Made by a program: the position numbers and the translations under genes. From Elusimicrobiota bacterium (GTDB lineage Bacteria > Elusimicrobiota > Elusimicrobia > UBA1565), in NCBI GenBank assembly GCA_043827405.1, contig JBDRPD010000105.1, positions 51,295-115,294 of the forward strand: 64,000 nt of DNA. Reading direction: 5' to 3'. Shown here piece by piece: positions 1 through 64,000 of the stretch. The notes beneath the pieces are model-generated. The model searched no databases. It had not been told where the DNA came from and worked only from the letters and a program-made list of their open reading frames with translations. How positions within the stretch are numbered: the stretch's first letter is position 1; every line of letters starts with the position of its first letter.

Positions 1-300
1 GCCTGTCCCTACGGGGCCCGGAGCTTCAATTACCGCGACCCGCGGCCGTTCATTAAGAAGCTCCGCAAGGAGTTTCCCACCCGCACCAAAGGCGTGGTGG
101 AGAAGTGTAATTTCTGCGAGGAGCGGCTGGCCAAGGGCCAGGGGCCGTCGTGCGTGGAAGCGTGCAAGGCCCAGGCCCTCACCTTCGGCAACCTCGATGA
201 GCCGGATTCTGAGATACGCAAGCTGCTCAGCTCGAGGTATACCGTCAGGCGCAAGGCCGGGCTCGGGACCGGCCCGCAGGTCTACTACGTGATGTCATGA
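1..300 (+). CDS. dsrO: DsrO 4Fe-4S dicluster protein, 5'-truncated by the window edge
   Basis: Frame 1 is open from base 1: [17 protein letters not shown]...[16 protein letters not shown]...PSCVEAC, directly upstream of dsrP. Confidence 0.88.
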
Positions 301-307
301 GGAACTT

Positions 308-1468
308 ATGCTGCTAGAGAAGGCGCTCATCGGAAGCAAGAAGTACTACCTGTGGATGGCATTTTTGGCCGGCGTGATCGGCGTGGGAATGCTGTTCTAC
401 CTCAAGCAGTTCTGCTACGGCCTGGGAGTGACGGGTCTGAGCCGCGATGTCTCTTGGGGCTTCTATATCGCGCAGTTTACCTTTCTCGTCGGCGTGGCGG
501 CGTCGGCGGTCATGGTGGTGCTGCCGTACTACCTGCACGACTATAAGGCATTCGGCAAGATCACGATCCTCGGCGAGTTTATCGCCGTCCCGGCCGTCAT
601 CATGTGCCAGCTGTTTATCTTCGTCGATATGGGCCAGCCGCTGCGCCTTATGAACGCGATGCTGTACCCCACCCCGGGATCGATGATCTTTTGGGACATT
701 ATCGCGCTGTCGGGCTACCTGGGGCTTAACTTGCTCATCGGTTTCGTGACGCTCAGCTGCGAGCGCAAAGACGTCCCCCCTCCGTCCTGGATCAAGCCGG
801 TGATTATTCTGTCGATCCCGTGGGCGGTCAGCATCCATACGGTGACGGCGTTCCTCTACTCCGGCCTCGCGGCCCGGCCGTTCTGGATGACCGCGGTGCT
901 GGCGCCTCGCTTCCTGGCTTCCGCCTTCGCCGCCGGTCCGGCGCTGCTGATCCTGCTCTGCCTGGTGCTGCGTAAGATCTCGAAGTTCGACGCCGGTGAG
1001 CAGCCGATCCAGAAACTGGGCGTCATCGTAACCTACGCTATGGTGGCGAACGTCTTCTTCGTGCTCATGGAGCTCTTCACCGCCTTCTACAGCGGTATCC
1101 CGGAGCATATGGCGCACTTCGAGTTCCTGTTTGTCGGCTTGGCCGGCAACACCACCTTGGTCCCTTGGATGCGGACTTCCGCGGTGCTGGGGCTGCTGTC
1201 TTTGGGTCTGCTGCTGTGGCCGGGGATGCGCCGCAAAGAAGGCGTTCTCGCGGCCGCCTGCGTCATGGTCTTCGCCTCATTGTGGATCGACAAGGGGCTG
1301 GGCATGATCATCGCCGGCTTTATTCCGTCTCCGCTGGGCACCATCCCGATGTACTGGCCGACCATGCCCGAGCTGATGGTCAGCCTCGGCATTTACGGGA
1401 TCGGGGCGTTTATCCTCAGCGCTCTCTACAAGATGGTCCTGACCATGCGGGGGCAGGTCGCGGCGTAA
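308..1468 (+). CDS. dsrP: DsrP, NrfD/PsrC-family integral membrane subunit of DsrMKJOP
   Basis: Motifs GLSRDVSWGFYIAQFTFLVGVAASAVMVVLPYYLH, SIPWAVSIHTVTAFLYSGL and APRFLASAFAAGPAL; about 10 TM segments. Confidence 0.92.
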   Translation: MLLEKALIGSKKYYLWMAFLAGVIGVGMLFYLKQFCYGLGVTGLSRDVSWGFYIAQFTFLVGVAASAVMVVLPYYLHDYKAFGKITILGEFIAVPAVIMCQLFIFVDMGQPLRLMNAMLYPTPGSMIFWDIIALSGYLGLNLLIGFVTLSCERKDVPPPSWIKPVIILSIPWAVSIHTVTAFLYSGLAARPFWMTAVLAPRFLASAFAAGPALLILLCLVLRKISKFDAGEQPIQKLGVIVTYAMVANVFFVLMELFTAFYSGIPEHMAHFEFLFVGLAGNTTLVPWMRTSAVLGLLSLGLLLWPGMRRKEGVLAAACVMVFASLWIDKGLGMIIAGFIPSPLGTIPMYWPTMPELMVSLGIYGIGAFILSALYKMVLTMRGQVAA

Positions 1469-1517
1469 GGATCAAGGCATCGACTCGCGAACAAGCCCCT
1501 GGATCCGCTTGGGAATG

Positions 1518-2432
1518 TCAGACGCGATTATGGACCCTCGATAGTCGAAAACTCTTGCGGAGCATATTCGCGATCGGGTTGAGCCTTAGGCGATCCGCGA
1601 ACGTAACGAGATAGATGCTGTCATGTATTCCTGCTAAGCATCCATCGCCGACAACAGCCAGCGCATTTTTTGGCCTGCTGGCGGAAAATGTATTGAAGTC
1701 TAGCGGCGCGATCCCATATCCTGCAATTGCGAGACGACGCGCATCTTCAACGTTCTGAACTTCGGCCACGACGCGCGGTTTGATGCTGTGCTGCGAAAAA
1801 TAAGCTTGCAGCAATCGGAAGACATCACCGGGCACTCTAGGCAGCAGCATCGGAGCGCCGTCAAGATCTTTCGGTAGTCGAGAGTATTGTCTGGCGATAG
1901 CCGGCTTGGCCGCTAAAAGAATGGGGATCATCCCAATACGAAGAACGTTGAACCGCGAATTAGGTCCTACTGAAAAACAGTCATCGCTCAGCACAATATC
2001 CAAACGAAACTCCCGCAAGTCGAGCAGCAGCTGTTCAAATGATGCCTCATGGCAGGTTATTTGGACCTCCGGATAGGCCTCGAGTATGCGGCACAGCATC
2101 GCATGGGTGAATGTCCTCGGAATGCCCGTCACGATGCCCACTTGAATAGAGAGACTGCTTTGCGACGGGCGGTCGCGTAGGTCGTCCGCCAGCTCCTGCC
2201 CAATCTGAAAGATCGCCTCGGCGTAACGAAGTACGACGCGGCCCTCCTCTGTTAGTGAAAACTTGCGAGCATCGCGGTCGAATAATCTCCGGCCCATCGC
2301 CTTCTCGAATACTCGCAGCTGCGTGCTTAGCGTGGGCTGGGCAAGAAGGAGCTCCCTGCTCGCTTTGGCGATGCTTCCTGCCTTGGCGATCGAATAGAAT
2401 AAATACAAATGATGGTAGTTGATCCTATGCAT
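1518..2432 (-). CDS. LysR-family transcriptional regulator (NhaR-like)
   Basis: N-terminal HTH INYHHLYLFYSIAKAGSIAKASRELLLAQPTLSTQL; substrate-binding domain follows; divergent from the next operon. Confidence 0.88.
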   Translation of the reverse strand: MHRINYHHLYLFYSIAKAGSIAKASRELLLAQPTLSTQLRVFEKAMGRRLFDRDARKFSLTEEGRVVLRYAEAIFQIGQELADDLRDRPSQSSLSIQVGIVTGIPRTFTHAMLCRILEAYPEVQITCHEASFEQLLLDLREFRLDIVLSDDCFSVGPNSRFNVLRIGMIPILLAAKPAIARQYSRLPKDLDGAPMLLPRVPGDVFRLLQAYFSQHSIKPRVVAEVQNVEDARRLAIAGYGIAPLDFNTFSASRPKNALAVVGDGCLAGIHDSIYLVTFADRLRLNPIANMLRKSFRLSRVHNRV

Positions 2433-2467
2433 AGAATTTTTAGAACTCAGCCTCCTCTATTATCTAA

Positions 2468-2496
2468 TTTACAATATACAACACTTCGACTATACT
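2468..2496 (+). promoter_or_regulatory. sigma70-like promoter
   Basis: TTTACA-17 bp-TATACT in the AT-rich divergent intergenic region. Confidence 0.55.
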
Positions 2497-2537
2497 AGCG
2501 ACAATCGGCATCTGCGGCGATTGTGAGGCGGGGATTT

Positions 2538-2969
2538 ATGAACGAGAAAACGAGGGCGAGGAGCAACCCGGCGGCGACGGAAGGCTTGCGTTCGGATGCG
2601 GACGCGCTTATGACGATCGCGATCATGGCCGCGTCGGCGAAGGGCGGCATGGAAATGCGGAAGTTGACGCGGCTGCAGGCGCTGGCCAGGCACAGCCCGG
2701 AATTTAGACATCTGCAGGATGTCAGCACCTATGTCTGCATTATGGTGGGGAAGACCGCTCGGGATAATAAAACCGCGGCGTTGCAGCGTTCCGTGGCGAC
2801 ACTGTCTTCCAGTCTCAGGAAGAAAGCATATGCCTGGGCGCGCGCAATGACTTCTGATAGCGAGACGGAGTCGGAAGATGAGGGTGAATTCCTGAACGTT
2901 CTGCGGCGGAGACTTAAAATACCGCATCAGGAGGAAGTACACCGCCTCTCGGGAGAGATCCATGGGTGA
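2538..2969 (+). CDS. TerB-like (tellurite resistance family) protein, divergent copy
   Basis: Paralogous to the next ORF (DA.M.IAI.A, AYAWA, EGEFL..LRRRLKI); ATG at 2538. Confidence 0.55.
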   Translation: MNEKTRARSNPAATEGLRSDADALMTIAIMAASAKGGMEMRKLTRLQALARHSPEFRHLQDVSTYVCIMVGKTARDNKTAALQRSVATLSSSLRKKAYAWARAMTSDSETESEDEGEFLNVLRRRLKIPHQEEVHRLSGEIHG

Positions 2970-3393
2970 GATGCTCGCGGGCACGGGTTCAAAACATAAA
3001 TTGTCGGAGGCGGATGCGATTATGGCGATCGCAATCGGGGCGACTCTCTCGGATGGAGAATTGCAGGAACGCGAAATCGTGCGTCTGCGGATGCTGGCAT
3101 ATATTAATCCCATGTATGACAAGATAGAGAACGTAGACGACTACATAGGCTCAATGCTGGAAGCGATTAAACGCGAGGGCTGGGGAGATGCGCTTGATTT
3201 TGCCGTTGCCGCGCTTTCCCCGCGGATGAAAGAAACGGCCTATGCGTGGGCAGCAGAGATCACTTTTTGCGATAGGAAGATGCATGAGGGCGAGCATCTG
3301 TACCTGCGTCAGCTTCGTAGACAGCTTGGTATCCACGGGACATTGGCGGGGAAGATTAAGGCGGTTACGGAAATTCGCAATCGAAGCGTCTAG
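2962..3393 (+). CDS. TerB-family protein
   Basis: SDGELQEREI and ETAYAWAAEITFCDRKMHEGEHLYLRQLRRQLGI match the TerB pattern. Confidence 0.7.
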   Translation: MGEMLAGTGSKHKLSEADAIMAIAIGATLSDGELQEREIVRLRMLAYINPMYDKIENVDDYIGSMLEAIKREGWGDALDFAVAALSPRMKETAYAWAAEITFCDRKMHEGEHLYLRQLRRQLGIHGTLAGKIKAVTEIRNRSV

Positions 3394-3409
3394 CAGGGAT
3401 AAGTTTCCC

Positions 3410-3661
3410 ATGAGCCGAAAACAACCGAAAACTGTAGGCGTCGGAACACGGGTTACTTTTAGGAACGTGGGGACGGAGGAGGTTTCGAGCTATGTTCTGA
3501 CTTCGTCCCTGAAAGCCGATCCAGCCGCCGGCATTATTTCAATCGCGTGTCCGCTGGCCCGAGGCATAGAAGGGTGCCGGGTGGGAGATAAGCCGTCGGT
3601 GGAATTGACTGAGGGGTTTATTATCGTTGAAATTCTTGATGTCAAAGCCGCAAAAGAATAG
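3410..3661 (+). CDS. GreA/GreB C-terminal-domain-only protein
   Basis: VGVGTRVT...ADPAAGIISIACPLARGIEGCRVGD; ATG at 3410; the N-terminal coiled coil is absent. Confidence 0.7.
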   Translation: MSRKQPKTVGVGTRVTFRNVGTEEVSSYVLTSSLKADPAAGIISIACPLARGIEGCRVGDKPSVELTEGFIIVEILDVKAAKE

Positions 3662-4224
3662 TGATTCTCGGGGTCCATCATCGATGCGAATTTGTATTCT
3701 ACATATTGGCGATGGTCGTCGCTGTCGTCGTGATTGTGAGTGCCTTGGGCTGCGCAAAGTCTGAAGCTCAGTCGGAGGAGGAGGTATCGATCGGTTCCCG
3801 ATACGCGCGGACTAAAGATCATACGCGGAAAGTTAAGATGATCCAATTATTCCTGATGTATTCCGGTCTCGACCCCGGATACGTCGACGGGGTGATGGGC
3901 GCCGGCACCCGGGAAGCGGTTAAAGAATTTCAGACTTCCCGAGGCCTGCCGTTGTCAGGATTTATCAGCAAGCGGACGTTGCGCGAACTGGAGAGGGCAA
4001 TAGGGGATGACTGCCCGACTTCCGTCTGGGATGTGCAATTCGCCTTACGGGAAGCGGGTTTTGATCCGGGAATAATCGACGGGGGCATCGGCGACAAAAC
4101 GAGGAAGCGAATTGAAGAGTTTCAGATGGATAACGGGTTGAAAGTCACTCGCACGATCAATCCTGATACTTGGTCGGAGCTTAAGAAATATCTCAAAACC
4201 GCCAAGTCCGCTGTGCCGAAATAA
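3661..4224 (+). CDS. Peptidoglycan-binding domain protein, possible lipoprotein
   Basis: Two PG_binding repeats (DPGYVDGVMGAGTREAVKEFQ, DPGIIDGGIGDKTRKRIEEFQ); hydrophobic N-terminus ending in LGC. Confidence 0.78.
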   Translation: MILGVHHRCEFVFYILAMVVAVVVIVSALGCAKSEAQSEEEVSIGSRYARTKDHTRKVKMIQLFLMYSGLDPGYVDGVMGAGTREAVKEFQTSRGLPLSGFISKRTLRELERAIGDDCPTSVWDVQFALREAGFDPGIIDGGIGDKTRKRIEEFQMDNGLKVTRTINPDTWSELKKYLKTAKSAVPK

Positions 4225-4230
4225 ACGCAG

Positions 4231-4725
4231 TTGATGGGAGGGCGCATGCTGAATTTTCCGAAGCCGTGCCGCCGGGAGAATGTCGAAACCGGCAAGAATT
4301 ATCACCGTGTTAGGCGGGACGGCTTTACGCTGATCGAATTAATGATTGTGGTCGCAATCATCGGAATTCTAGCGGCGGTCGCTATACCGAAGTTCGCAGA
4401 TCTGGTCCGCAAGTCCAACGAAGGAGCGACAAAGGGCAACCTGGGCGCCGTTCGCAGCGCATTAAGTATCTATTACGGAGACCAGGAAGGACTATACCCG
4501 AACACTCCTGCAGCGTTGACCACCGGCGGCGACTATATAGATATGATCCCCGAGGCGAGAACGCCGAGCTATCATGCAGACTCGGGTACTATCAGCCAAA
4601 GTCAGAGCACCAATGATACCGGCGGCTGGGGATATAACAATACCGCAGGCGCTGCTAACTTCGGCTTCCTTTTTGTAAACTGCTCGCATACAGATTCAAA
4701 AGGAAGCATCTGGAGCTCCTATTAG
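4231..4725 (+). CDS. Type IV pilin/pseudopilin (prepilin N-methylation domain); start uncertain
   Basis: G|FTLIELMIVVAIIGILAAVAIP followed by KFADLVRKSNEGATKGNLGAVRSALSIYYGD. Confidence 0.85.
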   Translation: MMGGRMLNFPKPCRRENVETGKNYHRVRRDGFTLIELMIVVAIIGILAAVAIPKFADLVRKSNEGATKGNLGAVRSALSIYYGDQEGLYPNTPAALTTGGDYIDMIPEARTPSYHADSGTISQSQSTNDTGGWGYNNTAGAANFGFLFVNCSHTDSKGSIWSSY

Positions 4726-4737
4726 CCCGCCGCAAAC

Positions 4738-4755
4738 CCCGCAAAAAGTTGCGGG
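4738..4755 (+). terminator. Stem-loop after the pilin gene
   Basis: CCCGCAA-AAAG-TTGCGGG. Confidence 0.4.
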
Positions 4756-4810
4756 AAATTACTTGGTCAAGGATGTGCGCAGCGCGTACTGATCCGGGGA
4801 TCCCCTCTGC

Positions 4811-6838
4811 ATGATTGCCCTTGACTTCCTGCAAGATCTTACCTTGGTCCTGATCTCCGCAGCGGCCGTGCTGCTGCTTTTCCGCCGCTTAAAGCAGCCG
4901 CCGGTCCTGGGGTATCTGGCGGTGGGGCTCATCCTCGGTCCTCACACGCCGCCGGTCAATTTGGTCGCCGATCCGCACAGCTTGGAGGCGTTGGCCGAGA
5001 TTGGGGTCGTCTTCCTTTTGTTTGCGCTGGGGGTGGAGTTCAACCTCAAACGCCTGGCCGCGGTGGGCGCGCGGGCTCTGGTATGCGCGGGGCTTGAGGT
5101 GCTGCTGCTTTCGGCCGCGGGCTACTATGTCGGAATCCTCATCGGAATGAAGCCGTTGGGGGCACTGCTCTTCGGCGGGGTGATCTCGCTGGCCAGCACG
5201 GCGATCACGGCCCGCATGCTCTTGGAGCACGGTGGAAGCTCTACGGGTTGGGGAGAGCTGGCCTCCGGGGTCCTGATTGCGGAGGACATTATTGCGGTGG
5301 TAATGATCGCGTTCTTCGCCTCCGTCGGAGAGTTCGGCAGCCCCTCGGTCGCAACCGTCTTTTCGATGGTGGCGCGCTTCGGAATGCTTGTTACGCTGAT
5401 CCTGGTGGCCGGGCTCCTGGTTCTTCCCGGTGTCCTCGCGCATATCGAGAAGTCCGGGATCAAAGAGGTCTACACACTCGTCATCATCGGGACGTGCTTC
5501 GGGGTCTCTTTTCTGACCGAGAAGCTGGGGTTCTCATCGGCGCTCGGTGCGTTTTTAGCAGGAGCCATGATGTCCGAGACGGCAACGGCAACCAAGCTCC
5601 GCGAGAGTGTCGAGCCCTTCAAGACGGTATTCGGGGCGGTGTTCTTCGTCGCAGTGGGGATGATGATCAATCCCAGCTGGATCTTCTTGCACTGGCAGCT
5701 CGCGCTTGGGCTGACGACGTTTGTGGTGCTGGCCCGGCTCGTGGTCAATTTCGGCGCACTTTCCCTGGCGGGTGAGGAGCCGGGGGGCGCGGTGCAGGCG
5801 ACGCTCGCAAGGCTTCCCATAGGCGAGTTCTCGTTCATCCTGGCGCAGCTCGGCGACCGGCAGGGTCTTGCGGAGTGGCCGTTATATCCGTTGGCCGTGC
5901 TGCTGTGCCTGGGAACGACGCTCTTTTCCGCCAGTCTGCTGCCGCCGGTGGCCGCGGCGCCGGCGCGCGTTGAGCGCCTGCTTCCCGATATGCTCAAGCG
6001 TTTCTTGGTGGAGTACCGCTCCGGCCTCAAGAGGCTGTCGGTTCCCCGGCGGGCACGGTTGGTAATGGACCTCATCCGCCCTTCCGTGATCCAGATATTC
6101 CTAAATGTCCTCGGGCTGAGCGGCCTGTTTCTCATGGCGAACGCCTTCGATAAGAGGTTCGGCTTCGACGTTCGTTATCCTGGCGGGGTGTGGCTGGCCG
6201 CGGCCTTTGTAATGCTGCCCTTTTTATTGGCTCTCTGGCGCAAAACCCAGGCCGTCACCTTGATTTTGCTGGAGGCCTTCACGACCCGGGGAGCGGATCC
6301 GCGTCCGCCGGCGGAGACCCATCCCTTGATGACGCGATTCATGCTCAGCATGGCCACGGTGGTCGTCGCCTGGTGGTTTCTGAGCATGAGCCTCAGTATC
6401 CTGCCTCCCTGGCCGTACACGCTGTTCCCGGTAGTCCTGATGCTGGGGGGCGGGATGTTCCTTTGGCGTGAGATGAACCGACTCTACTCTAAGATTCAGG
6501 TGAGGCTGCGAGAGACCCTGGAAAAGGGACACGCGCTGCCCGAGGCCGGAGCGACCGTGCTGTCGCATCTTGTGGAGAATCCCTCCCTGTCGCGAGTTCG
6601 CATCGCCTCATTTGTGATCAGCAAGCACTCGGGGGCGGCGGGTAAATCCATTCGAGAGCTGAACCTCCACGCATTGACCGGCGCCAGCATTGTCCAGGTC
6701 AACCACTGCGGAGAGGCTTTCCCCTCCCCCGGGCCGTCGGTCAGGCTGCACGAGGGCGATGAGGTCCTTCTTGTTGGGACTCCAGAGGAAATTTCTTCGG
6801 CCAGGGAGCTCCTATGCGGAGGCGACCGTGCAAGATAG
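4811..6838 (+). CDS. CPA2-family cation:proton antiporter with C-terminal TrkA-C domain
   Basis: LAEIGVVFLLFALGVEFNL, GVLIAEDI, LGAFLAG and IGEFSFILA; C-terminal GKSIRELNL...L.EGDEVLLVG. Confidence 0.9.
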   Translation: MIALDFLQDLTLVLISAAAVLLLFRRLKQPPVLGYLAVGLILGPHTPPVNLVADPHSLEALAEIGVVFLLFALGVEFNLKRLAAVGARALVCAGLEVLLLSAAGYYVGILIGMKPLGALLFGGVISLASTAITARMLLEHGGSSTGWGELASGVLIAEDIIAVVMIAFFASVGEFGSPSVATVFSMVARFGMLVTLILVAGLLVLPGVLAHIEKSGIKEVYTLVIIGTCFGVSFLTEKLGFSSALGAFLAGAMMSETATATKLRESVEPFKTVFGAVFFVAVGMMINPSWIFLHWQLALGLTTFVVLARLVVNFGALSLAGEEPGGAVQATLARLPIGEFSFILAQLGDRQGLAEWPLYPLAVLLCLGTTLFSASLLPPVAAAPARVERLLPDMLKRFLVEYRSGLKRLSVPRRARLVMDLIRPSVIQIFLNVLGLSGLFLMANAFDKRFGFDVRYPGGVWLAAAFVMLPFLLALWRKTQAVTLILLEAFTTRGADPRPPAETHPLMTRFMLSMATVVVAWWFLSMSLSILPPWPYTLFPVVLMLGGGMFLWREMNRLYSKIQVRLRETLEKGHALPEAGATVLSHLVENPSLSRVRIASFVISKHSGAAGKSIRELNLHALTGASIVQVNHCGEAFPSPGPSVRLHEGDEVLLVGTPEEISSARELLCGGDRAR

Positions 6839-7010
6839 GAACGAGAAGAAGGGCATATTACTCGTCGGGGTCCTGGTTTTAGCCGTTATTTCATGTCTTT
6901 TGGGACCGTCGCTTTTGGATTTGCCTGGCTCTCAAGTGCAGGAATCGATTGTGCTGATATTGTTCCCCTTTTTTCTATTCTATGCGTGGTGGACTCGGAG
7001 CAGGCCTTAA
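6828..7010 (+). CDS. Small two-TM hypothetical protein (60 aa)
   Basis: GTG start preceded by GGAGG; two hydrophobic segments. Confidence 0.35.
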   Translation: MQDRNEKKGILLVGVLVLAVISCLLGPSLLDLPGSQVQESIVLILFPFFLFYAWWTRSRP

Positions 7011-7041
7011 CCTGTGATTAGGATTTTGCTTTACTACCGTT

Positions 7042-7452
7042 ATGTGCGAGACCAAGACGATCATATACGAGACCATGATCCGCGAGCAGTATCTGGACTC
7101 GCTCGGCCACGTCAACAACGCCGCCTACGCGACGCTGTTTGAGGAGGCGCGCTGGCAGCTGGTGACCGACGGCGGCTTCGGCCTCGACAACGTAAAACGG
7201 ACGGGATTATCGCCGGTCATTATCGAGATGAACCTGCGCTTCCGGCGCGAGGTGTGCAACCGAGAAAAGATCCGCATCGAGACGCGCTGTCTTTCCTATC
7301 TGGGGAAGATCTCGAAGCTCGAGCAGGTCATGTACAACGAGAAGGGCGAAGCGGCCTGCGTCGGCAAGTTTACCTTCGGGCTCTTCGACCTCAACTCGCG
7401 CCACCTCGTCGACCCGACGCCCGAGTGGCTCAAGGCGATCGGAGCGTCCTAG
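7042..7452 (+). CDS. Acyl-CoA thioesterase (YbgC/FadM hotdog family)
   Basis: LDSLGHVNNAAYATLFEEAR motif. Confidence 0.85.
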   Translation: MCETKTIIYETMIREQYLDSLGHVNNAAYATLFEEARWQLVTDGGFGLDNVKRTGLSPVIIEMNLRFRREVCNREKIRIETRCLSYLGKISKLEQVMYNEKGEAACVGKFTFGLFDLNSRHLVDPTPEWLKAIGAS

Positions 7453-8432
7453 TGCGCTGGTTCGTCCTGCTTCTCTTGCTAAGCGCTTGTGCTCCCCGCA
7501 CGCCGCAGCACGATCCGCTGGAAGACGCAAAGAAAGCCCTCACGATGCCGATCCACCGCCTGGAATCGTACGCTTTTGATCCCATGGTTCCCATGAGCGA
7601 GCGGATAGGCAATTGCGCGGGCTTTCTGGTCGAGTACTATGCCAAGATGGACGGCCGCGACAATTACCGGGCTTACACCGCGACGCCGGCGGAAAAAAAG
7701 CTTCTGGCCGACCGCATCGCCGAGCTCCCGGCCGGCATGCGCGCCGCCCTTGAGAAAAAGCTGATCGGCATCTGCTTTATCGAGAACTTCCTGGGCAACG
7801 GGCTGACCGACTGGGTCGCGGGGCCGAACCAGGACCTCTACGCGAACATGGTCTTTAATCCCGCCGGCTTTAATAAGACGCTGTCGCAGACGCTGACCGA
7901 GCGCGACTTGTCGGTATTCAAAGATGCCGCCGCGGTAAAGATCGACGCCGGCGGCAAGTTCCCCGGGATCGTCTACACGTTGCTGCACGAGATCACTCAT
8001 GCCTACGACTACGTCGCGGGAATTACGCCCTATACCGAGCCGCAAATCCGCTATGCCCTGCACGGCGGAAAAGGCATCAAGGTGAAGTGGGACGTCTGGG
8101 ACGCCTACTACCGGCCTAAAAAGGGCGCGGATTATCCCCTCCGCGGCAAGCTGGTGTTCTACGGTCTCGGCGAGGGGCCGCAGCTGCGGGCGGCGCAGGC
8201 GCCCAAGCTGTACCGGCAGTTGGAGGGCTCTCCTTTCGCCTCGCTATACGGGTCACAATCCTGGGGCGAAGACGTCGCCGAGCTGCACGTTTTCTACCAC
8301 ATAACCGAAGTTTTGCGGCAGCCTTACGCCATCACGGTTTCCGACGGAAAGGGCGGCAGCTTTATCGTCGAGCCGATGAAGAATCGGCGCGTCCGCAAGC
8401 GCGCGCAGTGGCTGTTCACGCAGCTCAAGTAG
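7452..8432 (+). CDS. Lipoprotein, putative zinc metallopeptidase
   Basis: GTG start gives MRWFVLLLLLSAC (lipobox); LLHEITHAYD (HExxH) and distal EDVAE. Confidence 0.6.
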   Translation: MRWFVLLLLLSACAPRTPQHDPLEDAKKALTMPIHRLESYAFDPMVPMSERIGNCAGFLVEYYAKMDGRDNYRAYTATPAEKKLLADRIAELPAGMRAALEKKLIGICFIENFLGNGLTDWVAGPNQDLYANMVFNPAGFNKTLSQTLTERDLSVFKDAAAVKIDAGGKFPGIVYTLLHEITHAYDYVAGITPYTEPQIRYALHGGKGIKVKWDVWDAYYRPKKGADYPLRGKLVFYGLGEGPQLRAAQAPKLYRQLEGSPFASLYGSQSWGEDVAELHVFYHITEVLRQPYAITVSDGKGGSFIVEPMKNRRVRKRAQWLFTQLK

Positions 8433-8472
8433 CCGCGCTTCCGGATTAGCTACAATTTACCTGGAGGACGCT

Positions 8473-9114
8473 ATGCCCAACACCTATTTGCCGATCGGAC
8501 TATCCCTGAAGAACCGCCGCTGCCTGATCGTGGGCGGCGGCCATATCGCGCTGCGCAAGATCGAGGCGATGCTGGACTACGACTGCAGGATCACCGTCAT
8601 CGCGCCCGAGACCGTCGAGAAGATCGATTACTTCGCGGAGGCCGGCCGCCTGACGCTGGCGAAGCGCGCCTACAGGTCCCCGGAGGCCAAAAAGTTCGGC
8701 ATCGTCATCGCGGCCTGCGACGACCGCAAGGTCAATAAAAAAATCGCCGCCGACTGCGAGAAGGCGGGCGTGCCGATCAACGTCGTCGACGACCCCGAGC
8801 TCTGCGGCTTCATCTTCCCCGCCATCGTCCAGCGCGACAACCTGACCGTCTCCGTATCGACCGACGGCAAGTCGCCCTTCCTGGCCGGGCACCTGCGGCT
8901 GATCCTCGAGGACATCTTTCCTGAGCGCTGGAAGAAGATCGCCGGAGCGGCCGCGCAGTTCCGGAGCATGGTTCGCCAGCGCTGGCCGAAGTCCCCCAAG
9001 GAGCAGACGGCGTGCTACAAGCGCTTTGTCGAGGCCGATTGGAAGACGGTTCTGAAGGATAAAAAGGATGCCGGTGAGCTCGAGGACGTGCTCGTCGACC
9101 TGCTGAGCGAATAG
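8473..9114 (+). CDS. sirC: Precorrin-2 dehydrogenase / sirohydrochlorin ferrochelatase (CysG N-terminal, Met8p type)
   Basis: LIVGGGHIALRK, NVVDDPELCGFIFPAIV and VSTDGKSP. Confidence 0.88.
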   Translation: MPNTYLPIGLSLKNRRCLIVGGGHIALRKIEAMLDYDCRITVIAPETVEKIDYFAEAGRLTLAKRAYRSPEAKKFGIVIAACDDRKVNKKIAADCEKAGVPINVVDDPELCGFIFPAIVQRDNLTVSVSTDGKSPFLAGHLRLILEDIFPERWKKIAGAAAQFRSMVRQRWPKSPKEQTACYKRFVEADWKTVLKDKKDAGELEDVLVDLLSE

Positions 9115-9115
9115 C

Positions 9116-10648
9116 ATGGCGGATGCGGCTCAGGGAGTCGTCTACCTTATCGGCGCCGGTCCCGGCGACCCCGAGCTTATCACGGTCAAAGGCAAGCGGC
9201 TCCTGGAGACCTGCGACGCGGTCATCTACGACAATCTCGTAGCCAACGAGTTCGTGCTGGCTCTCCCTGAGGCGGCGGAGAAGCACTATGTGGGGAAACG
9301 GGCCGGCCATCACTGCTTTTCCCAGGACGAGATCAACAAGCTCCTGGTCAAGCTCGGCAAGGAAGGCAAGCGCGTCGCCCGGCTTAAGGGCGGCGACCCC
9401 TTTGTTTTCGGCCGCGGCTCCGAGGAGGCGCGTTTTCTCAAGCAGCACGGCGTTCGCTTCGAGGTGGTCTCCGGCGTGACCTCCGGCGTCGCGGCGCTGG
9501 CCTATAACGGCATCCCCTGCACCGACCGGAGCAAGTCATCTTTCGTTGTCTTCGCCACCGGTCACAAAGCGGGCGAGAAGCGCGAATCGTCCGTCCCCTG
9601 GGGCTGGATCGCCCAAGCGCGGCGGGGCACCGTCGTAATTTACATGGGTATCGGCGAGATGGAAGCCATCGTCGACCAGCTGCTCACCGGCGGCATGCCG
9701 CCGGAGACTCCCGCCGCCGTCATCGAGCGCGGCACCTTTCCCTCGCAGCGGGTGGTCCAGGCCGAGCTGGCGGAGCTGCCGAAAAAGACCCGGGCGGCCG
9801 GCCTGCGTCCGCCGGCGATCATCGTCATCGGCGACGTGGTCAGCCTGCAGTCCGAGCTGGAGTGGTACGAGAAGCGGCCGCTGTCCGGCATTCGCGTCAT
9901 GATCACACGGATCGCCGGTCAGGCGCGTGAGATGCGCGACTCCCTCCGGGATTTGGGCGCGGAGATCCTGTCCTATCCGACCTTGGCGGTCGAGACGCAT
10001 GACGACGCTGAAGGCTGGCGTTCTTTTGACCGGATCGGAAGCGGCGGCAAGTGGCTGGTGTTTACCAGCAGCAATGCCGTGCGGTTTTTTATCCGCCGCT
10101 TCGTGGAGCGCCGCGGTGATATCCGGCAGCTGGCGGGCTTTAAGATCGCGGCTGCGGGAGCAAGCACGGTGCAGGCGCTGCGTGATCTGCATCTGGAGAC
10201 CGATTTCGCTCCCGCCATGGCGACCGTGGATACGCTGAGCGCGCGGATGCTCGAAGAGCTGGACCTTAAGGGCGCCGAAGTCGTGCGGGTGCGCGGCAAT
10301 CTGGCGGCATCGACTATTGAGGACCGGTTCGAAGCGGCGGGCGTCCGGGTGACGCCGCTGACCGTCTACCAGACGCATAATCCCGTTTGGCCGGATGGGC
10401 TCAAGAGCAAACTGTTCGACCACCCGCCGCAGGTCCTGGTTTTTACCAGCGGCTCATCCGTCGAGGGCCTGTTCTCCAACCTGACAGAAGACGAAGTTCG
10501 TACTCTCACCGCCGGCGCAGTCATCGCCTCTATTGGCCCGATGACGAGCAGCGCCCTGCAGGCGCGCGGCTTGACCGTGACTCTGGAAACCAAGAAATTG
10601 ACGGTTCCGGATCTTATCAAGTCCATCGCCGACCTCCACAAAAAATAG
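9116..10648 (+). CDS. cobA: Uroporphyrinogen-III C-methyltransferase / uroporphyrinogen-III synthase fusion (CobA-HemD)
   Basis: GAGPGDPELIT, RLKGGDPFVFGRG, then HemD motifs FTSSNAV, FTSGSSV and SIGPMT. Confidence 0.92.
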   Translation: MADAAQGVVYLIGAGPGDPELITVKGKRLLETCDAVIYDNLVANEFVLALPEAAEKHYVGKRAGHHCFSQDEINKLLVKLGKEGKRVARLKGGDPFVFGRGSEEARFLKQHGVRFEVVSGVTSGVAALAYNGIPCTDRSKSSFVVFATGHKAGEKRESSVPWGWIAQARRGTVVIYMGIGEMEAIVDQLLTGGMPPETPAAVIERGTFPSQRVVQAELAELPKKTRAAGLRPPAIIVIGDVVSLQSELEWYEKRPLSGIRVMITRIAGQAREMRDSLRDLGAEILSYPTLAVETHDDAEGWRSFDRIGSGGKWLVFTSSNAVRFFIRRFVERRGDIRQLAGFKIAAAGASTVQALRDLHLETDFAPAMATVDTLSARMLEELDLKGAEVVRVRGNLAASTIEDRFEAAGVRVTPLTVYQTHNPVWPDGLKSKLFDHPPQVLVFTSGSSVEGLFSNLTEDEVRTLTAGAVIASIGPMTSSALQARGLTVTLETKKLTVPDLIKSIADLHKK

Positions 10649-10706
10649 CAGAAACTCCTTATAAAATAAGGAGAAAGTAATATATTGTTATGTATTGTTT
10701 AATATG

Positions 10707-10772
10707 TTGACAAGTCATGGCTTTATTTGTAAAATGCATAAAGTCAATAAATAACCAATAAAGTCAATAAAC
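10707..10772 (+). promoter_or_regulatory. sigma70 promoter followed by phased CAATAAA direct repeats
   Basis: TTGACA (10707)-17 bp-TAAAAT (10730); ATAAAGTCAATAA at 10738 and 10758. Confidence 0.7.
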
Positions 10773-10786
10773 AGGTTTAACGTCAG

Positions 10787-11566
10787 ATGAATGAACGATT
10801 TCTCTCCACGGGCCAAGCAGCGAAAATTTGCTCCGTCACCAGGGATACTGTTCTTAAGTGGATCAAGCTCGGCAAGATCGACGCCATCCAAACTCCGGGC
10901 GGGCATTACCGGGTCAACCGCATCAGTCTAGACCCATATCTATCCAGCGATAAACCCGTCGCAGCGCTCCAGCCTGCTGATAAGCATGTCTCCTTCTGTT
11001 GGGAATACCATGCCAAGGAAGGCGAGATCGGTCATGACTGCCGCAAGTGCATGGTGTTTAAATCCCAGGCGCAGAAGTGCTATCTGATGGCCGGCCTCGG
11101 CGAGAAGGGCGGGCATGTGGGCGTGCACTGCAAGGACAACTGCTACGAATGCGAGTACTTCCGCTTCATTAATGACTCGGTGCCTAATGTCCTGCTGATC
11201 ACCGACAACGAGGACATGATCAAAAGGATGCAGGCGCGTACTTTGGACCGCATGATTCTCCGGGTCGCCAGCTGCGAATACGACACTTCCGCCATGGTCC
11301 ATGATTTCAAGCCGGACTTCATCATCATCGATGATTCCCTGATCGGCGGCAGCCCGGATGGGCTGTGCCGGCACCTGATAAAGGACCCGCGGGTTCATGG
11401 GGCGCAAATCATTTTAGCCGTGCCGGAGGGGCGCAAGCGGGACACGCTGCTGGAAGGCGTATGCGCCTCAATGGTCATGCCGTTTAGCGTAGATCAGATG
11501 GAGGAGAGCTTTGACCGGCTCAGAAGAAGCCTGTGGGGTACCCGCAGGCCGCCGGCGCAGAATTGA
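10787..11566 (+). CDS. Excisionase-type (HTH_17) DNA-binding protein with a 7-Cys module and a degenerate receiver domain
   Basis: LSTGQAAKICSV...KWIKLGKI.A.QTPGGHYR; CW..CxxC..CY..C..CxxC; receiver-like C-terminus (KPDFIIIDD) lacking the conserved KP. Confidence 0.8.
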   Translation: MNERFLSTGQAAKICSVTRDTVLKWIKLGKIDAIQTPGGHYRVNRISLDPYLSSDKPVAALQPADKHVSFCWEYHAKEGEIGHDCRKCMVFKSQAQKCYLMAGLGEKGGHVGVHCKDNCYECEYFRFINDSVPNVLLITDNEDMIKRMQARTLDRMILRVASCEYDTSAMVHDFKPDFIIIDDSLIGGSPDGLCRHLIKDPRVHGAQIILAVPEGRKRDTLLEGVCASMVMPFSVDQMEESFDRLRRSLWGTRRPPAQN

Positions 11567-11583
11567 TCCGTGATTGGAGAGTT

Positions 11584-12114
11584 ATGATGCTAAAAGAGCC
11601 CAAGATCAGCAATACGAAGTTAACCCTTGTTAAGGGCGATGTGACCGACACGGACGCGGACGCTTTTGTGTTTTACGCCCGCAACGACTTGCAGCTGGGT
11701 TCCGGCTACGGCACGGCGATTACCCTGAGAGGCGGCCCCGGCATCAAGAAGGAGTTGGACGCGATCGGCAGGGTGGCGACGGGCAAGGCCGTGGCGACTG
11801 GTGCCGGTGAGATGAAGGCGAAGGTCATCATCCACGCCTGCGGACCCAAGTTCCAGGAGGAGGACGAGGAGAAAAAGCTGCGCGATACCATGCAGTCTTC
11901 CCTAAAATGCGCCGATGAGAAGGGCGTGAAGACGCTCGCATTCCCCCCCATGGGCTCAGGCTTCTACGGCATCCCGCTGGACATGTGCCGCAAGGTCATG
12001 ATCGAGGAGATCCGGAAGCACCTTGAAGGCAAGACTTGCCTCGAGGAAGTCCGGATCGTCGTGCCGGACCCGAGAGAAGAGGGGCCTTTCGGCGAGGCCA
12101 TCAAGAGCCTCTAA
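11584..12114 (+). CDS. Macro domain protein
   Basis: KGDVT..DADA, ATGAGEMKAKVIIHACGP and LAFPPMGSGFYG. Confidence 0.85.
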   Translation: MMLKEPKISNTKLTLVKGDVTDTDADAFVFYARNDLQLGSGYGTAITLRGGPGIKKELDAIGRVATGKAVATGAGEMKAKVIIHACGPKFQEEDEEKKLRDTMQSSLKCADEKGVKTLAFPPMGSGFYGIPLDMCRKVMIEEIRKHLEGKTCLEEVRIVVPDPREEGPFGEAIKSL

Positions 12115-12135
12115 AGGCTTCCGAGGAGAGAAACT

Positions 12136-12846
12136 ATGCAAGAAATGAGTGGATTGCTGCATTTTGCGGAAACACGGCTGCAGGAGGCCGCCTTGGTCTG
12201 GATGGCCTGCGTGTACGCCTTCAAGATCCGGTGGCTGCTGAGCTTTAAGGACGGCAAGGACGGGTCCATCGCCACGGGTATGGGCGCGGTGGACAAGGAG
12301 ACGGGCAAGTGGTACTCGATGGCCAACATCGTCATGCCGTGGGCCATGGAGAGCACCCGGAAGAACCCCTTCTTCTACCTCCAATTCGTGCTCTTCCATC
12401 TGGGAGTGGTGGCGTCGATCAGCATGTCCTTCGTTATCCCGTACATGCCCTTCCTGCTGAAAAACGCCCTGGTGGTCAAGGTCATCCAAGGGCTCTGCGC
12501 CACGGCCTGCGTCATCGGCATCGGCCGGATGATCCGGCGCATCGTCAGACCGGTTATGCGGCTGATCAGCACTCCGGATGACTACTTCTCGCTGGCCCTC
12601 TTGACCGTGTGGTTCGCCGTGGCGACGCTGGCGGCGCCCAACGACATCAGCGGCGGCGAAGGGATCATGCTGACCTACTTCTTCATGACCGCGTTCTTTC
12701 TGATCTACGTCCCCTTCAGCAAGATATCGCACTACCTGTACTACCCGTTCACCCGGTTCTGGATCGGACGCGCGCTCGCCAAGCGCGGCGTCTACCCCCC
12801 GGTGAAGGGTCCCGACCAAGTGGCGAGCAAGTACGCCGAGGTATAA
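12136..12846 (+). CDS. NarI/TmcC/HmcE-like cytochrome b membrane anchor
   Basis: About 5 TM helices; FH in TM2, RRI.RP.MRLISTPDDY and PFSKISH. Confidence 0.8.
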   Translation: MQEMSGLLHFAETRLQEAALVWMACVYAFKIRWLLSFKDGKDGSIATGMGAVDKETGKWYSMANIVMPWAMESTRKNPFFYLQFVLFHLGVVASISMSFVIPYMPFLLKNALVVKVIQGLCATACVIGIGRMIRRIVRPVMRLISTPDDYFSLALLTVWFAVATLAAPNDISGGEGIMLTYFFMTAFFLIYVPFSKISHYLYYPFTRFWIGRALAKRGVYPPVKGPDQVASKYAEV

Positions 12847-12850
12847 GACC

Positions 12851-14593
12851 ATGAACGACACGAAAACGAGATCACATAAGGCCAAGAAGTTCCTGGAGCG
12901 GCTGCCGATGAAGCTCAACCGGCAGATCGTGGGCTCGCTCGCGGGATGCGTGCACTGCGGCATGTGCACCGACTCCTGCCACTATGTGCTGGCCAACCCC
13001 GACGATCCGACCTTCGCGCCGGCGCACAAGGCGGACCAGCTGCGCAAGATCTTCAAGCGCCACATCGACTGGACGGGGAAGGCGTTTCCCTGGTGGGTAA
13101 GCGCCAAGAGTGTGTTTACCGATGAGGACCTCGAGACCCTTAAGGACATCGCCTTCGGCAAGTGCACCAATTGCCGGCGCTGCACCTTCAACTGTCCGAT
13201 GGGCGTCGACTTCGCGACCGTCAACCGCACCTTGCGCGGCCTCCTGGTCCACGTCGGCGTCATGCCCGAAGGCGTCTCCGTGGTCAGCAAGGACCAATGG
13301 GAGATCGGCAACCAGATGGGCGTGCTCAAGGAAGACTACCTGGAGACGATCGACTGGATGTCGGATGAGCTCGCGGGCGAGGTCGGCGACGAGAAGGCGC
13401 GCATCCCGATCGAGAAGAAGAACGTCGACGTCATGTACACCATTAACCCCCGCGAGGTGAAGTACGACCCGCGCTCGATCTCCGACGCCGCCAGGATCTT
13501 CTGGGCGGCCGGCGAGAGCTGGTGCATGCCGGAAGAGGGCTGGGACATGACCAACTTCGGCCTATTCTCCGGCGACGACGACCTCGGCGGCACCGTGGCC
13601 AAGCGGGTCTACGACAAGGCGCGGGAGATCAACGCCAAGAAGGTCGTTATCTCGGAGTGCGGCCACGGCTACCGCTCGACCCGCTGCGAGGGCGTGAACT
13701 GGGCGCAGGACAAGAAGCCGGTCGTCATGGAAAGCTCGGTCCTCACCATGCTCGAGTACATCAAGTCGGGCAAGATCAAGGTGGACAAGAGCAGGAACCC
13801 GGGGACCTATACCTTCCATGACTCCTGCAACAACGCCAGAAGCTGCGGGCTGACCGAGGAACCGCGCGAGCTGTTGAGCCTGGTGGTCGAGAATTTCCAG
13901 GAGATGTACCCCAACCGCGCCGAGAACTACTGCTGCACGGGCGGCGGCGGCGCGATGTCGATGTCGGAGTACACGCCGCGGCGGCTTAAGTCGGCGAAGG
14001 TCAAGGCCGACCAGCTCAAGGCCACGGGCGCCAAGATATGTGTGACGTCCTGCCACAACTGCGTGGACGGTCTCTCGGACTGCATCAAGCATTATGAGAT
14101 CGACATGAAGGTGACGCAGCTGGTGAACCTGGTCGCTAACGCCCTGGTCGTCCCGTCGCGGGTCACCCCGCCGGCGGCGAAGGAGCTGGTCCTCGCCGGA
14201 CGCACCATCCTTGTCGTCGACGACGAGCCGGACGCCCTGACGTTCTTCAGCACGGTGCTCTCCGACAACGGCGCCAAGATCGTCGAGCTGTCGGACGGCA
14301 GCGAGGTGCTCAGGAAGGTGAAGGAGCTCAAGCCCGACCTCGTGACGCTCGACATCTCCATGCCGGGGAAGGACGGAGGCAAGGTGCTGGAAGAGCTGCG
14401 CAATGACCCGGAGACCGAATCGGTGAAGGTCTGCATCATTACCGGCAAGCCGGAGCTCAGGAAGCTCATCTACGACCGCCCCGTGCGGCCGCCGGAAGGC
14501 TATCTGGACAAGCCGGTGGACGAGGAGAAGCTGCTGATGAACGTGCGCAAGATTCTGGAGCTCGCGCACGACGAAGCGCCCGTAGCGGCATAA
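12851..14593 (+). CDS. HdrD/TmcB/DsrK-like (Fe-S, CCG-domain) oxidoreductase fused to a C-terminal response-regulator receiver
   Basis: CVHCGMCTDSC, CTNCRRCTFNCP, ECGH, HDSC, CCTGGGG, CHNC; receiver from about 14201 (ILVVDDE, LDISMP, DKP). Confidence 0.88.
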   Translation: MNDTKTRSHKAKKFLERLPMKLNRQIVGSLAGCVHCGMCTDSCHYVLANPDDPTFAPAHKADQLRKIFKRHIDWTGKAFPWWVSAKSVFTDEDLETLKDIAFGKCTNCRRCTFNCPMGVDFATVNRTLRGLLVHVGVMPEGVSVVSKDQWEIGNQMGVLKEDYLETIDWMSDELAGEVGDEKARIPIEKKNVDVMYTINPREVKYDPRSISDAARIFWAAGESWCMPEEGWDMTNFGLFSGDDDLGGTVAKRVYDKAREINAKKVVISECGHGYRSTRCEGVNWAQDKKPVVMESSVLTMLEYIKSGKIKVDKSRNPGTYTFHDSCNNARSCGLTEEPRELLSLVVENFQEMYPNRAENYCCTGGGGAMSMSEYTPRRLKSAKVKADQLKATGAKICVTSCHNCVDGLSDCIKHYEIDMKVTQLVNLVANALVVPSRVTPPAAKELVLAGRTILVVDDEPDALTFFSTVLSDNGAKIVELSDGSEVLRKVKELKPDLVTLDISMPGKDGGKVLEELRNDPETESVKVCIITGKPELRKLIYDRPVRPPEGYLDKPVDEEKLLMNVRKILELAHDEAPVAA

Positions 14594-14609
14594 GCCGCCG
14601 CGGGTCCGA

Positions 14610-14633
14610 CCCGGGAAGCGCGGGCTTCCCGGG
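14610..14633 (+). terminator. Intra-operon hairpin without a U-tract
   Basis: CCCGGGAAGC-GCGG-GCTTCCCGGG, just upstream of the kinase RBS. Confidence 0.45.
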
Positions 14634-14646
14634 CGGGAGCGGATAC

Positions 14647-16053
14647 ATGGACGCGCCTTTCTATCAGCAGTGCTTTGAGGAAATGCCCTGCTATGTGTCC
14701 GTGCAGGACCGCGACTTCCGCATCATCGAGACCAATCGGCGCTTCCGTGAGCATTTCGGCGACGGCGTCGGCGAGTACTGCCACAAGATATATAAGCGGC
14801 GCGACGAGCGCTGTCCCGTCTGTCCCGTGGCGCAGACCTTCGAGGACGGCAATAACCACACCAGCGAAGAGCAGGTGCGGACTTTGGCCGGCGAGCCGGT
14901 CTGCACTCTAGTCAACACCTGCCCAATCCGCGACGACAATGGCGAGGTAGTCGGCGTCATCGAGATGTCGACCGACGTCACTGCGGCCAAGCGGCTGCAG
15001 CGGCAGTTGGAAGAGAGCCAAAAGCTCTATCAGCTGCTCTTCGAGGAAGTCCCCTGCTATATATCGGTGCAGGATCGCGACTTCCGCATCGTGCACGCGA
15101 ACAGTCGTTTCAAGCGGGACTTCGGGCATAAGCAGGGCTACTGCTACGAGATCTACAAGCACCGCAGCGAGCGCTGCCTGGAGTGCCCGGTTGCGGAGAC
15201 CTTCAAGGACGGGAAGGCGCACTACAGTGAAGAGGTCGTGACCTCCGACTCCGGCGAACGGATCAATACGCTCGTCTGCACGGCGTCGATCCGTGACGAC
15301 AACGGAGAGATCGTCCAGGTGATGGAGATGTCGGCCAATATCACTCGCATCCGGCAGCTGCAGGATCAACTGACTTCGCTGGGGCTGCTTGTGGGCTCGA
15401 TCTCGCACGGCGTTAAGGGGCTGCTGACCGGCTTGCGCGGCGGCATCTACATGCTTAAAACAGGTATTACAAAGCATGACGATGAACGGATCGCCCGGGC
15501 CTGGGAGATGGTGGAAGGCAACGAGAGCCGCATTCGCGGCATGATCCACAATATCCTGTACTATGCCAAGGAGCGGGAGCTCAATATCGAGACCATCGAC
15601 GCCGCCAAGCTGCTCGGCGAGGTCTGCGGCGTGCTGCATGATCGGGCCCGGCAGCTCGGGATAACGTTGACGCAGAAGGAAGGGGCTGTCGGCGAACTGG
15701 TCGGCGATTCCAACGCTTTGCATGCGGCGTTGGTCAACCTGGTCGACAATTCCTTGGACGCCTGCCGGGTTGACAAGAGGAAGAGCGAACATGCGGTCGA
15801 AGTCGGAGTCCGGGAGGACGGAAGCGAGGTTATTTTCGAGATCACCGACAACGGCATCGGGATGGACCGGGAAACCCGGGAGAAGGCCTTCAGCATGTTC
15901 TTCTCCTCCAAGGGCACGGAAGGAACGGGGCTTGGCCTGTATATTTCCAATAAGATCGTCCTTCAGCATAGGGGAATGATTTCCATCGAGTCGACTGCGG
16001 GGCAGGGGACTCGTTTTGCGGTAAAAATACCCAGAAATGGAGCGCACGCATGA
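14647..16053 (+). CDS. Cytoplasmic two-PAS sensor histidine kinase
   Basis: Two PAS domains with Cx10CxxCP; H-box SISHGVKG; N-box NLVDNS; DNGIG and GTGLGL. Confidence 0.9.
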   Translation: MDAPFYQQCFEEMPCYVSVQDRDFRIIETNRRFREHFGDGVGEYCHKIYKRRDERCPVCPVAQTFEDGNNHTSEEQVRTLAGEPVCTLVNTCPIRDDNGEVVGVIEMSTDVTAAKRLQRQLEESQKLYQLLFEEVPCYISVQDRDFRIVHANSRFKRDFGHKQGYCYEIYKHRSERCLECPVAETFKDGKAHYSEEVVTSDSGERINTLVCTASIRDDNGEIVQVMEMSANITRIRQLQDQLTSLGLLVGSISHGVKGLLTGLRGGIYMLKTGITKHDDERIARAWEMVEGNESRIRGMIHNILYYAKERELNIETIDAAKLLGEVCGVLHDRARQLGITLTQKEGAVGELVGDSNALHAALVNLVDNSLDACRVDKRKSEHAVEVGVREDGSEVIFEITDNGIGMDRETREKAFSMFFSSKGTEGTGLGLYISNKIVLQHRGMISIESTAGQGTRFAVKIPRNGAHA

Positions 16054-16427
16054 GCAAGAAGATATTGGTGGTGGATGACGAGCCCGATACGGTGTCCTTT
16101 TTAACGACGTTGCTGGAGGACAACGGCTATGTTACGTGTTCGGCTAACGACGGCGATGAGGCGAGAGGCGTGCTGAAGAGCGAGAAGCCGGATCTGATTA
16201 CCTTAGATATCGAGATGCCGAACAAGTCCGGAGTGCGGCTCTACCGGGAGATGAAGGAAGCTCCTGAGCTGAAAGACATCCCCGTGCTTTTTGTCTCCGG
16301 CCTGGGGGACTTCAAAATCTTCATGCAGAAGATCAAGCCCCTGCCGGATCCCGCGGCCTTTGTTGAGAAGCCGCTGGATGAGGAGCGGGTGCTGCAGGCG
16401 GTAAAGAAGGCGCTGCTTCCCGCTTAG
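16050..16427 (+). CDS. Single-domain response regulator
   Basis: ILVVDDE, LDIEMP, EKP; no output domain. Confidence 0.9.
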   Translation: MSKKILVVDDEPDTVSFLTTLLEDNGYVTCSANDGDEARGVLKSEKPDLITLDIEMPNKSGVRLYREMKEAPELKDIPVLFVSGLGDFKIFMQKIKPLPDPAAFVEKPLDEERVLQAVKKALLPA

Positions 16428-16432
16428 GTCCG

Positions 16433-17983
16433 CTATTTCTTTTCTTTATGGCAGGCGGTGCAGCCGTTGAGTTTGGTTAGTCCCATCTGCTCATGGCACC
16501 TCATGCACTGCAGATGGTAGGCGCCCTTAAGTCCAGTCATCCCCATATTTCCCGCGAAGGACCTGCCGTGGCAGTTGCGGCAGGCGAGGGGCTTCATTTC
16601 TTTGGGCGTGCTGTGGTGACAGCCCATGCACAGCGTGTCCTCTCCGCCGTGGAAGCTCTTTGCCAGCGCGCTGTCGCGGGCGTTTTTGCGCAAGGTATCG
16701 ATGATCTTACGATGCGGGAAGGTTACCTGCTCGTATTTGTCGGAGAGGTGGTCGATGGTGATGTTCTTTGGGATGTCGCCGTCTTTCCAGGAGAGCTTTC
16801 CGTAGCTCTTTTCTTTCAAGAACTTCCCGATATTCTCTGGGCGCGTCGCCGCGATCAGCGGTGAGCTGGGCGGCGGTCCTGAGTGGCATACGCTGCATTC
16901 GCCTTTTCCTAGGGGCTCCTGCTTCATGATAGAGTGGCATCCCGAGCATCCGGGCCGTTGTTTAATTTGGTTGTGGCAGCCGACGCAGCTGTGGCTCGAT
17001 GTCGGGGCGTGCATGGAGCGGGCGAGAGTGACGCCCCCGCCTTTTTTATCTCCGAAGAGGGTATGGCAGTCCCGGCATGCCTGCATGTTTTCGTGATGAC
17101 ATGCGCGGCATGAGGAAGTTGTTTCTTCATGCTGTTTGTGGTCGAATGGGACCGTGTTGATTCGGGCATGCCGCGGGTCGGCGGCGCGCACGAGCGCGGC
17201 GTCCGGCTGACCGCTTTTCAGCCGCGGGACCTTGGCCGGCCTTATAAAGGCAAGCTGGCTGTCCGCATCATGACAGCCCGCGCATGATTTCGGCCCAGAG
17301 TCCATATTTTTCTCGGTCTTTTCAAGATGGCAGCCGACGCATTTGCGATGCGAGACGCGTTTCATGGATCTTCGGTTGCCCTCGGATGTTCGTCGGTGGC
17401 AGTCGCGGCAGGATCTTTCCCGCCCCTTAATATAGACGAGCTTTTGCTGCCGCTCGTCGAGCTCGTGATGACACAGCTCGCATTTCTTGGCGCTCGCTTT
17501 GACGTGACGGTAATGCAGGGATTTGTCGAGCCTTATCTCCCGCCGCGAGGAGACCGTCCGCGGCCGCAGCTGATGGCAGACGCCGCAGTCGCTGGTCACG
17601 ACGGGGCCGGTTTCCCTTCCGGCCGCGGCCTGCTCTTTATGGCAGGCGATGCACTTGCCGTGGTAGAGGTTCTGCAGCGCCTGCATATCGGCGCCCGGCA
17701 GATCTACGAACTGGGGAATAAATAATCCTTGGTCGTCCTTTTGGTGACAGGCATCGCAGCTTTTTCCCTGCTTATCGAGAGCCTTGGTGTGCATGTCATG
17801 CAGGAATGGAACGGCTGGCCGCTTAAGCTCATGGAACTGGGCAATAGAGTCGATCGATATAATATCGGGTCTGGCAGCTTGCGCTTTCTCTTCACTGCCG
17901 CTTGCGGCGCCGAAGAGGATGGCGCTCGCTATGAACGCGCCGAAAACGACGGTTGCTTTGCGTTGTGTTTCGTTTTTCCCCAT
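16433..17983 (-). CDS. hmcA: Hexadecaheme cytochrome c HmcA
   Basis: 16 CxxCH motifs counted; signal peptide; class III cytochrome motifs (V.F.H..H, GLKGAYH.QC). Confidence 0.92.
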   Translation of the reverse strand: MGKNETQRKATVVFGAFIASAILFGAASGSEEKAQAARPDIISIDSIAQFHELKRPAVPFLHDMHTKALDKQGKSCDACHQKDDQGLFIPQFVDLPGADMQALQNLYHGKCIACHKEQAAAGRETGPVVTSDCGVCHQLRPRTVSSRREIRLDKSLHYRHVKASAKKCELCHHELDERQQKLVYIKGRERSCRDCHRRTSEGNRRSMKRVSHRKCVGCHLEKTEKNMDSGPKSCAGCHDADSQLAFIRPAKVPRLKSGQPDAALVRAADPRHARINTVPFDHKQHEETTSSCRACHHENMQACRDCHTLFGDKKGGGVTLARSMHAPTSSHSCVGCHNQIKQRPGCSGCHSIMKQEPLGKGECSVCHSGPPPSSPLIAATRPENIGKFLKEKSYGKLSWKDGDIPKNITIDHLSDKYEQVTFPHRKIIDTLRKNARDSALAKSFHGGEDTLCMGCHHSTPKEMKPLACRNCHGRSFAGNMGMTGLKGAYHLQCMRCHEQMGLTKLNGCTACHKEKK

Positions 17984-17998
17984 AAAGATGCCGTTGCG

Positions 17999-18142
17999 TT
18001 AAGAGCCGCTTTCGTTTCCTTCGCTGTTGGTTAATGCCCGGTAAAAGAAAAAGAACCCGACCACGATCGTTACGGCGAGGGCATAGATTACCGCTTCCGT
18101 ATGGTAAAAGAATTCATGCAGCGTATGTATTTCGCCTGCCAT
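17999..18142 (-). CDS. hmcD: HmcD-like small membrane subunit (47 aa), missing from the ORF track
   Basis: MAGEIHTLHEFFYHTEAVIYALAVTIVVGFFFFYRALTNSEGNESGS; starts 1 nt after the hmcC stop; single TM. Confidence 0.75.
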   Translation of the reverse strand: MAGEIHTLHEFFYHTEAVIYALAVTIVVGFFFFYRALTNSEGNESGS

Positions 18143-18143
18143 A

Positions 18144-19316
18144 TTAATGGGCTTCCTCGTAGTCGGGATGTTCGCGCAAAATAGGCATCCTGCTGACGAT
18201 GAAGCGGTAGACGAGGATGCCGATCGTCACGATGAATACGGATATTCCGATTTCCTTCCAGTGCGGGAAATATCTTTCGCTCGCGGGCAGCTGCCAGTTG
18301 AACGCCAGCCAGGTCATATTGAAGCGGTTGACGACGATTCCCAGCACTGTTATGACCGCGGAGATCCTGATAAGTTTGAGGTTTCTCTCGCGATAGCCCA
18401 TGGTAAAAAGAGCGCACGGTAAAAGGATAAAGCCGAGTATTTCCACGAGGAACCACAGGCCGTATGGAGTGAAAAGGAGATCCCAATGGTTTCCCTCCGC
18501 CACGCCGATGATCTTGATCGCGAAATAGACGGCCAGGACCATGGCGGAAGCCTTGCCGAAACCCAGAGTTAAGCGATCGAAGTCTTTGTGATGTCCCGCA
18601 TCAATCTGCTTCCCGAAATACTTATGTGAGAGTACTCCTTCAAATAGAACCATGGACAGGCCCGCGGCGATACTGGAGACGAAGAAAAACACCGGTATAT
18701 AGCGCGAATACCAAAGCGGATGCAGTTTCGTCGGCGCGATGAGGAGCATGGCGCCCAGCGAGGACTGATGCAGTGTCGATAGGACGACGCCGAGGATCGT
18801 GAGGGCTATGGTGAGCTTCACGACGATATTGCGGATCTTCTTGAATCCCAGCCATTCCAGCGGGGCCGGCGAGAATTCCAAAAACAGGACCGTCAGGTAC
18901 ATCGCCACGCAGGCGCCGACTTCGAACATTACGGAGGTGACGCCCCAGCCGAAGATAAAAGGGTAGGGCAGGCGCCACGGGCGCCCCACGTCGTAATGGA
19001 GGGCGAAGACGACCAGCGCGTAGCCTAAAAACCCGGTAAGGACCGCCGGCCGCACGGCGAAGTGATACTTTTTCTGGCCGAAGATATATACCGCCGCCGA
19101 GGTTACGTATCCGCCGGCGGCCAGTGCGACTCCGGTGTATAAGTCGAAGGAAATCCATACCCCCCAAGGGTTATTGTCGGAAAGGTTGGTTACGGCAGCC
19201 AGCCCTCCGGTAAAACGCTGGAAGGTCAGATAGGTGCCCAGCAGCAGGATTAATCCCGCGATAATATTAAACGGAGTGAGTAGGGATTTATCTGCGGCTC
19301 CGTTCTCTTCGGACAT
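18144..19316 (-). CDS. hmcC: HmcC, NrfD/HybB-family membrane subunit
   Basis: TNLSDNNPWGVWISFDLYTGVALAAGGY, DVGRPWRL and LSTLHQSSLG. Confidence 0.88.
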   Translation of the reverse strand: MSEENGAADKSLLTPFNIIAGLILLLGTYLTFQRFTGGLAAVTNLSDNNPWGVWISFDLYTGVALAAGGYVTSAAVYIFGQKKYHFAVRPAVLTGFLGYALVVFALHYDVGRPWRLPYPFIFGWGVTSVMFEVGACVAMYLTVLFLEFSPAPLEWLGFKKIRNIVVKLTIALTILGVVLSTLHQSSLGAMLLIAPTKLHPLWYSRYIPVFFFVSSIAAGLSMVLFEGVLSHKYFGKQIDAGHHKDFDRLTLGFGKASAMVLAVYFAIKIIGVAEGNHWDLLFTPYGLWFLVEILGFILLPCALFTMGYRERNLKLIRISAVITVLGIVVNRFNMTWLAFNWQLPASERYFPHWKEIGISVFIVTIGILVYRFIVSRMPILREHPDYEEAH

Positions 19317-20371
19317 CAGGACTTCTCCTCAGGCTTGGTCTGCTCGCTCAAAGCTTTCTTCACCGCTGTTTCGACCGCCTTGTCCTTCTCTCTTTTAAAC
19401 CTTTCCGCGGCGTCGGCGGCTTTTTTCGCTTCCTCATTCTTGGTTTCAGTGATGGCGCCGGCGACGGCCTCTTTTTTCTCGGCGCTGCTTTCTTTATCCT
19501 TCGTGTCGTTGATCGCGTAGACGCCGGTCAAAAACGCCAGCCAGAGCGGGACGACGACCGGCACAGCGCTTAGCGCTCCATGGGTATATTCCGCATGCGG
19601 TGTCGTGCCCAGTTTCGGCAGGCCGAGTTTATCGAACGGCACCTCGGCCAAGTATATCCAGCTGGTGCCCCCCATTTCGTGCTCGCCGTAGACCTGATTG
19701 ATATAGCGTTCCGGGTGCTTTTTTATGCGTTCATGAGCGATCTCGATAAGGTCTGTCCGCTTGCCGAAGGTGAGGGCGTCGACGGGGCAGGTATCAACGC
19801 AGCCGGGACGCTTTCCCTCCTTGAGCCGGGGGAGGCACATGGTGCACTTGTGCATCCGCGGGTTCCATTCGTGGTACTCGTAGGCCGGGATGTAGAAGGG
19901 GCAGGCCAGCATGCAGTAACGGCAGCCGACGCAAAGATCCGGGTCGTAGTCGACCGGGCCTTTCGGCGTCTTGGTGAAGGCGCTGACAAAGCAGGCCGAA
20001 GCGCAGGCGGGCTCCATGCAGTGGCTGCATTGGGATTTTCGGTAGGCGGTAATAAGCTTCTTGCTGCCGTCGGCCGCGGCTTTCTCCACCTCATACTTGT
20101 TGACGACGGTGAACGTCTTGTAGTCCGTTCGGCGCTTCTGGGCCAGCACCTGGGTGTCCTTGAACGGCGTTTTGGGGGCGGGCAGTTTATTAACCTCGTT
20201 GCAGGCGGCCTCGCATGAGCGGCAGCCGGTGCAGCGTGTGGTATCGTGCAGGACGCCGAAGCCGTCGGGGTGCCCCTTGAACTCCTGCATCGCCCGGATG
20301 GATTTGGGGACGGTCAGGCTGGCCCCCGCGGCGCCCAGCACCCCTAAGAATTTTTTGCGTGATATCCCCAT
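19316..20371 (-). CDS. hmcB: HmcB periplasmic 4Fe-4S protein (HybA family)
   Basis: Tat-like SRKKFL; four CxxC-type cluster motifs; C-terminal TM and charged tail. Confidence 0.88.
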   Translation of the reverse strand: MGISRKKFLGVLGAAGASLTVPKSIRAMQEFKGHPDGFGVLHDTTRCTGCRSCEAACNEVNKLPAPKTPFKDTQVLAQKRRTDYKTFTVVNKYEVEKAAADGSKKLITAYRKSQCSHCMEPACASACFVSAFTKTPKGPVDYDPDLCVGCRYCMLACPFYIPAYEYHEWNPRMHKCTMCLPRLKEGKRPGCVDTCPVDALTFGKRTDLIEIAHERIKKHPERYINQVYGEHEMGGTSWIYLAEVPFDKLGLPKLGTTPHAEYTHGALSAVPVVVPLWLAFLTGVYAINDTKDKESSAEKKEAVAGAITETKNEEAKKAADAAERFKREKDKAVETAVKKALSEQTKPEEKS

Positions 20372-20385
20372 CAAAGTCCCTCTTG

Positions 20386-21711
20386 TCAGCTCTCCGGTAT
20401 CTCCATCGCATCAACGAGAAGATCGCTGATAAACTTGGTATGCATGCCGAGCTTGTAATGGCCGATGATGTCCTCAAGGCCGCTGTGGCAGTTATGGCAT
20501 GGAGTGACGACGATGCCCGCGCCGGTTCGCGCCAGCTGCTCGGCTTTGACCTTATTGCTCAGCATGCGCGACTTCTTCCATATCGGGCCGCAGTTGATGA
20601 TGCCGCCGCCGGCCGCGCAGCAGTAGTTGTGCTCCTGGTTCGGATTTACATCGATGAAATTCTCGCATAGGGCGTGCATGACGTCGCGCAGCTTGTAGCC
20701 CAGCCCGCGTCCGCGTACGGTGTTGCATGGATCCTGCAGGGTAACTAGAGGTTCGTATTTCTGTTTAATTTTAATCCTGCCGCTGGTGATGAGGTCATGG
20801 TAGAACTCTATGGCATGGACCATGGGTATGGGAGGATACTGCCAGCCGAGCGAGCGGGGTCCGTCGTATACCGCGCCGCGGAAAGCATGTCCGCATTCGC
20901 CCATGACGATCTTCTTGACCTTTAGCCGGGCGGCGGTCTCCCAGTGCAGGCGTTCGACCCGCCCCATGATCTCGAAATCCCCGGAGTACATGGCCATATT
21001 GCTGTTGTCCCAGCCGTCGGTGGCGGGCATGGTCCAGTCGAGCTCCGCGACCTTCATGATCTTGGCGATGTTGCCGAGGAGCTGCGCCAGGATTTTCGGT
21101 TCGGGGCCGATTACCGAATACATGATATCCGCACCCTCTTTTTCCAAAGGTATTACAGCTCCCGGCAGCTCCATCTCGGCCTCGTCCGCCTGCCATTGCA
21201 GGGTATCGATCCATTCATCCTGCTGCACCCACATTTGGTTGAAGGTCGCGGCATGGCTGTTTGTCGTGTCCTGAAGATAGAGCGGGACGACGCCTAGGAG
21301 ATTGCAGATCCGGCGTACAATCAGGATGAGGTAGGAGATGTCGATGCCGAACGGGCAGTACATGCTGCAGCGCCGGCAGGTGCCGCATTCAGTGAATGCG
21401 ATCCGGGCCATTTGCCGGACGAACTCAGGGCTGACTTTGCCTTTTCGCTTGACTAATTCCCAAATGGTGTTTTTGACCTTGGCGACGGGCGAGAAAAGCG
21501 GATCACGGTTGCGCGAAATATAGGTATGGCAGGCCTCGGCGCACATGCCGCAGCGGACGCAGGTGTCGAGGTAGACTTGCAGGCGGGTGCCGGTCTCTTT
21601 GTTTAAGACCCGGTTGACGACGCGCTCTATCTTCTCGGGCGTCAGCTTTTTGACGCCTTCGTCGATGCCGGGGTCTGCGACTTTGCTTTCAGCAGTGTCA
21701 AAAATCTTCAA
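20386..21711 (-). CDS. tmcB: TmcB Fe-S/CCG-domain subunit
   Basis: TTG start after GGAGA; LTPEKIERVV...ETG.RL, NSHAATFNQMWVQQDEWIDTLQWQ, GWDNS and CCAAGGG. Confidence 0.85.
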   Translation of the reverse strand: MKIFDTAESKVADPGIDEGVKKLTPEKIERVVNRVLNKETGTRLQVYLDTCVRCGMCAEACHTYISRNRDPLFSPVAKVKNTIWELVKRKGKVSPEFVRQMARIAFTECGTCRRCSMYCPFGIDISYLILIVRRICNLLGVVPLYLQDTTNSHAATFNQMWVQQDEWIDTLQWQADEAEMELPGAVIPLEKEGADIMYSVIGPEPKILAQLLGNIAKIMKVAELDWTMPATDGWDNSNMAMYSGDFEIMGRVERLHWETAARLKVKKIVMGECGHAFRGAVYDGPRSLGWQYPPIPMVHAIEFYHDLITSGRIKIKQKYEPLVTLQDPCNTVRGRGLGYKLRDVMHALCENFIDVNPNQEHNYCCAAGGGIINCGPIWKKSRMLSNKVKAEQLARTGAGIVVTPCHNCHSGLEDIIGHYKLGMHTKFISDLLVDAMEIPES

Positions 21712-21737
21712 GGTCTTTCTCCGCGCATGGAATCTCT

Positions 21738-22385
21738 CTACCAGTCTCTCGCGCTGCGGACGAGTCCGAATTCGCACCCCATATAGGCGCGCGTGAACGG
21801 AAAGAACAGCATATGGCTGATCCGCGAGAACGGGACGGCGACGAGCCAGATCGCACCGCACCACATATGCAGGAGCATTATGGTTTGGTAGTTAAAAATC
21901 TGATAGTACGCGAGGACCCCCGTAACGAACGGGGCCAGGACGATGGCGATGAAGATGTAGTCCGTGAAAGAGGTGACGAAGCGGACTGTCGGGTTGACGA
22001 TTCGCCGCAGCAGCAGAAGCAGGCCGATGACAACGGCTGTGATGGCGAGGACGTTGGAAAGTCCGTCGGGGAAGCACCGCCAGCTGATCCCCCAAGACTC
22101 CTGCCAGAGGACGTTGTGGCCCAGGAGAAAAACCGGAGTCGCCAGCAGGCAAAAGTGGAAGGTGAAGGTCATGACCGTCATGGCGGGCTGCAGGCGCCAT
22201 GATTTGGTCGCGAACGGAACGACCCAGTGCAGGATGGAGCGTAATCCGAAATGCAGGTCCATATACGGCAGGACGGTTTTTTCCTTTTTGGCTCCGGAGA
22301 TCATGGCGGCAATGCGATAGATGCTGCCGCCGATGGAAATGACGAAGGCGATCCAGAGCAGCGGGCCGCGGGCGAATTCTTGCAT
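21738..22385 (-). CDS. tmcC: TmcC diheme cytochrome b anchor
   Basis: EFARGPLLW, GLRSILHW..PFAT; four His ligands (FH..GH, LH..ISH); RAYMGCEFG...RDW. Confidence 0.85.
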   Translation of the reverse strand: MQEFARGPLLWIAFVISIGGSIYRIAAMISGAKKEKTVLPYMDLHFGLRSILHWVVPFATKSWRLQPAMTVMTFTFHFCLLATPVFLLGHNVLWQESWGISWRCFPDGLSNVLAITAVVIGLLLLLRRIVNPTVRFVTSFTDYIFIAIVLAPFVTGVLAYYQIFNYQTIMLLHMWCGAIWLVAVPFSRISHMLFFPFTRAYMGCEFGLVRSARDW

Positions 22386-22389
22386 ATTC

Positions 22390-23631
22390 TTATTGGCTCC
22401 TTGCGACCTCTCTTACGTATTTCCCGTTCTCGATGTAGCGGAGCAGCAGGCTGTCCCCTCGGGGGCTGAAGACAGGCTCCCAGAGTCTTTCATAGCTATT
22501 GTCCCGCAATTCACCGTCAACGACGAGATGAAACCGGCCGTCCTTTTCCGCCTTGGCGGCTACATGCTTCCCGCAGGGACTGAACACCGGGTCCCATATC
22601 ATGTCGAATGTCTCCGCCCAGGCCTTTCCGTCGACTGCGATCGACCAGACATCGTTGTGCTTGACAATGGCGGCGACGCTCCGGCCGTCCGGCGAAAAGA
22701 CGGGCGCCAATACCATGTCGCTGAAAAGTTTCTCCCAGGGGTGATCGTCGACGGCGATCGTCCAGCGTCCGAACTGCGGCGCGACGACCGCCGCAAGCCG
22801 TGAGCCGTCGGGACTGAACCTGGCTTGCCAGAGCTGCCCGTAGCCCCCCCAGATCGGCCGGCCGTCTTCGGCCAGCGTCCACTTGCCTTGGTGCTTTACC
22901 GGCGCGATGGCCGACGAGTCGTCGGGCCTGAAGAGGGGTTCCCATACGCCGCCGAAGCTCTCAGACCAGGGCTGATCGTCCGCGGCCGCGGAATATTCGC
23001 AGATGCCGGTCCGAATCTCGACTGCGACTTTCGAGCTGTTCGGGCTGAAGACCGGCTTCCAGGTATTGACGTATTTCCTGTCCCAGACGCTTCCGTCCAT
23101 CGCCACGGACCAGACGCCTTTGAAGAAGCCGGGAACATCGGCTTCTTTAAGCGCTTCGACCTGCACGGTGGCTGCGGTGCGCTTTCCGTCGGGGCTAATG
23201 CAGTAGTCGCGAATTGATAGAAAGCCGGTATCCCAGGGTTTGCCGTTGAGCGCGATCCCATACATGTCGTCGCGCTTGTAGATGACGGCGAGGCCTTCGC
23301 CGTTGGCGCTCAGTTTTGGCTCCCAGGCGTATTCGAACTTTTCCGTCCACGGTTCCTTATCGACGGCCAGAGTCCATTGATCCTCGGCCTTAACCAGCGC
23401 GATCAGCTTGCCGTTGGGCAGATACTTCAGGTTCCAGAGCATTTCGTAGGAACCGGGCCAGAACTCGCCGTTGACCCAGGCGGTGAATTCGCCGTCCTCA
23501 TTCTTTACCGTCGCCGCGATATGTTCTCCGTCGGGGCTAACGACAAACTGCTGGATCTTAGGGTGTTCCTTCAGGGCCTTGCCGACATCGGCGATGATGT
23601 TTTTTTCGCGGTTCCAGTTCCAGTCTTCCAT
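22390..23631 (-). CDS. tmcD: TmcD Trp-rich beta-propeller subunit
   Basis: Repeated W.P.FSPDG..AA.V....W..AVDG..W units; adjacent to tmcC. Confidence 0.82.
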   Translation of the reverse strand: MEDWNWNREKNIIADVGKALKEHPKIQQFVVSPDGEHIAATVKNEDGEFTAWVNGEFWPGSYEMLWNLKYLPNGKLIALVKAEDQWTLAVDKEPWTEKFEYAWEPKLSANGEGLAVIYKRDDMYGIALNGKPWDTGFLSIRDYCISPDGKRTAATVQVEALKEADVPGFFKGVWSVAMDGSVWDRKYVNTWKPVFSPNSSKVAVEIRTGICEYSAAADDQPWSESFGGVWEPLFRPDDSSAIAPVKHQGKWTLAEDGRPIWGGYGQLWQARFSPDGSRLAAVVAPQFGRWTIAVDDHPWEKLFSDMVLAPVFSPDGRSVAAIVKHNDVWSIAVDGKAWAETFDMIWDPVFSPCGKHVAAKAEKDGRFHLVVDGELRDNSYERLWEPVFSPRGDSLLLRYIENGKYVREVARSQ

Positions 23632-23634
23632 GGG

Positions 23635-24165
23635 TTATATCGCGCCGGGGGGCGGAGTCTCCTCTTCCTCTAGAATACTTTTCGCTGTTATGTACAAGTC
23701 TTCCGCACGGGAGCGGTCCGATATCAGGCGCTTGATATCGTTGGTACGGCGGGAGCCGAGCCGATAGACGACGCAGCTGCGGCATTCGTTTCCTTTGGGG
23801 CTGCAGTTGCCTCCACGGATCATCCAGCAGGGCTTCGCGGTGTCGGTTTTCGCGGCGCAGCTGCTGCGCTTGGTCTTCGAGCAGCGTACCAGATCCCAGC
23901 ACGGCAGCAAGGCTTGCAGCCTACGGATGCCTTCCATGTTCATCCCTTGGTCCTTGATCATGTGCTGGATCGTCTTGACGCGCGCGATGTCCTCGCGGGA
24001 GAAAAGGCGGTGGCCCGACGGCATGCGGTGCGGGATAAGGAGCCCCTCCACTTCGTAATTTCTAATCGATGATACGGAAACGCCTGTTTTTTCCGCCAAA
24101 GTGCCGATCGATAGGAGGGGTTCTGAGAGTTCGGCGTGAGGATCGGCCATGTGAAATACTATCAT
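23635..24165 (-). CDS. MerR-family regulator with a 7-Cys (two CW) C-terminal domain; alternative start 24150
   Basis: SIGTLAEKTGVSVSSIRNYE.EGLL; PCW...C...C...PCW...C...CRSC. Confidence 0.88.
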   Translation of the reverse strand: MIVFHMADPHAELSEPLLSIGTLAEKTGVSVSSIRNYEVEGLLIPHRMPSGHRLFSREDIARVKTIQHMIKDQGMNMEGIRRLQALLPCWDLVRCSKTKRSSCAAKTDTAKPCWMIRGGNCSPKGNECRSCVVYRLGSRRTNDIKRLISDRSRAEDLYITAKSILEEEETPPPGAI

Positions 24166-24282
24166 AAGCAGTAGAGTAAATCTACAAAGCAGGACATAGA
24201 TATTATGCAGCCGGCATGGGATATCCTGATATCAGAGTATAGATGCCGGATGCGGCGGCGTGAACGAGGGACTGCAGAGTAC

Positions 24283-24786
24283 TTAGTCGGACAGGAGCTT
24301 GAGGACCTTCTTTAGCTTCTTGTCATCAGCTGTTTTGAGCCGGTCCTGGATTTGCTCCCGTAGGCCGTGCTCTTCGCCGCTCGTCGGCAAGCCGAGGGAC
24401 TTCCGAATGGCGCTAATGTATGCCGGCGGTTTGACCGGCTTTTCCAGGAAGGTGATGGGGTTATTCTTGGCTTCCTGCTGCAGTTCGCGCAGGCTATCGC
24501 TGCCGAACTCATCCTTGCCGTGCGCGGTAACGACGACGACGGGGATGTCTTTCCGGTCCTTGTTTTTCTGTATATACCGGTAGAACTTCAAGCCGGACAT
24601 TTTCGGCATGACGAGGTCGAGCGAAATCGCGTCGGGCTTCTTTTCGGTCATGCGCTCGAGCGCCTGCTTGCCGTTGCTCGCGACCATGACGTCGAATCCC
24701 GCGTCTTCTAGGATCGTTCGCAGATAGAGCTGCACATCCGGCTCATCGTCCACGATTAAAATGGTCTTGTCGCTCGTGTCGCTCAT
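24283..24786 (-). CDS. Response regulator receiver with a short C-terminal helix
   Basis: ILIVDDE, LDLVMP, EKP; ATG after GGAGG. Confidence 0.88.
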   Translation of the reverse strand: MSDTSDKTILIVDDEPDVQLYLRTILEDAGFDVMVASNGKQALERMTEKKPDAISLDLVMPKMSGLKFYRYIQKNKDRKDIPVVVVTAHGKDEFGSDSLRELQQEAKNNPITFLEKPVKPPAYISAIRKSLGLPTSGEEHGLREQIQDRLKTADDKKLKKVLKLLSD

Positions 24787-24799
24787 GATATCCTCCAAC

Positions 24800-26257
24800 T
24801 TATTTCCCCGTTTGTTTGGGGAGCCGCTTACGGGGGAACTCAAGGGTGAAAACCGAGCCGCCGCCGTCAGCTGTTTCTACGGTAATTTCACCGCCATGCT
24901 GTGATACGATCTTTCGGGTGACGAGAAGTCCGAGCCCCGTACCTTGCCCGGAGCCTTTGGTCGTAAAAAAATTTGTGAAGATCTTCTTCTTCACTTCGTA
25001 ATCCATTCCGCAGCCGTTGTCTTCGACCCGGTAATAGATTGTATCGTTCCTTTCCCGGCATGACAATACTACTTTTAGCTTCTTTTTATCGCTCACGAGG
25101 CAGGCGTCGATCGCGTTCGATACGAGGTTGGCCAGCGAAGTGTGAATCCCTTCGGCGTCCAAGGAGGCTTTCTTCAGCGCTTGCGGATAATCTCCCGTCA
25201 AAGTGATCCCGGAGCGCTTAGCCGTTTCTTCATACAGCGATACGACTTCCTCGGCAATCTTTACGGGATCTACCTGCCGGACGGTGGGCTCCGTGCCCTT
25301 GGCGAAGCTTAGGAACTCCGCGACGAAGGAAGATATCTTTGTGATATTGCTTTCAAGCATCTTCCATCCTTCCTTCGTCAGGGTTTGGTCATCTCGTTTA
25401 AGGCCGGAATTGACGACGTACATCCCTCCCTCGAGGCCCATAATAATGTTCTTGATGCCGTGCGACAGCCCGGCGACCGTTTGCCCCACGGCAGCAAGCC
25501 GCTCTGCTTCCAGCTTCTCGTGCTCCGCCTTTTCAAGCTTGGTCTTTAGATCCAGGACTTCGGAGACGTCGTGCGCGATCTCGATGACGCTGGCGATGCC
25601 GTCGCCGTCCCGCCGCAGGGGCGCCGTCGTTACCATGTAGTGCGATTTCTTCCCCTTCCTGTCGATGCCTTCCTGCAGCGTGCTGTGCGTTTCTCCGGTC
25701 TCGAAGGCTTTGATCGAGGGGCAGTTCGCGCAGGGGTTCGCGCTCGCTTTATACATCTCGTAGCAGTGGGTCTTGCCCTTCCTGCCGAACTTGTCGTCAA
25801 AAAATTTATTGGACTTGATTATCTTGAGATTGCGGTCAATGACGGTGATGTAGCATGGGACATTCTCGAGTAGAAAACTGTGTTCCTGGGCCATGGCCAC
25901 GCGTTCTGAGACATCGCTGGACATCTCGACCACGAACGGGATCCCGCCCTTATCGTCTCGGAGCGGGAAGAAACGGACGCGGTAGTACGTCGCTCCCCCG
26001 TTCTTACTTGTGCCTTGCTCTTCGGAAGTTCGAACTTCTCCGCTCTCGAATGTCGCGAGCGCCGGGCACTTGGAGCACTGCCGTTTTCTTTTTTTGTAAA
26101 CCTGGTAGCATTTCTTCCCCTGCCAAGGGCCGTAGGTAGCCTCGAAAAGAGCGTTTGCCTTGATGATGTTGAATCCCTTATCGATTACGGCGATCTGCAT
26201 CGGGACCTGATCGAATAGACCCTCCTGAATCCAGTCGCTAATGCGGGACGGGGTCAT
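24800..26257 (-). CDS. Cytoplasmic two-PAS sensor histidine kinase
   Basis: Two Cx10CxxCP PAS domains; H-box GLSHGIKN; NLVSNA, DNGCG and GTGLGL. Confidence 0.9.
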   Translation of the reverse strand: MTPSRISDWIQEGLFDQVPMQIAVIDKGFNIIKANALFEATYGPWQGKKCYQVYKKRKRQCSKCPALATFESGEVRTSEEQGTSKNGGATYYRVRFFPLRDDKGGIPFVVEMSSDVSERVAMAQEHSFLLENVPCYITVIDRNLKIIKSNKFFDDKFGRKGKTHCYEMYKASANPCANCPSIKAFETGETHSTLQEGIDRKGKKSHYMVTTAPLRRDGDGIASVIEIAHDVSEVLDLKTKLEKAEHEKLEAERLAAVGQTVAGLSHGIKNIIMGLEGGMYVVNSGLKRDDQTLTKEGWKMLESNITKISSFVAEFLSFAKGTEPTVRQVDPVKIAEEVVSLYEETAKRSGITLTGDYPQALKKASLDAEGIHTSLANLVSNAIDACLVSDKKKLKVVLSCRERNDTIYYRVEDNGCGMDYEVKKKIFTNFFTTKGSGQGTGLGLLVTRKIVSQHGGEITVETADGGGSVFTLEFPRKRLPKQTGK

Positions 26258-26661
26258 CGGCGGTCTCCGCGGGCGAATACTGAATCCAGGAAATCAATAA
26301 ACCGTTTGACATCGATGGGCTTTTCAAAAAAGGCTTCCGGTTCGGGGATGTCCGGGTCCGGCAGATGCCTTCTGAAGTCCTGCTTGAAGCCGTAGGCGAT
26401 GCCGCCGATGCCGCTGATGATGGCAATGGGGATGTCCTTGGTGACTTCATTCCTCTTTAGGTCTTTATACAGCGAAAGCCCCGATCTTTTCGGCATCATG
26501 ATATCCAGGCAGATTAGGCCGGCGTGTTCCTTCTTGGCCAAGGCCAAGCCTTCGAATGGGTCGGAGGTGGATATCGCTTCGTACCCGTTGTCCTGCAGCA
26601 GCGTGGTCAGATAGAGCAGGATATGGGCTTCGTCGTCGACGAGCAGGACTTTTCGGCTCAC
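26254..26661 (-). CDS. Single-domain response regulator
   Basis: LLVDDE, LDIMMP, EKP. Confidence 0.88.
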   Translation of the reverse strand: MSRKVLLVDDEAHILLYLTTLLQDNGYEAISTSDPFEGLALAKKEHAGLICLDIMMPKRSGLSLYKDLKRNEVTKDIPIAIISGIGGIAYGFKQDFRRHLPDPDIPEPEAFFEKPIDVKRFIDFLDSVFARGDRR

Positions 26662-26724
26662 AGTACACTCCGCGACCGCGGGCGGGCTAAAGCGGCCGGA
26701 TTCAGCATCCTAACAGAGTCCGTA

Positions 26725-27114
26725 TCAGCCGATCAAGTCTTTAATTGTTTTAACCAATGCGTCACGGTCAATGGGCTTGGGTATGAAGCCGTCTGGAGGC
26801 GGTACCTTCTTCCGGCTGGAGATGAACTTCTTGAAGCTCTCGGGATCATTGGCGTAGCCGGTGACCGCGGTCACGACGACGATGGGAATGTCCTTGAGCG
26901 AATCATCTTCTCTGAAGGCGCGATACGCCTTGATTCCCGACTTCTCCGGCATGGTGATGTCCAGCGTGATCAAGTCCGGTCGGTCCTTGCGGGCCTGATC
27001 AAGCGCATCATCCACCTTGTCGGCGAGGATGGTCGTGTAGCCGTTGTCTTTGAGCAGGGTATCCAGATAGGTCAGGACATCCTTCTCGTCATCGATAACT
27101 AGGATCTTTTTCAT
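26725..27114 (-). CDS. Single-domain response regulator
   Basis: MKKILVIDDE, LDITMP, PKP; ATG after GAGG. Confidence 0.88.
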   Translation of the reverse strand: MKKILVIDDEKDVLTYLDTLLKDNGYTTILADKVDDALDQARKDRPDLITLDITMPEKSGIKAYRAFREDDSLKDIPIVVVTAVTGYANDPESFKKFISSRKKVPPPDGFIPKPIDRDALVKTIKDLIG

Positions 27115-27124
27115 GCGCACCTCT

Positions 27125-28726
27125 TTACTCTTCCCATTTAATAAACGGCTGCTTGATGTCAACCATGGCGTTTACGATGAGCTCGACGAGGCCGCCATAG
27201 ATGATGTTGGAGCGCTCCTTACACTTATAGTACTCCAGGATGTCGCGGAACTGACCCTTGCAGTTTGAGCAGGGCGCGCAGATATACTTCTTGACCTCGG
27301 GCCCCGGCTGGTCGCTGAAGGCTCCGAGCACCTGTTTGAGCTTCTTCCTGCCGCCGACGGCAATGCGCCAGTTCGCGAAGTTGTTGCCGCTCATGATCGC
27401 GAAGCCGCTGCCGCCGCCGCAGCAGTAGTTCTCGACGCCATGCGGCGTCATCTCGCGAAACTGCGGGCAGAGGTAGCGCAGGATGCGCCGCTGCGGCTCG
27501 ACGATTCCCAGGTTGCGGGTGATATTGCAGGGATCATGCAGCGTCACCGGGAAATCGTTCTTCTTGGGGTCGAACTTGATCTTGCCGCTGAAGACGATCT
27601 TTTCGAGCAGCGGCAGACAGCTCTCCCGGTTGACGTTCATGTCGCCGACGAGGATGCGGTCGGCGATAGTCATCATGGCCTTGTGCTGGTGACCGCACTC
27701 GCCCATGACGACCTTCTTGACCTTCAGCTTCTTGGCCGTGCCCATATGCTTGAGGGCGATGCGTGCCAGCTGCATGTCGTCGTAGAACAGCCCGTAGTTC
27801 ACGCCGTCGTAGGACGGCTCAGCGGAAGAGAGCGTCCAGTCGATGCCGGCGGCGTTGAGGATGATGGCGAAGGCCGCAGGGTTCTCCGGCCAGGCCATAA
27901 TCTCGCCCGCGTTATGGATCAGGAGCACCTCGGCCCCTTCCTTGTCCCACGTGGTTTTGGCGTCGAGCCCGCTCTCTTCCGAGAAGTCCTCATCGACGAA
28001 CTCGATATTATCCTTGACCACCATGGGCGTCATGCCCGTCGACGAGCCGACCTCGAGCTGCTGTACCGTCCCCTTTTCATGCAGCTCCTTGGGCGCCCAG
28101 CCGAGCTCCTGGCTGAAGAGCTTGCGCAGCTCATGGTTGATGAGGCCGTTGTCGACGCCCATCGGGCAGGCTTGGGCGCAGCGCCGGCACATGGTGCAGC
28201 GGTAGGCGAGCTCGTAGAGGCGGGTGATGGTCGTCCAGTTGAGGTCGATGTCGCCGTGCTTGAACTTGGCCAGCCATTGCGGCCCGTCCTTGACGTACTT
28301 GTTGACCAGGCGCCTCCACACCTCGGAGCGAAACGTCGGCCGGTAGAGGTCGTTGTTGCCGCTCTCCTCGTAGACGGGGCAGGCGTCATTGCAGGTCTGA
28401 CATTTCGCGCAGTACTCCAACGAGAGCGTCAGGGGCTGCTGAAACGTCCAATTGTTTTCCTTGCTGAGGAGTTTCCCCAGGCCGCTGCGAAACTTCTCAA
28501 CCATCTCCTGCTTCTCTTCCTCGCTTTTGGGCTGCGGCAGGCTGCAGGCAACCACGCCGTCCAGGTTGCAGACGATACTCTCTTTTGTTTCAGGCTTGAT
28601 CTCCTTCCAGACCGGCTCGTCCTTGTCATAGGGCGGCGGCAGCGGGATCAGGTCCTGCATGCTGACGCTGGTCAACGGCGCGGAGCCGTTCTTGCCGAAA
28701 TCTTCTACTCTAAGAGCTTTAGGCAT
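27125..28726 (-). CDS. DsrK-like (Fe-S, CCG-domain) protein
   Basis: CAKCQTCNDACP, CTMCRRCAQACP, GECGH, HDPC, CCGGGSG and PCSNCK. Confidence 0.85.
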   Translation of the reverse strand: MPKALRVEDFGKNGSAPLTSVSMQDLIPLPPPYDKDEPVWKEIKPETKESIVCNLDGVVACSLPQPKSEEEKQEMVEKFRSGLGKLLSKENNWTFQQPLTLSLEYCAKCQTCNDACPVYEESGNNDLYRPTFRSEVWRRLVNKYVKDGPQWLAKFKHGDIDLNWTTITRLYELAYRCTMCRRCAQACPMGVDNGLINHELRKLFSQELGWAPKELHEKGTVQQLEVGSSTGMTPMVVKDNIEFVDEDFSEESGLDAKTTWDKEGAEVLLIHNAGEIMAWPENPAAFAIILNAAGIDWTLSSAEPSYDGVNYGLFYDDMQLARIALKHMGTAKKLKVKKVVMGECGHQHKAMMTIADRILVGDMNVNRESCLPLLEKIVFSGKIKFDPKKNDFPVTLHDPCNITRNLGIVEPQRRILRYLCPQFREMTPHGVENYCCGGGSGFAIMSGNNFANWRIAVGGRKKLKQVLGAFSDQPGPEVKKYICAPCSNCKGQFRDILEYYKCKERSNIIYGGLVELIVNAMVDIKQPFIKWEE

Positions 28727-29606
28727 TCTTCGTCTCCTCCTTCTTCGGCATGTCCGACGTCGCGATGTCGACCCAGTTCTTCTTGCCGTCGGCGCCCAGA
28801 TGCGGCGCCGACCAGGTCACGGTCTGTCCCAGCAGCTGCTTGACCTCTTCCTCCATCGCCGGATTCATGGGCTCGTCGTTCCAGCGAATCTCATGGTAGA
28901 AGAAGTATTTGGCCAGGAAGTGCATCATGTAGGAAAACGGCAGGTAGAGCAGGAAGAACATCCCCGCCGCGATATGCGCCGCGATCGCGCCGCTGACCGC
29001 CATCCCGGTGTTCCCGGAGAAGAAGGCCTTGATAAATCCCGTCATCTCGGCGGTGAAGCTGGTCGTAAAAACGGCGTAAGCTCCGGAAACGAATACCGCC
29101 GCCAGCACCAGCAGGTTGAAAAAAGACGCCGGCGTGGCGAAAGGCTTAAGCTTGGGGTCGAGCAGGCGTTTCAGGAAGAGCCCCACGGTTCCGATCGCGC
29201 CCAGGATATAGCCCGCCGTTCCCAGCAGCAGCGCCAGGCGTTCGGCCGGCGGGAAGGCAAAAGCCGCGAGAAGCAGTGCGCCGGTCATGGCGGTCAGCAG
29301 GTAGAGCCCGAAATGGAACGGGAAGGAGAATATCCACAGCGGGCGGTTATGCTCCCAGACGCCTTTCAGGAAAACGATTTCCTTGAACATGTAGAGGCCT
29401 TCGCTGAGCAGCGATTTTTCGCGCGGCTTGGTCCACCACTCAAACTCCTCCAGGTAGGATCCGCCGTAATGGGCCTTGCCGGCCTCATGCGGTACCGGAG
29501 CGAGCTCCCAGCGCAGGTGCATCGGCATCATCTTGATGCTTAGACCGCGATATACGAAACCGATCGCGAAGACGGCTGTTGCGATGTAGCAGAATATAAG
29601 CAGCAT
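28719..29606 (-). CDS. DsrM/NarI-like membrane cytochrome b
   Basis: PMHLRWELAPVPHE...GGSYLEE..WW, FPFHFG and PFSYMMH; overlaps the DsrK-like gene. Confidence 0.8.
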   Translation of the reverse strand: MLLIFCYIATAVFAIGFVYRGLSIKMMPMHLRWELAPVPHEAGKAHYGGSYLEEFEWWTKPREKSLLSEGLYMFKEIVFLKGVWEHNRPLWIFSFPFHFGLYLLTAMTGALLLAAFAFPPAERLALLLGTAGYILGAIGTVGLFLKRLLDPKLKPFATPASFFNLLVLAAVFVSGAYAVFTTSFTAEMTGFIKAFFSGNTGMAVSGAIAAHIAAGMFFLLYLPFSYMMHFLAKYFFYHEIRWNDEPMNPAMEEEVKQLLGQTVTWSAPHLGADGKKNWVDIATSDMPKKEETKNA

Positions 29607-30122
29607 CTACCCTTCCTCCTCTTTCTTGCTGTCTAGTTTGTCCAGGAACGCCCGTACTTCCTTGCTTATGTCGTCGAGGCCTGAGCGGCCGTAAACGATG
29701 CCCTTGATGTCCTCGGTGCACTGTGAGCCGAAACGATAGACGACGCAGCTGCGGCATTCATTGCCCTTGGGGCTGCAGTTTCCGCCCTTAATCATCCAGC
29801 AAGGCTTCGAGCTGCCCTTATAGGCCGCACACGCCCCACGTCTCTTCTTGCTGCATTCGGCGACTTCCCAGCAAGGCAGGAGAGCCTGCAGCCGACGAAT
29901 GCCCTCCATGTTCAGCCCCAGTTCCTGAATCATGTGGCGGATGATTTTGATGCGGTCCATGTCCTCATGCGAGAACAGGCGGTTTCCGGTGGGCGTGCGA
30001 TAGGGGATGAGTAGTCCTTCGGCCTCGTATTTGCGGATGGCGGAGACCGATAGGCCGGTTTTCGCGGCCAGCGTTCCTATGGATATAACCGGATCGGTGA
30101 GTGTATTGCGCGGCTTTCCCAT
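29607..30122 (-). CDS. MerR-family regulator with a 7-Cys (two CW) domain; paralog of 23635-24165
   Basis: Same HTH and near-identical KPCWMI.GGNCSPKGNECRSCVVYR segment. Confidence 0.88.
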   Translation of the reverse strand: MGKPRNTLTDPVISIGTLAAKTGLSVSAIRKYEAEGLLIPYRTPTGNRLFSHEDMDRIKIIRHMIQELGLNMEGIRRLQALLPCWEVAECSKKRRGACAAYKGSSKPCWMIKGGNCSPKGNECRSCVVYRFGSQCTEDIKGIVYGRSGLDDISKEVRAFLDKLDSKKEEEG

Positions 30123-30137
30123 CCCGCCCTCGGTACC

Positions 30138-30177
30138 CTATACTAAATAGTATAGATAATCTGCACTATGAAATCAA
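30138..30177 (-). promoter_or_regulatory. Promoter with an 18-bp palindromic operator over the -10 box
   Basis: Minus strand TTGATT-17 bp-TATACT; CTATACTA-AA-TAGTATAG at 30138-30155. Confidence 0.65.
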
Positions 30178-30197
30178 TAATGCGATCTCGGTGAGAG

Positions 30198-31055
30198 CTA
30201 GTTTTTGGAGGGAGGAAGCTTCTTTTTCTTCAGCGCTTCGTTCTTCTTGTCGAGCTCTTCTTTTTTCTTTTCCATGACCTCGCCTTTGACCGAGAGAGTC
30301 TTCTCTCCGAATAGGGCGAAGCGCAGCCAGCGGTAGCCGAGGCGCAGGAGCGCCATGTCGTCGGTCCGCACCTTTTCCTGGGTTTCGACATCGATCTCGA
30401 ACTTGTCGAGAAAGCTGCTATTGAAGACGAACTCGCGGAACTTGTCGAGGTGATAGCAGGCCATAAAGAACATCTCAACCTTGCGGGGATCGAGGTTCTG
30501 GCCTTCCAGGAAAAACTTGTGGAGGGTGAGATCTTTGAATTCCTCCCCCATGTCGTTGTATTCGCGGATGCCTTGGTCTTCGACCCAGCTGCCGACGGTC
30601 TGCTCTTTCTTTTCGCAGTGTCCTTTGCAGACCCCTTCGTTTAAGAGGAAATAGAACTCATCGTCGAGCTCCTTATTCCCTTCTTTAGGGGAGGCGAGGC
30701 CCAGCGGATACATCCGGCATGCCCACGGCCGGTCTTGGTAGATGCCGCAGCCCTGCTCGCCGACAAAGTGGCAGGATTTCTTCTCGTTGTCCTGCATCTG
30801 GAGTTGGACGATGGGGTACTTGATCTTCTCGTCGAACGGCATAATGGTGTACTTCTTGAGGAACTCGCCCGACGTCATCTTGAGCGCCTGCTTCATGCGC
30901 AGGATGTCGTAAGGAGTGAGAAAAATGTTGACGTCGGCGCAGCAGGCGTTGAAGCAGGAGACGCCGGGGTGGCAGGAGAAGGTGAACTTGCTGTCCTTGT
31001 CGAGCCGGGGATACTCTTTGAGTATCTCTTCCTTTAGTTTGCGGATAGCTTCCAT
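30198..31055 (-). CDS. YkgJ-family cysteine cluster (CxxxCC) protein
   Basis: F.F.CHPGVSCFNACC, LTPYDILR and C.IY.DRP.ACRMYPLG. Confidence 0.82.
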   Translation of the reverse strand: MEAIRKLKEEILKEYPRLDKDSKFTFSCHPGVSCFNACCADVNIFLTPYDILRMKQALKMTSGEFLKKYTIMPFDEKIKYPIVQLQMQDNEKKSCHFVGEQGCGIYQDRPWACRMYPLGLASPKEGNKELDDEFYFLLNEGVCKGHCEKKEQTVGSWVEDQGIREYNDMGEEFKDLTLHKFFLEGQNLDPRKVEMFFMACYHLDKFREFVFNSSFLDKFEIDVETQEKVRTDDMALLRLGYRWLRFALFGEKTLSVKGEVMEKKKEELDKKNEALKKKKLPPSKN

Positions 31056-31067
31056 GCCTTTCCCCCC

Positions 31068-31334
31068 TTAGTCCTGCTTTACAATGCCGTCCTTGAGCGC
31101 GGCGGCAGACCATACCGGCAGCGGACCTTGTTCGCCGGTTTCGGGGTCATGCCGGTGGCGGTACGATACTTTATGCCGGAACTTCTCCCACATCCATTTC
31201 CAGCCCCCCACAAAGTAGGGGCATGCATCGTTAAAGCAGACGTATTGGTACTCCCCCCAGGATACGCCGTCGGGAGACGCCCATTTGTCCAGCTGCTTGT
31301 CGCAGTGCGGACACTGCGGGATCGTTTCTGCCAT
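31068..31334 (-). CDS. Small zinc-ribbon protein
   Basis: CPHC...YVCFNDACPYF; ATG after AGGA. Confidence 0.7.
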   Translation of the reverse strand: MAETIPQCPHCDKQLDKWASPDGVSWGEYQYVCFNDACPYFVGGWKWMWEKFRHKVSYRHRHDPETGEQGPLPVWSAAALKDGIVKQD

Positions 31335-31352
31335 ATTGTCCTTTGACAACAG

Positions 31353-31383
31353 GTCCTCCAGGCGCGAGATGCGCCTGGAGGAC
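31353..31383 (-). terminator. Hairpin downstream of aprA
   Basis: GTCCTCCAGGCGC-GAGAT-GCGCCTGGAGGAC (13-bp stem). Confidence 0.65.
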
Positions 31384-31413
31384 TTTTGTTGTCTATCTAG
31401 GTGTCTTCTTTAA

Positions 31414-33282
31414 TCAGACGATCGAATGGATCGGACGCTTGTCCATCTTCCACTCATTCTTCGCGGGCTCATAGGTGCAGTTCGCGAACACCTTCCAGTC
31501 CTCCTTCATCTCCGGAAGGTCGGAGCGGAAGTAGTAGCCCGGCCACCGTGTCTCCTCGCGGAACAGGATGGTCCGCATATGGGACTCAGCCTGCCAGCTG
31601 CGATGGATGTTCTCCCACGCCCGCATCAGCTCATGCAGGTTCTCGGCGGCGAGATTATCAGAATCCTCGTGGAGGACCTTGAGAAGCTCGAGCCCCTTGG
31701 TGAGGAGCTTTTCGCTGGTGGTGAAGTTCGTGGAGACGCCTCCGGCGTACTCGTCCATCAGCTTCTGCAGCCGGAACAAGTACTGCTTCGGGCGGATGTA
31801 GCTCGGGTTGACGTCCGGGTCGGTGGTGTCGTTCTTATGCTTCTCCATGATGTCGAGGGGCCTCAGGATGCGCTCCCTAAGCTTCTCGATCACGGCCGCG
31901 TCGACCTCGATCAGGTCGGGATTCTCCTTCGCGTACTTGACCATCGCCTTGCCGGCGATGCGGCCCTCGGTGAAAGAGCCGGAGGAGAACTTGTGGCTGG
32001 ATGCGCCGGAAGCGTCGCCGGCGGCGAACAAGCCCTTTACGGTCGTCATGTTGGTGTAGCCCCAGAAGTAGTCCTTGTGCGCGAGGTCTTCCGGACCGCT
32101 GACCCAGGCGCCGGATGCGCCGGAATGCGAGCCGATGAAGTAGGGCTCGCACGCCGCGATCTCGGACGGGGTCGTTTCCGGCATGGTGTCCGTGGCCGCC
32201 CACAGGATGGCCTGTGAGATGGTCATGTCGAGGAAGTCTTCCCACGCCTCGGACTCGAGCTCCTTGAGCTTCTTCTTCTGCTCCTTGGGGTCAGGGATGG
32301 CCTTGTAGATGTTCTGGATGGCCTCTTCGGTCCGCATGTAGATCGGACCCTTGCCGTCCATGACGTCGAGCATCATGAGCCAGTTGCGCAGGTTCGCCGG
32401 GACCGGCTTGACCTTGCCGTAGGGCTGCCACTTGTCGAGCTCGGCGGCGTTGGTCTGCATGTAGTTCTCGCCGGCGGCATTTGTTGCTCTTGCCTTGAAC
32501 AGCAGGAACCAGGCGCCGACCGGGCCGTACGCGTCCTTGAAGCGGACCGGGATAAACCGCACTTCCTGGCAGGTCATCTCAGCGCCGGCCTTCAGGGTGA
32601 AGTAGGTGCTGGCGCCGGAGTTGAACGGCGGGTACCAGGAGCGTCCCAGACCCTCGCCGCCGGAGCGCGGCTTGAACACGTGCACTGCGCCGCCCATGTT
32701 GCAGAGAACCGCCTTCGCCTTGAAGACGTAGAACTTGTTCTCGCGGGTGCTGAAGCCGACCGCGCCCACGCAGCGGCCGTCCTTGATCAGGGGCTCGACG
32801 GTGAACACGCGCTCGTAGATGTTCTCGGTACCGAGCGCGTTCTTCGCGACCTCGGCGACGATGACCTTGTAGGACTCGCCGTTGATCATCAGCTGCCACC
32901 GGCCTTCGTGAACGTAGCCGCCCTTGTCATCCTTCCAGATGGGGAGGCCCCATTTCTCGAACAGGTGAACCGAGGAGTCAACGTGGCGGGCGATGCTCGC
33001 CACCAGGTCTTCGCGGGTCACGCCCATAAGGTCGTTGCGCACGTACTCGATGTAGTCCTTAAGGGTGTTCTTTCCGTCTTTGACGCCTACGTATTGGTTG
33101 ATGGCTGAGAGGCCCATGGCCACGGCGCCGGAACGATCCATCGCCGCTTTGTCGACCAGGACGACTTTCAGCCCGTGCTTCTTGGCCCAGTAAGCGGTTT
33201 CCACGGCCGCGCCGCAGCCCGCCATACCACCGCCAAGAATCAGGATGTCACTTTTTACTTCGACTGTTTCAAAGTTCGCCAT
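31414..33282 (-). CDS. aprA: Adenylylsulfate reductase alpha subunit
   Basis: DRSGAVAMGLSAIN, GRWQLMINGESYK, RFKDAYGPVGAWFLLFK and HKFSSGSFTEGRI. Confidence 0.97.
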   Translation of the reverse strand: MANFETVEVKSDILILGGGMAGCGAAVETAYWAKKHGLKVVLVDKAAMDRSGAVAMGLSAINQYVGVKDGKNTLKDYIEYVRNDLMGVTREDLVASIARHVDSSVHLFEKWGLPIWKDDKGGYVHEGRWQLMINGESYKVIVAEVAKNALGTENIYERVFTVEPLIKDGRCVGAVGFSTRENKFYVFKAKAVLCNMGGAVHVFKPRSGGEGLGRSWYPPFNSGASTYFTLKAGAEMTCQEVRFIPVRFKDAYGPVGAWFLLFKARATNAAGENYMQTNAAELDKWQPYGKVKPVPANLRNWLMMLDVMDGKGPIYMRTEEAIQNIYKAIPDPKEQKKKLKELESEAWEDFLDMTISQAILWAATDTMPETTPSEIAACEPYFIGSHSGASGAWVSGPEDLAHKDYFWGYTNMTTVKGLFAAGDASGASSHKFSSGSFTEGRIAGKAMVKYAKENPDLIEVDAAVIEKLRERILRPLDIMEKHKNDTTDPDVNPSYIRPKQYLFRLQKLMDEYAGGVSTNFTTSEKLLTKGLELLKVLHEDSDNLAAENLHELMRAWENIHRSWQAESHMRTILFREETRWPGYYFRSDLPEMKEDWKVFANCTYEPAKNEWKMDKRPIHSIV

Positions 33283-33322
33283 TATATATTAGCTCCTTGT
33301 CTCGTTTCCCTGTGGTAGCGGC

Positions 33323-33775
33323 TCAAGCAGCCACGCCCGCTTCGACTTCGGGCAGCTTGTCCATGCCGCAAGACTCCGGCTCGGTGAACAGCAGCTGGCT
33401 GTTGAGGTCGTCGGTCGACTTGAAGCCGCCGTCCGGTACTGCGGACCCCTCAGGGGTGGTCCGGATCGGGAACTTGAAGCGCTTGATCGTGCCGCCGCGG
33501 AATTTGACCGTCCACATGATCGCGTCCGAGCTGCGCATCGGCGTTACGCTGCCGCCCATCGGGACGAAGTCCTGGTAGCCGCGGACTTCGATCGCCTGAA
33601 CCGGGCAGATCTTGACGCAGCACATGCACTCCCAGCACATCTGGGGATCCTGGTTGTAAGCCTTGCTGATTTCCTTATTAAGGACCATTAAGTCGTTAGG
33701 GCAGATATGCTGGCAGGCGGTCTTGTCCAGCGCCTTGCACCCGTCGCACTTGTCCTTGATTACATAACTCGGCAT
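33323..33775 (-). CDS. aprB: Adenylylsulfate reductase beta subunit
   Basis: MPSYV...CDGCKALDKTACQHICPNDLM, CWECMCCVKICP and KRFKFPIRTTPEG. Confidence 0.97.
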   Translation of the reverse strand: MPSYVIKDKCDGCKALDKTACQHICPNDLMVLNKEISKAYNQDPQMCWECMCCVKICPVQAIEVRGYQDFVPMGGSVTPMRSSDAIMWTVKFRGGTIKRFKFPIRTTPEGSAVPDGGFKSTDDLNSQLLFTEPESCGMDKLPEVEAGVAA

Positions 33776-33979
33776 GAGACTCCTCCTTTGAGTTCTTGGT
33801 TGCGTCTGTCCCGTCGCGCGGTGCCGGTCTTATGACCGAGCAGCTTGCCGACTCGGGTACGTCATGCTATTCCTTGTGCGGCTGAGGGAGCCTCGCGGCC
33901 GCTCCCTTCGTGGTTTGCTTAAAAACGTGAGACTTTCGATCTCTGACAGGTACATTTTCGCATTCTGCCGGGAGGGCTC

Positions 33980-34030
33980 TATTGATCTTGGTCAATAAAC
34001 TTTCTTGACCGTAATCATGAAATCTTGATT
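33980..34030. promoter_or_regulatory. Cluster of dyad sites between the divergent aprB and sulP genes, including an FNR/CRP-like box
   Basis: TATTGA-TCTTGG-TCAATA (33980-33997); GGTCAA-N9-TTGACC (33990-34010); AATCATGA-AA-TCTTGATT (34013-34030). Confidence 0.5.
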
Positions 34031-34075
34031 TTTTTGGGACCTAGAATCAGGAAATGATAAGATTCTGGCGTCTCC

Positions 34076-36322
34076 ATGCCCGGTAAACCTGCAAACGGCC
34101 GTTGGAGGAAAACCTCGCTTTTCCTCCATCTTACCCCGCTCGGCGGCAGCGTCAGGCGGGTTTTCCCCTTCCTCGGCTGGTTTCGCGGCTATTCTTTGTC
34201 CAAGCTGCGGTCCGACTTTTTCTCCGGCATTACGGTGGCGCTGGTTCTGATTCCCCAGTCCATGGCCTATGCCCAGCTGGCCGGACTGCCTCCTCATTAC
34301 GGGCTCTTCGCCGCCTTCCTGCCGCCAATGGTCGCTTCGCTGTTCGGCTCCAGCCGGCAGCTGGCCACCGGACCGGTCGCGGTGGTCTCGCTGATGACCG
34401 CGACCGCTCTCGAGCCTTTCGCCACCGCCGGCAGCGAATCCTTCATCGCCTACGCGATGCTCCTCGCGCTGCTGGTCGGGGCGTTCCAGTTCTCTCTCGG
34501 CGTTCTGCGTCTGGGCCTGGTGGTTAACTTCCTGTCGCATCCGGTGGTCAACGGCTTTACCAACGCCGCCGCCTTGATCATCGCCTCTTCTCAGCTCTCG
34601 AAGCTGTTCGGCGTCTACGTCGACAAGGCGGACCACCATTACGAGACCATCATCAATGTCTTCCGGGCGGCGCTGGAATATACCCACTGGCCGACCCTCG
34701 CTCTTGCGGTGCTCGCCTTCATGATCCTGTGGGGCCTCAAGCGGCTGAATCCCAAAATTCCCAATGTGCTGGTCTGCGTCGTCGTCACTACCGTCATCGC
34801 GAAGGTCATCGGCTTTGAGCAGAACCATACGGCGCCGCTTGACGCGATCAGAGTGCCGGAAGTCCGGCAGCGGGTCAGGAAGTTTAACCAGGCCTTGGCC
34901 GACTTCGAGCGGCTCAGCGCCGAACGGATCGAGCTTGTCGCGAAAAGCAAGGAGCAGGAGAAGAAGCATGCGCTGGGCCATGCGGATGTTTTGACGCTCC
35001 AGCATGAGATCAGTCTCCACCATCTGGCGATCAAGGAGCTGAAGGATGAGATATTTTTCGATCGCGCCTATCTCCGTTCTGTCCATTTAGCGGCGGTCGG
35101 AGATGGCGACGACGGCCGAAGATTCTATTTTGTGGGACGGCTTTCCCCCAAGCCGCGTGACGAGATTCGGCACTGGCGCATCAAGGTCGGGAACGAGCCG
35201 ATAGACGAGAAAATGGTCAAATTTACCGGCGGCGGCGCGGTGGTCGGAGTCATCCCGCGGGGACTGCCCCGGTTCAAGACGCCGAAGATCGATCTGGCGA
35301 TGATCTTCAGCCTCCTGCCTATGGCCGTCATCATTTCTTTGCTCGGCTTCATGGAGGCGATCTCCATCGCCAAGGCGATGGCCGCCAAGAGCGGTCAGCG
35401 TCTGGACCCCAACCAGGAGCTGATCGGCCAGGGTTTGGCCAATATCGCCGGCTCGTTCGGCCAAAGCTATCCGGTGAGCGGTTCTTTTTCCCGTTCCGCG
35501 GTCAACTTTCAGGCCGGCGCGGTCAGCGGGCTCTCCAACGTGTTCAGCGCCGGTCTGGTGGTAGTTACGCTGCTGTTTTTTACCCCGCTGCTCTATCATC
35601 TGCCGCAAGCCGTTCTGGCGGCCATCATTATGATGGCGGTGATCGGCCTTATTAATATCCGCGGCTTCATTCATGCTTGGCAGGCGCAGAAGCATGACGG
35701 GATCGTCGTGCTGATTACCTTCATCGCGACTTTGGCTTTCGCGCCGCATTTGGACCGCGGCATCTTTATCGGGGTGGCCTTGTCGGTTGCCTTCTATCTT
35801 TATCGGACCATGAAGCCCGATATCGCGATCCTGTCCAAGTACTCGGATGGCGCCTATCGCGCATCAAGCCGTTTTAATTTGGAGCGCTGCAAGTATATCG
35901 CCGTGATTCGCTGCAACAGTTCTCTGTTTTTCGCCAACGTAAACTATCTCGAGGAGGAGATCCTTGACCGGGTCGCGAGCATGCCCCGGCTTAAGCATGT
36001 GCACATCGTGGGCAACGGCATCAATGAGCTCGACGCCTCGGGCGAGGGCCTCCTGTCGATGATAGTCGACCGCATGCGCGAGGCCGGTTTCGGCCTATCC
36101 CTCTCCGGGCTCAACGACGGGGTGCTTGACGTCATGCGGCGCACCGGGCTGTATGAGAAGATCGGGGAGGAGAACCTTTATCGCAGCGTCACCTTCACCC
36201 TGGAAAACATTTATCGGAGATGCCATGACGGTTCCGACGAAGAGTCATGTCCGCTGGTGAATGTGGTATTCAAGGGTCTGCCGGTCTCGAGCGGGAAGAA
36301 GAAATCCAAGCGTGAGGATTAG
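34076..36322 (+). CDS. sulP: SulP/SLC26 sulfate permease with STAS domain
   Basis: GITVALVLIPQSMAYAQLAGLP, NQELIGQGLAN and SGSFSRSAVN; STAS domain. Confidence 0.9.
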   Translation: MPGKPANGRWRKTSLFLHLTPLGGSVRRVFPFLGWFRGYSLSKLRSDFFSGITVALVLIPQSMAYAQLAGLPPHYGLFAAFLPPMVASLFGSSRQLATGPVAVVSLMTATALEPFATAGSESFIAYAMLLALLVGAFQFSLGVLRLGLVVNFLSHPVVNGFTNAAALIIASSQLSKLFGVYVDKADHHYETIINVFRAALEYTHWPTLALAVLAFMILWGLKRLNPKIPNVLVCVVVTTVIAKVIGFEQNHTAPLDAIRVPEVRQRVRKFNQALADFERLSAERIELVAKSKEQEKKHALGHADVLTLQHEISLHHLAIKELKDEIFFDRAYLRSVHLAAVGDGDDGRRFYFVGRLSPKPRDEIRHWRIKVGNEPIDEKMVKFTGGGAVVGVIPRGLPRFKTPKIDLAMIFSLLPMAVIISLLGFMEAISIAKAMAAKSGQRLDPNQELIGQGLANIAGSFGQSYPVSGSFSRSAVNFQAGAVSGLSNVFSAGLVVVTLLFFTPLLYHLPQAVLAAIIMMAVIGLINIRGFIHAWQAQKHDGIVVLITFIATLAFAPHLDRGIFIGVALSVAFYLYRTMKPDIAILSKYSDGAYRASSRFNLERCKYIAVIRCNSSLFFANVNYLEEEILDRVASMPRLKHVHIVGNGINELDASGEGLLSMIVDRMREAGFGLSLSGLNDGVLDVMRRTGLYEKIGEENLYRSVTFTLENIYRRCHDGSDEESCPLVNVVFKGLPVSSGKKKSKRED

Positions 36323-36325
36323 GTT

Positions 36326-36721
36326 ATGGATCTAATGGAGATCAAACAGACAGAAGAGAAGACGTTCAGCATCGAGATCAGAGGCCATAAGGTCATCACC
36401 GACATGCACAAGGAGGACGGCGGCGGCGATATCGGCATGAACCCGCTTGAGCTGATGGTCGGTTCTTTGGGCGGCTGCATCGGCTTGAAACTGCAGCAAT
36501 ACTGCCGGGCGCATGATCTGCCGTCCGAAGGGATCGTGGTCAATGCGGTGACGACTCTGGCGTCCAAGCCGGTGCGCATCGCCAATATCGCGATCGATAT
36601 CACTTTGCCCGAAGGATTCCCCAAGGAGAAGCGTGATGCGGCGCTGCGGGTCGCGCATACCTGTCCCATCCACGCGACGCTGAAAAATCCCCCGGAGCTG
36701 GATATCGAGATCGTCTCTTAG
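36326..36721 (+). CDS. OsmC-family protein
   Basis: GGGDIGMNPLELMVGSLGGC ... CPIHATL. Confidence 0.85.
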   Translation: MDLMEIKQTEEKTFSIEIRGHKVITDMHKEDGGGDIGMNPLELMVGSLGGCIGLKLQQYCRAHDLPSEGIVVNAVTTLASKPVRIANIAIDITLPEGFPKEKRDAALRVAHTCPIHATLKNPPELDIEIVS

Positions 36722-37272
36722 GCGGGAGGGTTCTTCGCGACCTTCTCGATATTGCAGACTTTGTACAGCTCGTGGAGCATCTCCACGGTGCGCGCCACGC
36801 CCACGACTTTCCCGTTCTTCATCACGGGGAGGAAGCTGGAGTCCGAGTCCACGATCTTATTCATCATCTTGACGATGTCGTCCTCGTAGTCTACGGTGTC
36901 CGTGATGGGGCGCATGACATCGGTTACCGAGCGCTTGAAGTTGCCCAGTACCTTGTCGATGATAATGTCCAGCTGGGGTTCATCGTCGCCGCTTAGATAG
37001 CCGGGCAGCATGAGATTGGCGAGGCCTTCCGGGTCCAACCCTCTCAGGATGTCGCGGCGCCGTACCTTGCCCATCAGCTCGTGCTTCTCGTTAAAGACAA
37101 GGATCACGCGCGGCAGTGATTTTTTACCGTCGATTTCCAGCTGGAATTTCTCCATTTCCGTCAGCGCCTGACAGAGGCTGTAGGTATGCGGGATATGGGG
37201 ATACTCGTCCAACGGAATCATCAAATCTTTTGCTTTTTCCAGCTCCATTTCTTTTACCTCTTGTCCGGTCAT
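36718..37272 (-). CDS. CBS-domain protein
   Basis: AKDLMIPLDEYP, VTDVMRP and LPVMKNGKVVGVAR. Confidence 0.8.
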   Translation of the reverse strand: MTGQEVKEMELEKAKDLMIPLDEYPHIPHTYSLCQALTEMEKFQLEIDGKKSLPRVILVFNEKHELMGKVRRRDILRGLDPEGLANLMLPGYLSGDDEPQLDIIIDKVLGNFKRSVTDVMRPITDTVDYEDDIVKMMNKIVDSDSSFLPVMKNGKVVGVARTVEMLHELYKVCNIEKVAKNPPA

Positions 37273-37430
37273 TATGGTAAGAAAATGCGCCCTTCTTGTC
37301 TATATAGCGCAGTTTATTGGGATAGGCCCTTAGGCCTAGATGCGGATGGGCCATAATCCTCATGATTTTATTCATGATCCGGGCCATAATAATGCAAGTA
37401 AACTGCGTCGTTGGATATCGAAAGAAGAAG

Positions 37431-37456
37431 CAAGGCGAGGACCTGGTCCCGCCTTG
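37431..37456. terminator. Possible bidirectional intrinsic terminator
   Basis: CAAGGCG(A)GGAC-CTG-GTCCCGCCTTG with T-rich tails on both strands. Confidence 0.55.
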
Positions 37457-37513
37457 TTTTTCTTTGCAGGGGGTATTAAGGAAGGGAAAGCCCTCGTGCG
37501 AAGAAAAGCTTTA

Positions 37514-38854
37514 TTAATTAGTCTTTTTCTTCAAGTCCAGGCTTAGCGCTTCGATTGATTCCATAAACCGCTTCAGCTGCTGGCTGCGGAGCGCGGGACG
37601 GTCATAGGTGTATACGGCCGTGATGATGTAATTGCGGCCGAGGATCGTGAAGTAGTCATGGTGGGCGTCCGACCGGCTGGTTTCACGGCCGGCGATGCCG
37701 TTGCAGATATCCACTGAACGGCCATTGTGCTTCGCCCGGGTCGTTTTGAAGCCGGCTTTTTTGCATTGGGACCGGGCGTTCGTTTCTCTCCAGCCCTGCG
37801 TGTCCTTTGCGAAGTGAAACATTTGAACGCGGAATCCCTGCCGCGCCCAATGCGCGAACATCTCGCGTCCTGCCATGTATTCGAAATCTTTCAGCTTTTG
37901 CGTTATCCAGCCGGAATCGCCGATCACGAATGTGCCGCTTTCCTTCTCCTCGTCTTTCGGCTTCGGATGCGCCTTCTCTTCCGCGTCCTTGAGCATCTCG
38001 AGCCCGCTTTGCCGTTCCTCCTTGTCCTCGCGCCCGAGGGGGCGTCTGCTCGGGCGCACGCTGGGCGCCACTTCAATTTTCTCCGCTCCGGGCAGGCTGT
38101 TCATGCCGCGCGCGGAAACGCCGCTGACGATGGCCGGCCAGGCCGCCGAACCCCAGGGGCGTACCGAGCCGGCCGGTGCGGCAAAGCCCGGCATCCAATG
38201 CTCTACGTAGATCTCGCGCGCGATGGCGCCGGTATGCGACCAGAGGCTTATCCATTCGCCCAGCGCCGGCGCTGCGGTGGTAAGGATGTTCGGATACCGC
38301 TGCGCAAGGATTGCCGAGTTGATTCCGACGGCTGTCAGGCGGTCCACCGGCGTCGCTCCCCGCAGGGGCGTGTTCGGCGCCGCCGTCGCGGCGGCACGGA
38401 CCGCAAAGCCCGCCGCAAAGCCATGCGCGATAATATGTACGCGTCCGCCGCGGCCGGATTTTATGAGGATGCGGGAAAACGGCTCCAGGAACTCCCGCTC
38501 CTGCGCCGGGGCCAGCGCGCCGAGGGGCCAGACCACGGTGTCGTGCTCCCGCTGCAGGGCGCGCAGGAACGCTCCGCTGCCTTCCTCGGAGAACCATTTC
38601 TCCCACAAGCTGCCGGAGGCGGAATCGGCAGGCAGGGCGAAAGGATCCGTGCCGGAATAGTTTGTTGTGAGAACGAACGTGATGACGCGGCTTTCCATGG
38701 CCGGGCCTTCCGCCGCCCAGCGCAGCGCGATGCGGTCCGCCGCGGCCGCGATCTCGTCGACCGGCAGCGGCCGGTCGCGTTCGCTCCGGCGCCAGGTCAG
38801 AAAGATCGCCGCCGCCAGGATGCCAGCGAGCGAAATGAGCGCAAAACCTTTCAT
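37514..38854 (-). CDS. Hypothetical membrane-anchored/secreted protein
   Basis: MKGFALISLAGILAAAIFLTW anchor; VHIIAHGFAAG resembles an alpha/beta-hydrolase elbow without the Ser. Confidence 0.55.
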   Translation of the reverse strand: MKGFALISLAGILAAAIFLTWRRSERDRPLPVDEIAAAADRIALRWAAEGPAMESRVITFVLTTNYSGTDPFALPADSASGSLWEKWFSEEGSGAFLRALQREHDTVVWPLGALAPAQEREFLEPFSRILIKSGRGGRVHIIAHGFAAGFAVRAAATAAPNTPLRGATPVDRLTAVGINSAILAQRYPNILTTAAPALGEWISLWSHTGAIAREIYVEHWMPGFAAPAGSVRPWGSAAWPAIVSGVSARGMNSLPGAEKIEVAPSVRPSRRPLGREDKEERQSGLEMLKDAEEKAHPKPKDEEKESGTFVIGDSGWITQKLKDFEYMAGREMFAHWARQGFRVQMFHFAKDTQGWRETNARSQCKKAGFKTTRAKHNGRSVDICNGIAGRETSRSDAHHDYFTILGRNYIITAVYTYDRPALRSQQLKRFMESIEALSLDLKKKTN

Positions 38855-39155
38855 GGACGCATAATGATAGCAATCTGTCCGCGCATCGCTCGAGTTTTGG
38901 TGCGCGCGACGCGCTGCCGGAAAAAATTTTCTGCGCGTTCTGCGCAAAAATAAATCATCAGGCCGGATTTTAATTGCGCGCATGAAATATCTCGGCAGGT
39001 CCGATGGCGTGCCGCGGTTCCGATTGGTCTATTATTTCTCGTCGAGAAAATGAATATTTCTTCGCCGCGGCGCCGGTTTGGGAAAAACTTTTCAGCAAAA
39101 TAAATTCCGCGGAGAATTTTTTTTAAAATATATTTTGTTTTTTTGAAAATAAGTC

Positions 39156-39184
39156 TTTACAAATCGCGCTACACCTGTTATATT
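39156..39184 (+). promoter_or_regulatory. sigma70 promoter with AT-rich upstream element
   Basis: TTTACA-17 bp-TATATT. Confidence 0.6.
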
Positions 39185-39304
39185 GTTGACGTTGCTCTTA
39201 CGTTACAAGAAATTTTTCGCGTAACTTTGAGTAGCGAACGAGCGGCGGAGTAAGAAGGACTGAGCTCCAAGACCGCACTGAAAAAAACCAAACGAGGTTA
39301 CTGA

Positions 39305-39391
39305 ATGGCTAAGAAAAAGAAGGCGGCCAAGAAACCGGCAAAAAAGAAGGCTGCGAAGAAGAAAAAGGTAGCGAAGAAGAAGAAGAAGTAG
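39305..39391 (+). CDS. Lysine-rich histone-H1-like microprotein (28 aa)
   Basis: MAKKKKAAKKPAKKKAAKKKKVAKKKKK; GAGG RBS; own promoter and terminator. Confidence 0.7.
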   Translation: MAKKKKAAKKPAKKKAAKKKKVAKKKKK

Positions 39392-39415
39392 TCTTCCATT
39401 CAGCAACGTACTCTA

Positions 39416-39443
39416 GGAGAGCCTCCACGCATGGAGGCTCTCC
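39416..39443 (+). terminator. Hairpin after the microprotein gene
   Basis: GGAGAGCCTCCA-CGCA-TGGAGGCTCTCC (12-bp stem). Confidence 0.65.
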
Positions 39444-39506
39444 GTGCGTTCGGCCGGTCTAGTCCCCCCCCGTGACCCCGACGAGAGACTTAGGTGTAAT
39501 GTCAGG

Positions 39507-40616
39507 ATGAAGCTCTCCCCGCCTGATCCGCGCGCCGCGCTCGCTGCGGCAAAGCTCTTGCTCTCTCTGCCGACGGCGCCGTACCATGAGCATCGGGTAC
39601 GGACGGAGCTGCGCCGCTTCCTGAGCGCGGCGGGCATCCGTTCGCGAACCGACGCCTACGGCAATCTTATCGCGCGCTACCGGCGCGGCAAAGCGGCGCC
39701 GATCGCTTTCGCCGCGCACATGGATCATCCCGGTTTTGAGATTATTTCCTGCCGCGGGGAATCCGCGGCGGCGCGGTGGAACGGACAAGTCCCGCCGTTC
39801 GATATGCGCGGGTTGGAGTTGGCGCTGTGGTCGGCTGACGGCCGCCGCCGCCGCGGCTGCGCGCGCGTGCTGGACGGAGACGGCCGCCGGCCTCGGGCGC
39901 GGGCCGCGCGGCTTTGCCTGCGCGTCCCGGCGGAAACGCGGGCCGGCGACTTCGGCTATGCGGACGTCACGCCCTTTCGTCTTTCGGGAAACCGCATCGT
40001 CGGGAAGTCGCTGGACAATGGCGGCGGCTGCGCGGCGATCGCCGCGACGCTGGCGCATCTGGCGAGCCGGCGGCTTCCGGGCGACGTGACGGCGCTGTTT
40101 ACCCGCGCTGAAGAGGTGGGTTTTTTGGGCGCGGCGGGCGCGATCAGCGGCGCCTCCGTGCCGCCGACGCGTCCGCTCATCGTGCTTGAGTGCAGCCGGG
40201 AGATGCCGGGTGCGGTGCAGGGCGCGGGCCCGGTGATCCGGGTCGGTGATCGGCTGCGGGTCTTTGATCCCGATTTGATTCTCGCTTGCGAGGAGACGGC
40301 CCGGGCGCTGGCCAAGCGCCGGAGTTCTTTCTGTTATCAGCGGCGCCTGATGGACGGCGGCGCCTGCGAGTCCAGCCTGTTCAGCTTAAGCGGCTACCGG
40401 ACCGCCTGCTTAGCCTTTCCCCTGCGCAACTACCATAACATCGGCCGCCGCGGCCTCGCGGCGGAATGCATCGACCGCCGGGATTTTATCAACGGTGTCG
40501 ACTGCCTCGCGGCGTTCTCGGCTCTGGGCGTGCATCCCGCGCCGGAGCGGCGCCGGACTGCCGCCGCCATTCGCCGACGCATCGGTTCGCCGGACCGGCT
40601 CAAGGAAAGCGCGTAA
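39507..40616 (+). CDS. M42/M20-type metallopeptidase
   Basis: DAYGNL, AHMDHPG, LDNGGG, AEEVG and NYHN. Confidence 0.75.
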   Translation: MKLSPPDPRAALAAAKLLLSLPTAPYHEHRVRTELRRFLSAAGIRSRTDAYGNLIARYRRGKAAPIAFAAHMDHPGFEIISCRGESAAARWNGQVPPFDMRGLELALWSADGRRRRGCARVLDGDGRRPRARAARLCLRVPAETRAGDFGYADVTPFRLSGNRIVGKSLDNGGGCAAIAATLAHLASRRLPGDVTALFTRAEEVGFLGAAGAISGASVPPTRPLIVLECSREMPGAVQGAGPVIRVGDRLRVFDPDLILACEETARALAKRRSSFCYQRRLMDGGACESSLFSLSGYRTACLAFPLRNYHNIGRRGLAAECIDRRDFINGVDCLAAFSALGVHPAPERRRTAAAIRRRIGSPDRLKESA

Positions 40617-40631
40617 GGAGGACGGCGCAGG

Positions 40632-41027
40632 CTACGGGCTCTGCGCAGTGACGACTTCTTTGCTGCGCGCGTCTTCGATCATCCAGACCCAGCGCGTGCC
40701 GTATATGTCGGCGCCGGCGGCGCGCTTGCGCAGGGTATAGCGACGGCCCTCCTGGCAGGTGAACGCCAGCTTGAAGGACTTTTCGTTGTTGGTCGCGCCG
40801 AACGTGTAGGTGTGCTTGCCGGGCGCGACCTGGACCTGCTTGATTACGTCGCTGAGGAAGGTCCCTTTCCCCTTCTGTCTCTCGCCGTCCACGACCTCGA
40901 TCGTGCGGTTTTCGGTGGCGTCGACGGTGCAGACGCCCTTGCCTGCTTGGCCGCCGCCGAGCAGAGAACCGGACGCGCAGCCGGCTGCCGCGCTCGCGAG
41001 GATGAGGAGAAGGATAACTCTGTCCAT
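40632..41027 (-). CDS. Hypothetical lipoprotein
   Basis: MDRVILLLILASAAAGC lipobox. Confidence 0.65.
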   Translation of the reverse strand: MDRVILLLILASAAAGCASGSLLGGGQAGKGVCTVDATENRTIEVVDGERQKGKGTFLSDVIKQVQVAPGKHTYTFGATNNEKSFKLAFTCQEGRRYTLRKRAAGADIYGTRWVWMIEDARSKEVVTAQSP

Positions 41028-41052
41028 GGTCCGTCCCAAACTAAAGAAAGAA

Positions 41053-41136
41053 TGCGCAGGGGGGGACTCGAACCCCCAAGGGATCACTCCCACACGCACC
41101 TCAAACGTGCGCGTCTGCCAGTTCCGCCACCTGCGC
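41053..41136 (-). tRNA. tRNA-Leu(GAG)
   Basis: Cloverleaf GCGCAGG...CACGT-TTGAGGT-GCGTG, long variable arm, GGTTCGAGTCC; CCA not encoded; lies downstream of secG. Confidence 0.95.
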
Positions 41137-41147
41137 AGAAAACGAGG

Positions 41148-41510
41148 CTACTTCCCCGGAGCCGGAGCCGGTACATCGGCGCCGCTGTCCGGAGCTTGCT
41201 CGGCTTTCGCCGGCTGAGCCGGCGCCGTCTGCTGGCCGGCCGGCACGGGGATCTTCAGCACCTTTCCCGTCACGCTCTGCAGGCCGGGCCGGCTGGAGAT
41301 CAGAGTGAGCATTAGCGATGTTACGGCGAACGTCGTCGCCAAGACCACCGTGGCCTTTTTCAGGGCGCTTGAGCCGCCGGGCGAAGCGAACAGCGTGTCC
41401 CCCCCGCCGCCGAATATCGCGAAGCCGGCTCCTCTGCCGGCCTGAAGCAGTACGAGCAAAATAAGCAGCAGGCAGGCCGCCATATGAATGATCAGCAAAA
41501 AGTTATGCAT
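41148..41510 (-). CDS. secG: Preprotein translocase subunit SecG
   Basis: LVLLQAGRGAG...FGGGG, two TM helices, tRNA-Leu synteny. Confidence 0.9.
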   Translation of the reverse strand: MHNFLLIIHMAACLLLILLVLLQAGRGAGFAIFGGGGDTLFASPGGSSALKKATVVLATTFAVTSLMLTLISSRPGLQSVTGKVLKIPVPAGQQTAPAQPAKAEQAPDSGADVPAPAPGK

Positions 41511-41556
41511 AACACAGGAAGTATACTAGTTGCGGGTGGTGCGGGTCAAAAGCGCT

Positions 41557-42753
41557 TTAAGCGGCCTCCGCGAGCGCCTGCAGGCCGGGCAGGACGGCTC
41601 CCTCGAGAAACTTGAGGCTGGCGCCGCCTCCCGTCGAGCAGTGCGTGACTTTCCCCTTCAGCCCGGCGGCGCTCATTACCGCGAGACTGTCCCCGCCGCC
41701 GACGATTGTGGTGGCGCCGGCTTCCGTCGCTTCCGCCAGCGCCTCGGCGATGGCCAGGCTGCCGGCGGCAAACGGCTTCTTTTCGAACACTCCCATCGGA
41801 CCGTTCCAGAAGATGGTTCTCGCTTCAAGTATTTTTTCCGTGAACAGCTCGATCGTTCGGGGACCGATGTCGGCGCCCAGCATCTCGGTGTTGATCGCCA
41901 TTCCCTGGCTGGGCTGGGTCTTGGCGTCATCGCTGATCTCCGCCGCCATGAGGTGGTCCGCCGGCATCAGCAGTTCGACATTCTTGGAGAACGCCGCGGC
42001 GATGATCTCTTCCGCGTCCTTCAGCCGCTCCGTTTCGAGCAGCGATTTGCCGATCGAGATCCCCTGCGTTTGCAGGAAAGTGTAGGACATCGCGCCGCCG
42101 ATCAGCAGCGTGTCGACGCGGTCGAGGAGCCGTCGGATCACCTTGAGCTTGTCGGAGACCTTCGCTCCGCCCAGGATGGCCACGAACGGCCGTACCGGGT
42201 TGCCGATGCTGCGGTCAAGAAACTCAAGTTCTTTCTGGACCAGGAAGCCGATTCCCCCCCCCTTCAGGTGCTTGGGGATGCCGGTCGTTGAGCTGTGGGC
42301 GCGATGCAGGGTGCCGAAGGCATCCTGGATGAAGATGTCCCCGTGCTTCGCGAGCTGAGCGGAGAAGGCGTCGTCGTTGGCCTCCTCGCCCGGATGGAAG
42401 CGCAGGTTCTCCAGCAGCGCGATCTCGCCGGGTTTGAGCGCGGAAATGACGCTGTCCGCCGCCTCGCCCAGGCAGTCTGACGCAAAATGGACCTTCGTGC
42501 CGATGAGCTCGCCGAGCTTTTTAGCGACGGGACGCAGGCTGAATTCCTCGACCGGCTTGCCCTTGGGGCGTCCGAGATGGGACATCAGCACGATCTTCGC
42601 CTCGGCCTGGATCATGTGCTTCAGGGTCGGCAGCGTCTCGGTTATGCGCGTCGTATCGCCGACCTCTCCGTTCTTGAACGGAACGTTGTAGTCGACCCGG
42701 ACAAGAACGCGTTTGCCGCGGATATCGATATCCTGCAGTCGCGTAAGCTTCAT
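41557..42753 (-). CDS. pgk: Phosphoglycerate kinase
   Basis: RVDYNVP, SHLGRP, LLENLRF, WNGPMGVFE and STGGGASL. Confidence 0.97.
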   Translation of the reverse strand: MKLTRLQDIDIRGKRVLVRVDYNVPFKNGEVGDTTRITETLPTLKHMIQAEAKIVLMSHLGRPKGKPVEEFSLRPVAKKLGELIGTKVHFASDCLGEAADSVISALKPGEIALLENLRFHPGEEANDDAFSAQLAKHGDIFIQDAFGTLHRAHSSTTGIPKHLKGGGIGFLVQKELEFLDRSIGNPVRPFVAILGGAKVSDKLKVIRRLLDRVDTLLIGGAMSYTFLQTQGISIGKSLLETERLKDAEEIIAAAFSKNVELLMPADHLMAAEISDDAKTQPSQGMAINTEMLGADIGPRTIELFTEKILEARTIFWNGPMGVFEKKPFAAGSLAIAEALAEATEAGATTIVGGGDSLAVMSAAGLKGKVTHCSTGGGASLKFLEGAVLPGLQALAEAA

Positions 42754-42787
42754 GGCGTCTCCCTAATAGGTCCTCAGAGTCTCGCGC

Positions 42788-42820
42788 CTGCGCGCGGCCC
42801 CGTTCGGGGGCCGCGCGCAG
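42788..42820 (-). terminator. Strong hairpin between gap and pgk
   Basis: CTGCGCGCGGCCCC-GTTCG-GGGGCCGCGCGCAG. Confidence 0.6.
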
Positions 42821-42844
42821 CGTCAGGAATAATAAACGGTCCGG

Positions 42845-43861
42845 TTAGGCGGCGACCTTTAGGCTCTTGGCGATATGCTGGATCAGGTCCAAAACGCGCA
42901 TCGAGTAGCCCCATTCGTTATCGTACCAGCTGAAGACCTTGATGAGGTCGTCGGTTACGACCGTCTGCGTGGCATCGAAGATGCTGGACGCCGGGTTGCC
43001 GGTGAAGTCCTTGGAGACGAGCGGCACGTCGCAGTACTCCAGGTACTTCGCCAGCGGGCCGCTGGCGGCGGCTTTCTTGAACAACGCGTTGATCTCATCG
43101 GCCGAGGGCGTCTTCTCGCAGACCACGGTGAGGTCGACCAGCGATACGTCCTGGGTGGGCACGCGCACGGCGCAGCCGCTCAGTTTGCCCTTAAGCTCCG
43201 GGACGACGAGCCCTATCGCTTTGGCCGCGCCGGTCGAGCTCGGGATCATGCTCACGGCCGCCGCCCGGCCGCGCCGCAGGTCCTTGTGGGGCTGATCCAA
43301 GACGACTTGGTCGTTGGTGTAGGAATGGATGGTCGTCATCAGGCCCGATTTGATCCGGCAGTTCTCATGCAGGACCTTGACGACGGGGGCCAGACAGTTC
43401 GTCGTGCAGGAGGCGTTCGAGATGATGTGGTGCTTCTCCGGATCGTAGGTGTTCTCGTTGATGCCCATGCAGACGGTCAGCATGTCGCCTTTGCCGGGGG
43501 CGGAGAGGATGACTTTTTTCGCGCCCGCTTTGAGGTGCTTGCCCGCCGACTCGATGTCGCGGAACAGCCCGGTCGATTCGACGACGACATCGACGCCCAG
43601 CTCTTTCCAGGGCAGCTTCGCCGGATCGCGCTCGGCCGTGACCTTGATCGTTTTGCCGTCGATCTTGAGCGCCCCGTCGGCGGCTTCAACCGCGCCGTCA
43701 TAGATGCCGAACGTGGAGTCGTACTTGAAGAGATGCGCCAGCGTCTTTGAGTCCACGAGGTCGTTGATCGCGACCAGCTCAATCGCCTCGCACTTGCCCG
43801 CTCCGCGTGCGACGAGACGGCCGATACGGCCAAAACCGTTGATTCCTACCTTCACTGCCAT
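42845..43861 (-). CDS. gap: Type I glyceraldehyde-3-phosphate dehydrogenase
   Basis: GINGFGRIGR, SNASCTTNCLAP and WYDNEWGYS. Confidence 0.97.
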   Translation of the reverse strand: MAVKVGINGFGRIGRLVARGAGKCEAIELVAINDLVDSKTLAHLFKYDSTFGIYDGAVEAADGALKIDGKTIKVTAERDPAKLPWKELGVDVVVESTGLFRDIESAGKHLKAGAKKVILSAPGKGDMLTVCMGINENTYDPEKHHIISNASCTTNCLAPVVKVLHENCRIKSGLMTTIHSYTNDQVVLDQPHKDLRRGRAAAVSMIPSSTGAAKAIGLVVPELKGKLSGCAVRVPTQDVSLVDLTVVCEKTPSADEINALFKKAAASGPLAKYLEYCDVPLVSKDFTGNPASSIFDATQTVVTDDLIKVFSWYDNEWGYSMRVLDLIQHIAKSLKVAA

Positions 43862-43918
43862 AGATGCTCCTCCTAATGGATGGTGCGAAAACCGCTCAGG
43901 TTGATACGCCAGGCTATT

Positions 43919-45052
43919 CTAGCGGTTTTGCAGGATGATTTCTACCCGCTGTTGGGTATAGGGCACCCGGAGGCTGTCGATGGAGACATCTTGCGGAAGG
44001 ATCATAAGCTCCTTCAGGAGCATCTGTTCGATGGCTTCACACTGGGCTTCGGCCATAGCCTTGGTGCCTGAGTAGCATTCAAGGCGAATCGACATGCCGC
44101 CGAACCGGCGCTTAACGAGGTCCGCGGCGGCGCGCACGAGTCCAATTCCCTGGGGGTCCGCCAGTTCCACCGTGGTCTTGGACATGCCGAAAAGCTCGGC
44201 GGAATCAAGGCTGAGATGCAGCCCGTCGCGCTCCTGATGGACGATGCCTTTGAAGCGGATAGGCTTGCCGGCCCGCGTATAAGGATTCCCGGAGTTGTCG
44301 GTGAACATGTAGACGGGAGCGTAGGCGCTCCCGGCCTGCATCCATTCTCCTTGTTCGTTCTGCCCGGACCAGATCAGTTCCTCCGGGAGGTTGCTTGAGT
44401 CCTCGTAGTGCTGGAAGACCTTGCCGTCTTCATCGGTGATCGTCAGGCTCCACTGGTATTTGCGCACCTCCTTCGGCTCCAGCTTGCGTTGGAGGACTTC
44501 CTGCAGTTCTTCCTGCGGACGGAAGATCAGGCCGGGGCGCTCGCTGAAAGTCGTCAGCCAGGGCTGGATGACGCGCTCGTTGGCTATGAACTCCGGATGC
44601 GTGCGCCGCCAGACCACCGCCAGCGGCGATTCCGCCAGCAGCAGCGCCTGGTCCGGTTCGAGCGAGGAGCGAATCGACTCAAAGGGGTCCACTTCGATGT
44701 TCAGCGAGGGCTTGGTGGCCTCGAGCCGTCTGCCTTTCCGGATGACAATATCCGCCGGCAGTTCTCCCGAGGTCGAGGGGGCGTCCCCGATCGCCGCTTC
44801 GCTCGGCGTTGTCGACGGCTCGGCCGTTCCGGTCTCAGCCGTCTGCTCCTGCGCCATCTTGGGCGGAGCTTTAAAATCTATGCCGCCGGCGTCCATGCCC
44901 GGCAAGGGGGCCGTGTCCTGCCTGGAACCTCGCGTCTTCTCCTCCTTCTTCTTCTTGCCGAAGCCGAAGATGGCATGGGTCGTGGTTGGAGCGGCCGCCA
45001 GGCCCAAGAGCAGGCCGGCGGTCAGCAGCAGGATGGTTTTTTGGTTCTTCAT
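43919..45052 (-). CDS. Secreted hypothetical protein in the TonB operon
   Basis: Signal peptide; W.G.N..G Ig-like segment; RVEI C-terminus reminiscent of OmpA-C. Confidence 0.6.
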   Translation of the reverse strand: MKNQKTILLLTAGLLLGLAAAPTTTHAIFGFGKKKKEEKTRGSRQDTAPLPGMDAGGIDFKAPPKMAQEQTAETGTAEPSTTPSEAAIGDAPSTSGELPADIVIRKGRRLEATKPSLNIEVDPFESIRSSLEPDQALLLAESPLAVVWRRTHPEFIANERVIQPWLTTFSERPGLIFRPQEELQEVLQRKLEPKEVRKYQWSLTITDEDGKVFQHYEDSSNLPEELIWSGQNEQGEWMQAGSAYAPVYMFTDNSGNPYTRAGKPIRFKGIVHQERDGLHLSLDSAELFGMSKTTVELADPQGIGLVRAAADLVKRRFGGMSIRLECYSGTKAMAEAQCEAIEQMLLKELMILPQDVSIDSLRVPYTQQRVEIILQNR

Positions 45053-45056
45053 GCGG

Positions 45057-46160
45057 TTACTCCAGAAAAAAGCGGAATGTGATTACTCCCCACTCATTGC
45101 GTCCACCCATCGGCAGGGGCTCGAAGCGCCATTTCTTCAGGTGCTCCATGGCTAGACGGTCGAGCCAGCCATAGCTCGACGAGCTCTCGACGCTCAGGCG
45201 GTCCTCGAGGACGTTCCCGATCGGCGAGACATAGAACTTGATGCGGACCTCGGCTTCGTAAACGCCGTACTCCTCAAGTTTTTTGGGAAACCGGGGGACG
45301 CTGTAATCGCGGACCTTGCGGCTCGACAGCGGTCCCTCGATCTCTACGGCTTTCTTCTCTTCTTTGACCTCCTGGATGAAGGTCTCTTTTTTCCGTGTCG
45401 GCAGCGGCGCCGGCTCCTTGAGCGTGAATTCGTCCAGGCCGCGCTGCGGGGCGCTGCGGGGCTGCATCTTAAGCGCTTCGTGTTTGGCCGGCAGCATGCT
45501 CAGCAGCCGGTTGGAGGTTCCTGTCGTTCGCGTCCGGTCGACCGCCCGGGGGGCCGTATCGAAGGATTTTCGGCGGCTGCCGCCGAGGTCGATGCTGCCC
45601 AAGCCCGCTATCTGGCTGCGCTCGCGCCGCTCGGCAAGCTGGATCTGATCCAGGACCTCTTTCGGGGCTCGCCGGGTCCCGACCAGCGCCAGCTGGGGGA
45701 CCTCCACCGGCGCCCGGCGCCGGCCGAGGTCGACCTTCTGGTCGAGCTTCGCCAGCTGCGGCCGGTTCTTGTTTAAATCGAGCTTCATGTCGTCGCGCAG
45801 CTTGAGCTTCTTTTCGTCCAGCTTGAGCTTGGGAACGTCCATCATGATGCGGCGCGCTTCAGGCGCCTTCATTTTGATGTCGCGCAGGCCTTCGGGCCGT
45901 GCCGGCAGAGCCATCTTTAGAAAGTTCTTGGCCATCTCTTTGTTGCGCACAGCCCGCCGCTTGGGTTTGACGAGCTCTCTTTTTTGCTCCTGCTCGAGGA
46001 TGTCGATGTTGTCGATCTCCTGCGTCGGTACGGCCAGCCGAATCTCATGCTTGAAGAGAAATAGCGTCATCCCCGCCAGGTGCAGGATCAGCGAGACGCC
46101 GATCGCCGCGCCGATGCGCGACTCTCCGGAAAAATCTGCGGCTACCGCGGCTGCCGTCAT
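45057..46160 (-). CDS. tonB: TonB-family energy transducer
   Basis: TM helix with SLILH; C-terminal SSSYGWLDRLA...KWRFEP. Confidence 0.8.
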   Translation of the reverse strand: MTAAAVAADFSGESRIGAAIGVSLILHLAGMTLFLFKHEIRLAVPTQEIDNIDILEQEQKRELVKPKRRAVRNKEMAKNFLKMALPARPEGLRDIKMKAPEARRIMMDVPKLKLDEKKLKLRDDMKLDLNKNRPQLAKLDQKVDLGRRRAPVEVPQLALVGTRRAPKEVLDQIQLAERRERSQIAGLGSIDLGGSRRKSFDTAPRAVDRTRTTGTSNRLLSMLPAKHEALKMQPRSAPQRGLDEFTLKEPAPLPTRKKETFIQEVKEEKKAVEIEGPLSSRKVRDYSVPRFPKKLEEYGVYEAEVRIKFYVSPIGNVLEDRLSVESSSSYGWLDRLAMEHLKKWRFEPLPMGGRNEWGVITFRFFLE

Positions 46161-46182
46161 GTCTTATGTACGGGCCTCGCCT

Positions 46183-46599
46183 CTAGTTCTTGCGTTCGGT
46201 TGCGATGCGGATGGACTTGGCACCGGAGACCTTGGCCAACGCCATGACCTCGGTCAGGACGCCGTGGAGCGCCTCCTTGTCCGCCCGGATTACAACCAGC
46301 CCCTCTTCCGTCTGGGCAATCGCATACTTCAAAGGTTCCTTCATCGACCGCAGCGTCTTGTAGGTCCTGGCGTCGACCGCCATGCTGCCGTCGCGGCTGA
46401 TGGAGATGGTGGTTTTCTCCTCCTCCTGGCCCTCCTTGGTCGTCGCTTCCGGAAGATCGACGTCGAAAGCCGGCTGCGACAGGAGCGGGGTGGTCACCAT
46501 GAAAATAATCACCAGCACGAGGCAGACGTCCACCAGCGGCGTGACGTTAATGCCTGTCACGGCGTCGTCCTCGAGTTCAAAGGTGTTGCGGCGGCTCAT
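46183..46599 (-). CDS. exbD: ExbD/TolR biopolymer transporter
   Basis: INVTPLVDVCLVLVIIFMV, IRADK. Confidence 0.9.
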   Translation of the reverse strand: MSRRNTFELEDDAVTGINVTPLVDVCLVLVIIFMVTTPLLSQPAFDVDLPEATTKEGQEEEKTTISISRDGSMAVDARTYKTLRSMKEPLKYAIAQTEEGLVVIRADKEALHGVLTEVMALAKVSGAKSIRIATERKN

Positions 46600-47045
46600 T
46601 CGTCCTCTGTCTCCGCTGTCTCCTCTTTCTCCTGGGGCTTGGAGTTGCGCATAATCGCCATCTTCTGCGCGCCGGCCTGTCTGGAGGCGTCCAGGAGGTT
46701 TACCACCTGACCGACCCGGTTCTGGTCGTCCGCCGTGAGAATCACCATCTTGTCTTTGCTCTTGGCCAGCGCGTCCTGCAGCAGCGGACGCAGGGTCACG
46801 AAATCCACCTCGCGGCCGTTGATCGTGATCTTGCCGTCCTTTTCCAATTTGAGGGTCACGTTTTGGCTCGCCGATGTTTTCCCGACTGCGGCGCCCGCCT
46901 TGGACTGCATAACCTTGATCCCCGCCTGCAGGCCGAAAGGCGCGATCGCCATGAAGATGATCACCAGCACCAGGCTGACGTCGACCAGCGGCGTGACGTT
47001 GATATCGGTGATCGCGTCTTCGGGACCTTTTTGGGCGCCGGCCAT
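46596..47045 (-). CDS. exbD: ExbD/TolR biopolymer transporter
   Basis: INVTPLVDVSLVLVIIFMA. Confidence 0.9.
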   Translation of the reverse strand: MAGAQKGPEDAITDINVTPLVDVSLVLVIIFMAIAPFGLQAGIKVMQSKAGAAVGKTSASQNVTLKLEKDGKITINGREVDFVTLRPLLQDALAKSKDKMVILTADDQNRVGQVVNLLDASRQAGAQKMAIMRNSKPQEKEETAETEDE

Positions 47046-47050
47046 ATCGT

Positions 47051-47665
47051 CTACTTCGCTCCGAGCATCACCATCAGCCGAGAGGAGACGACCTCCATCT
47101 CGACGGAGAGGTTCTTTACCTTCCGCATGAAGAAGTTATAAACGATGACCGCCGGAATGGCAACCGCCATGCCCGCCGCCGTCGCGACGAGCGCTTCGGC
47201 GATGCCCTTGGCCACGACCGCCGGTCCGCCCGAGCCGGCGAGCGCCAGGTCGCGGAAAGCCTTGATGATGCCGACCACCGTCCCGAATAGGCCGATGAAG
47301 GGGGCGGTGTTGCCCATGGTCCCGAGCACGACGAGGAACCGTTCGAGCCGCAGGCGCTCCATGAGACGTTTGGCGCCCAGCAGCTCCTCCAGTTCGACGC
47401 GGGAGCGCTTGCGGTGCACGAGACCGTACGATACGACCTGCGCCAGCGGGGACGGGTCATTGCCGGTTGAGGAGATGGCCTGGTCGGCCTTGCCCGCCTC
47501 CAAAAGCTTGCGTACGTTGGCGAGCAGCTTGTCGCCGTCGACGGAGGCCTTGCGGAAGAACCACCAGCGCTCGATGGTGAAGGTGATCGAAAGGATCGAA
47601 CAGAACAATAAGATGACGAGCGTGAAGCTCTCCTTGAACATCTCGAGATAGGCAATTTCTCCCAT
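47051..47665 (-). CDS. exbB: MotA/TolQ/ExbB proton channel
   Basis: TAPFIGLFGTVVGI and GIAEALVATAAG...AIPA. Confidence 0.9.
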   Translation of the reverse strand: MGEIAYLEMFKESFTLVILLFCSILSITFTIERWWFFRKASVDGDKLLANVRKLLEAGKADQAISSTGNDPSPLAQVVSYGLVHRKRSRVELEELLGAKRLMERLRLERFLVVLGTMGNTAPFIGLFGTVVGIIKAFRDLALAGSGGPAVVAKGIAEALVATAAGMAVAIPAVIVYNFFMRKVKNLSVEMEVVSSRLMVMLGAK

Positions 47666-50600
47666 TTAGTTCATCCCCGGTATATTGATCTCTTTATTCG
47701 TGTCCGTCTTTTTATTCCGCCGCTTGGGCTTCTGCTGGCTCTTTGGATCCTTGGATTTTTGGTCGGAGGGCATGACCTGGGTCTTTCTTTGCGGCGGCGC
47801 CTCTTCCCGCGGGGCGCGGCCGCGGGGCTTCCCCCCCTCGCCGCCTTTGAGCATCTGCTGCAGGCCTTTGGCGCGTTCGCGCGCGGCCGGCGCGACCTGC
47901 GCGTCGGCGTTGTGGCCGAGGTCGGTATAGACCTCCACCGCCAGCGCGTAGCTCTTGCGCTCCTCGTACATCTCACCCAGTTTGATCAGCCCCTGCAGAC
48001 GGAAAGGATTGTTCTTCGGCTTCATGTCGAGCAGGCCTTCCCAAACAGCGACCGCTTCATCGAACTGCTTCATCGCAACAAGCAGCTCGCCCTTGCGGTA
48101 GGTCGCCTCGAGAATCTCGGCGGGCATGGCGTTCTGGCAGTTTTCCAGCCGTTCAACCGTCTCCCTCGCGCCGTTGAAGTTGTGCAGGTCCTTTTGGATC
48201 GCGAACAGCTCCCACAAGGCATCCTTGCCTGTTCCCTCGCACGGGCCGGCCATGATGGCGTAGCGTTCATAGGCTTGCGCCGAGCGGTCCAGTTTGCCGG
48301 TCGCTTTGAAGGCGAGCGCCAGGTTGAATTGGGCGGCGTTGCCGTATTCGGACGCCGGGTACTCATCGAGCAGCTGCATATAGCTCTTGATGGCGGGTTC
48401 GTAGTTCTTTTGCGAGTAGTGCGCGCTCGCCAGGTGGAAGAGGGCCAGGGCCGTGTCCGGGTTGCGCGGGAAGTTCTCCAGGAAGCGTCCGAAGGCGTAG
48501 ACGGCGTCCTCGTGCTTGCCGGCGTTAAAATAGGATTCCCCGAGCAGGAACTGCGCTTTCTTCAGCTTCTTGTTTCCGGTATAGTCGACGCTGAACTTCT
48601 GAAAAGCCGCCGCGGCCTCTAAAAACTGGCCCTTCTCAAAGTAGCGCCGGCCGATGCGGAACTGGGCGTCTCCCCCCGTGTTGGAGCCGGCGACCGAGGC
48701 CACGACTTCGTCGAGCGACTTTTTGAAGTTCGCCGTCGGGTTGCGGTCATAGATCGCCTCCATCAGGTCAAGCGCGTCGGTCGCTTCGGCGGATTCCGGG
48801 AACTGTTTGAGCAGCAGGAGGGCGGCGTTGAGCGCCTCCGGGTCCTGCTTCAGGTTGTAGTGCGACAGGGTGACGCGCAGATGCGCCAGCGGCGCCTGCG
48901 TCGCCTGCGGATATTTTTTGATGATGTGGTTGTAGGCCCGGATCGCCCGCTCATACTCCTGCGCGCGGTAGCGGGTGTCGGCGATCTGATACTCGGACTT
49001 CGTCGCTTCCTCGGAGTCCGGATGCTCCGTCGCCAGCCGGCTCCACAGGTCGATGGCTTCGGTGTAGTACTGCTGGTGGTACAGGCTCATCCCGGCGTTG
49101 TACATCGCCTTGGCGGCGCGCTCATCCTTGGGGTTGCCCTCGAAGAACTGCTTGTAGAGGTGGAAAGCGTCTTCATACTGCTTTTGGTTGTACATGCTGT
49201 TGGCGATGCCGATGGTGTTGGTCCCCGTGAAAGTAAACGAGGAGCGGGCGACCTTGATCATTTTCTGCAGCTCCTGGCGTTCGGCCAGGGCCTGATCGTC
49301 GTCGCCCTCGAACGAATACGTCCAGGCCAGGCCGTCCTGGGCGTAGATGGCCGAGACGTCGTTGGGGTAGACCTTTTTGACCATCTGGTAGATCGCGCGC
49401 GCTTCGTCGATGCGCTTGAGCGAGAGGTAGCACTCGGCGGCGTAGATGTAGGACAGCGGTCGCCACTTGGACTGCGACGGCGGCAGGTGCCGGAAGATGA
49501 ACTGGTAGGACGTCAGCACCGAGGTGCAGTTCTGGAGGCCGTGCTGGGTTTGCAGGATGGAGAACAGCGCCTGCTCGGCGATGTCCGAGGTCGGCGCCAG
49601 GTCAATGATGCGCTGGAAGGAGGTGACCGCCTGGTCGTAGCGTTTCTGCCGCAGCAGGCTGTTGGCCAGCACGATGTAGACGTTCTTCGCCAGCGAGTGC
49701 GTCGGGTAGAGCGATAGGAAGTTGCGGCAGGTCTGCGCCGCCTGAACGTAGTCCCCGACGTTGAACTGCGACCAGGCCAGCTTGTAGTGCGCGAGCGGGG
49801 AGATCTTGATCGTTTCCGGATACTGTGTGATGACTTTGGTGTAGGCGAAGAGCGCCTCGCGGAACTGCTCCTCGACCAGATAGGATTCGGCGATGGTGTA
49901 CTGGGCAAGCGGAGCGAAGAAGTCCCGGGGGTAGCGGTCGATCACCGCCTGAAAATGCGCTCGCGCTTCGATGTAGTTCTTCATTTGGAAGTAGGCCGAG
50001 CCGATGCGGAACAGCGCCGAAACGCGCAGCATCGAATCCGGATACTTCGCCTGGAAGCGCTTGTAGTTGGTGATCGCGCCGTTGAAGTCCTTGGCCAGAA
50101 AGAACGAGTCGCCGATGAAGAACTCGGTCTCCTCGACGAGAACCGAGTCAGGATATTGCTTGACGAGCTGACGAAAGGCGGCCGCCGCCAGGTAGGAGCG
50201 TTTCGAGAGCAGGTAAGTCTTGCCGAGATAAAACTGCGCCTCGGCCGTCTTGACCTCCTTGAGGGCGCGCTCGGCGTTGGCGTAGTCGCCCTTGTGCAGG
50301 CTGACGATCCCCTGGACGTAGAGGACCTCGGGGACCTTCAAGTAGTGCGGGTAGGTTTCGCCGAGGAGAAAAAGGTTCGCCTCCGCCTGGCTGAACTGCT
50401 CGAGCGCCAAGTTCGCGAAGATGATGCCCATCCAGCTTTCGGGAACGAGGTAGGATTTGGGGTGTTCCTCCTCGACCTTGCGCCACTCCTCTATCGCCGC
50501 CCCCCAGTCCTTCTCGTTGTAGGCGGTCTCGCCGAGACGGTACTGGGCGGACGCCAAGAGCCCGGTGGTCGTCTTGCGGTAGTTGCCGATCACGCTCTCG

Positions 50601-50965
50601 TAGGCGGCACGGGCGCGTTTGAGCGCGGACACCGCGGCGGCGTTCTTGGGCGAAAGCAGCCGCGTGGGGTTGGTTTTCTTTTCCTCGGCTTCCTTGTGCA
50701 GAATCTTGAGCGCCTGGTTCATATAGGCTTCGCCGATCATGAACTGGGCGTCGGCCGCACGGGGGCTGCTGTCGTAGCGGCGCAGGAAGCTCTCGAACGC
50801 GGTGATCGCGGCGATCTTGTCGCGCTGCGCGCGAAAGAGCTTGGTCGCCGACTCGAAGAGCTCCTCTTCCTCCTGCGTCTGAACGTTCTTTTTCCGGGCT
50901 TGCGCCGGGGCGGCCGCCGCGCTTAAAGCTACGATGAGCGCCAGAAAAACTTTTAGTCCTCGCAT
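47666..50965 (-). CDS. Large periplasmic tetratricopeptide-repeat protein (about 1099 aa)
   Basis: Signal peptide MRGLKVFLALIVALSAAAAPAQA; many A.F..G..Y...YP TPR units. Confidence 0.88.
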   Translation of the reverse strand: MRGLKVFLALIVALSAAAAPAQARKKNVQTQEEEELFESATKLFRAQRDKIAAITAFESFLRRYDSSPRAADAQFMIGEAYMNQALKILHKEAEEKKTNPTRLLSPKNAAAVSALKRARAAYESVIGNYRKTTTGLLASAQYRLGETAYNEKDWGAAIEEWRKVEEEHPKSYLVPESWMGIIFANLALEQFSQAEANLFLLGETYPHYLKVPEVLYVQGIVSLHKGDYANAERALKEVKTAEAQFYLGKTYLLSKRSYLAAAAFRQLVKQYPDSVLVEETEFFIGDSFFLAKDFNGAITNYKRFQAKYPDSMLRVSALFRIGSAYFQMKNYIEARAHFQAVIDRYPRDFFAPLAQYTIAESYLVEEQFREALFAYTKVITQYPETIKISPLAHYKLAWSQFNVGDYVQAAQTCRNFLSLYPTHSLAKNVYIVLANSLLRQKRYDQAVTSFQRIIDLAPTSDIAEQALFSILQTQHGLQNCTSVLTSYQFIFRHLPPSQSKWRPLSYIYAAECYLSLKRIDEARAIYQMVKKVYPNDVSAIYAQDGLAWTYSFEGDDDQALAERQELQKMIKVARSSFTFTGTNTIGIANSMYNQKQYEDAFHLYKQFFEGNPKDERAAKAMYNAGMSLYHQQYYTEAIDLWSRLATEHPDSEEATKSEYQIADTRYRAQEYERAIRAYNHIIKKYPQATQAPLAHLRVTLSHYNLKQDPEALNAALLLLKQFPESAEATDALDLMEAIYDRNPTANFKKSLDEVVASVAGSNTGGDAQFRIGRRYFEKGQFLEAAAAFQKFSVDYTGNKKLKKAQFLLGESYFNAGKHEDAVYAFGRFLENFPRNPDTALALFHLASAHYSQKNYEPAIKSYMQLLDEYPASEYGNAAQFNLALAFKATGKLDRSAQAYERYAIMAGPCEGTGKDALWELFAIQKDLHNFNGARETVERLENCQNAMPAEILEATYRKGELLVAMKQFDEAVAVWEGLLDMKPKNNPFRLQGLIKLGEMYEERKSYALAVEVYTDLGHNADAQVAPAARERAKGLQQMLKGGEGGKPRGRAPREEAPPQRKTQVMPSDQKSKDPKSQQKPKRRNKKTDTNKEINIPGMN

Positions 50966-52791
50966 TCGAATACCGGTCCCGTTTTTTTGTTTTCGATTTC
51001 CTCGCGCAGCCGGCGTACCAGCTCCTCTGCGCGGAGCTCCGAAAGCTGCTTCGCTTCCAGCTGTCCTTCTGCGCCCTTCTTCATGTAGCGCAGGCTGAGC
51101 GTGCCGGCGGCCACGTCCTTGGCGCCCAGAATGATCTGGTAGGGAATCTTGTGCAGCGTGGATTCGCGGATCTTCTTGCCGAGCTTCTCGTAGCGCAGGT
51201 CCGTCTCCACCCTGATGCCGGCTTCGCGGAGTCTGGCGGCAAGGCTTTGCGCCGCCGCGTCCTGCTCGTTGGATACCGTCAGGATATGGACCTGGACGGG
51301 TGCGAGCCACAGCGGAAAGCGTCCGGCATAGTGCTCGATGAGGAACGCCACCATGCGCTCCATGGTGCTGATCACGCCGCGGTGGATCATCACCGGGCTG
51401 CGGCGTTTGGCGTCCTCGCCGACGTATTCCAGCCCGAAGCGCTCGGGGAGGTAGAAGTCGAGCTGTACCGTGGAAATCGTCTCGCCGTGACCCATGACAT
51501 CGTTGAGCTGAACATCGATCTTGGGGCCGTAGTAGGCGGCCTCCCCCGTCGCCTCTTCGTAGGGGACGCCGACTTCTTCGAGCGCGCGGCGGAGACAAGG
51601 TTCGGCTTCGTTCCACAGGTTATCGTTGTCGACGAAGCTGACTTTGTCGTCGGGGTTGCGCAGAGACAGCCGGTACCAGTGTCCGGTCAGTCCGAAATCC
51701 TTGTAGACGCGCTCGATGAGCCGCAGCACGCCCACCGTTTCCTGCTGGATCTGTTCCGGCAGGCAGAAAATGTGGGCGTCGTTGAGCGTCATCGCGCGGA
51801 CCCGGGACAGGCCGGAGAGCACGCCGGAGCGCTCGTAGCGGTACATGGTTCCGAGCTCGGCGATCCTGACCGGCAGGTCGCGGTAGCTGTGCAGGTTGTG
51901 CTTGAAAACCTGGATATGGTGCGGGCAGTTCATCGGCCGCAGGACCAGCTCCTCCTTGTCCGCGAAGCGGATCGGAGGGTACATGTTGTCCTTGAAGTGG
52001 TCCCAGTGGCCGGACTGCTTGTAGAGCTCGGTGCGCGCCAGCTGGGGGGTGCAGACATGATCGTAGCCGAGGCTGCGTTCCAGATCGACGATGTAGCGCT
52101 CCAGGATCGAACGGATCATGGCGCCGCGCGGCAGCCATATCGGCAGACCCGGGCCGATCGCCTCGGAGTGCATGAATATCTCCAGGTCGGCGCCAAGCTT
52201 GCGGTGGTCGCGCTTTTTGGCTTCCTCCAAGCGCTTGAGATAAGCCTTGAGCTGCTTCTTGTCGGGCCAGGCCGTGCCGTAGATGCGCTGGAGCATGGGG
52301 CGCTTCTCGTCGCCCCGCCAATAGGCGCCGGCTACCGACATCAGCTTGAAGTAGCGGATGTCCCGCGTGTTCTGCAGATGCCCGCCGCGGCAGAGGTCGG
52401 TGAAGTCGCCGTGCGAATAATGCGTGACGGCCTCGACCTTGAGATCATTCAGCAGTTCGAGCTTGTAGGTCTCTCCGCGCTCTTTCCAGAAGGCGCGCGA
52501 TTCTTCTGCGGAAACTTCCTTGCCGACGAAGTCGTGATTGCCTTGGGCGATCTCGAGCATGCGCTTCTCGATTTTCGGCAGGTCCTCTTGGGTGAAGGCA
52601 TGTTCGGTGTCGAAGTCGTAGTAGAAGCCGTCCTGGATTACCGGGCCGATAGTGATCTGCGTATTGGGGAACAGATCCTTGACCGCCTGCGCCATCACAT
52701 GGGCACAGGAGTGGCGGAGGGCCGCCAGGTAATCGGTCGAGCTGCGGTCTGTTATTGTTGTGGTCTGATCATTCATGGCGGATGACGGCAT
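50953..52791 (-). CDS. thrS: Threonine--tRNA ligase (lacks the N-terminal TGS domain); start may be 52776
   Basis: RHSCAH, DLCRGGH, RDHRKLG, PMNCPHH, YGPKID and STVQLDF. Confidence 0.96.
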   Translation of the reverse strand: MPSSAMNDQTTTITDRSSTDYLAALRHSCAHVMAQAVKDLFPNTQITIGPVIQDGFYYDFDTEHAFTQEDLPKIEKRMLEIAQGNHDFVGKEVSAEESRAFWKERGETYKLELLNDLKVEAVTHYSHGDFTDLCRGGHLQNTRDIRYFKLMSVAGAYWRGDEKRPMLQRIYGTAWPDKKQLKAYLKRLEEAKKRDHRKLGADLEIFMHSEAIGPGLPIWLPRGAMIRSILERYIVDLERSLGYDHVCTPQLARTELYKQSGHWDHFKDNMYPPIRFADKEELVLRPMNCPHHIQVFKHNLHSYRDLPVRIAELGTMYRYERSGVLSGLSRVRAMTLNDAHIFCLPEQIQQETVGVLRLIERVYKDFGLTGHWYRLSLRNPDDKVSFVDNDNLWNEAEPCLRRALEEVGVPYEEATGEAAYYGPKIDVQLNDVMGHGETISTVQLDFYLPERFGLEYVGEDAKRRSPVMIHRGVISTMERMVAFLIEHYAGRFPLWLAPVQVHILTVSNEQDAAAQSLAARLREAGIRVETDLRYEKLGKKIRESTLHKIPYQIILGAKDVAAGTLSLRYMKKGAEGQLEAKQLSELRAEELVRRLREEIENKKTGPVFECED

Positions 52792-52827
52792 TACGCGAAA
52801 GCCCGCGTCATCACGCGGGCTGGAAAA

Positions 52828-52902
52828 TGGTGCCCAGTATAGGATTTGAACCTATGACCTTTCCCATGTCAAGGGAACGCGCTACCCCTGCGCCAACTGG
52901 GC
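52828..52902 (-). tRNA. tRNA-Val(GAC)
   Basis: GCCCAGT...TTCCC-TTGACAT-GGGAA...GGTTCAAATCC...ACTGGGC-ACCA. Confidence 0.95.
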
Positions 52903-52992
52903 GAAAAAATCCTTGCAAAATGTTAACAAACCCGGGACACCGATTCAATCCCATACCTTGAAGTTTAGAGAACCGATGTGAACTTGTCAATA

Positions 52993-53976
52993 TCAATGGA
53001 CCGGATTGTCTGTCAACTCTTCCTTAATTATTACTCGCTGAAAATCCTCGGGAGGAGGCGCTTCCAGCATCAGCAGCTTCGCGTTGCCGGGATGCCGGAT
53101 AGACAGCCGTCCGGCATGCAGCAGTTGTCGTTTCGCGCCGAGGATGCCGAAGTCTTCGGCGCCGAGCTCGCGTTCAGTCATCTTGAGAAAATATGCGCCG
53201 CCGCCGAAGTAGAGCTTGTCCCCCAGGACGGGGTGGCCGAGCCAGGCCAGATGGACGCGGATTTGATGCAGGCGTCCCGAGCGCGGTGCGGCCCGGACGA
53301 GCGAGTATCTGCCGCCCGCGGCGAGGCGGCGGAAATGCGTCGTTGCCGGCTGACCCCGGCCGCGGTCTACTGCCTGCCGTACGCGTATGCGCCCCCCCTC
53401 CGGTCCGATCGGCTCGTCTACCGTGCGCTCGCCGAAACCCACCACGCCGTGCACCACGGCGAGGTATTCCTTGCTCACCGTCCGCTCTTCGAACTGCCGC
53501 GCCAGGCGGAAGGCCGCGCCGGGGTTTTTGGCGAACAAGAGAATGCCGCTGGTCTCCCGGTCGAGACGATGCACCAGATGCAGCCGTTCGCCCGGGAACT
53601 GCGCCGCCAAAATTGTGGTCGCGGCGTTGCGCACGATCTTGCCGGCGGGATGGCTGAGTACGTCCCCGGGCTTGTTGACCGCCAGCAAGTGTTCGTCCTC
53701 GAACAGTACCGGCAGGCCGGCGTGCGGGGACGGTCCTTCACGGCGCGGCGGGTAACGGATGAAGACCGTATCGCGCACCCCCACTCTGGTCGAGGCTTTC
53801 GCTCGCCTGCCGCGCAGAAAGACGCGGCCCTCGCGGATGAATTTCTGCACCAGGCTGCGGGAGTGCGTCTGCAGGCGCTCGGCAAGAAAGGCGTCCAGCC
53901 GTCCCCCTGCCGTTTCCGGGCGCTCGCTGACGCGGAACGGGACTTCAATATATTCCTTCAACGGAGCGTTCTCCAC
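52993..53976 (-). CDS. RluA/RluD-family pseudouridine synthase with S4 domain
   Basis: RLDAFL, NKPGD, HRLDRETSG and GRLHQIRVH; probable GTG start at 53976. Confidence 0.9.
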   Translation of the reverse strand: MENAPLKEYIEVPFRVSERPETAGGRLDAFLAERLQTHSRSLVQKFIREGRVFLRGRRAKASTRVGVRDTVFIRYPPRREGPSPHAGLPVLFEDEHLLAVNKPGDVLSHPAGKIVRNAATTILAAQFPGERLHLVHRLDRETSGILLFAKNPGAAFRLARQFEERTVSKEYLAVVHGVVGFGERTVDEPIGPEGGRIRVRQAVDRGRGQPATTHFRRLAAGGRYSLVRAAPRSGRLHQIRVHLAWLGHPVLGDKLYFGGGAYFLKMTERELGAEDFGILGAKRQLLHAGRLSIRHPGNAKLLMLEAPPPEDFQRVIIKEELTDNPVH

Positions 53977-54695
53977 AGCGTTTCCCGTTCCGCTTGGGTG
54001 AGCGTCGAGCGCCGGAGGGGCGTCGCCGGACGGCCGCGCGGGTGCGCGGGCTTCTCGATGAGCACGCCGCGCCCATCCGGTGCCGGCGTCGAATCCGCTC
54101 CATCGCAAGCCGCGCATAAACCGATGACTTCAACCAGGGAGAAACCCTTGCGCTGCAGCGCCGAGAACAGCGTCGCGGCGCACGGTGCTTCCCCTGGCTG
54201 GACGCGGGCGATATACCCGGTCCCGATCGAGCCCGCGAGCGCGGCCAATTCGGCGTCATAGGAGGCGCCGCGCTGGCGGCAGCCGCCGTTGACGACCAGG
54301 CAGGTGATGTCGAGGTCTTCGCGTGCCGCGTCGACCAGGCGGCCGAGGGACTCCCCGGTCGTGTGCGGGACGATGGCGATGACGGTCAGCGCGCCGTTGG
54401 CGCGCAGGGCGCCGCTGGCAAAGGGCAGCACCGCTTCCGGAGCCGTACGCGCGCCATAGCTGGTGAAGAGGGCGGTGATGTCCGGTTTCCCGCCGAGTCC
54501 CGAAACCAGCAGCAGGTCCTTGGGCGGTGCGCCGAAGAGCGCTGCGGCCTCCCGCAGATCGGCGGCCAGGCGCGCGCGGACGCAGTTTCCCTCGATCAGG
54601 CAGGGACGGCGGGGCAGAAAATCGTCGGGCGTCAGCGGTTCGAGGTCCGGGGCCAAGGCCCGTACCGGAGGGCAAAAGCCGAGCGGTTCAGACAT
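53958..54695 (-). CDS. Degenerate 2-oxoacid:ferredoxin oxidoreductase beta-like protein
   Basis: VSGLG, YG, A.G...AN..LTVI, DITCLVVN and KGFSLVEVI..C are recognisable; CxGC and GDG are missing. Confidence 0.6.
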   Translation of the reverse strand: MSEPLGFCPPVRALAPDLEPLTPDDFLPRRPCLIEGNCVRARLAADLREAAALFGAPPKDLLLVSGLGGKPDITALFTSYGARTAPEAVLPFASGALRANGALTVIAIVPHTTGESLGRLVDAAREDLDITCLVVNGGCRQRGASYDAELAALAGSIGTGYIARVQPGEAPCAATLFSALQRKGFSLVEVIGLCAACDGADSTPAPDGRGVLIEKPAHPRGRPATPLRRSTLTQAERETLWRTLR

Positions 54696-56229
54696 CGAGG
54701 GCCTCCTGCAGCGCGCGCAAAGTCCGCTGAGCATCGTAGGGGCGGTCCACCTGAGCGGTCGCCGCCGCTTCGATGCCCGCCGCCGTGCGCAGCCAGCGGC
54801 TCAGCGGTCGTCCAGCGGTCGATTCCACGACGACGATGCGTGCGGCTTTGCGCCAGGCCGCGTATTGCGCGAGGTCCTGCAGCGGCGCCGGTACGCGGAC
54901 CGGCACCGCATGGATTCTCGGCCCCCCCGTGCCGTGCAGCGTCTCGGCCGCCCAGCGGACGGCGGGGTAGGCGCCGCCCCAAGTCAGGATCAGCGTTTCA
55001 CCTGTCCCCGGCGGCGCGACGGGGACGCGGAGGAGTTCCGCCCGCAGCGTATTGTATTTGCGCTCAAGCTTCTTGGTGCGGACGCGCGCCGACAGGGTGA
55101 ACAGCAGTCGCTCCTGGCCGGGAACCGCGCGCGCCGACACGCCGGATTCTGTCACGGCGTAGCGATCAAAAGAGCCGGAATTCGCAACGCCCCAGGCGCC
55201 CCGGTCCGCGCTTTTGGCTTCGATGGGCCGCTGCCGTGTTTCCCAGCGTTCGTTGAGCAGCCGGTCGACGAGTACGGTCACCGGGCATTGGCAGCGCTCG
55301 GCCGTCGCGAAGGCCTCGCTCATGCCATGATAAAGTTCCTCCACCGATGTGGGCGCGAGCACCGCGTACGGCGCCGTCTTGTCGTCGTGCGACAAGGCGT
55401 GGACCAGGGCGGTCTCGCCGGCGTCGATGACGCAGACGACGAGCGGTATCTCCGCGCGCGCGGCCCAGCGCAGGGTCGCTTCCGCGCGGCGCAGCCCCGG
55501 CTCGTCAATGAGCGCCAGCGCGCGCGCGCCGGCGAAGCCCGCGCCCGCCGCGCGCAGGACGGCGGTATCTCCGTCGTCGACGCGATCCAGCGATAGGCCG
55601 AGGTCGGATCTCGCCAGCCGCTCGAGAGCTGGAGACGGCCGCGTCGCGACGACGCAGCGGCAGCCCGCCGCTACGGCGCCCGCCGCCGCGGCCGAGCCGC
55701 CGTTGAGTACGTAAAGCTCGCCGCCGTGGAATTGCGCGGCGGGTGCGGCTCCGGTCGCCGCCCCGCTCGCTGCGCTTGGGGACGGCGTCCTCGCCGACGC
55801 TGCGCTTACGGCTCCGGTCGCCGGAAAATTTGCTGCGGCGTAGGCATGTCCCGCCGCGCCGGTTTCGTCTGCGGCCCAGCAGGCTGCGGCGTCCAGCGCG
55901 AACATCCCGGCGGCGGCGCCGGCCAGAAGCGTCGGCGTGTCCTCGATTTTTCCGGTTAGGCGTTCGTAGGGCAGAGGATGTGTGCGTCCTCCGGAACTCA
56001 GCGTGCTGCTGTCAATATCGGCGCTCACAACGGGAGCCGGCAGCATGGTGCCCGGTTCCGGGGCCGCCGCGATGAGGAACCTGGATACGCCGTCTTCGTC
56101 CCGGCGGCGGGAGCGGCCCCAGGCGCGCAGGCCGCAGCGGCCGAACGCTTTCATCAGCGTTTCGCCGGCGCGGCGCACCCGGTCCCCGCCGGTGCCGGAA
56201 AATAGTACGCTCAGCGGGCGTTCTTCCAA
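54688..56229 (-). CDS. Degenerate 2-oxoacid:ferredoxin oxidoreductase (gamma-)alpha-like protein
   Basis: G.GG....AG, LNG..A.A.GAVAAGCR, GAGFAGARA, AF..AE..QCPV and LTWGG; YP.TP is missing; TTG start after GGAGG. Confidence 0.6.
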   Translation of the reverse strand: MEERPLSVLFSGTGGDRVRRAGETLMKAFGRCGLRAWGRSRRRDEDGVSRFLIAAAPEPGTMLPAPVVSADIDSSTLSSGGRTHPLPYERLTGKIEDTPTLLAGAAAGMFALDAAACWAADETGAAGHAYAAANFPATGAVSAASARTPSPSAASGAATGAAPAAQFHGGELYVLNGGSAAAAGAVAAGCRCVVATRPSPALERLARSDLGLSLDRVDDGDTAVLRAAGAGFAGARALALIDEPGLRRAEATLRWAARAEIPLVVCVIDAGETALVHALSHDDKTAPYAVLAPTSVEELYHGMSEAFATAERCQCPVTVLVDRLLNERWETRQRPIEAKSADRGAWGVANSGSFDRYAVTESGVSARAVPGQERLLFTLSARVRTKKLERKYNTLRAELLRVPVAPPGTGETLILTWGGAYPAVRWAAETLHGTGGPRIHAVPVRVPAPLQDLAQYAAWRKAARIVVVESTAGRPLSRWLRTAAGIEAAATAQVDRPYDAQRTLRALQEALDV

Positions 56230-56657
56230 GATGTCTGCCTCCGCCGCGGATGGCGGACCGTGATCGTTGACCTCATGCCGCCGCGCGCGGTAAAGGCGCC
56301 CGTCACCACCGCCCACTTCGGCTTGGTCGCCGCGGCGACATCGTCGAGGATGCGGTTGACCGCGTTCTCGTAGAACACCCCCATGCTGCGGTATGCGAGG
56401 ATGTAGTTCTTGAGCGATTTCAGCTCGAGACAACGCTTGTCGGGCAGATACTCGACGGTGATCGTGCCGAAGTCCGGCAGGCCGGTCTTCGGACAGATCG
56501 AGGTGAATTCCGGGATATCGATGCGGATGACGTAATGCCGGTACTGATTCTGCCAGGTGTCGATCGCCGGAAGAGGCGAGCGCGTTCCGGAGCGCGCCTG
56601 CGTCGAGGTGTAGCCGAGGGGTGTCGCTTCAGTCGTCGGGCGTTTTTTTCGTTTCAT
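56211..56657 (-). CDS. queF: PreQ0 reductase (type I QueF)
   Basis: PEFTSICPKTGLPDFG, ELKSLK.Y and F.ARGG. Confidence 0.93.
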   Translation of the reverse strand: MKRKKRPTTEATPLGYTSTQARSGTRSPLPAIDTWQNQYRHYVIRIDIPEFTSICPKTGLPDFGTITVEYLPDKRCLELKSLKNYILAYRSMGVFYENAVNRILDDVAAATKPKWAVVTGAFTARGGMRSTITVRHPRRRQTSWKNAR

Positions 56658-58671
56658 CTTCTTTTCTTTTAAACCTCAGGATCGAATGGATCAGGATGGC
56701 CAGGATGCTGACCGCCGCGGCAGCGCCTGGGGCGGCGGGCGGCAAGCGTACGGCGAAAGGGGCGTACAGGGCTCCGGCGGCGGCCGAGATGAGTACGAGC
56801 TGGATGCCGAAGGCCCATTTCAGGTTCTCGCGCACGACCTCTCGGATCTTCAGGCAGAGCCGGAGCGCGGACAGCAGGTGGTCGAGGTCCCGCTGGAGCA
56901 GTATGACGTCGGCTGATTCCGCGGCCAAATCGATGCTCGCGCCGAGGTCCGGCCGGCGCATCCCGGCGCGCTCGGCACCGAGAGAGATTCCCAGGTCCGC
57001 CCGGCTGAGAGCGGCGGCGTCGCGCATCCTGTCCCCGAGCATGACCACCTTTTTTCCTTGGGATTGCAGATCCTCGACGATTTGTACCTTGTCCTCCCCC
57101 TGCACTTCTGAGAAGACGCGCCGGATGCCCACCTGTTGGGCGGTGTCGTGCGCGGCGGGATTACGGTCGCCGGACGCGAGAACCACCTCGATGCCCATCG
57201 CCGCGAGCGTCCGCACCGCATCGCGGGCGCCGGGGCGGAGCTCGTCCGTGAAGCTGATGATTCCGGCCGCCTCTCCCTCGACCGCCAGCGCCATGAGCGA
57301 GTCCGTCTTTTCCCGCAGCAGGCGCTGGCCGGAAGCGGGGAGCTCGATGCCCTGCTCCGCCAGCCACTCGGGACTGCCGGCGAGAATACGGTCGCCCGCG
57401 TACGACACCGCGACGCCGCGTCCCGGATAGGTCTCATGCGAGTCGGCATCCGGAAGTTCCCGTCCGTTCAGGCTTCTGAGCAGGGCGCCGGAGAATGGAT
57501 GACCGGTTCCCTTTTCGACGATGGTGGCGCGCCGCAGCAGCTCCTCTTTATTCCAGCGGCCGAAGCAGACCACGTCGCGCACGGACGGGCGGCCTTCGGT
57601 CAGGATGCCCTTTTTATCGAGTATGAGGATGTCCGCACGGTCCAGCTTTTCCAGGACTCCGGGATTGCGGATGCGGATGCGCATCCGGCCCGCACGACGG
57701 AGGCCGAGCGCGAGGGCCGCGGGTGAGGCGATCGTGACGGCCCAGGGGCAGGCGGCAAAAAGAACCATCGACAGTACGGTCAAGGCGTTGGTCAGGCGCG
57801 GCTCGGGACCCTGCCATGACCAAATAAGGGTGGCCGCGACCGCCGCGATTACGACCGCCGGGACATAGCCGCCGGCTAGGCCGTCCGCGATGCCCGCGCG
57901 CACGGACTTCAGGGCAAAGCCTTCGCGGATCGAGGTGATCATCTGAGCCAGTTCTGAGTTCGTGCTGGACCGCTCTACCGCCACCACGATATCGCTGTCC
58001 TTGTTCTGCGTGCCGCACAAGACATGGCTGCCTGCGGTTTTCTCGATGAGGGCCGTGCTTCTGGTCCACAGCGACTCGTCAACATGCGATGCTCCGGTTA
58101 AAACTTTTCCGTCTACCGGAATCTGCTCGCCGGGCCGCACCAGCACCCGGTCGCCCTCGCCCAGGGACGCGGATAGTACATTTTCGACCGGTCCATCCGG
58201 TCCGTCCCCACGCAGCCGCCGCGCCGTGTGGGGGATCCTTCGGTTGAGCTTGCCGAGCGCTTCGCCGCTGCGCTCCGTTAGCCGGATTTCCAGCCAGCGG
58301 CCGAAAGTGGCGGCGACAATCAGGCAGCCCATGGCGCCGAGCATGTGGTCTTGGGCGCCGGGGAGGAGGTGACGCGGCGCGAAGACGGCGAGCGTGCTGT
58401 AGAGGAACGCCGCCCAGGTGCTGAGTGAGATCAGCATATTGGTATTGGCGCGCTGCGTTACGAAGCATCTCAGGAGCCCGGCATGGAACGGTCCGCCGCA
58501 CCAGACAAATACGGGCAGCGAGAGCCCCCAAACCGTATAGGGCGAGAGGTTGATGCTGCGGTCGAGCAGGATCCCGGCGGTCAGGCCGCAGCCGACGAGC
58601 AGACGGAGCGTGGAGACTTCTCTCAATGCGCCCGCCGCCAGGCCTGTTCGAGGTCGGAGAAGCTCCGCCAC
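56629..58671 (-). CDS. Degenerate heavy-metal P1B-type ATPase; start may be TTG 58626
   Basis: CopA-like layout (RPGEQIPVDG, HP, GRGV) but with CPW, DKKGILT and GDRMRD. Confidence 0.75.
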   Translation of the reverse strand: MAELLRPRTGLAAGALREVSTLRLLVGCGLTAGILLDRSINLSPYTVWGLSLPVFVWCGGPFHAGLLRCFVTQRANTNMLISLSTWAAFLYSTLAVFAPRHLLPGAQDHMLGAMGCLIVAATFGRWLEIRLTERSGEALGKLNRRIPHTARRLRGDGPDGPVENVLSASLGEGDRVLVRPGEQIPVDGKVLTGASHVDESLWTRSTALIEKTAGSHVLCGTQNKDSDIVVAVERSSTNSELAQMITSIREGFALKSVRAGIADGLAGGYVPAVVIAAVAATLIWSWQGPEPRLTNALTVLSMVLFAACPWAVTIASPAALALGLRRAGRMRIRIRNPGVLEKLDRADILILDKKGILTEGRPSVRDVVCFGRWNKEELLRRATIVEKGTGHPFSGALLRSLNGRELPDADSHETYPGRGVAVSYAGDRILAGSPEWLAEQGIELPASGQRLLREKTDSLMALAVEGEAAGIISFTDELRPGARDAVRTLAAMGIEVVLASGDRNPAAHDTAQQVGIRRVFSEVQGEDKVQIVEDLQSQGKKVVMLGDRMRDAAALSRADLGISLGAERAGMRRPDLGASIDLAAESADVILLQRDLDHLLSALRLCLKIREVVRENLKWAFGIQLVLISAAAGALYAPFAVRLPPAAPGAAAAVSILAILIHSILRFKRKEDETKKTPDD

Positions 58672-59435
58672 TGCGCGGGGTAGCCGATGCTGATCGCTTC
58701 GTCGAGGTTCTTGCCGTCGCGCAGGGCGCGCAGAAACAGATGAAAGCCCGGCCCGCGGCTGCGTTCGATCATGAAGCGGGCCACGCTGCCGACCTGGTGG
58801 TACCAGGCGTTGACATCGCGGTCCTGCTCCGAGAGCGGCGTCATGGTAACCATCGCGGAGAAGGCGATCGGGGCGGAGTCCCGCTGCGACGATGCCCGCA
58901 GCGGCACCGCCTGCTGTTCCTCATAAACGGCCAGCCCTTCGTTGAGCCATTTGTGCGTGTGCGTATACAGGCCCATGTACTCGGCGAAGATTAGATGCGT
59001 GACCTCATGCGGCAGCGTCCACTGCAGATGCTCGCCCGCGAAAGAATAAAGCGACGTGCCGTCGGCGGCGCCGGCCGACCAGTGGGGCAGGCCGGTCTTG
59101 CGCAGAAACTCTTCATGCGTGCCGTAGATCACCACGCGGTACGGCTCCTGCGGACGGAAGGTGTCGAGGCCGGAATCCGTCATAATCTGGGAGTACAAGC
59201 GCTCACACTGCTCGGAGACCGCGCGTGTCGTCTCGAAGTCGTAGGCATGGATATGAAAGTGCAGGCTCGCGAGATCCTTGGCGCCCGGATCCAGCAGCTG
59301 TACTTGGCGGTAGCGCCTGCCGGAAGAGACCGCGTCCGCGCCGTCCTCCAGCGGCACCGCCACGCAGCCGTACGCTCCCATGGCGATGAGCAGGCAGATC
59401 AGCGGGGCCGGCCGGAGCGGATCACTATTCTTCAT
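58623..59435 (-). CDS. Peptidase MA-like (gluzincin) lipoprotein
   Basis: HEVTH...WLNEGLA; AYGC lipobox. Confidence 0.7.
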   Translation of the reverse strand: MKNSDPLRPAPLICLLIAMGAYGCVAVPLEDGADAVSSGRRYRQVQLLDPGAKDLASLHFHIHAYDFETTRAVSEQCERLYSQIMTDSGLDTFRPQEPYRVVIYGTHEEFLRKTGLPHWSAGAADGTSLYSFAGEHLQWTLPHEVTHLIFAEYMGLYTHTHKWLNEGLAVYEEQQAVPLRASSQRDSAPIAFSAMVTMTPLSEQDRDVNAWYHQVGSVARFMIERSRGPGFHLFLRALRDGKNLDEAISIGYPAQWRSFSDLEQAWRRAH

Positions 59436-59473
59436 AATTACGGTAAATTCTAACAAACTTGATAAAATCCGGT

Positions 59474-60868
59474 ATGCCGGAATCGTTTCGCTTGCAGATC
59501 GAACGCATGACCCCGGAGGGGCTTGGCCTGGGCCGGTTCGACCGGAAGGTCGTTTTTGTGCCCCACTGCGCGCCGGGTGATGAGCTGGAGGTCGCGGTGG
59601 AGAAGGCGCGCTCCGACTATGCGATTGCCCGCATCGTGCGCGTCGTGCGGCCGGGCGTCGGCCGCATTGAGCCCCGCTGCGGGCATCATTTTTCCCCGTC
59701 GCGTACCCCCCCCCACTGCGGCGGCTGCGCCTGGCAGCATATGACGATGGAGGCCCAGCGCAGCGCCAAGCGCGAGATCGTGCGCGATTGCCTGTTCCGT
59801 ATCGCCAAGCTGCGTGAGCCGCGGGTCGAGGAGACGGCGGCGTCGCCTGCGGACTGGCGCTACCGCAACAAGGTGCTGATACCGTTCGCCGCGGACGGGA
59901 AGGGCCGGGTGACGGCGGGCTTCTACGCTCACGGCTCGCACGATATCGTTCCGTTCGCGGACTGCGTGGTGCAGCCGGAGCTCTCCGTGCGCCTGACGCA
60001 TGCGGTGCGCGACTTCGCCGCGAGCTGCCGCTGGAAGGTCTACGACCGGCGGCGCGGCGGCGGCTGGCTGCGCCACCTATATGTGCGCATCGCTTATGAC
60101 GGGCGCGCCCTGCTCACGGTGGTGACGAACAGCGCCGTCATGCCGGACCGCGGGCGGTTCCTCAATATGGTGCGCAGCGGCTTTCCCGAGGTGACCGGGG
60201 TGTTTCAGAACGTGCAGCCCCGCCGGACGACGGTGGTGCTCGGTCCGAAATGGATCAAGCTATGGGGCGCGGATGATATCGAGGAGCGTCTGGGGACGCT
60301 CACTCTCGGCGTTTCCCCCCCGTCCTTCCTGCAGGTGAACACGCCGGCCTGCGAGGTCTTGTACGGCATCGTCGATGAGTTCCTGACGCATGGCGGCTTC
60401 CGTCCGGAGCTGCTGCTCGACCTTTATAGCGGGATCGGCTCGATCGCGCTGTGGCTGGCGCCGCGCGCCGGACAGATCATCGGCGTCGAGACCAACCGCT
60501 ATGCGGTGCGGGACGCGGGGGTTAATGCCCGCCGCAACGGCATACGCAATGTTCGCTTCAGCTGCGGCGAAATCGAGAGCCAGCTGCGATTTCTTGCCAA
60601 GAACCTGCGGGGAGCATCGCCCGGCCGCGCGGCGGCCGTTCTCGATCCGCCGCGGGCCGGCTGCTCCAAGTCCGTGCTGAAGGTTCTGTGCTCGTCGGAG
60701 CTCGGCCGGCTGGTCTATGTTTCCTGCAACCCGGCCACTTTCGCGCGCGACGCGGACTGGCTCAGCCGGCATGGCTGGCGGCTGACCAGAGTCCGGCCGG
60801 TAGATTTATTCCCGCAGACCTCGCATGTGGAGACGGCCGGGCTGTTCGAGCGCGTAAGGCGCGCATAG
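59474..60868 (+). CDS. rlmD: 23S rRNA (uracil-C5)-methyltransferase RlmD
   Basis: TRAM domain, CGGC.WQH, YRNK, SFLQVN, DPPRAG, YVSCNP and DLFPQTSHVE. Confidence 0.92.
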   Translation: MPESFRLQIERMTPEGLGLGRFDRKVVFVPHCAPGDELEVAVEKARSDYAIARIVRVVRPGVGRIEPRCGHHFSPSRTPPHCGGCAWQHMTMEAQRSAKREIVRDCLFRIAKLREPRVEETAASPADWRYRNKVLIPFAADGKGRVTAGFYAHGSHDIVPFADCVVQPELSVRLTHAVRDFAASCRWKVYDRRRGGGWLRHLYVRIAYDGRALLTVVTNSAVMPDRGRFLNMVRSGFPEVTGVFQNVQPRRTTVVLGPKWIKLWGADDIEERLGTLTLGVSPPSFLQVNTPACEVLYGIVDEFLTHGGFRPELLLDLYSGIGSIALWLAPRAGQIIGVETNRYAVRDAGVNARRNGIRNVRFSCGEIESQLRFLAKNLRGASPGRAAAVLDPPRAGCSKSVLKVLCSSELGRLVYVSCNPATFARDADWLSRHGWRLTRVRPVDLFPQTSHVETAGLFERVRRA

Positions 60869-60904
60869 GCCTTTAGGCCTAGACCCGTATGAGTCCTTTT
60901 TACC

Positions 60905-60932
60905 TTGATTTTAGGACCAAAGTACTTATAAT
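60905..60932 (+). promoter_or_regulatory. sigma70-like promoter
   Basis: TTGATT-16 bp-TATAAT. Confidence 0.55.
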
Positions 60933-60956
60933 TAGGGAAGGCGTTAAGGGGAATTT

Positions 60957-62351
60957 ATGAAAACATTTCTTAGGCTTTTATTGGTTGTCCTGCTTCCCAT
61001 GGCTTCGCTGCCGATTCCCGCGCTCGGAGCGAAGACGCCTGGGGATGCCCAGGAAACGCAGGATGCCGCCACCTCGCAGGAGAAGTCCATTGCCGGCGCT
61101 CTCGAAGTCGCGGGGTACAAGTTCAAGGCCCCTGTGACGGAGCTCGCCAAATGGCGGGCCGAGTTTAAATCAGCGATCGCCGATGAAGTGAAGAAAAAGG
61201 AAAAGGGCATTAAGGAAGGTTCGCCGCTGTCCCTGCAGATGTCCAAATTCGCTCTCCAGTATATGGCGGCGCGCCTGGCGGCGGAGAAGAAGCCGGAGCT
61301 GTTCAATTACATCAGCGGGGTCGTCGTCAAAACGGAGAATAAAGAAAGCGTCCGCCTGGCCGAGAGAGTACGCCTGATCGTCTGGGGCGATATCGAGGCC
61401 TATGCGCCGGGCAAGAAGGCCGAAGAAAAGCTGCTGAAGTTCATCGTTGAGGCCGAGAAGGTCAAGCCGGATGACCAGGAAGCCCTCGCCAAGCTCGCCA
61501 AAGCGGCCGAAGGCGTCATCGGCGTCGCCGCCGGCGATACCGACGGCGAGGGCGCGAAAGCCGAGCCTTGCCGCGCTGAAGTCGCCAAGGTATTTACGGA
61601 AAGCAGGATCGAATGCGCGGTAGTCGACGCCCTGACCGGCGGCAAGGATGCGCCGTTTAAGCTGGAGGACCTGATCAAGGATCCGGCGGATACCAAGGTC
61701 AAGGTCAAGGAGTGGCTGCGGGAGTATTTCCTCGATTCCGATGTCAAGAAGCCCAACTCCAAGCGCTTGAGCGGTGTATTCAAGAAGGCCGGCCTCAAGG
61801 ACAAGGACCTCAAGAAATTCTGGTGTTCGGCGAAGTATCCCGACGGCACCATGGGGGCTGCGGCCGGGGAAAAGAGCGCCAGTCAAGGCGCCATGAAGCA
61901 GGTAAAGGACGCGAAAGAGACGAGCGTCGCGGGGGCGAAGGCCAATAGCGGCGACGCCTCAAAGGATCAGGCCGGCGCGGTCGCCGACGGCAGCGGCACG
62001 ACGGCGTCCGCCGCCACCGACGACCCCATGTGGGCCGTCTGCCGCAACTGGGAGAACGAGAACAAGAACCCCACCGGGAATTTCGACGGCGACAGCAGCT
62101 ATTCGCAGATCCCCGGCGGCGTCGGCAACCCCGTCCCCGAACCCGCTCTCGGCTCGGGGATGGAGGCGGCCTCGGAAAAGAAGAAGGACGAGGTGCCGAA
62201 GCATAAGCTCGCCATCGCCGCGGGCATGGGCGCCATCGGCTTCGGCTTAATCGGCTTTCTGTTCGGCGGCCCGGTAGGGATGATGATCGGCGCGGCGATC
62301 GGCGCGGCCGCCACGGCGGGTCTGGCCTACCTCAACAACAAGTACGGATAG
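60957..62351 (+). CDS. Secreted hypothetical protein with C-terminal glycine-zipper membrane anchor
   Basis: Signal peptide; GMGAIGFGLIGFLFGGPVGMMIGAAIGAAATAG. Confidence 0.7.
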   Translation: MKTFLRLLLVVLLPMASLPIPALGAKTPGDAQETQDAATSQEKSIAGALEVAGYKFKAPVTELAKWRAEFKSAIADEVKKKEKGIKEGSPLSLQMSKFALQYMAARLAAEKKPELFNYISGVVVKTENKESVRLAERVRLIVWGDIEAYAPGKKAEEKLLKFIVEAEKVKPDDQEALAKLAKAAEGVIGVAAGDTDGEGAKAEPCRAEVAKVFTESRIECAVVDALTGGKDAPFKLEDLIKDPADTKVKVKEWLREYFLDSDVKKPNSKRLSGVFKKAGLKDKDLKKFWCSAKYPDGTMGAAAGEKSASQGAMKQVKDAKETSVAGAKANSGDASKDQAGAVADGSGTTASAATDDPMWAVCRNWENENKNPTGNFDGDSSYSQIPGGVGNPVPEPALGSGMEAASEKKKDEVPKHKLAIAAGMGAIGFGLIGFLFGGPVGMMIGAAIGAAATAGLAYLNNKYG

Positions 62352-62354
62352 GGG

Positions 62355-62810
62355 CTAGTTCGCGGCCGTTTTCCGTTCCGCGGCGTCGGCCAGGTGCAGG
62401 CCCCAGGCCAGGCAGCAGGCTCCCACCGTGATGCAGGAGTCCGCCACGTTGAACACCGGCCAGACCAGGAAGTCGAAGAAGTCCACCACATAGCCGAAGA
62501 CGACCCGGTCGTAGAGGTTGCCCAGCGCGCCCGCGGCCACCAGGACCGTGCCGCCGCGCGTCCAGCGGTTGGCGCCGAACCAGGTCTTGCGCATCCACAG
62601 CAGCGCGCCCAGCAGGATGGCGGAGATGACGATCAGGAGCATGTTGCGGCCCCGCAGCATGCCCCAGGCGGCGCCGGTGTTCTCGACGTAGGTGAGATGG
62701 AAGAAGGGAAGCACGGCGATCTCGCGCACCGGCTCCAGCGAGGCTTTGGCCCATAGCTTGGTCGCGCGATCGGCGACCAGCAGCGCCACGATCACCCCCG
62801 CCTGGATCAG
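62355..62810 (-). CDS. lspA: Lipoprotein signal peptidase II; start uncertain
   Basis: DRATK, NTGAAWG, GALGNLYDR, VVDF and FNVADS; follows ileS. Confidence 0.93.
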   Translation of the reverse strand: MIQAGVIVALLVADRATKLWAKASLEPVREIAVLPFFHLTYVENTGAAWGMLRGRNMLLIVISAILLGALLWMRKTWFGANRWTRGGTVLVAAGALGNLYDRVVFGYVVDFFDFLVWPVFNVADSCITVGACCLAWGLHLADAAERKTAAN

Positions 62811-64000
62811 GTCCCCAGCTGACGGACGCAGCGCGCGCACAGCGCCGGATCCTCCTGCGAGGCGCCGAGATCGGTCCGGAAGCGCCAGCATCGCGGGCAC
62901 TTGGCGCCCGCGGCCTGTTCGACGGTGCAGCCCCCTTCGCTCCCCGCGCGGAGTTCGACTTCCGAGACGATCAGGAGCTCCGCCCAGGTCTCTTCGCCCA
63001 GCTCCTTGAGAAAGGCGAGCTCGGCGCCCGCGGCGGTGATGACGACGCGCGCTTTCAGCGAGGAGCCGATGACCTTCTCCGCGCGTTTTTCCTCCAGGCA
63101 CTTGAAGACCTTTTCGCGTACGGTCAGGATGCGCGTCCAGCGGTCCGCCAGGGAGGCGTCGTTCCAGGCCGCGGGCGCGGGCGCGAGCGCGTGCAGGAAC
63201 ACGCTTTCTTCCAGCCCGCGCTTGCTGCCGCGTTCGCGCAGGCCGCGCCGGAGCTCCTGCCAGACCTCCTCGCAGGTGAAGGAAAGGATCGGCGAGGCCA
63301 GCTTGGTGATGCGCAGGGCGCACTCCCACATGACGGTCTGCGCCGCGCGCCGCGCCGGGTCGTCCGCCTTGAGGGTGTAGAGCGCGTCCTTGCGGGCGTC
63401 GAGGTAGCAGGCCGAAAGCGTCAGGTTGCAGAAGTCGACGAGCGCGGTCGCGGCGCGGCGGAAGGCGAACGCTTCGTAGGCGGCGGCGACGCCTTGCTCC
63501 AGCTCATGGAGCTTCATCAGGATATAGCGCTCAAGCTCGGGCATCGACTCCCGGTCGACCGCGTTCTGTTCGGGGGCGAAGTCGGAGATATTGCCGAGCA
63601 GGTATCTGAAGGTGTTGCGCAGCTTGCGGTAGGTGTCCGTCGGGCCGGCCAGCAGCTTGTCCGAGAGGCGCACGTCGTCGGAGTAGTCGGCCAGCGCCAC
63701 CCATAGCCGCAGGACATCGGCGCCGAGCTCATCGATGACTTTCTGCGGGCTGACGACGTTGCCCAGCGACTTGTGCATGGCCCGGCCCTTATCGTCGAGG
63801 ACGAAGCCATGGGTTAATACCGTCTCATACGGCGCCTTATCCGTGAGCGCCACCGCCATAACAAGCGAGCTCTGAAACCAGCCCCGATGCTGGTCCGAGC
63901 CTTCGAGGTAGAGCTGGCAGGGAATCTCCTCATCGTCAAGAACCGCCAGCCATGAGCCGCCCGAGTCCATCCAGACGTCGAGGATGTCGGTCTCGCGGAT
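62807..64000 (-). CDS. ileS: Isoleucine--tRNA ligase, 5'-truncated by the window edge
   Basis: DILDVWMDSG, YLEGSDQHRGWFQSSL, AMHKSLGN and C-terminal CPRCW...CARC zinc finger. Confidence 0.96.
   Translation of the reverse strand: MRETDILDVWMDSGGSWLAVLDDEEIPCQLYLEGSDQHRGWFQSSLVMAVALTDKAPYETVLTHGFVLDDKGRAMHKSLGNVVSPQKVIDELGADVLRLWVALADYSDDVRLSDKLLAGPTDTYRKLRNTFRYLLGNISDFAPEQNAVDRESMPELERYILMKLHELEQGVAAAYEAFAFRRAATALVDFCNLTLSACYLDARKDALYTLKADDPARRAAQTVMWECALRITKLASPILSFTCEEVWQELRRGLRERGSKRGLEESVFLHALAPAPAAWNDASLADRWTRILTVREKVFKCLEEKRAEKVIGSSLKARVVITAAGAELAFLKELGEETWAELLIVSEVELRAGSEGGCTVEQAAGAKCPRCWRFRTDLGASQEDPALCARCVRQLGT

Follow-up and report, generated by a model that had tools for sequence, protein, structure and literature searches.

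Between positions 10787 and 30122 of the window (the whole 64,000-nucleotide stretch of DNA that was analyzed) there were three operons, and their open reading frames were found at exactly the positions that a sequence-only reading had proposed: 10787–16427 on the plus strand, and 24165–16433 and 30122–24283 on the minus strand. Families were assigned by Pfam and NCBIfam models with their respective cut-offs. The operons lay in an island between dsrAB-dsrC-dsrTMKJOP on one side (DsrP at 308–1468 of the window) and aprBA on the other (AprA and AprB at 31414–33775), and qmoC, dsrA, and dsrB were all located upstream on the same contig. The whole genome had four DsrK-like genes, all in this one locus, and a single dsrC-family gene. 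The first gene of each operon encoded a helix-turn-helix (HTH) regulator with a seven-cysteine (7-Cys) module, as the sequence-only reading had claimed and as the Pfam and NCBIfam matches and the invariance of the cysteines bore out, and each operon contained the expected cytochrome b/CCG pair, consisting of a NarI-like membrane protein and a CCG iron-sulfur protein. The proposal of one architecture repeated three times held in outline, but the regulator of the first operon (R1) was no plain copy of those of the second and third (R2 and R3), being of another HTH subtype and having an added receiver-like domain.

The first operon (plus strand) encoded R1 (10787–11566), a macro-domain protein (11533–12114, likely start near 11584; PF01661, 85.6 bits), the membrane protein M1 (12136–12846), the CCG protein K1 (12851–14593), a kinase (HK1), and a receiver (REC1). 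The regulator, pair, kinase, and receiver had been recognized earlier, but the macro-domain gene had been missed, as had the fusion of a receiver to K1 itself. A macro-type open reading frame also preceded M1-K1 in most of the listed related loci. M1 was an HmcE/TmcC-like membrane protein (NCBIfam HmcE 57 bits and TmcC 50 bits, both far under cut-off), and its family kept two of the four heme-ligand histidines: His88 and His199 were invariant in 28 of 28 sequences, and the other two positions were occupied by residues other than histidine. The absence of these two ligands made a NarI-type wire from quinol to the cytoplasm doubtful for this operon. K1 is a response regulator whose remaining domain is a DsrK/TmcB-like CCG enzyme. 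Its enzyme part had two [4Fe-4S] ferredoxin motifs, an ECGH motif, and a C-x34-CC-x38-CxxC motif, and its receiver occupied residues 451–569 approximately (PF00072, 69.5 bits). In the receiver, all 27 relatives compared had Asp457, Asp458, and Asp501, together with either Thr or Ser at residue 531, and Lys554 was invariant in 37 of 37; the relatives of K1 were at least 71% identical to it, and all of the best 120 had both the CCG part and the receiver. A phylogeny of the CCG proteins, which had been suggested as a check, placed K1 as the sister clade of TmcB (support 99), and neither K1 nor M1 came close to the cut-off of any named family. Among solved structures, the nearest relative of the K1 enzyme part, by both sequence profile and fold, was EtfD of Mycobacterium smegmatis (PDB ID: 9ojn; profile E = 3.2e-16 over profile positions 101–450; Foldseek E = 3.3e-10). 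EtfD, which serves in electron transfer from ETF, is likewise an Fe-S/CCG oxidoreductase and is membrane-bound; however, it has no receiver domain, belongs to another pathway, and showed 19% identity with K1. The predicted model of K1 left the orientation of the receiver relative to the enzyme loose (pTM 0.55). No description of the K1 cassette was found in the literature searched.

In the second operon (minus strand, ending at 16433), R2 was followed by genes for TmcD (22390–23631; NF045725, 523.3 bits, cut-off 440), the TmcC cytochrome b M2 (21738–22385; NF045723, 278.9 bits, cut-off 240), the TmcB-type CCG protein K2 (20386–21864, true start probably near 21735; NF045724, 722.9 bits, cut-off 735; HmcF model 363 bits), the periplasmic Fe-S subunit HmcB (19316–20374; NF045715, 456.6 bits, cut-off 420), the NrfD-type membrane subunit HmcC (18144–19316; NF045714, 636.5 bits, cut-off 550), and an HmcA-like multiheme cytochrome c (16433–17983; NF045713, 537 bits, cut-off 400). 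The pair proposed for this operon was present, but it proved to be TmcC/TmcB inside a Tmc-Hmc hybrid operon. By NCBIfam, these six proteins correspond to subunits of the Tmc (TmcABCD) and Hmc (HmcABCDEF) complexes of Desulfovibrio; unlike those systems, the operon mixed both sets, lacked TmcA and HmcD, and began with a gene for a MerR-type 7-Cys regulator. An account of Seep-SRB1 also describes Tmc without TmcA (PMC10553843). The first operon differed from the Desulfovibrio systems in the fusion of a receiver to the CCG enzyme, in a membrane partner with one His pair, and in the macro-domain gene within the unit.

The third operon (minus strand) encoded R3, the pair M3-K3, three lone receivers, and a second kinase (HK3). 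M3 (28719–29606) was a NarI-like cytochrome b of the DsrM2 type (PF02665, 25.2 bits, cut-off 22.9), in which His98 and His229 were invariant across 61 sequences, and K3 (27125–28726) was a DsrK-like CCG protein of the DsrK2 type (NF045796, 318.7 bits, cut-off 400) with 70–85% identity among its best 120 relatives. Like dsrM2/dsrK2 and the DsrMK core of DsrMKJOP, the pair combined a NarI-like cytochrome b with a DsrK-like CCG protein in a dsr island, and K3 shared with DsrMK two ferredoxin motifs, an ECGH motif, and one CCG motif; C-x2-C-x2-C was present, none of the cluster cysteines had been lost, and the catalytic Cys-Gly-His motif was intact. Unlike canonical DsrK, however, K3 scored under the DsrK cut-off, fell in a clade of 60 entries separate from this genome's own DsrK, and had CxxC where that DsrK has CxxD. 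M3-K3 matches the paralogs that earlier publications call dsrM2K2. Second dsrMK copies have been reported next to dsrAB/dsrC in Ca. Thermonerobacter (PMC6338057) and in peatland Acidobacteria, where they were called 'not uncommon' with reference to Pereira et al. 2011 (bioRxiv 10.1101/197269); the 7-Cys MerR regulator, the operator, and the attached receivers and kinase are unmentioned in the available portions of these two accounts.

R1 consisted of an HTH_17/excisionase-type HTH, the 7-Cys module (Cys71, Cys85, Cys88, Cys98, Cys115, Cys119, and Cys122), and an atypical receiver-like C-terminal domain. In the latter, Asp182 at the acceptor position was invariant, the conserved-lysine position was Lys in 10 of 21 relatives and Met in R1, and the conserved Thr and Lys were absent from many members. 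R2 (23635–24165, likely start 24150; minus strand) and R3 (29607–30122; minus strand) were MerR-type regulators, 60% identical to each other, with a 7-Cys tail to which R3 added an eighth cysteine. The seven cysteines were invariant in all 32 MerR-type and all 21 R1-type relatives, and a profile–profile alignment of the two types covered the Cys module as well as the HTH (hhalign probability 96.4%, E = 1.2e-9); the two types are, by this comparison, homologous. The Cys tail had a low-confidence predicted fold (pLDDT about 45–56) and matched no known metal-site family; the NCBIfam 'two-CW domain' (NF045718) shared the two C-W motifs in a weak full-length match that was, however, far under its cut-off (14.8 and 13.1 bits against 35). 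In their MerR HTH, C-terminal Cys-bearing sensor, and palindromic candidate operator at the promoter, R2 and R3 resembled SoxR and other MerR redox or metal sensors, but the SoxR model gave 35–39 bits against a cut-off of 116.9, and there were seven or eight cysteines rather than the four of SoxR. No description of this Cys-rich MerR regulator was found in the literature searched.

A sigma-70-like promoter (TTGACA-17-TAAAAT; 10707–10735, plus strand) was located 5' of R1 by consensus match only (11/12), and sequence inspection of the interval between it and the R1 start revealed two exact 14-bp direct repeats (ATAAAGTCAATAAA) with a spacing of 20 bp (10738–10771, plus strand), which are a candidate R1 operator. 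Upstream of R3, a perfect 18-bp palindrome, CTATAC-N6-GTATAG (30138–30155), overlapped the −10 of a promoter-like site at 30177–30149; it was the only site in the window with fewer than two mismatches. When up to two mismatches were allowed, the palindrome CTAYAC-N6-GTRTAG was present upstream of 63 of the 80 regulator genes, compared with 6 of 390 control windows, and the R2 upstream region matched only at three mismatches. The palindrome is a candidate operator of the MerR-type 7-Cys regulator.

Two operons ran, as had been noticed earlier, into a Cys-PAS kinase and receivers without output domains: HK1 and REC1 in the first, and HK3 and REC3a–c in the third. HK1 (14647–16053, plus strand) was a soluble histidine kinase with two PAS domains, HisKA, and HATPase; its PAS domains contained Cys15, Cys45, Cys56, and Cys59 and Cys137, Cys166, Cys177, and Cys180, respectively, with a conserved histidine in each, and the four cysteines of each domain were kept in 83–100% of 35 kinases. 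HK3 (24800–26257, minus strand), the second Cys-PAS histidine kinase, was 34% identical to HK1. The PAS domain of D. vulgaris OrpR is described as binding a redox-sensitive [4Fe-4S] cluster via Cys52, Cys61, and Cys65 (PMC8359166), and sulfide sensing is reported for [2Fe-2S] NreB (PMC13478379). HK1 and HK3 shared with OrpR and with NreB of Staphylococcus/Bacillus a cytoplasmic PAS in which a group of cysteines is conserved around residues 45–60, the three cluster cysteines given for OrpR lying at a similar place; in contrast to both, the spacing here was C-x29-C-x10-C-x2-C, the domain was doubled, and the output part was a histidine kinase accompanied by receivers without a DNA-binding domain.

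The single-domain receivers were REC1 (16050–16427, plus strand; PF00072, 79.9 bits; DVU0259 family 130 bits, cut-off 160), REC3a directly after K3 (26725–27162, likely start 27114; minus strand), REC3b (26254–26661, minus strand; PF00072, 57.6 bits), and REC3c (24283–24843, minus strand; PF00072, 87.4 bits). All retained the DD, D, and K residues, and their best NCBIfam match was the DVU0259 family model (86–130 bits against 160); in D. vulgaris, receiver-type regulators adjoin tmc and hmc (rrf1/rrf2; DVU0258–DVU0260). A receiver gene lay less than 400 bp after K3 in 16 related loci. Co-folding of K3 with REC3a gave a score of 0.42 against 0.00 for the best of three controls (partner pLDDT at least 81; contact agreement between runs at least 82%). 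Of 157 solved complexes, 116 attained the pass mark, as did 2 of 215 mismatches, although scores at or below 0.60 accounted for only 18 of the 157 and for both mismatches; the predicted complex is a weak pass. An HK1-type kinase was present in the locus of 30 of 30 receiver-bearing K1 genes and of 0 of 2 receiver-less ones. The sequence-only reading had taken two modules to be sensory or phosphorylation-gated variants. Gating is plausible for K1, given its invariant receiver residues and covariation with the kinase, and the first operon is built like a phosphorylation-gated enzyme. A sensory role for the third operon found no support: M3-K3 kept its cluster cysteines and the Cys-Gly-His motif and is of the dsrM2K2 type.

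Related loci were fetched with the MerR-type 7-Cys profile, and of 90 the analysis used the 80 best; since the regulator was the bait, all locus counts are conditional on it. The regulator was directly upstream of a DsrMK-paralog pair or a macro/K1 module in 68 of the 80 loci (followed by M3-K3 in 61 and by macro-M1-K1 in 8), and this order persisted while the wider neighborhood varied. So frequent an adjacency, in loci taken from other genomes, is more than chance. Of the 80 loci, 32 had K1-type genes, 59 had K3-type genes, and 23 had both. Uncultured bacteria from many phyla have the regulator-plus-pair unit, again beside sulfate-reduction genes, which answered in the affirmative the earlier question of whether the combination is conserved elsewhere, and the unit travels with dsrAB: dsrA scored above cut-off in 28 of 38 genomes holding such loci, and 37 of the 80 loci had a dsr, apr, or qmo homolog no more than 10 kb away. 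Among 151 sampled genomes of the window's own phylum, dsrA occurred in this genome only; it was absent from the five nearest relatives (96–98% complete), and only one other genome of the phylum gave a K1-profile match, weak and in the enzyme part only. Phyla were interleaved in both the K1 and K3 clades, which, with the absence of the island from close relatives, makes lateral transfer of whole blocks plausible. Kin among the loci are not independent, and co-transfer in an island can yield co-occurrence without a functional link.

We interpret the three operons as self-regulated accessory membrane redox complexes of a laterally moving dissimilatory sulfite/sulfate-reduction island, likely with Cys-cluster sensors setting transcription and a kinase-driven phosphate switch on the enzymes, and we give this reading a probability of roughly 45%. 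In this reading, the 7-Cys tail would ligate an iron-sulfur cluster or a metal, or else react through thiol chemistry, and the regulator would occupy the CTAYAC-N6-GTRTAG palindrome over the −10 of its own operon, so that each operon would be autoregulated by redox or sulfur status. The four cysteines of each PAS domain in HK1 and HK3 may hold a redox- or sulfide-sensitive Fe-S cluster of the OrpR or NreB kind, and the kinases would phosphorylate the K1-fused receiver and the lone receivers, which may dock on K3-type enzymes, as suggested by the K1 fusion. Phosphorylation would then open or close a cytoplasmic thiol/DsrC-reducing route. Electrons would reach M3-K3 from menaquinol and TmcDCB-HmcBCA from periplasmic cytochromes, and M1-K1, with its single heme His pair, would have the strongest regulatory character among the three. 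The module set likely lets redox signals and the phosphate switch control electron entry into sulfite respiration, and we infer that it may form a circuit that switches electron flow between the complexes.

The first operon might instead be a signaling device with no electron route, in which M1-K1 reads the redox state of a heme/Fe-S center (or of quinone or DsrC), the fused receiver serves as a phosphate sink or partner tuning transfer from HK1 to REC1 and the R1 receiver-like domain, and the output is transcription. The single His pair in all 28 M1 sequences and the distance of K1 and M1 from every named family would fit such a device, as would the joining of HTH, 7-Cys module, and receiver-like domain with an invariant acceptor Asp in R1 and the ratio of six receiver-type domains to two kinases, with no Hpt protein, in the three operons. 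However, in alignments of 27 to 37 sequences that come from different phyla and are about 70% identical, K1 kept all its cluster cysteines and ECGH, which points to selection on catalysis; the R1 receiver-like domain often lacked the conserved Thr and Lys; and most related K1 modules were headed by a receiver-less MerR-type regulator or had no adjacent regulator. We consider a pure signaling role unlikely.

K1, K2, and K3 all kept ECGH and the C...CC...CxxC motif, with CxxC in place of the CxxD of this genome's canonical DsrK. A preprint describes the Cys and His of this motif as functionally important in DsrK and the Asp of CxxD as strictly conserved among Dsr proteins (10.64898/2026.08.25.746951), so with CxxC instead of this Asp the substrate may not be DsrC-trisulfide. 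In some related loci, a further DsrMK-like pair was accompanied by DsrC-like proteins encoded in the locus itself, and partner specificity may therefore differ between modules. The accessory pairs might thus act on a substrate other than DsrC (a low-molecular-weight disulfide, polysulfide, an oxidised protein thiol, or a DsrC-like paralog) in redox homeostasis or in oxygen/sulfide stress defense of the sulfite-reduction machinery, and MerR-type regulators are classic responders to stress. This seems improbable to us, because the modules were tightly linked to dsrAB, dsrC, and aprBA in both gene position and phyletic distribution, the genome had a single DsrC-family gene, and TmcB, which also has CxxC, is yet treated as a route to DsrC in the Seep-SRB1 account (PMC10553843). 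Simple hitch-hiking, in which regulators, kinases, and receivers of an ordinary kind act at the level of transcription and happen to ride a mobile dsr island, and the K1 receiver fusion has no gating role, is very unlikely: the interleaved phyla and the absence of the island from close relatives would suit it, but the order from regulator to pair was held in 68 of 80 loci despite differing surroundings, the operator palindrome was conserved across phyla, the fused receiver covaried with the kinase (30/30 against 0/2), and the K1 receiver residues were invariant.

Beside the accessory redox complexes, between aprA and R3, there was a gene for a CxxCxxCC-domain protein (30198–31055, minus strand; PF03692, 44.5 bits), and such a gene was found near the regulator again in five related loci (L005, L063, L068, L074, and L078).

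The locus is a genuine accessory unit of the Dsr pathway, is conserved, and belongs to a dsr/apr gene island. The window started with dsrP, and the same contig carried qmoC, dsrA, dsrB, dsrC, dsrT, and dsrMKJO upstream; the genome had a single dsrC and four DsrK-like genes, all of the latter within one locus. DsrV/DsrW-like sirohaem genes (8473–10648), encoding a precorrin-2 dehydrogenase-like protein and a fused uroporphyrinogen-III methyltransferase, lay directly before operon 1, and aprA and aprB lay beyond operon 3, with a gene for a CxxCxxCC-domain protein (PF03692, 285 amino acids) in between, at 30198–31055 between aprA and R3. The ORF coordinates of the sequence-only reading agreed exactly with the ORFs present. 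Operon 1, on the forward strand, consisted, according to Pfam and NCBIfam, of genes for R1 (10787–11566), a regulator with an HTH_17/excisionase-type HTH; a macro-domain protein (11533–12114); M1 (12136–12846), a membrane protein with weak likeness to HmcE and TmcC; K1 (12851–14593), an iron-sulfur protein in which two 4Fe-4S motifs and a CCG domain are joined to a C-terminal receiver; HK1 (14647–16053), a soluble two-PAS kinase; and REC1 (16050–16427), a lone receiver. On the reverse strand, operon 2 (16433–24165) encoded the MerR-type regulator R2, followed by TmcD, TmcC, TmcB, HmcB, HmcC, and HmcA, and operon 3, also on the reverse strand, encoded the MerR-type regulator R3, the NarI-like membrane protein M3, the CCG protein K3, the lone receivers REC3a and REC3b, the kinase HK3, and the lone receiver REC3c. 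The canonical receivers of the three operons all lacked a DNA-binding output domain, as had been proposed. Operons 1 and 2 were convergent, with only 5 bp separating the REC1 and HmcA stop codons (16427–16433), and no convincing terminator was found between them. With a probability of about 0.45, we favor a model in which the unit combines transcriptional control with gating by phosphorylation: cofactors on the cysteine modules would respond to a signal, and phosphotransfer from the kinases to the receivers would gate CCG enzymes whose putative substrate is DsrC.

Conservation of the gene combination in other genomes, which had been expected, was confirmed by a gene-neighbourhood check. The MerR-7Cys family, to which R2 and R3 belong, had at least 448 relatives. 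A scan with the MerR-7Cys profile, using one genome per species, gave 90 loci, the best 80 of which were kept and annotated with the window's proteins; all locus counts are conditional on the regulator, which served as bait. The 80 loci came from MAGs labelled Planctomycetota, Gemmatimonadota, Ignavibacteriota, Zixibacteria, Elusimicrobiota, Riflebacteria, Acidobacteriota, Fibrobacteria, and others. The regulator was followed directly by an M3-K3 pair in 61 of the 80 loci, by the macro-domain gene with M1 and K1 in 8, and by either arrangement in 68, and three loci had no room downstream of the regulator. In one of these three (L014), and also in L026, the K1 module divergently adjoined the regulator. 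There was downstream room and no such pair in L050, L053, and L065; L083 showed a weak match to the HTH only, L021 and L081 had divergent CCG pairs downstream of the regulator, L006 had an R1-type gene in that position, and in L082 the regulator was cut at the locus end. Among these best 80 of 90 loci, K1-type genes occurred in 32, K3-type genes in 59, and both in 23. The best 120 relatives of K1 all had the CCG domain plus receiver, with at least 71% identity, and carried no names other than "response regulator" or "Fe-S oxidoreductase/CheY-like", and the best 120 relatives of K3 were unnamed "(Fe-S)-binding proteins" from MAGs, with no cultured organism among them. Our literature search found no paper on the fusion of a CCG protein to a receiver, on the 7-Cys regulators, or on the operator of these regulators.

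Several neighboring genes also recurred in these loci. DsrW-like genes were present in 15 of the 80. The CxxCxxCC-domain protein recurred with 59–66% identity near a MerR-7Cys gene in L005, L063, L068, L074, and L078, its gene being directly upstream of the MerR-7Cys gene in four of these five loci and adjoining aprBA in L005, L063, L068, and L078. Many Planctomycetota and Gemmatimonadota loci (L007:4337–9631, L051, L012, L018, L020, L023, L027, L037, L072, and L015) contained an additional module that the window lacks. In it, two divergent regulators of the R1 type (HTH-7Cys-receiver-like) adjoined one DsrC-like, one DsrM-like, and one DsrK-like gene, the last with a CxxC tail and 32–36% identity to the DsrK of this genome, as well as another DsrC-like gene that was longer than the first; the version in L015 additionally had DsrJ-, DsrO-, and DsrP-like genes. 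Published work records second copies of dsrMK next to dsrAB/dsrC (PMC6338057; bioRxiv 10.1101/197269) and organisms that have both DsrMK and DsrMKJOP (PMC10504309).

The membrane partners of the CCG proteins differed in their histidine residues, the NarI-type criterion being two histidines in helix 2 and two in helix 5. M1 was not of the NarI di-haem type: only His88 and His199 were histidines, the other two columns being Tyr or other residues, so that the M1 family retained two of the four histidine positions common to TmcC and DsrM (28 of 28 sequences in each case). In M3, His98 and His229 were conserved in 61 of 61 sequences, His86 in 80%, and His211 in 57%. Which haem each histidine pair of M1 and M3 binds is presumed by analogy to NarI. 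The CCG proteins K1, K2 (the TmcB-type protein of operon 2), and K3 retained the C...CC...CxxC motif, and ECGH was present in all three and in the genome's DsrK, being invariant in 37 K1-type and 21 K3-type sequences. Since M3-K3 retained all cofactor motifs, the proposal that operon 3 is a "sensory" variant was rejected. In a cryo-EM preprint (10.64898/2026.08.25.746951), Archaeoglobus fulgidus DsrK has a conserved non-ligating Cys329 with His331 nearby, to which we equated ECGH by motif only; the DsrK Cys, His, and Asp are described there as strictly conserved, with the Asp (D500) replacing a cysteine of Hdr. The genome's canonical DsrK ended in C-x-C-A-I-D, whereas K1, K2, K3, and eight further accessory CCG proteins had CxxC, an assignment of CxxC versus CxxD made by alignment to this genome's DsrK rather than to the solved chain; the accessory enzymes are thus DsrK-like but fail the Asp feature. 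K1, K2, and K3 all scored below the cut-off of 400 bits of the DsrK model NF045796 (K3, 318.7; K1, 233.2; K2, 193.4), and for K3 DsrK was the best-scoring model. DsrJ, DsrO, and DsrP were absent from operons 1 and 3, the canonical dsrTMKJOP lying upstream on the contig. In a FastTree phylogeny of 109 CCG rows, K1 (32 rows) was sister to TmcB (5 rows; support 99) and K3 formed a clade (60 rows; support 100) apart from the genome's DsrK; this tree contained no HdrD or Desulfovibrio HmcF/TmcB rows, and placement relative to those families came from the NCBIfam scores. We consider it unlikely that the enzymes act on a substrate other than DsrC or have a stress role.

The fusion of a receiver to K1 bears on the combined model of transcriptional control and phospho-gating. 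The receiver domains of the K1 C-terminus, REC1, and REC3a–c scored 57.6–87.4 bits with PF00072 (cut-off 30.2). That of K1 was canonical, with invariant Asp457, Asp458, phospho-acceptor Asp501, and Lys554 and with Thr or Ser at position 531 in 27 of 27 sequences, and the lone receivers REC1 and REC3a–c retained the DD, D, and K residues. An HK1-type kinase was present in the locus for all 30 receiver-bearing K1 genes and was missing from the loci of the two K1 genes that lack a receiver, which are both from Planctomycetota. Each PAS domain had four conserved cysteines and a conserved histidine (35 kinases). The PAS protein OrpR has a redox-sensing [4Fe-4S] cluster on three cysteines (PMC8359166), but its C52-x8-C61-x3-C65 spacing is unlike that of the four-Cys PAS domains in the window. 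The predicted structure of K1 (pTM 0.55) did not fix the position of the receiver relative to the enzyme part, for which the nearest solved structure was Mycobacterium smegmatis EtfD. A purely sensory role of operon 1, weighed with the two missing histidine positions of M1 on one side and the motifs retained in K1 on the other, seems rather improbable to us. In the preferred combined model, lone receivers would also act on K3: in 16 loci, as in the window, a lone receiver gene came after K3 at a distance of no more than 400 bp, and from this gene order and the fusion in K1, K1 reads as a Rosetta stone for contact between K3 and a receiver. Co-folding of K3 with REC3a scored 0.42, compared with 0.00 for the best control, with a partner pLDDT of at least 81 and at least 82% of contacts agreeing between runs; of 157 solved complexes, 116 attained the mark used, as did 2 of 215 mismatches, scores of 0.60 or less were given by only 18 of the 157 solved complexes plus both mismatches, and the predicted co-fold is weak support for the contact. 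Cys-PAS kinases of the HK3 type, together with two lone receivers, also followed HmcB/HmcC-like (NrfCD-type) pairs (L004:18–4846, L007:15–4319, and L021:11975–17726), suggesting that the kinase-receiver set may accompany membrane redox modules more generally.

The regulators R2 and R3 showed 60% identity with each other and belonged to the MerR family (PF13411 MerR_1, 64.0 and 60.7 bits, cut-off 21.6); they were not SoxR, as TIGR01950 matched the HTH region alone with 35.5 and 39.3 bits (cut-off 116.9). Seven cysteines were invariant and an eighth nearly so in the alignment of 32 MerR-7Cys relatives, and in 21 R1-type relatives seven invariant cysteines were followed by a receiver-like domain. 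In this domain Asp182, at the acceptor position, was invariant in 21 of 21 sequences, the Thr position was mostly Ala, and Lys was present in 10 of 21, with Met in the window's R1; the R1 C-terminus matched the PhoB model weakly over residues 135–238 and had no Pfam match. The R1-type and MerR-type profiles could be aligned with each other, HTH and Cys module included (probability 96.4%, E 1.2e-9). The idea that the same 7-Cys module occurs three times therefore held, but the architecture of R1 differs from that of R2 and R3, and plain triplicate paralogs were ruled out. The tails of R3 (14.8 bits, E 0.029) and R2 (13.1 bits, E 0.093) gave matches to the two-CW domain, an uncharacterized NCBIfam domain (NF045718), that were below its cut-off of 35 and spanned model positions 2–75/76 of 80; the R1 tail did not match it. 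An AlphaFold2 model of R3 from 32 sequences (mean pLDDT 62, Cys tail approximately 45–56) was not of sufficient quality for searching by fold, and the Cys tail had a single match in the ESM Atlas, at 0.76, to a lead-level MerR cluster.

A perfect palindrome, CTATAC-N6-GTATAG, was found upstream of R3 at 30138–30155, overlapping the -10 element of a promoter-like site. The motif CTAYAC-N6-GTRTAG occurred exactly in 15 of 80 upstream regions compared with 1 of 390 windows drawn at random from these loci, and with up to two mismatches in 63 of 80 compared with 6 of 390; upstream of R2, the best palindrome site had three mismatches. The promoter and terminator scan was no richer than shuffled sequences (promoter-like, 9 versus 7.1; terminator-like, 18 versus 19.0), and only the positions of three promoter-like sites, ahead of the three regulators, were noteworthy. 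The best promoter-like site was at 10707–10735, and between it and the R1 start a 14-bp direct repeat (ATAAAGTCAATAAA) occurred in two exact copies 20 bp apart (10738–10771), which could be an R1 operator.

The loci were linked to sulfite reduction in other genomes as well. dsrA scored above the cut-off in 28 of 38 genomes with such loci, four more having fragments or dsrB only, and a dsr, apr, or qmo homolog was within 10 kb in 37 of the 80 loci. Within a 151-genome sample of the window's phylum, dsrA was found in this genome alone, and the K1 profile matched one other genome, weakly and in the enzyme part only. dsrA was absent from the five nearest relatives (96–98% complete), and same-family genomes at 97% completeness were without dsrA and without K1. 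Phyla were interleaved within the K1 and K3 clades of the FastTree phylogeny; this interleaving and the rarity of dsrA and K1 in the phylum suggest block-wise lateral movement of the island, and the dsr/apr island of this genome looks laterally acquired. The notion that the genes merely hitch-hike with such a moving island is quite implausible in view of the regulator-pair adjacency in 68 of 80 loci. A broader extension of the combined model, that the genes form a portable control unit for sulfite respiration co-moving with dsrAB, is a tentative possibility. Two-component phosphorylation would then act directly on a DsrK/TmcB-like respiratory enzyme, K1 being a response regulator whose output is of the heterodisulfide-reductase type, and lone receivers would dock on K3, its unfused paralog; transcription would be set via the palindrome by a new sensor domain that has seven cysteines and is carried by MerR- and excisionase-type regulators, and the whole unit would move laterally with dsrAB across a dozen bacterial lineages. 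Among the lineages covered here, the unit is common to uncultured dsrAB-bearing Planctomycetota, Gemmatimonadota, Ignavibacteriota, Zixibacteria, Elusimicrobiota, Acidobacteriota, Riflebacteria, and Fibrobacterota, lineages thought to be important for sulfur cycling in sediments and groundwater. It bears on the electron route to DsrC and on the choice that sulfate reducers make between DsrMKJOP, DsrMK, Tmc, and Hmc, complexes whose regulation is, to our knowledge, almost unknown outside Desulfovibrio. Testable handles are the regulator family with its candidate operator, the kinase with candidate metal-binding PAS domains, and the enzyme with a phospho-receiver of its own. Should this enzyme be gated by phosphorylation, it would be a case of post-translational two-component control of a respiratory complex. 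Sequencing runs containing this stretch were two groundwater DNA runs, one possibly its source, and no RNA runs were listed.

Operon 2 had a hybrid order, tmcD-tmcC-tmcB followed by hmcB-hmcC-hmcA. TmcD (523.3 bits, cut-off 440) and TmcC (278.9, cut-off 240) passed their models and TmcB (722.9) was just below its cut-off of 735; the gene of the tetrahaem cytochrome TmcA was absent, HmcB, HmcC, and HmcA following instead. A Tmc without TmcA is on record (PMC10553843). HmcA (537.2 bits, cut-off 400), HmcB (456.6, cut-off 420), and HmcC (636.5, cut-off 550) passed, and the full Hmc set was not present, the HmcE and HmcF models giving 199.8 (cut-off 275) and 363.2 bits (cut-off 750) and HmcD not being found. 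A paper mapping Desulfovibrio vulgaris regulators (PMC3333781) mentioned neither DVU0258–0260 nor tmc. The gene order of operon 2 recurred in two MAGs labelled Elusimicrobiota (L004 and L005) and TmcDCB in two Gemmatimonadaceae loci (L044 and L047), and an R2 regulator ahead of the Tmc-Hmc hybrid was seen in the window only.
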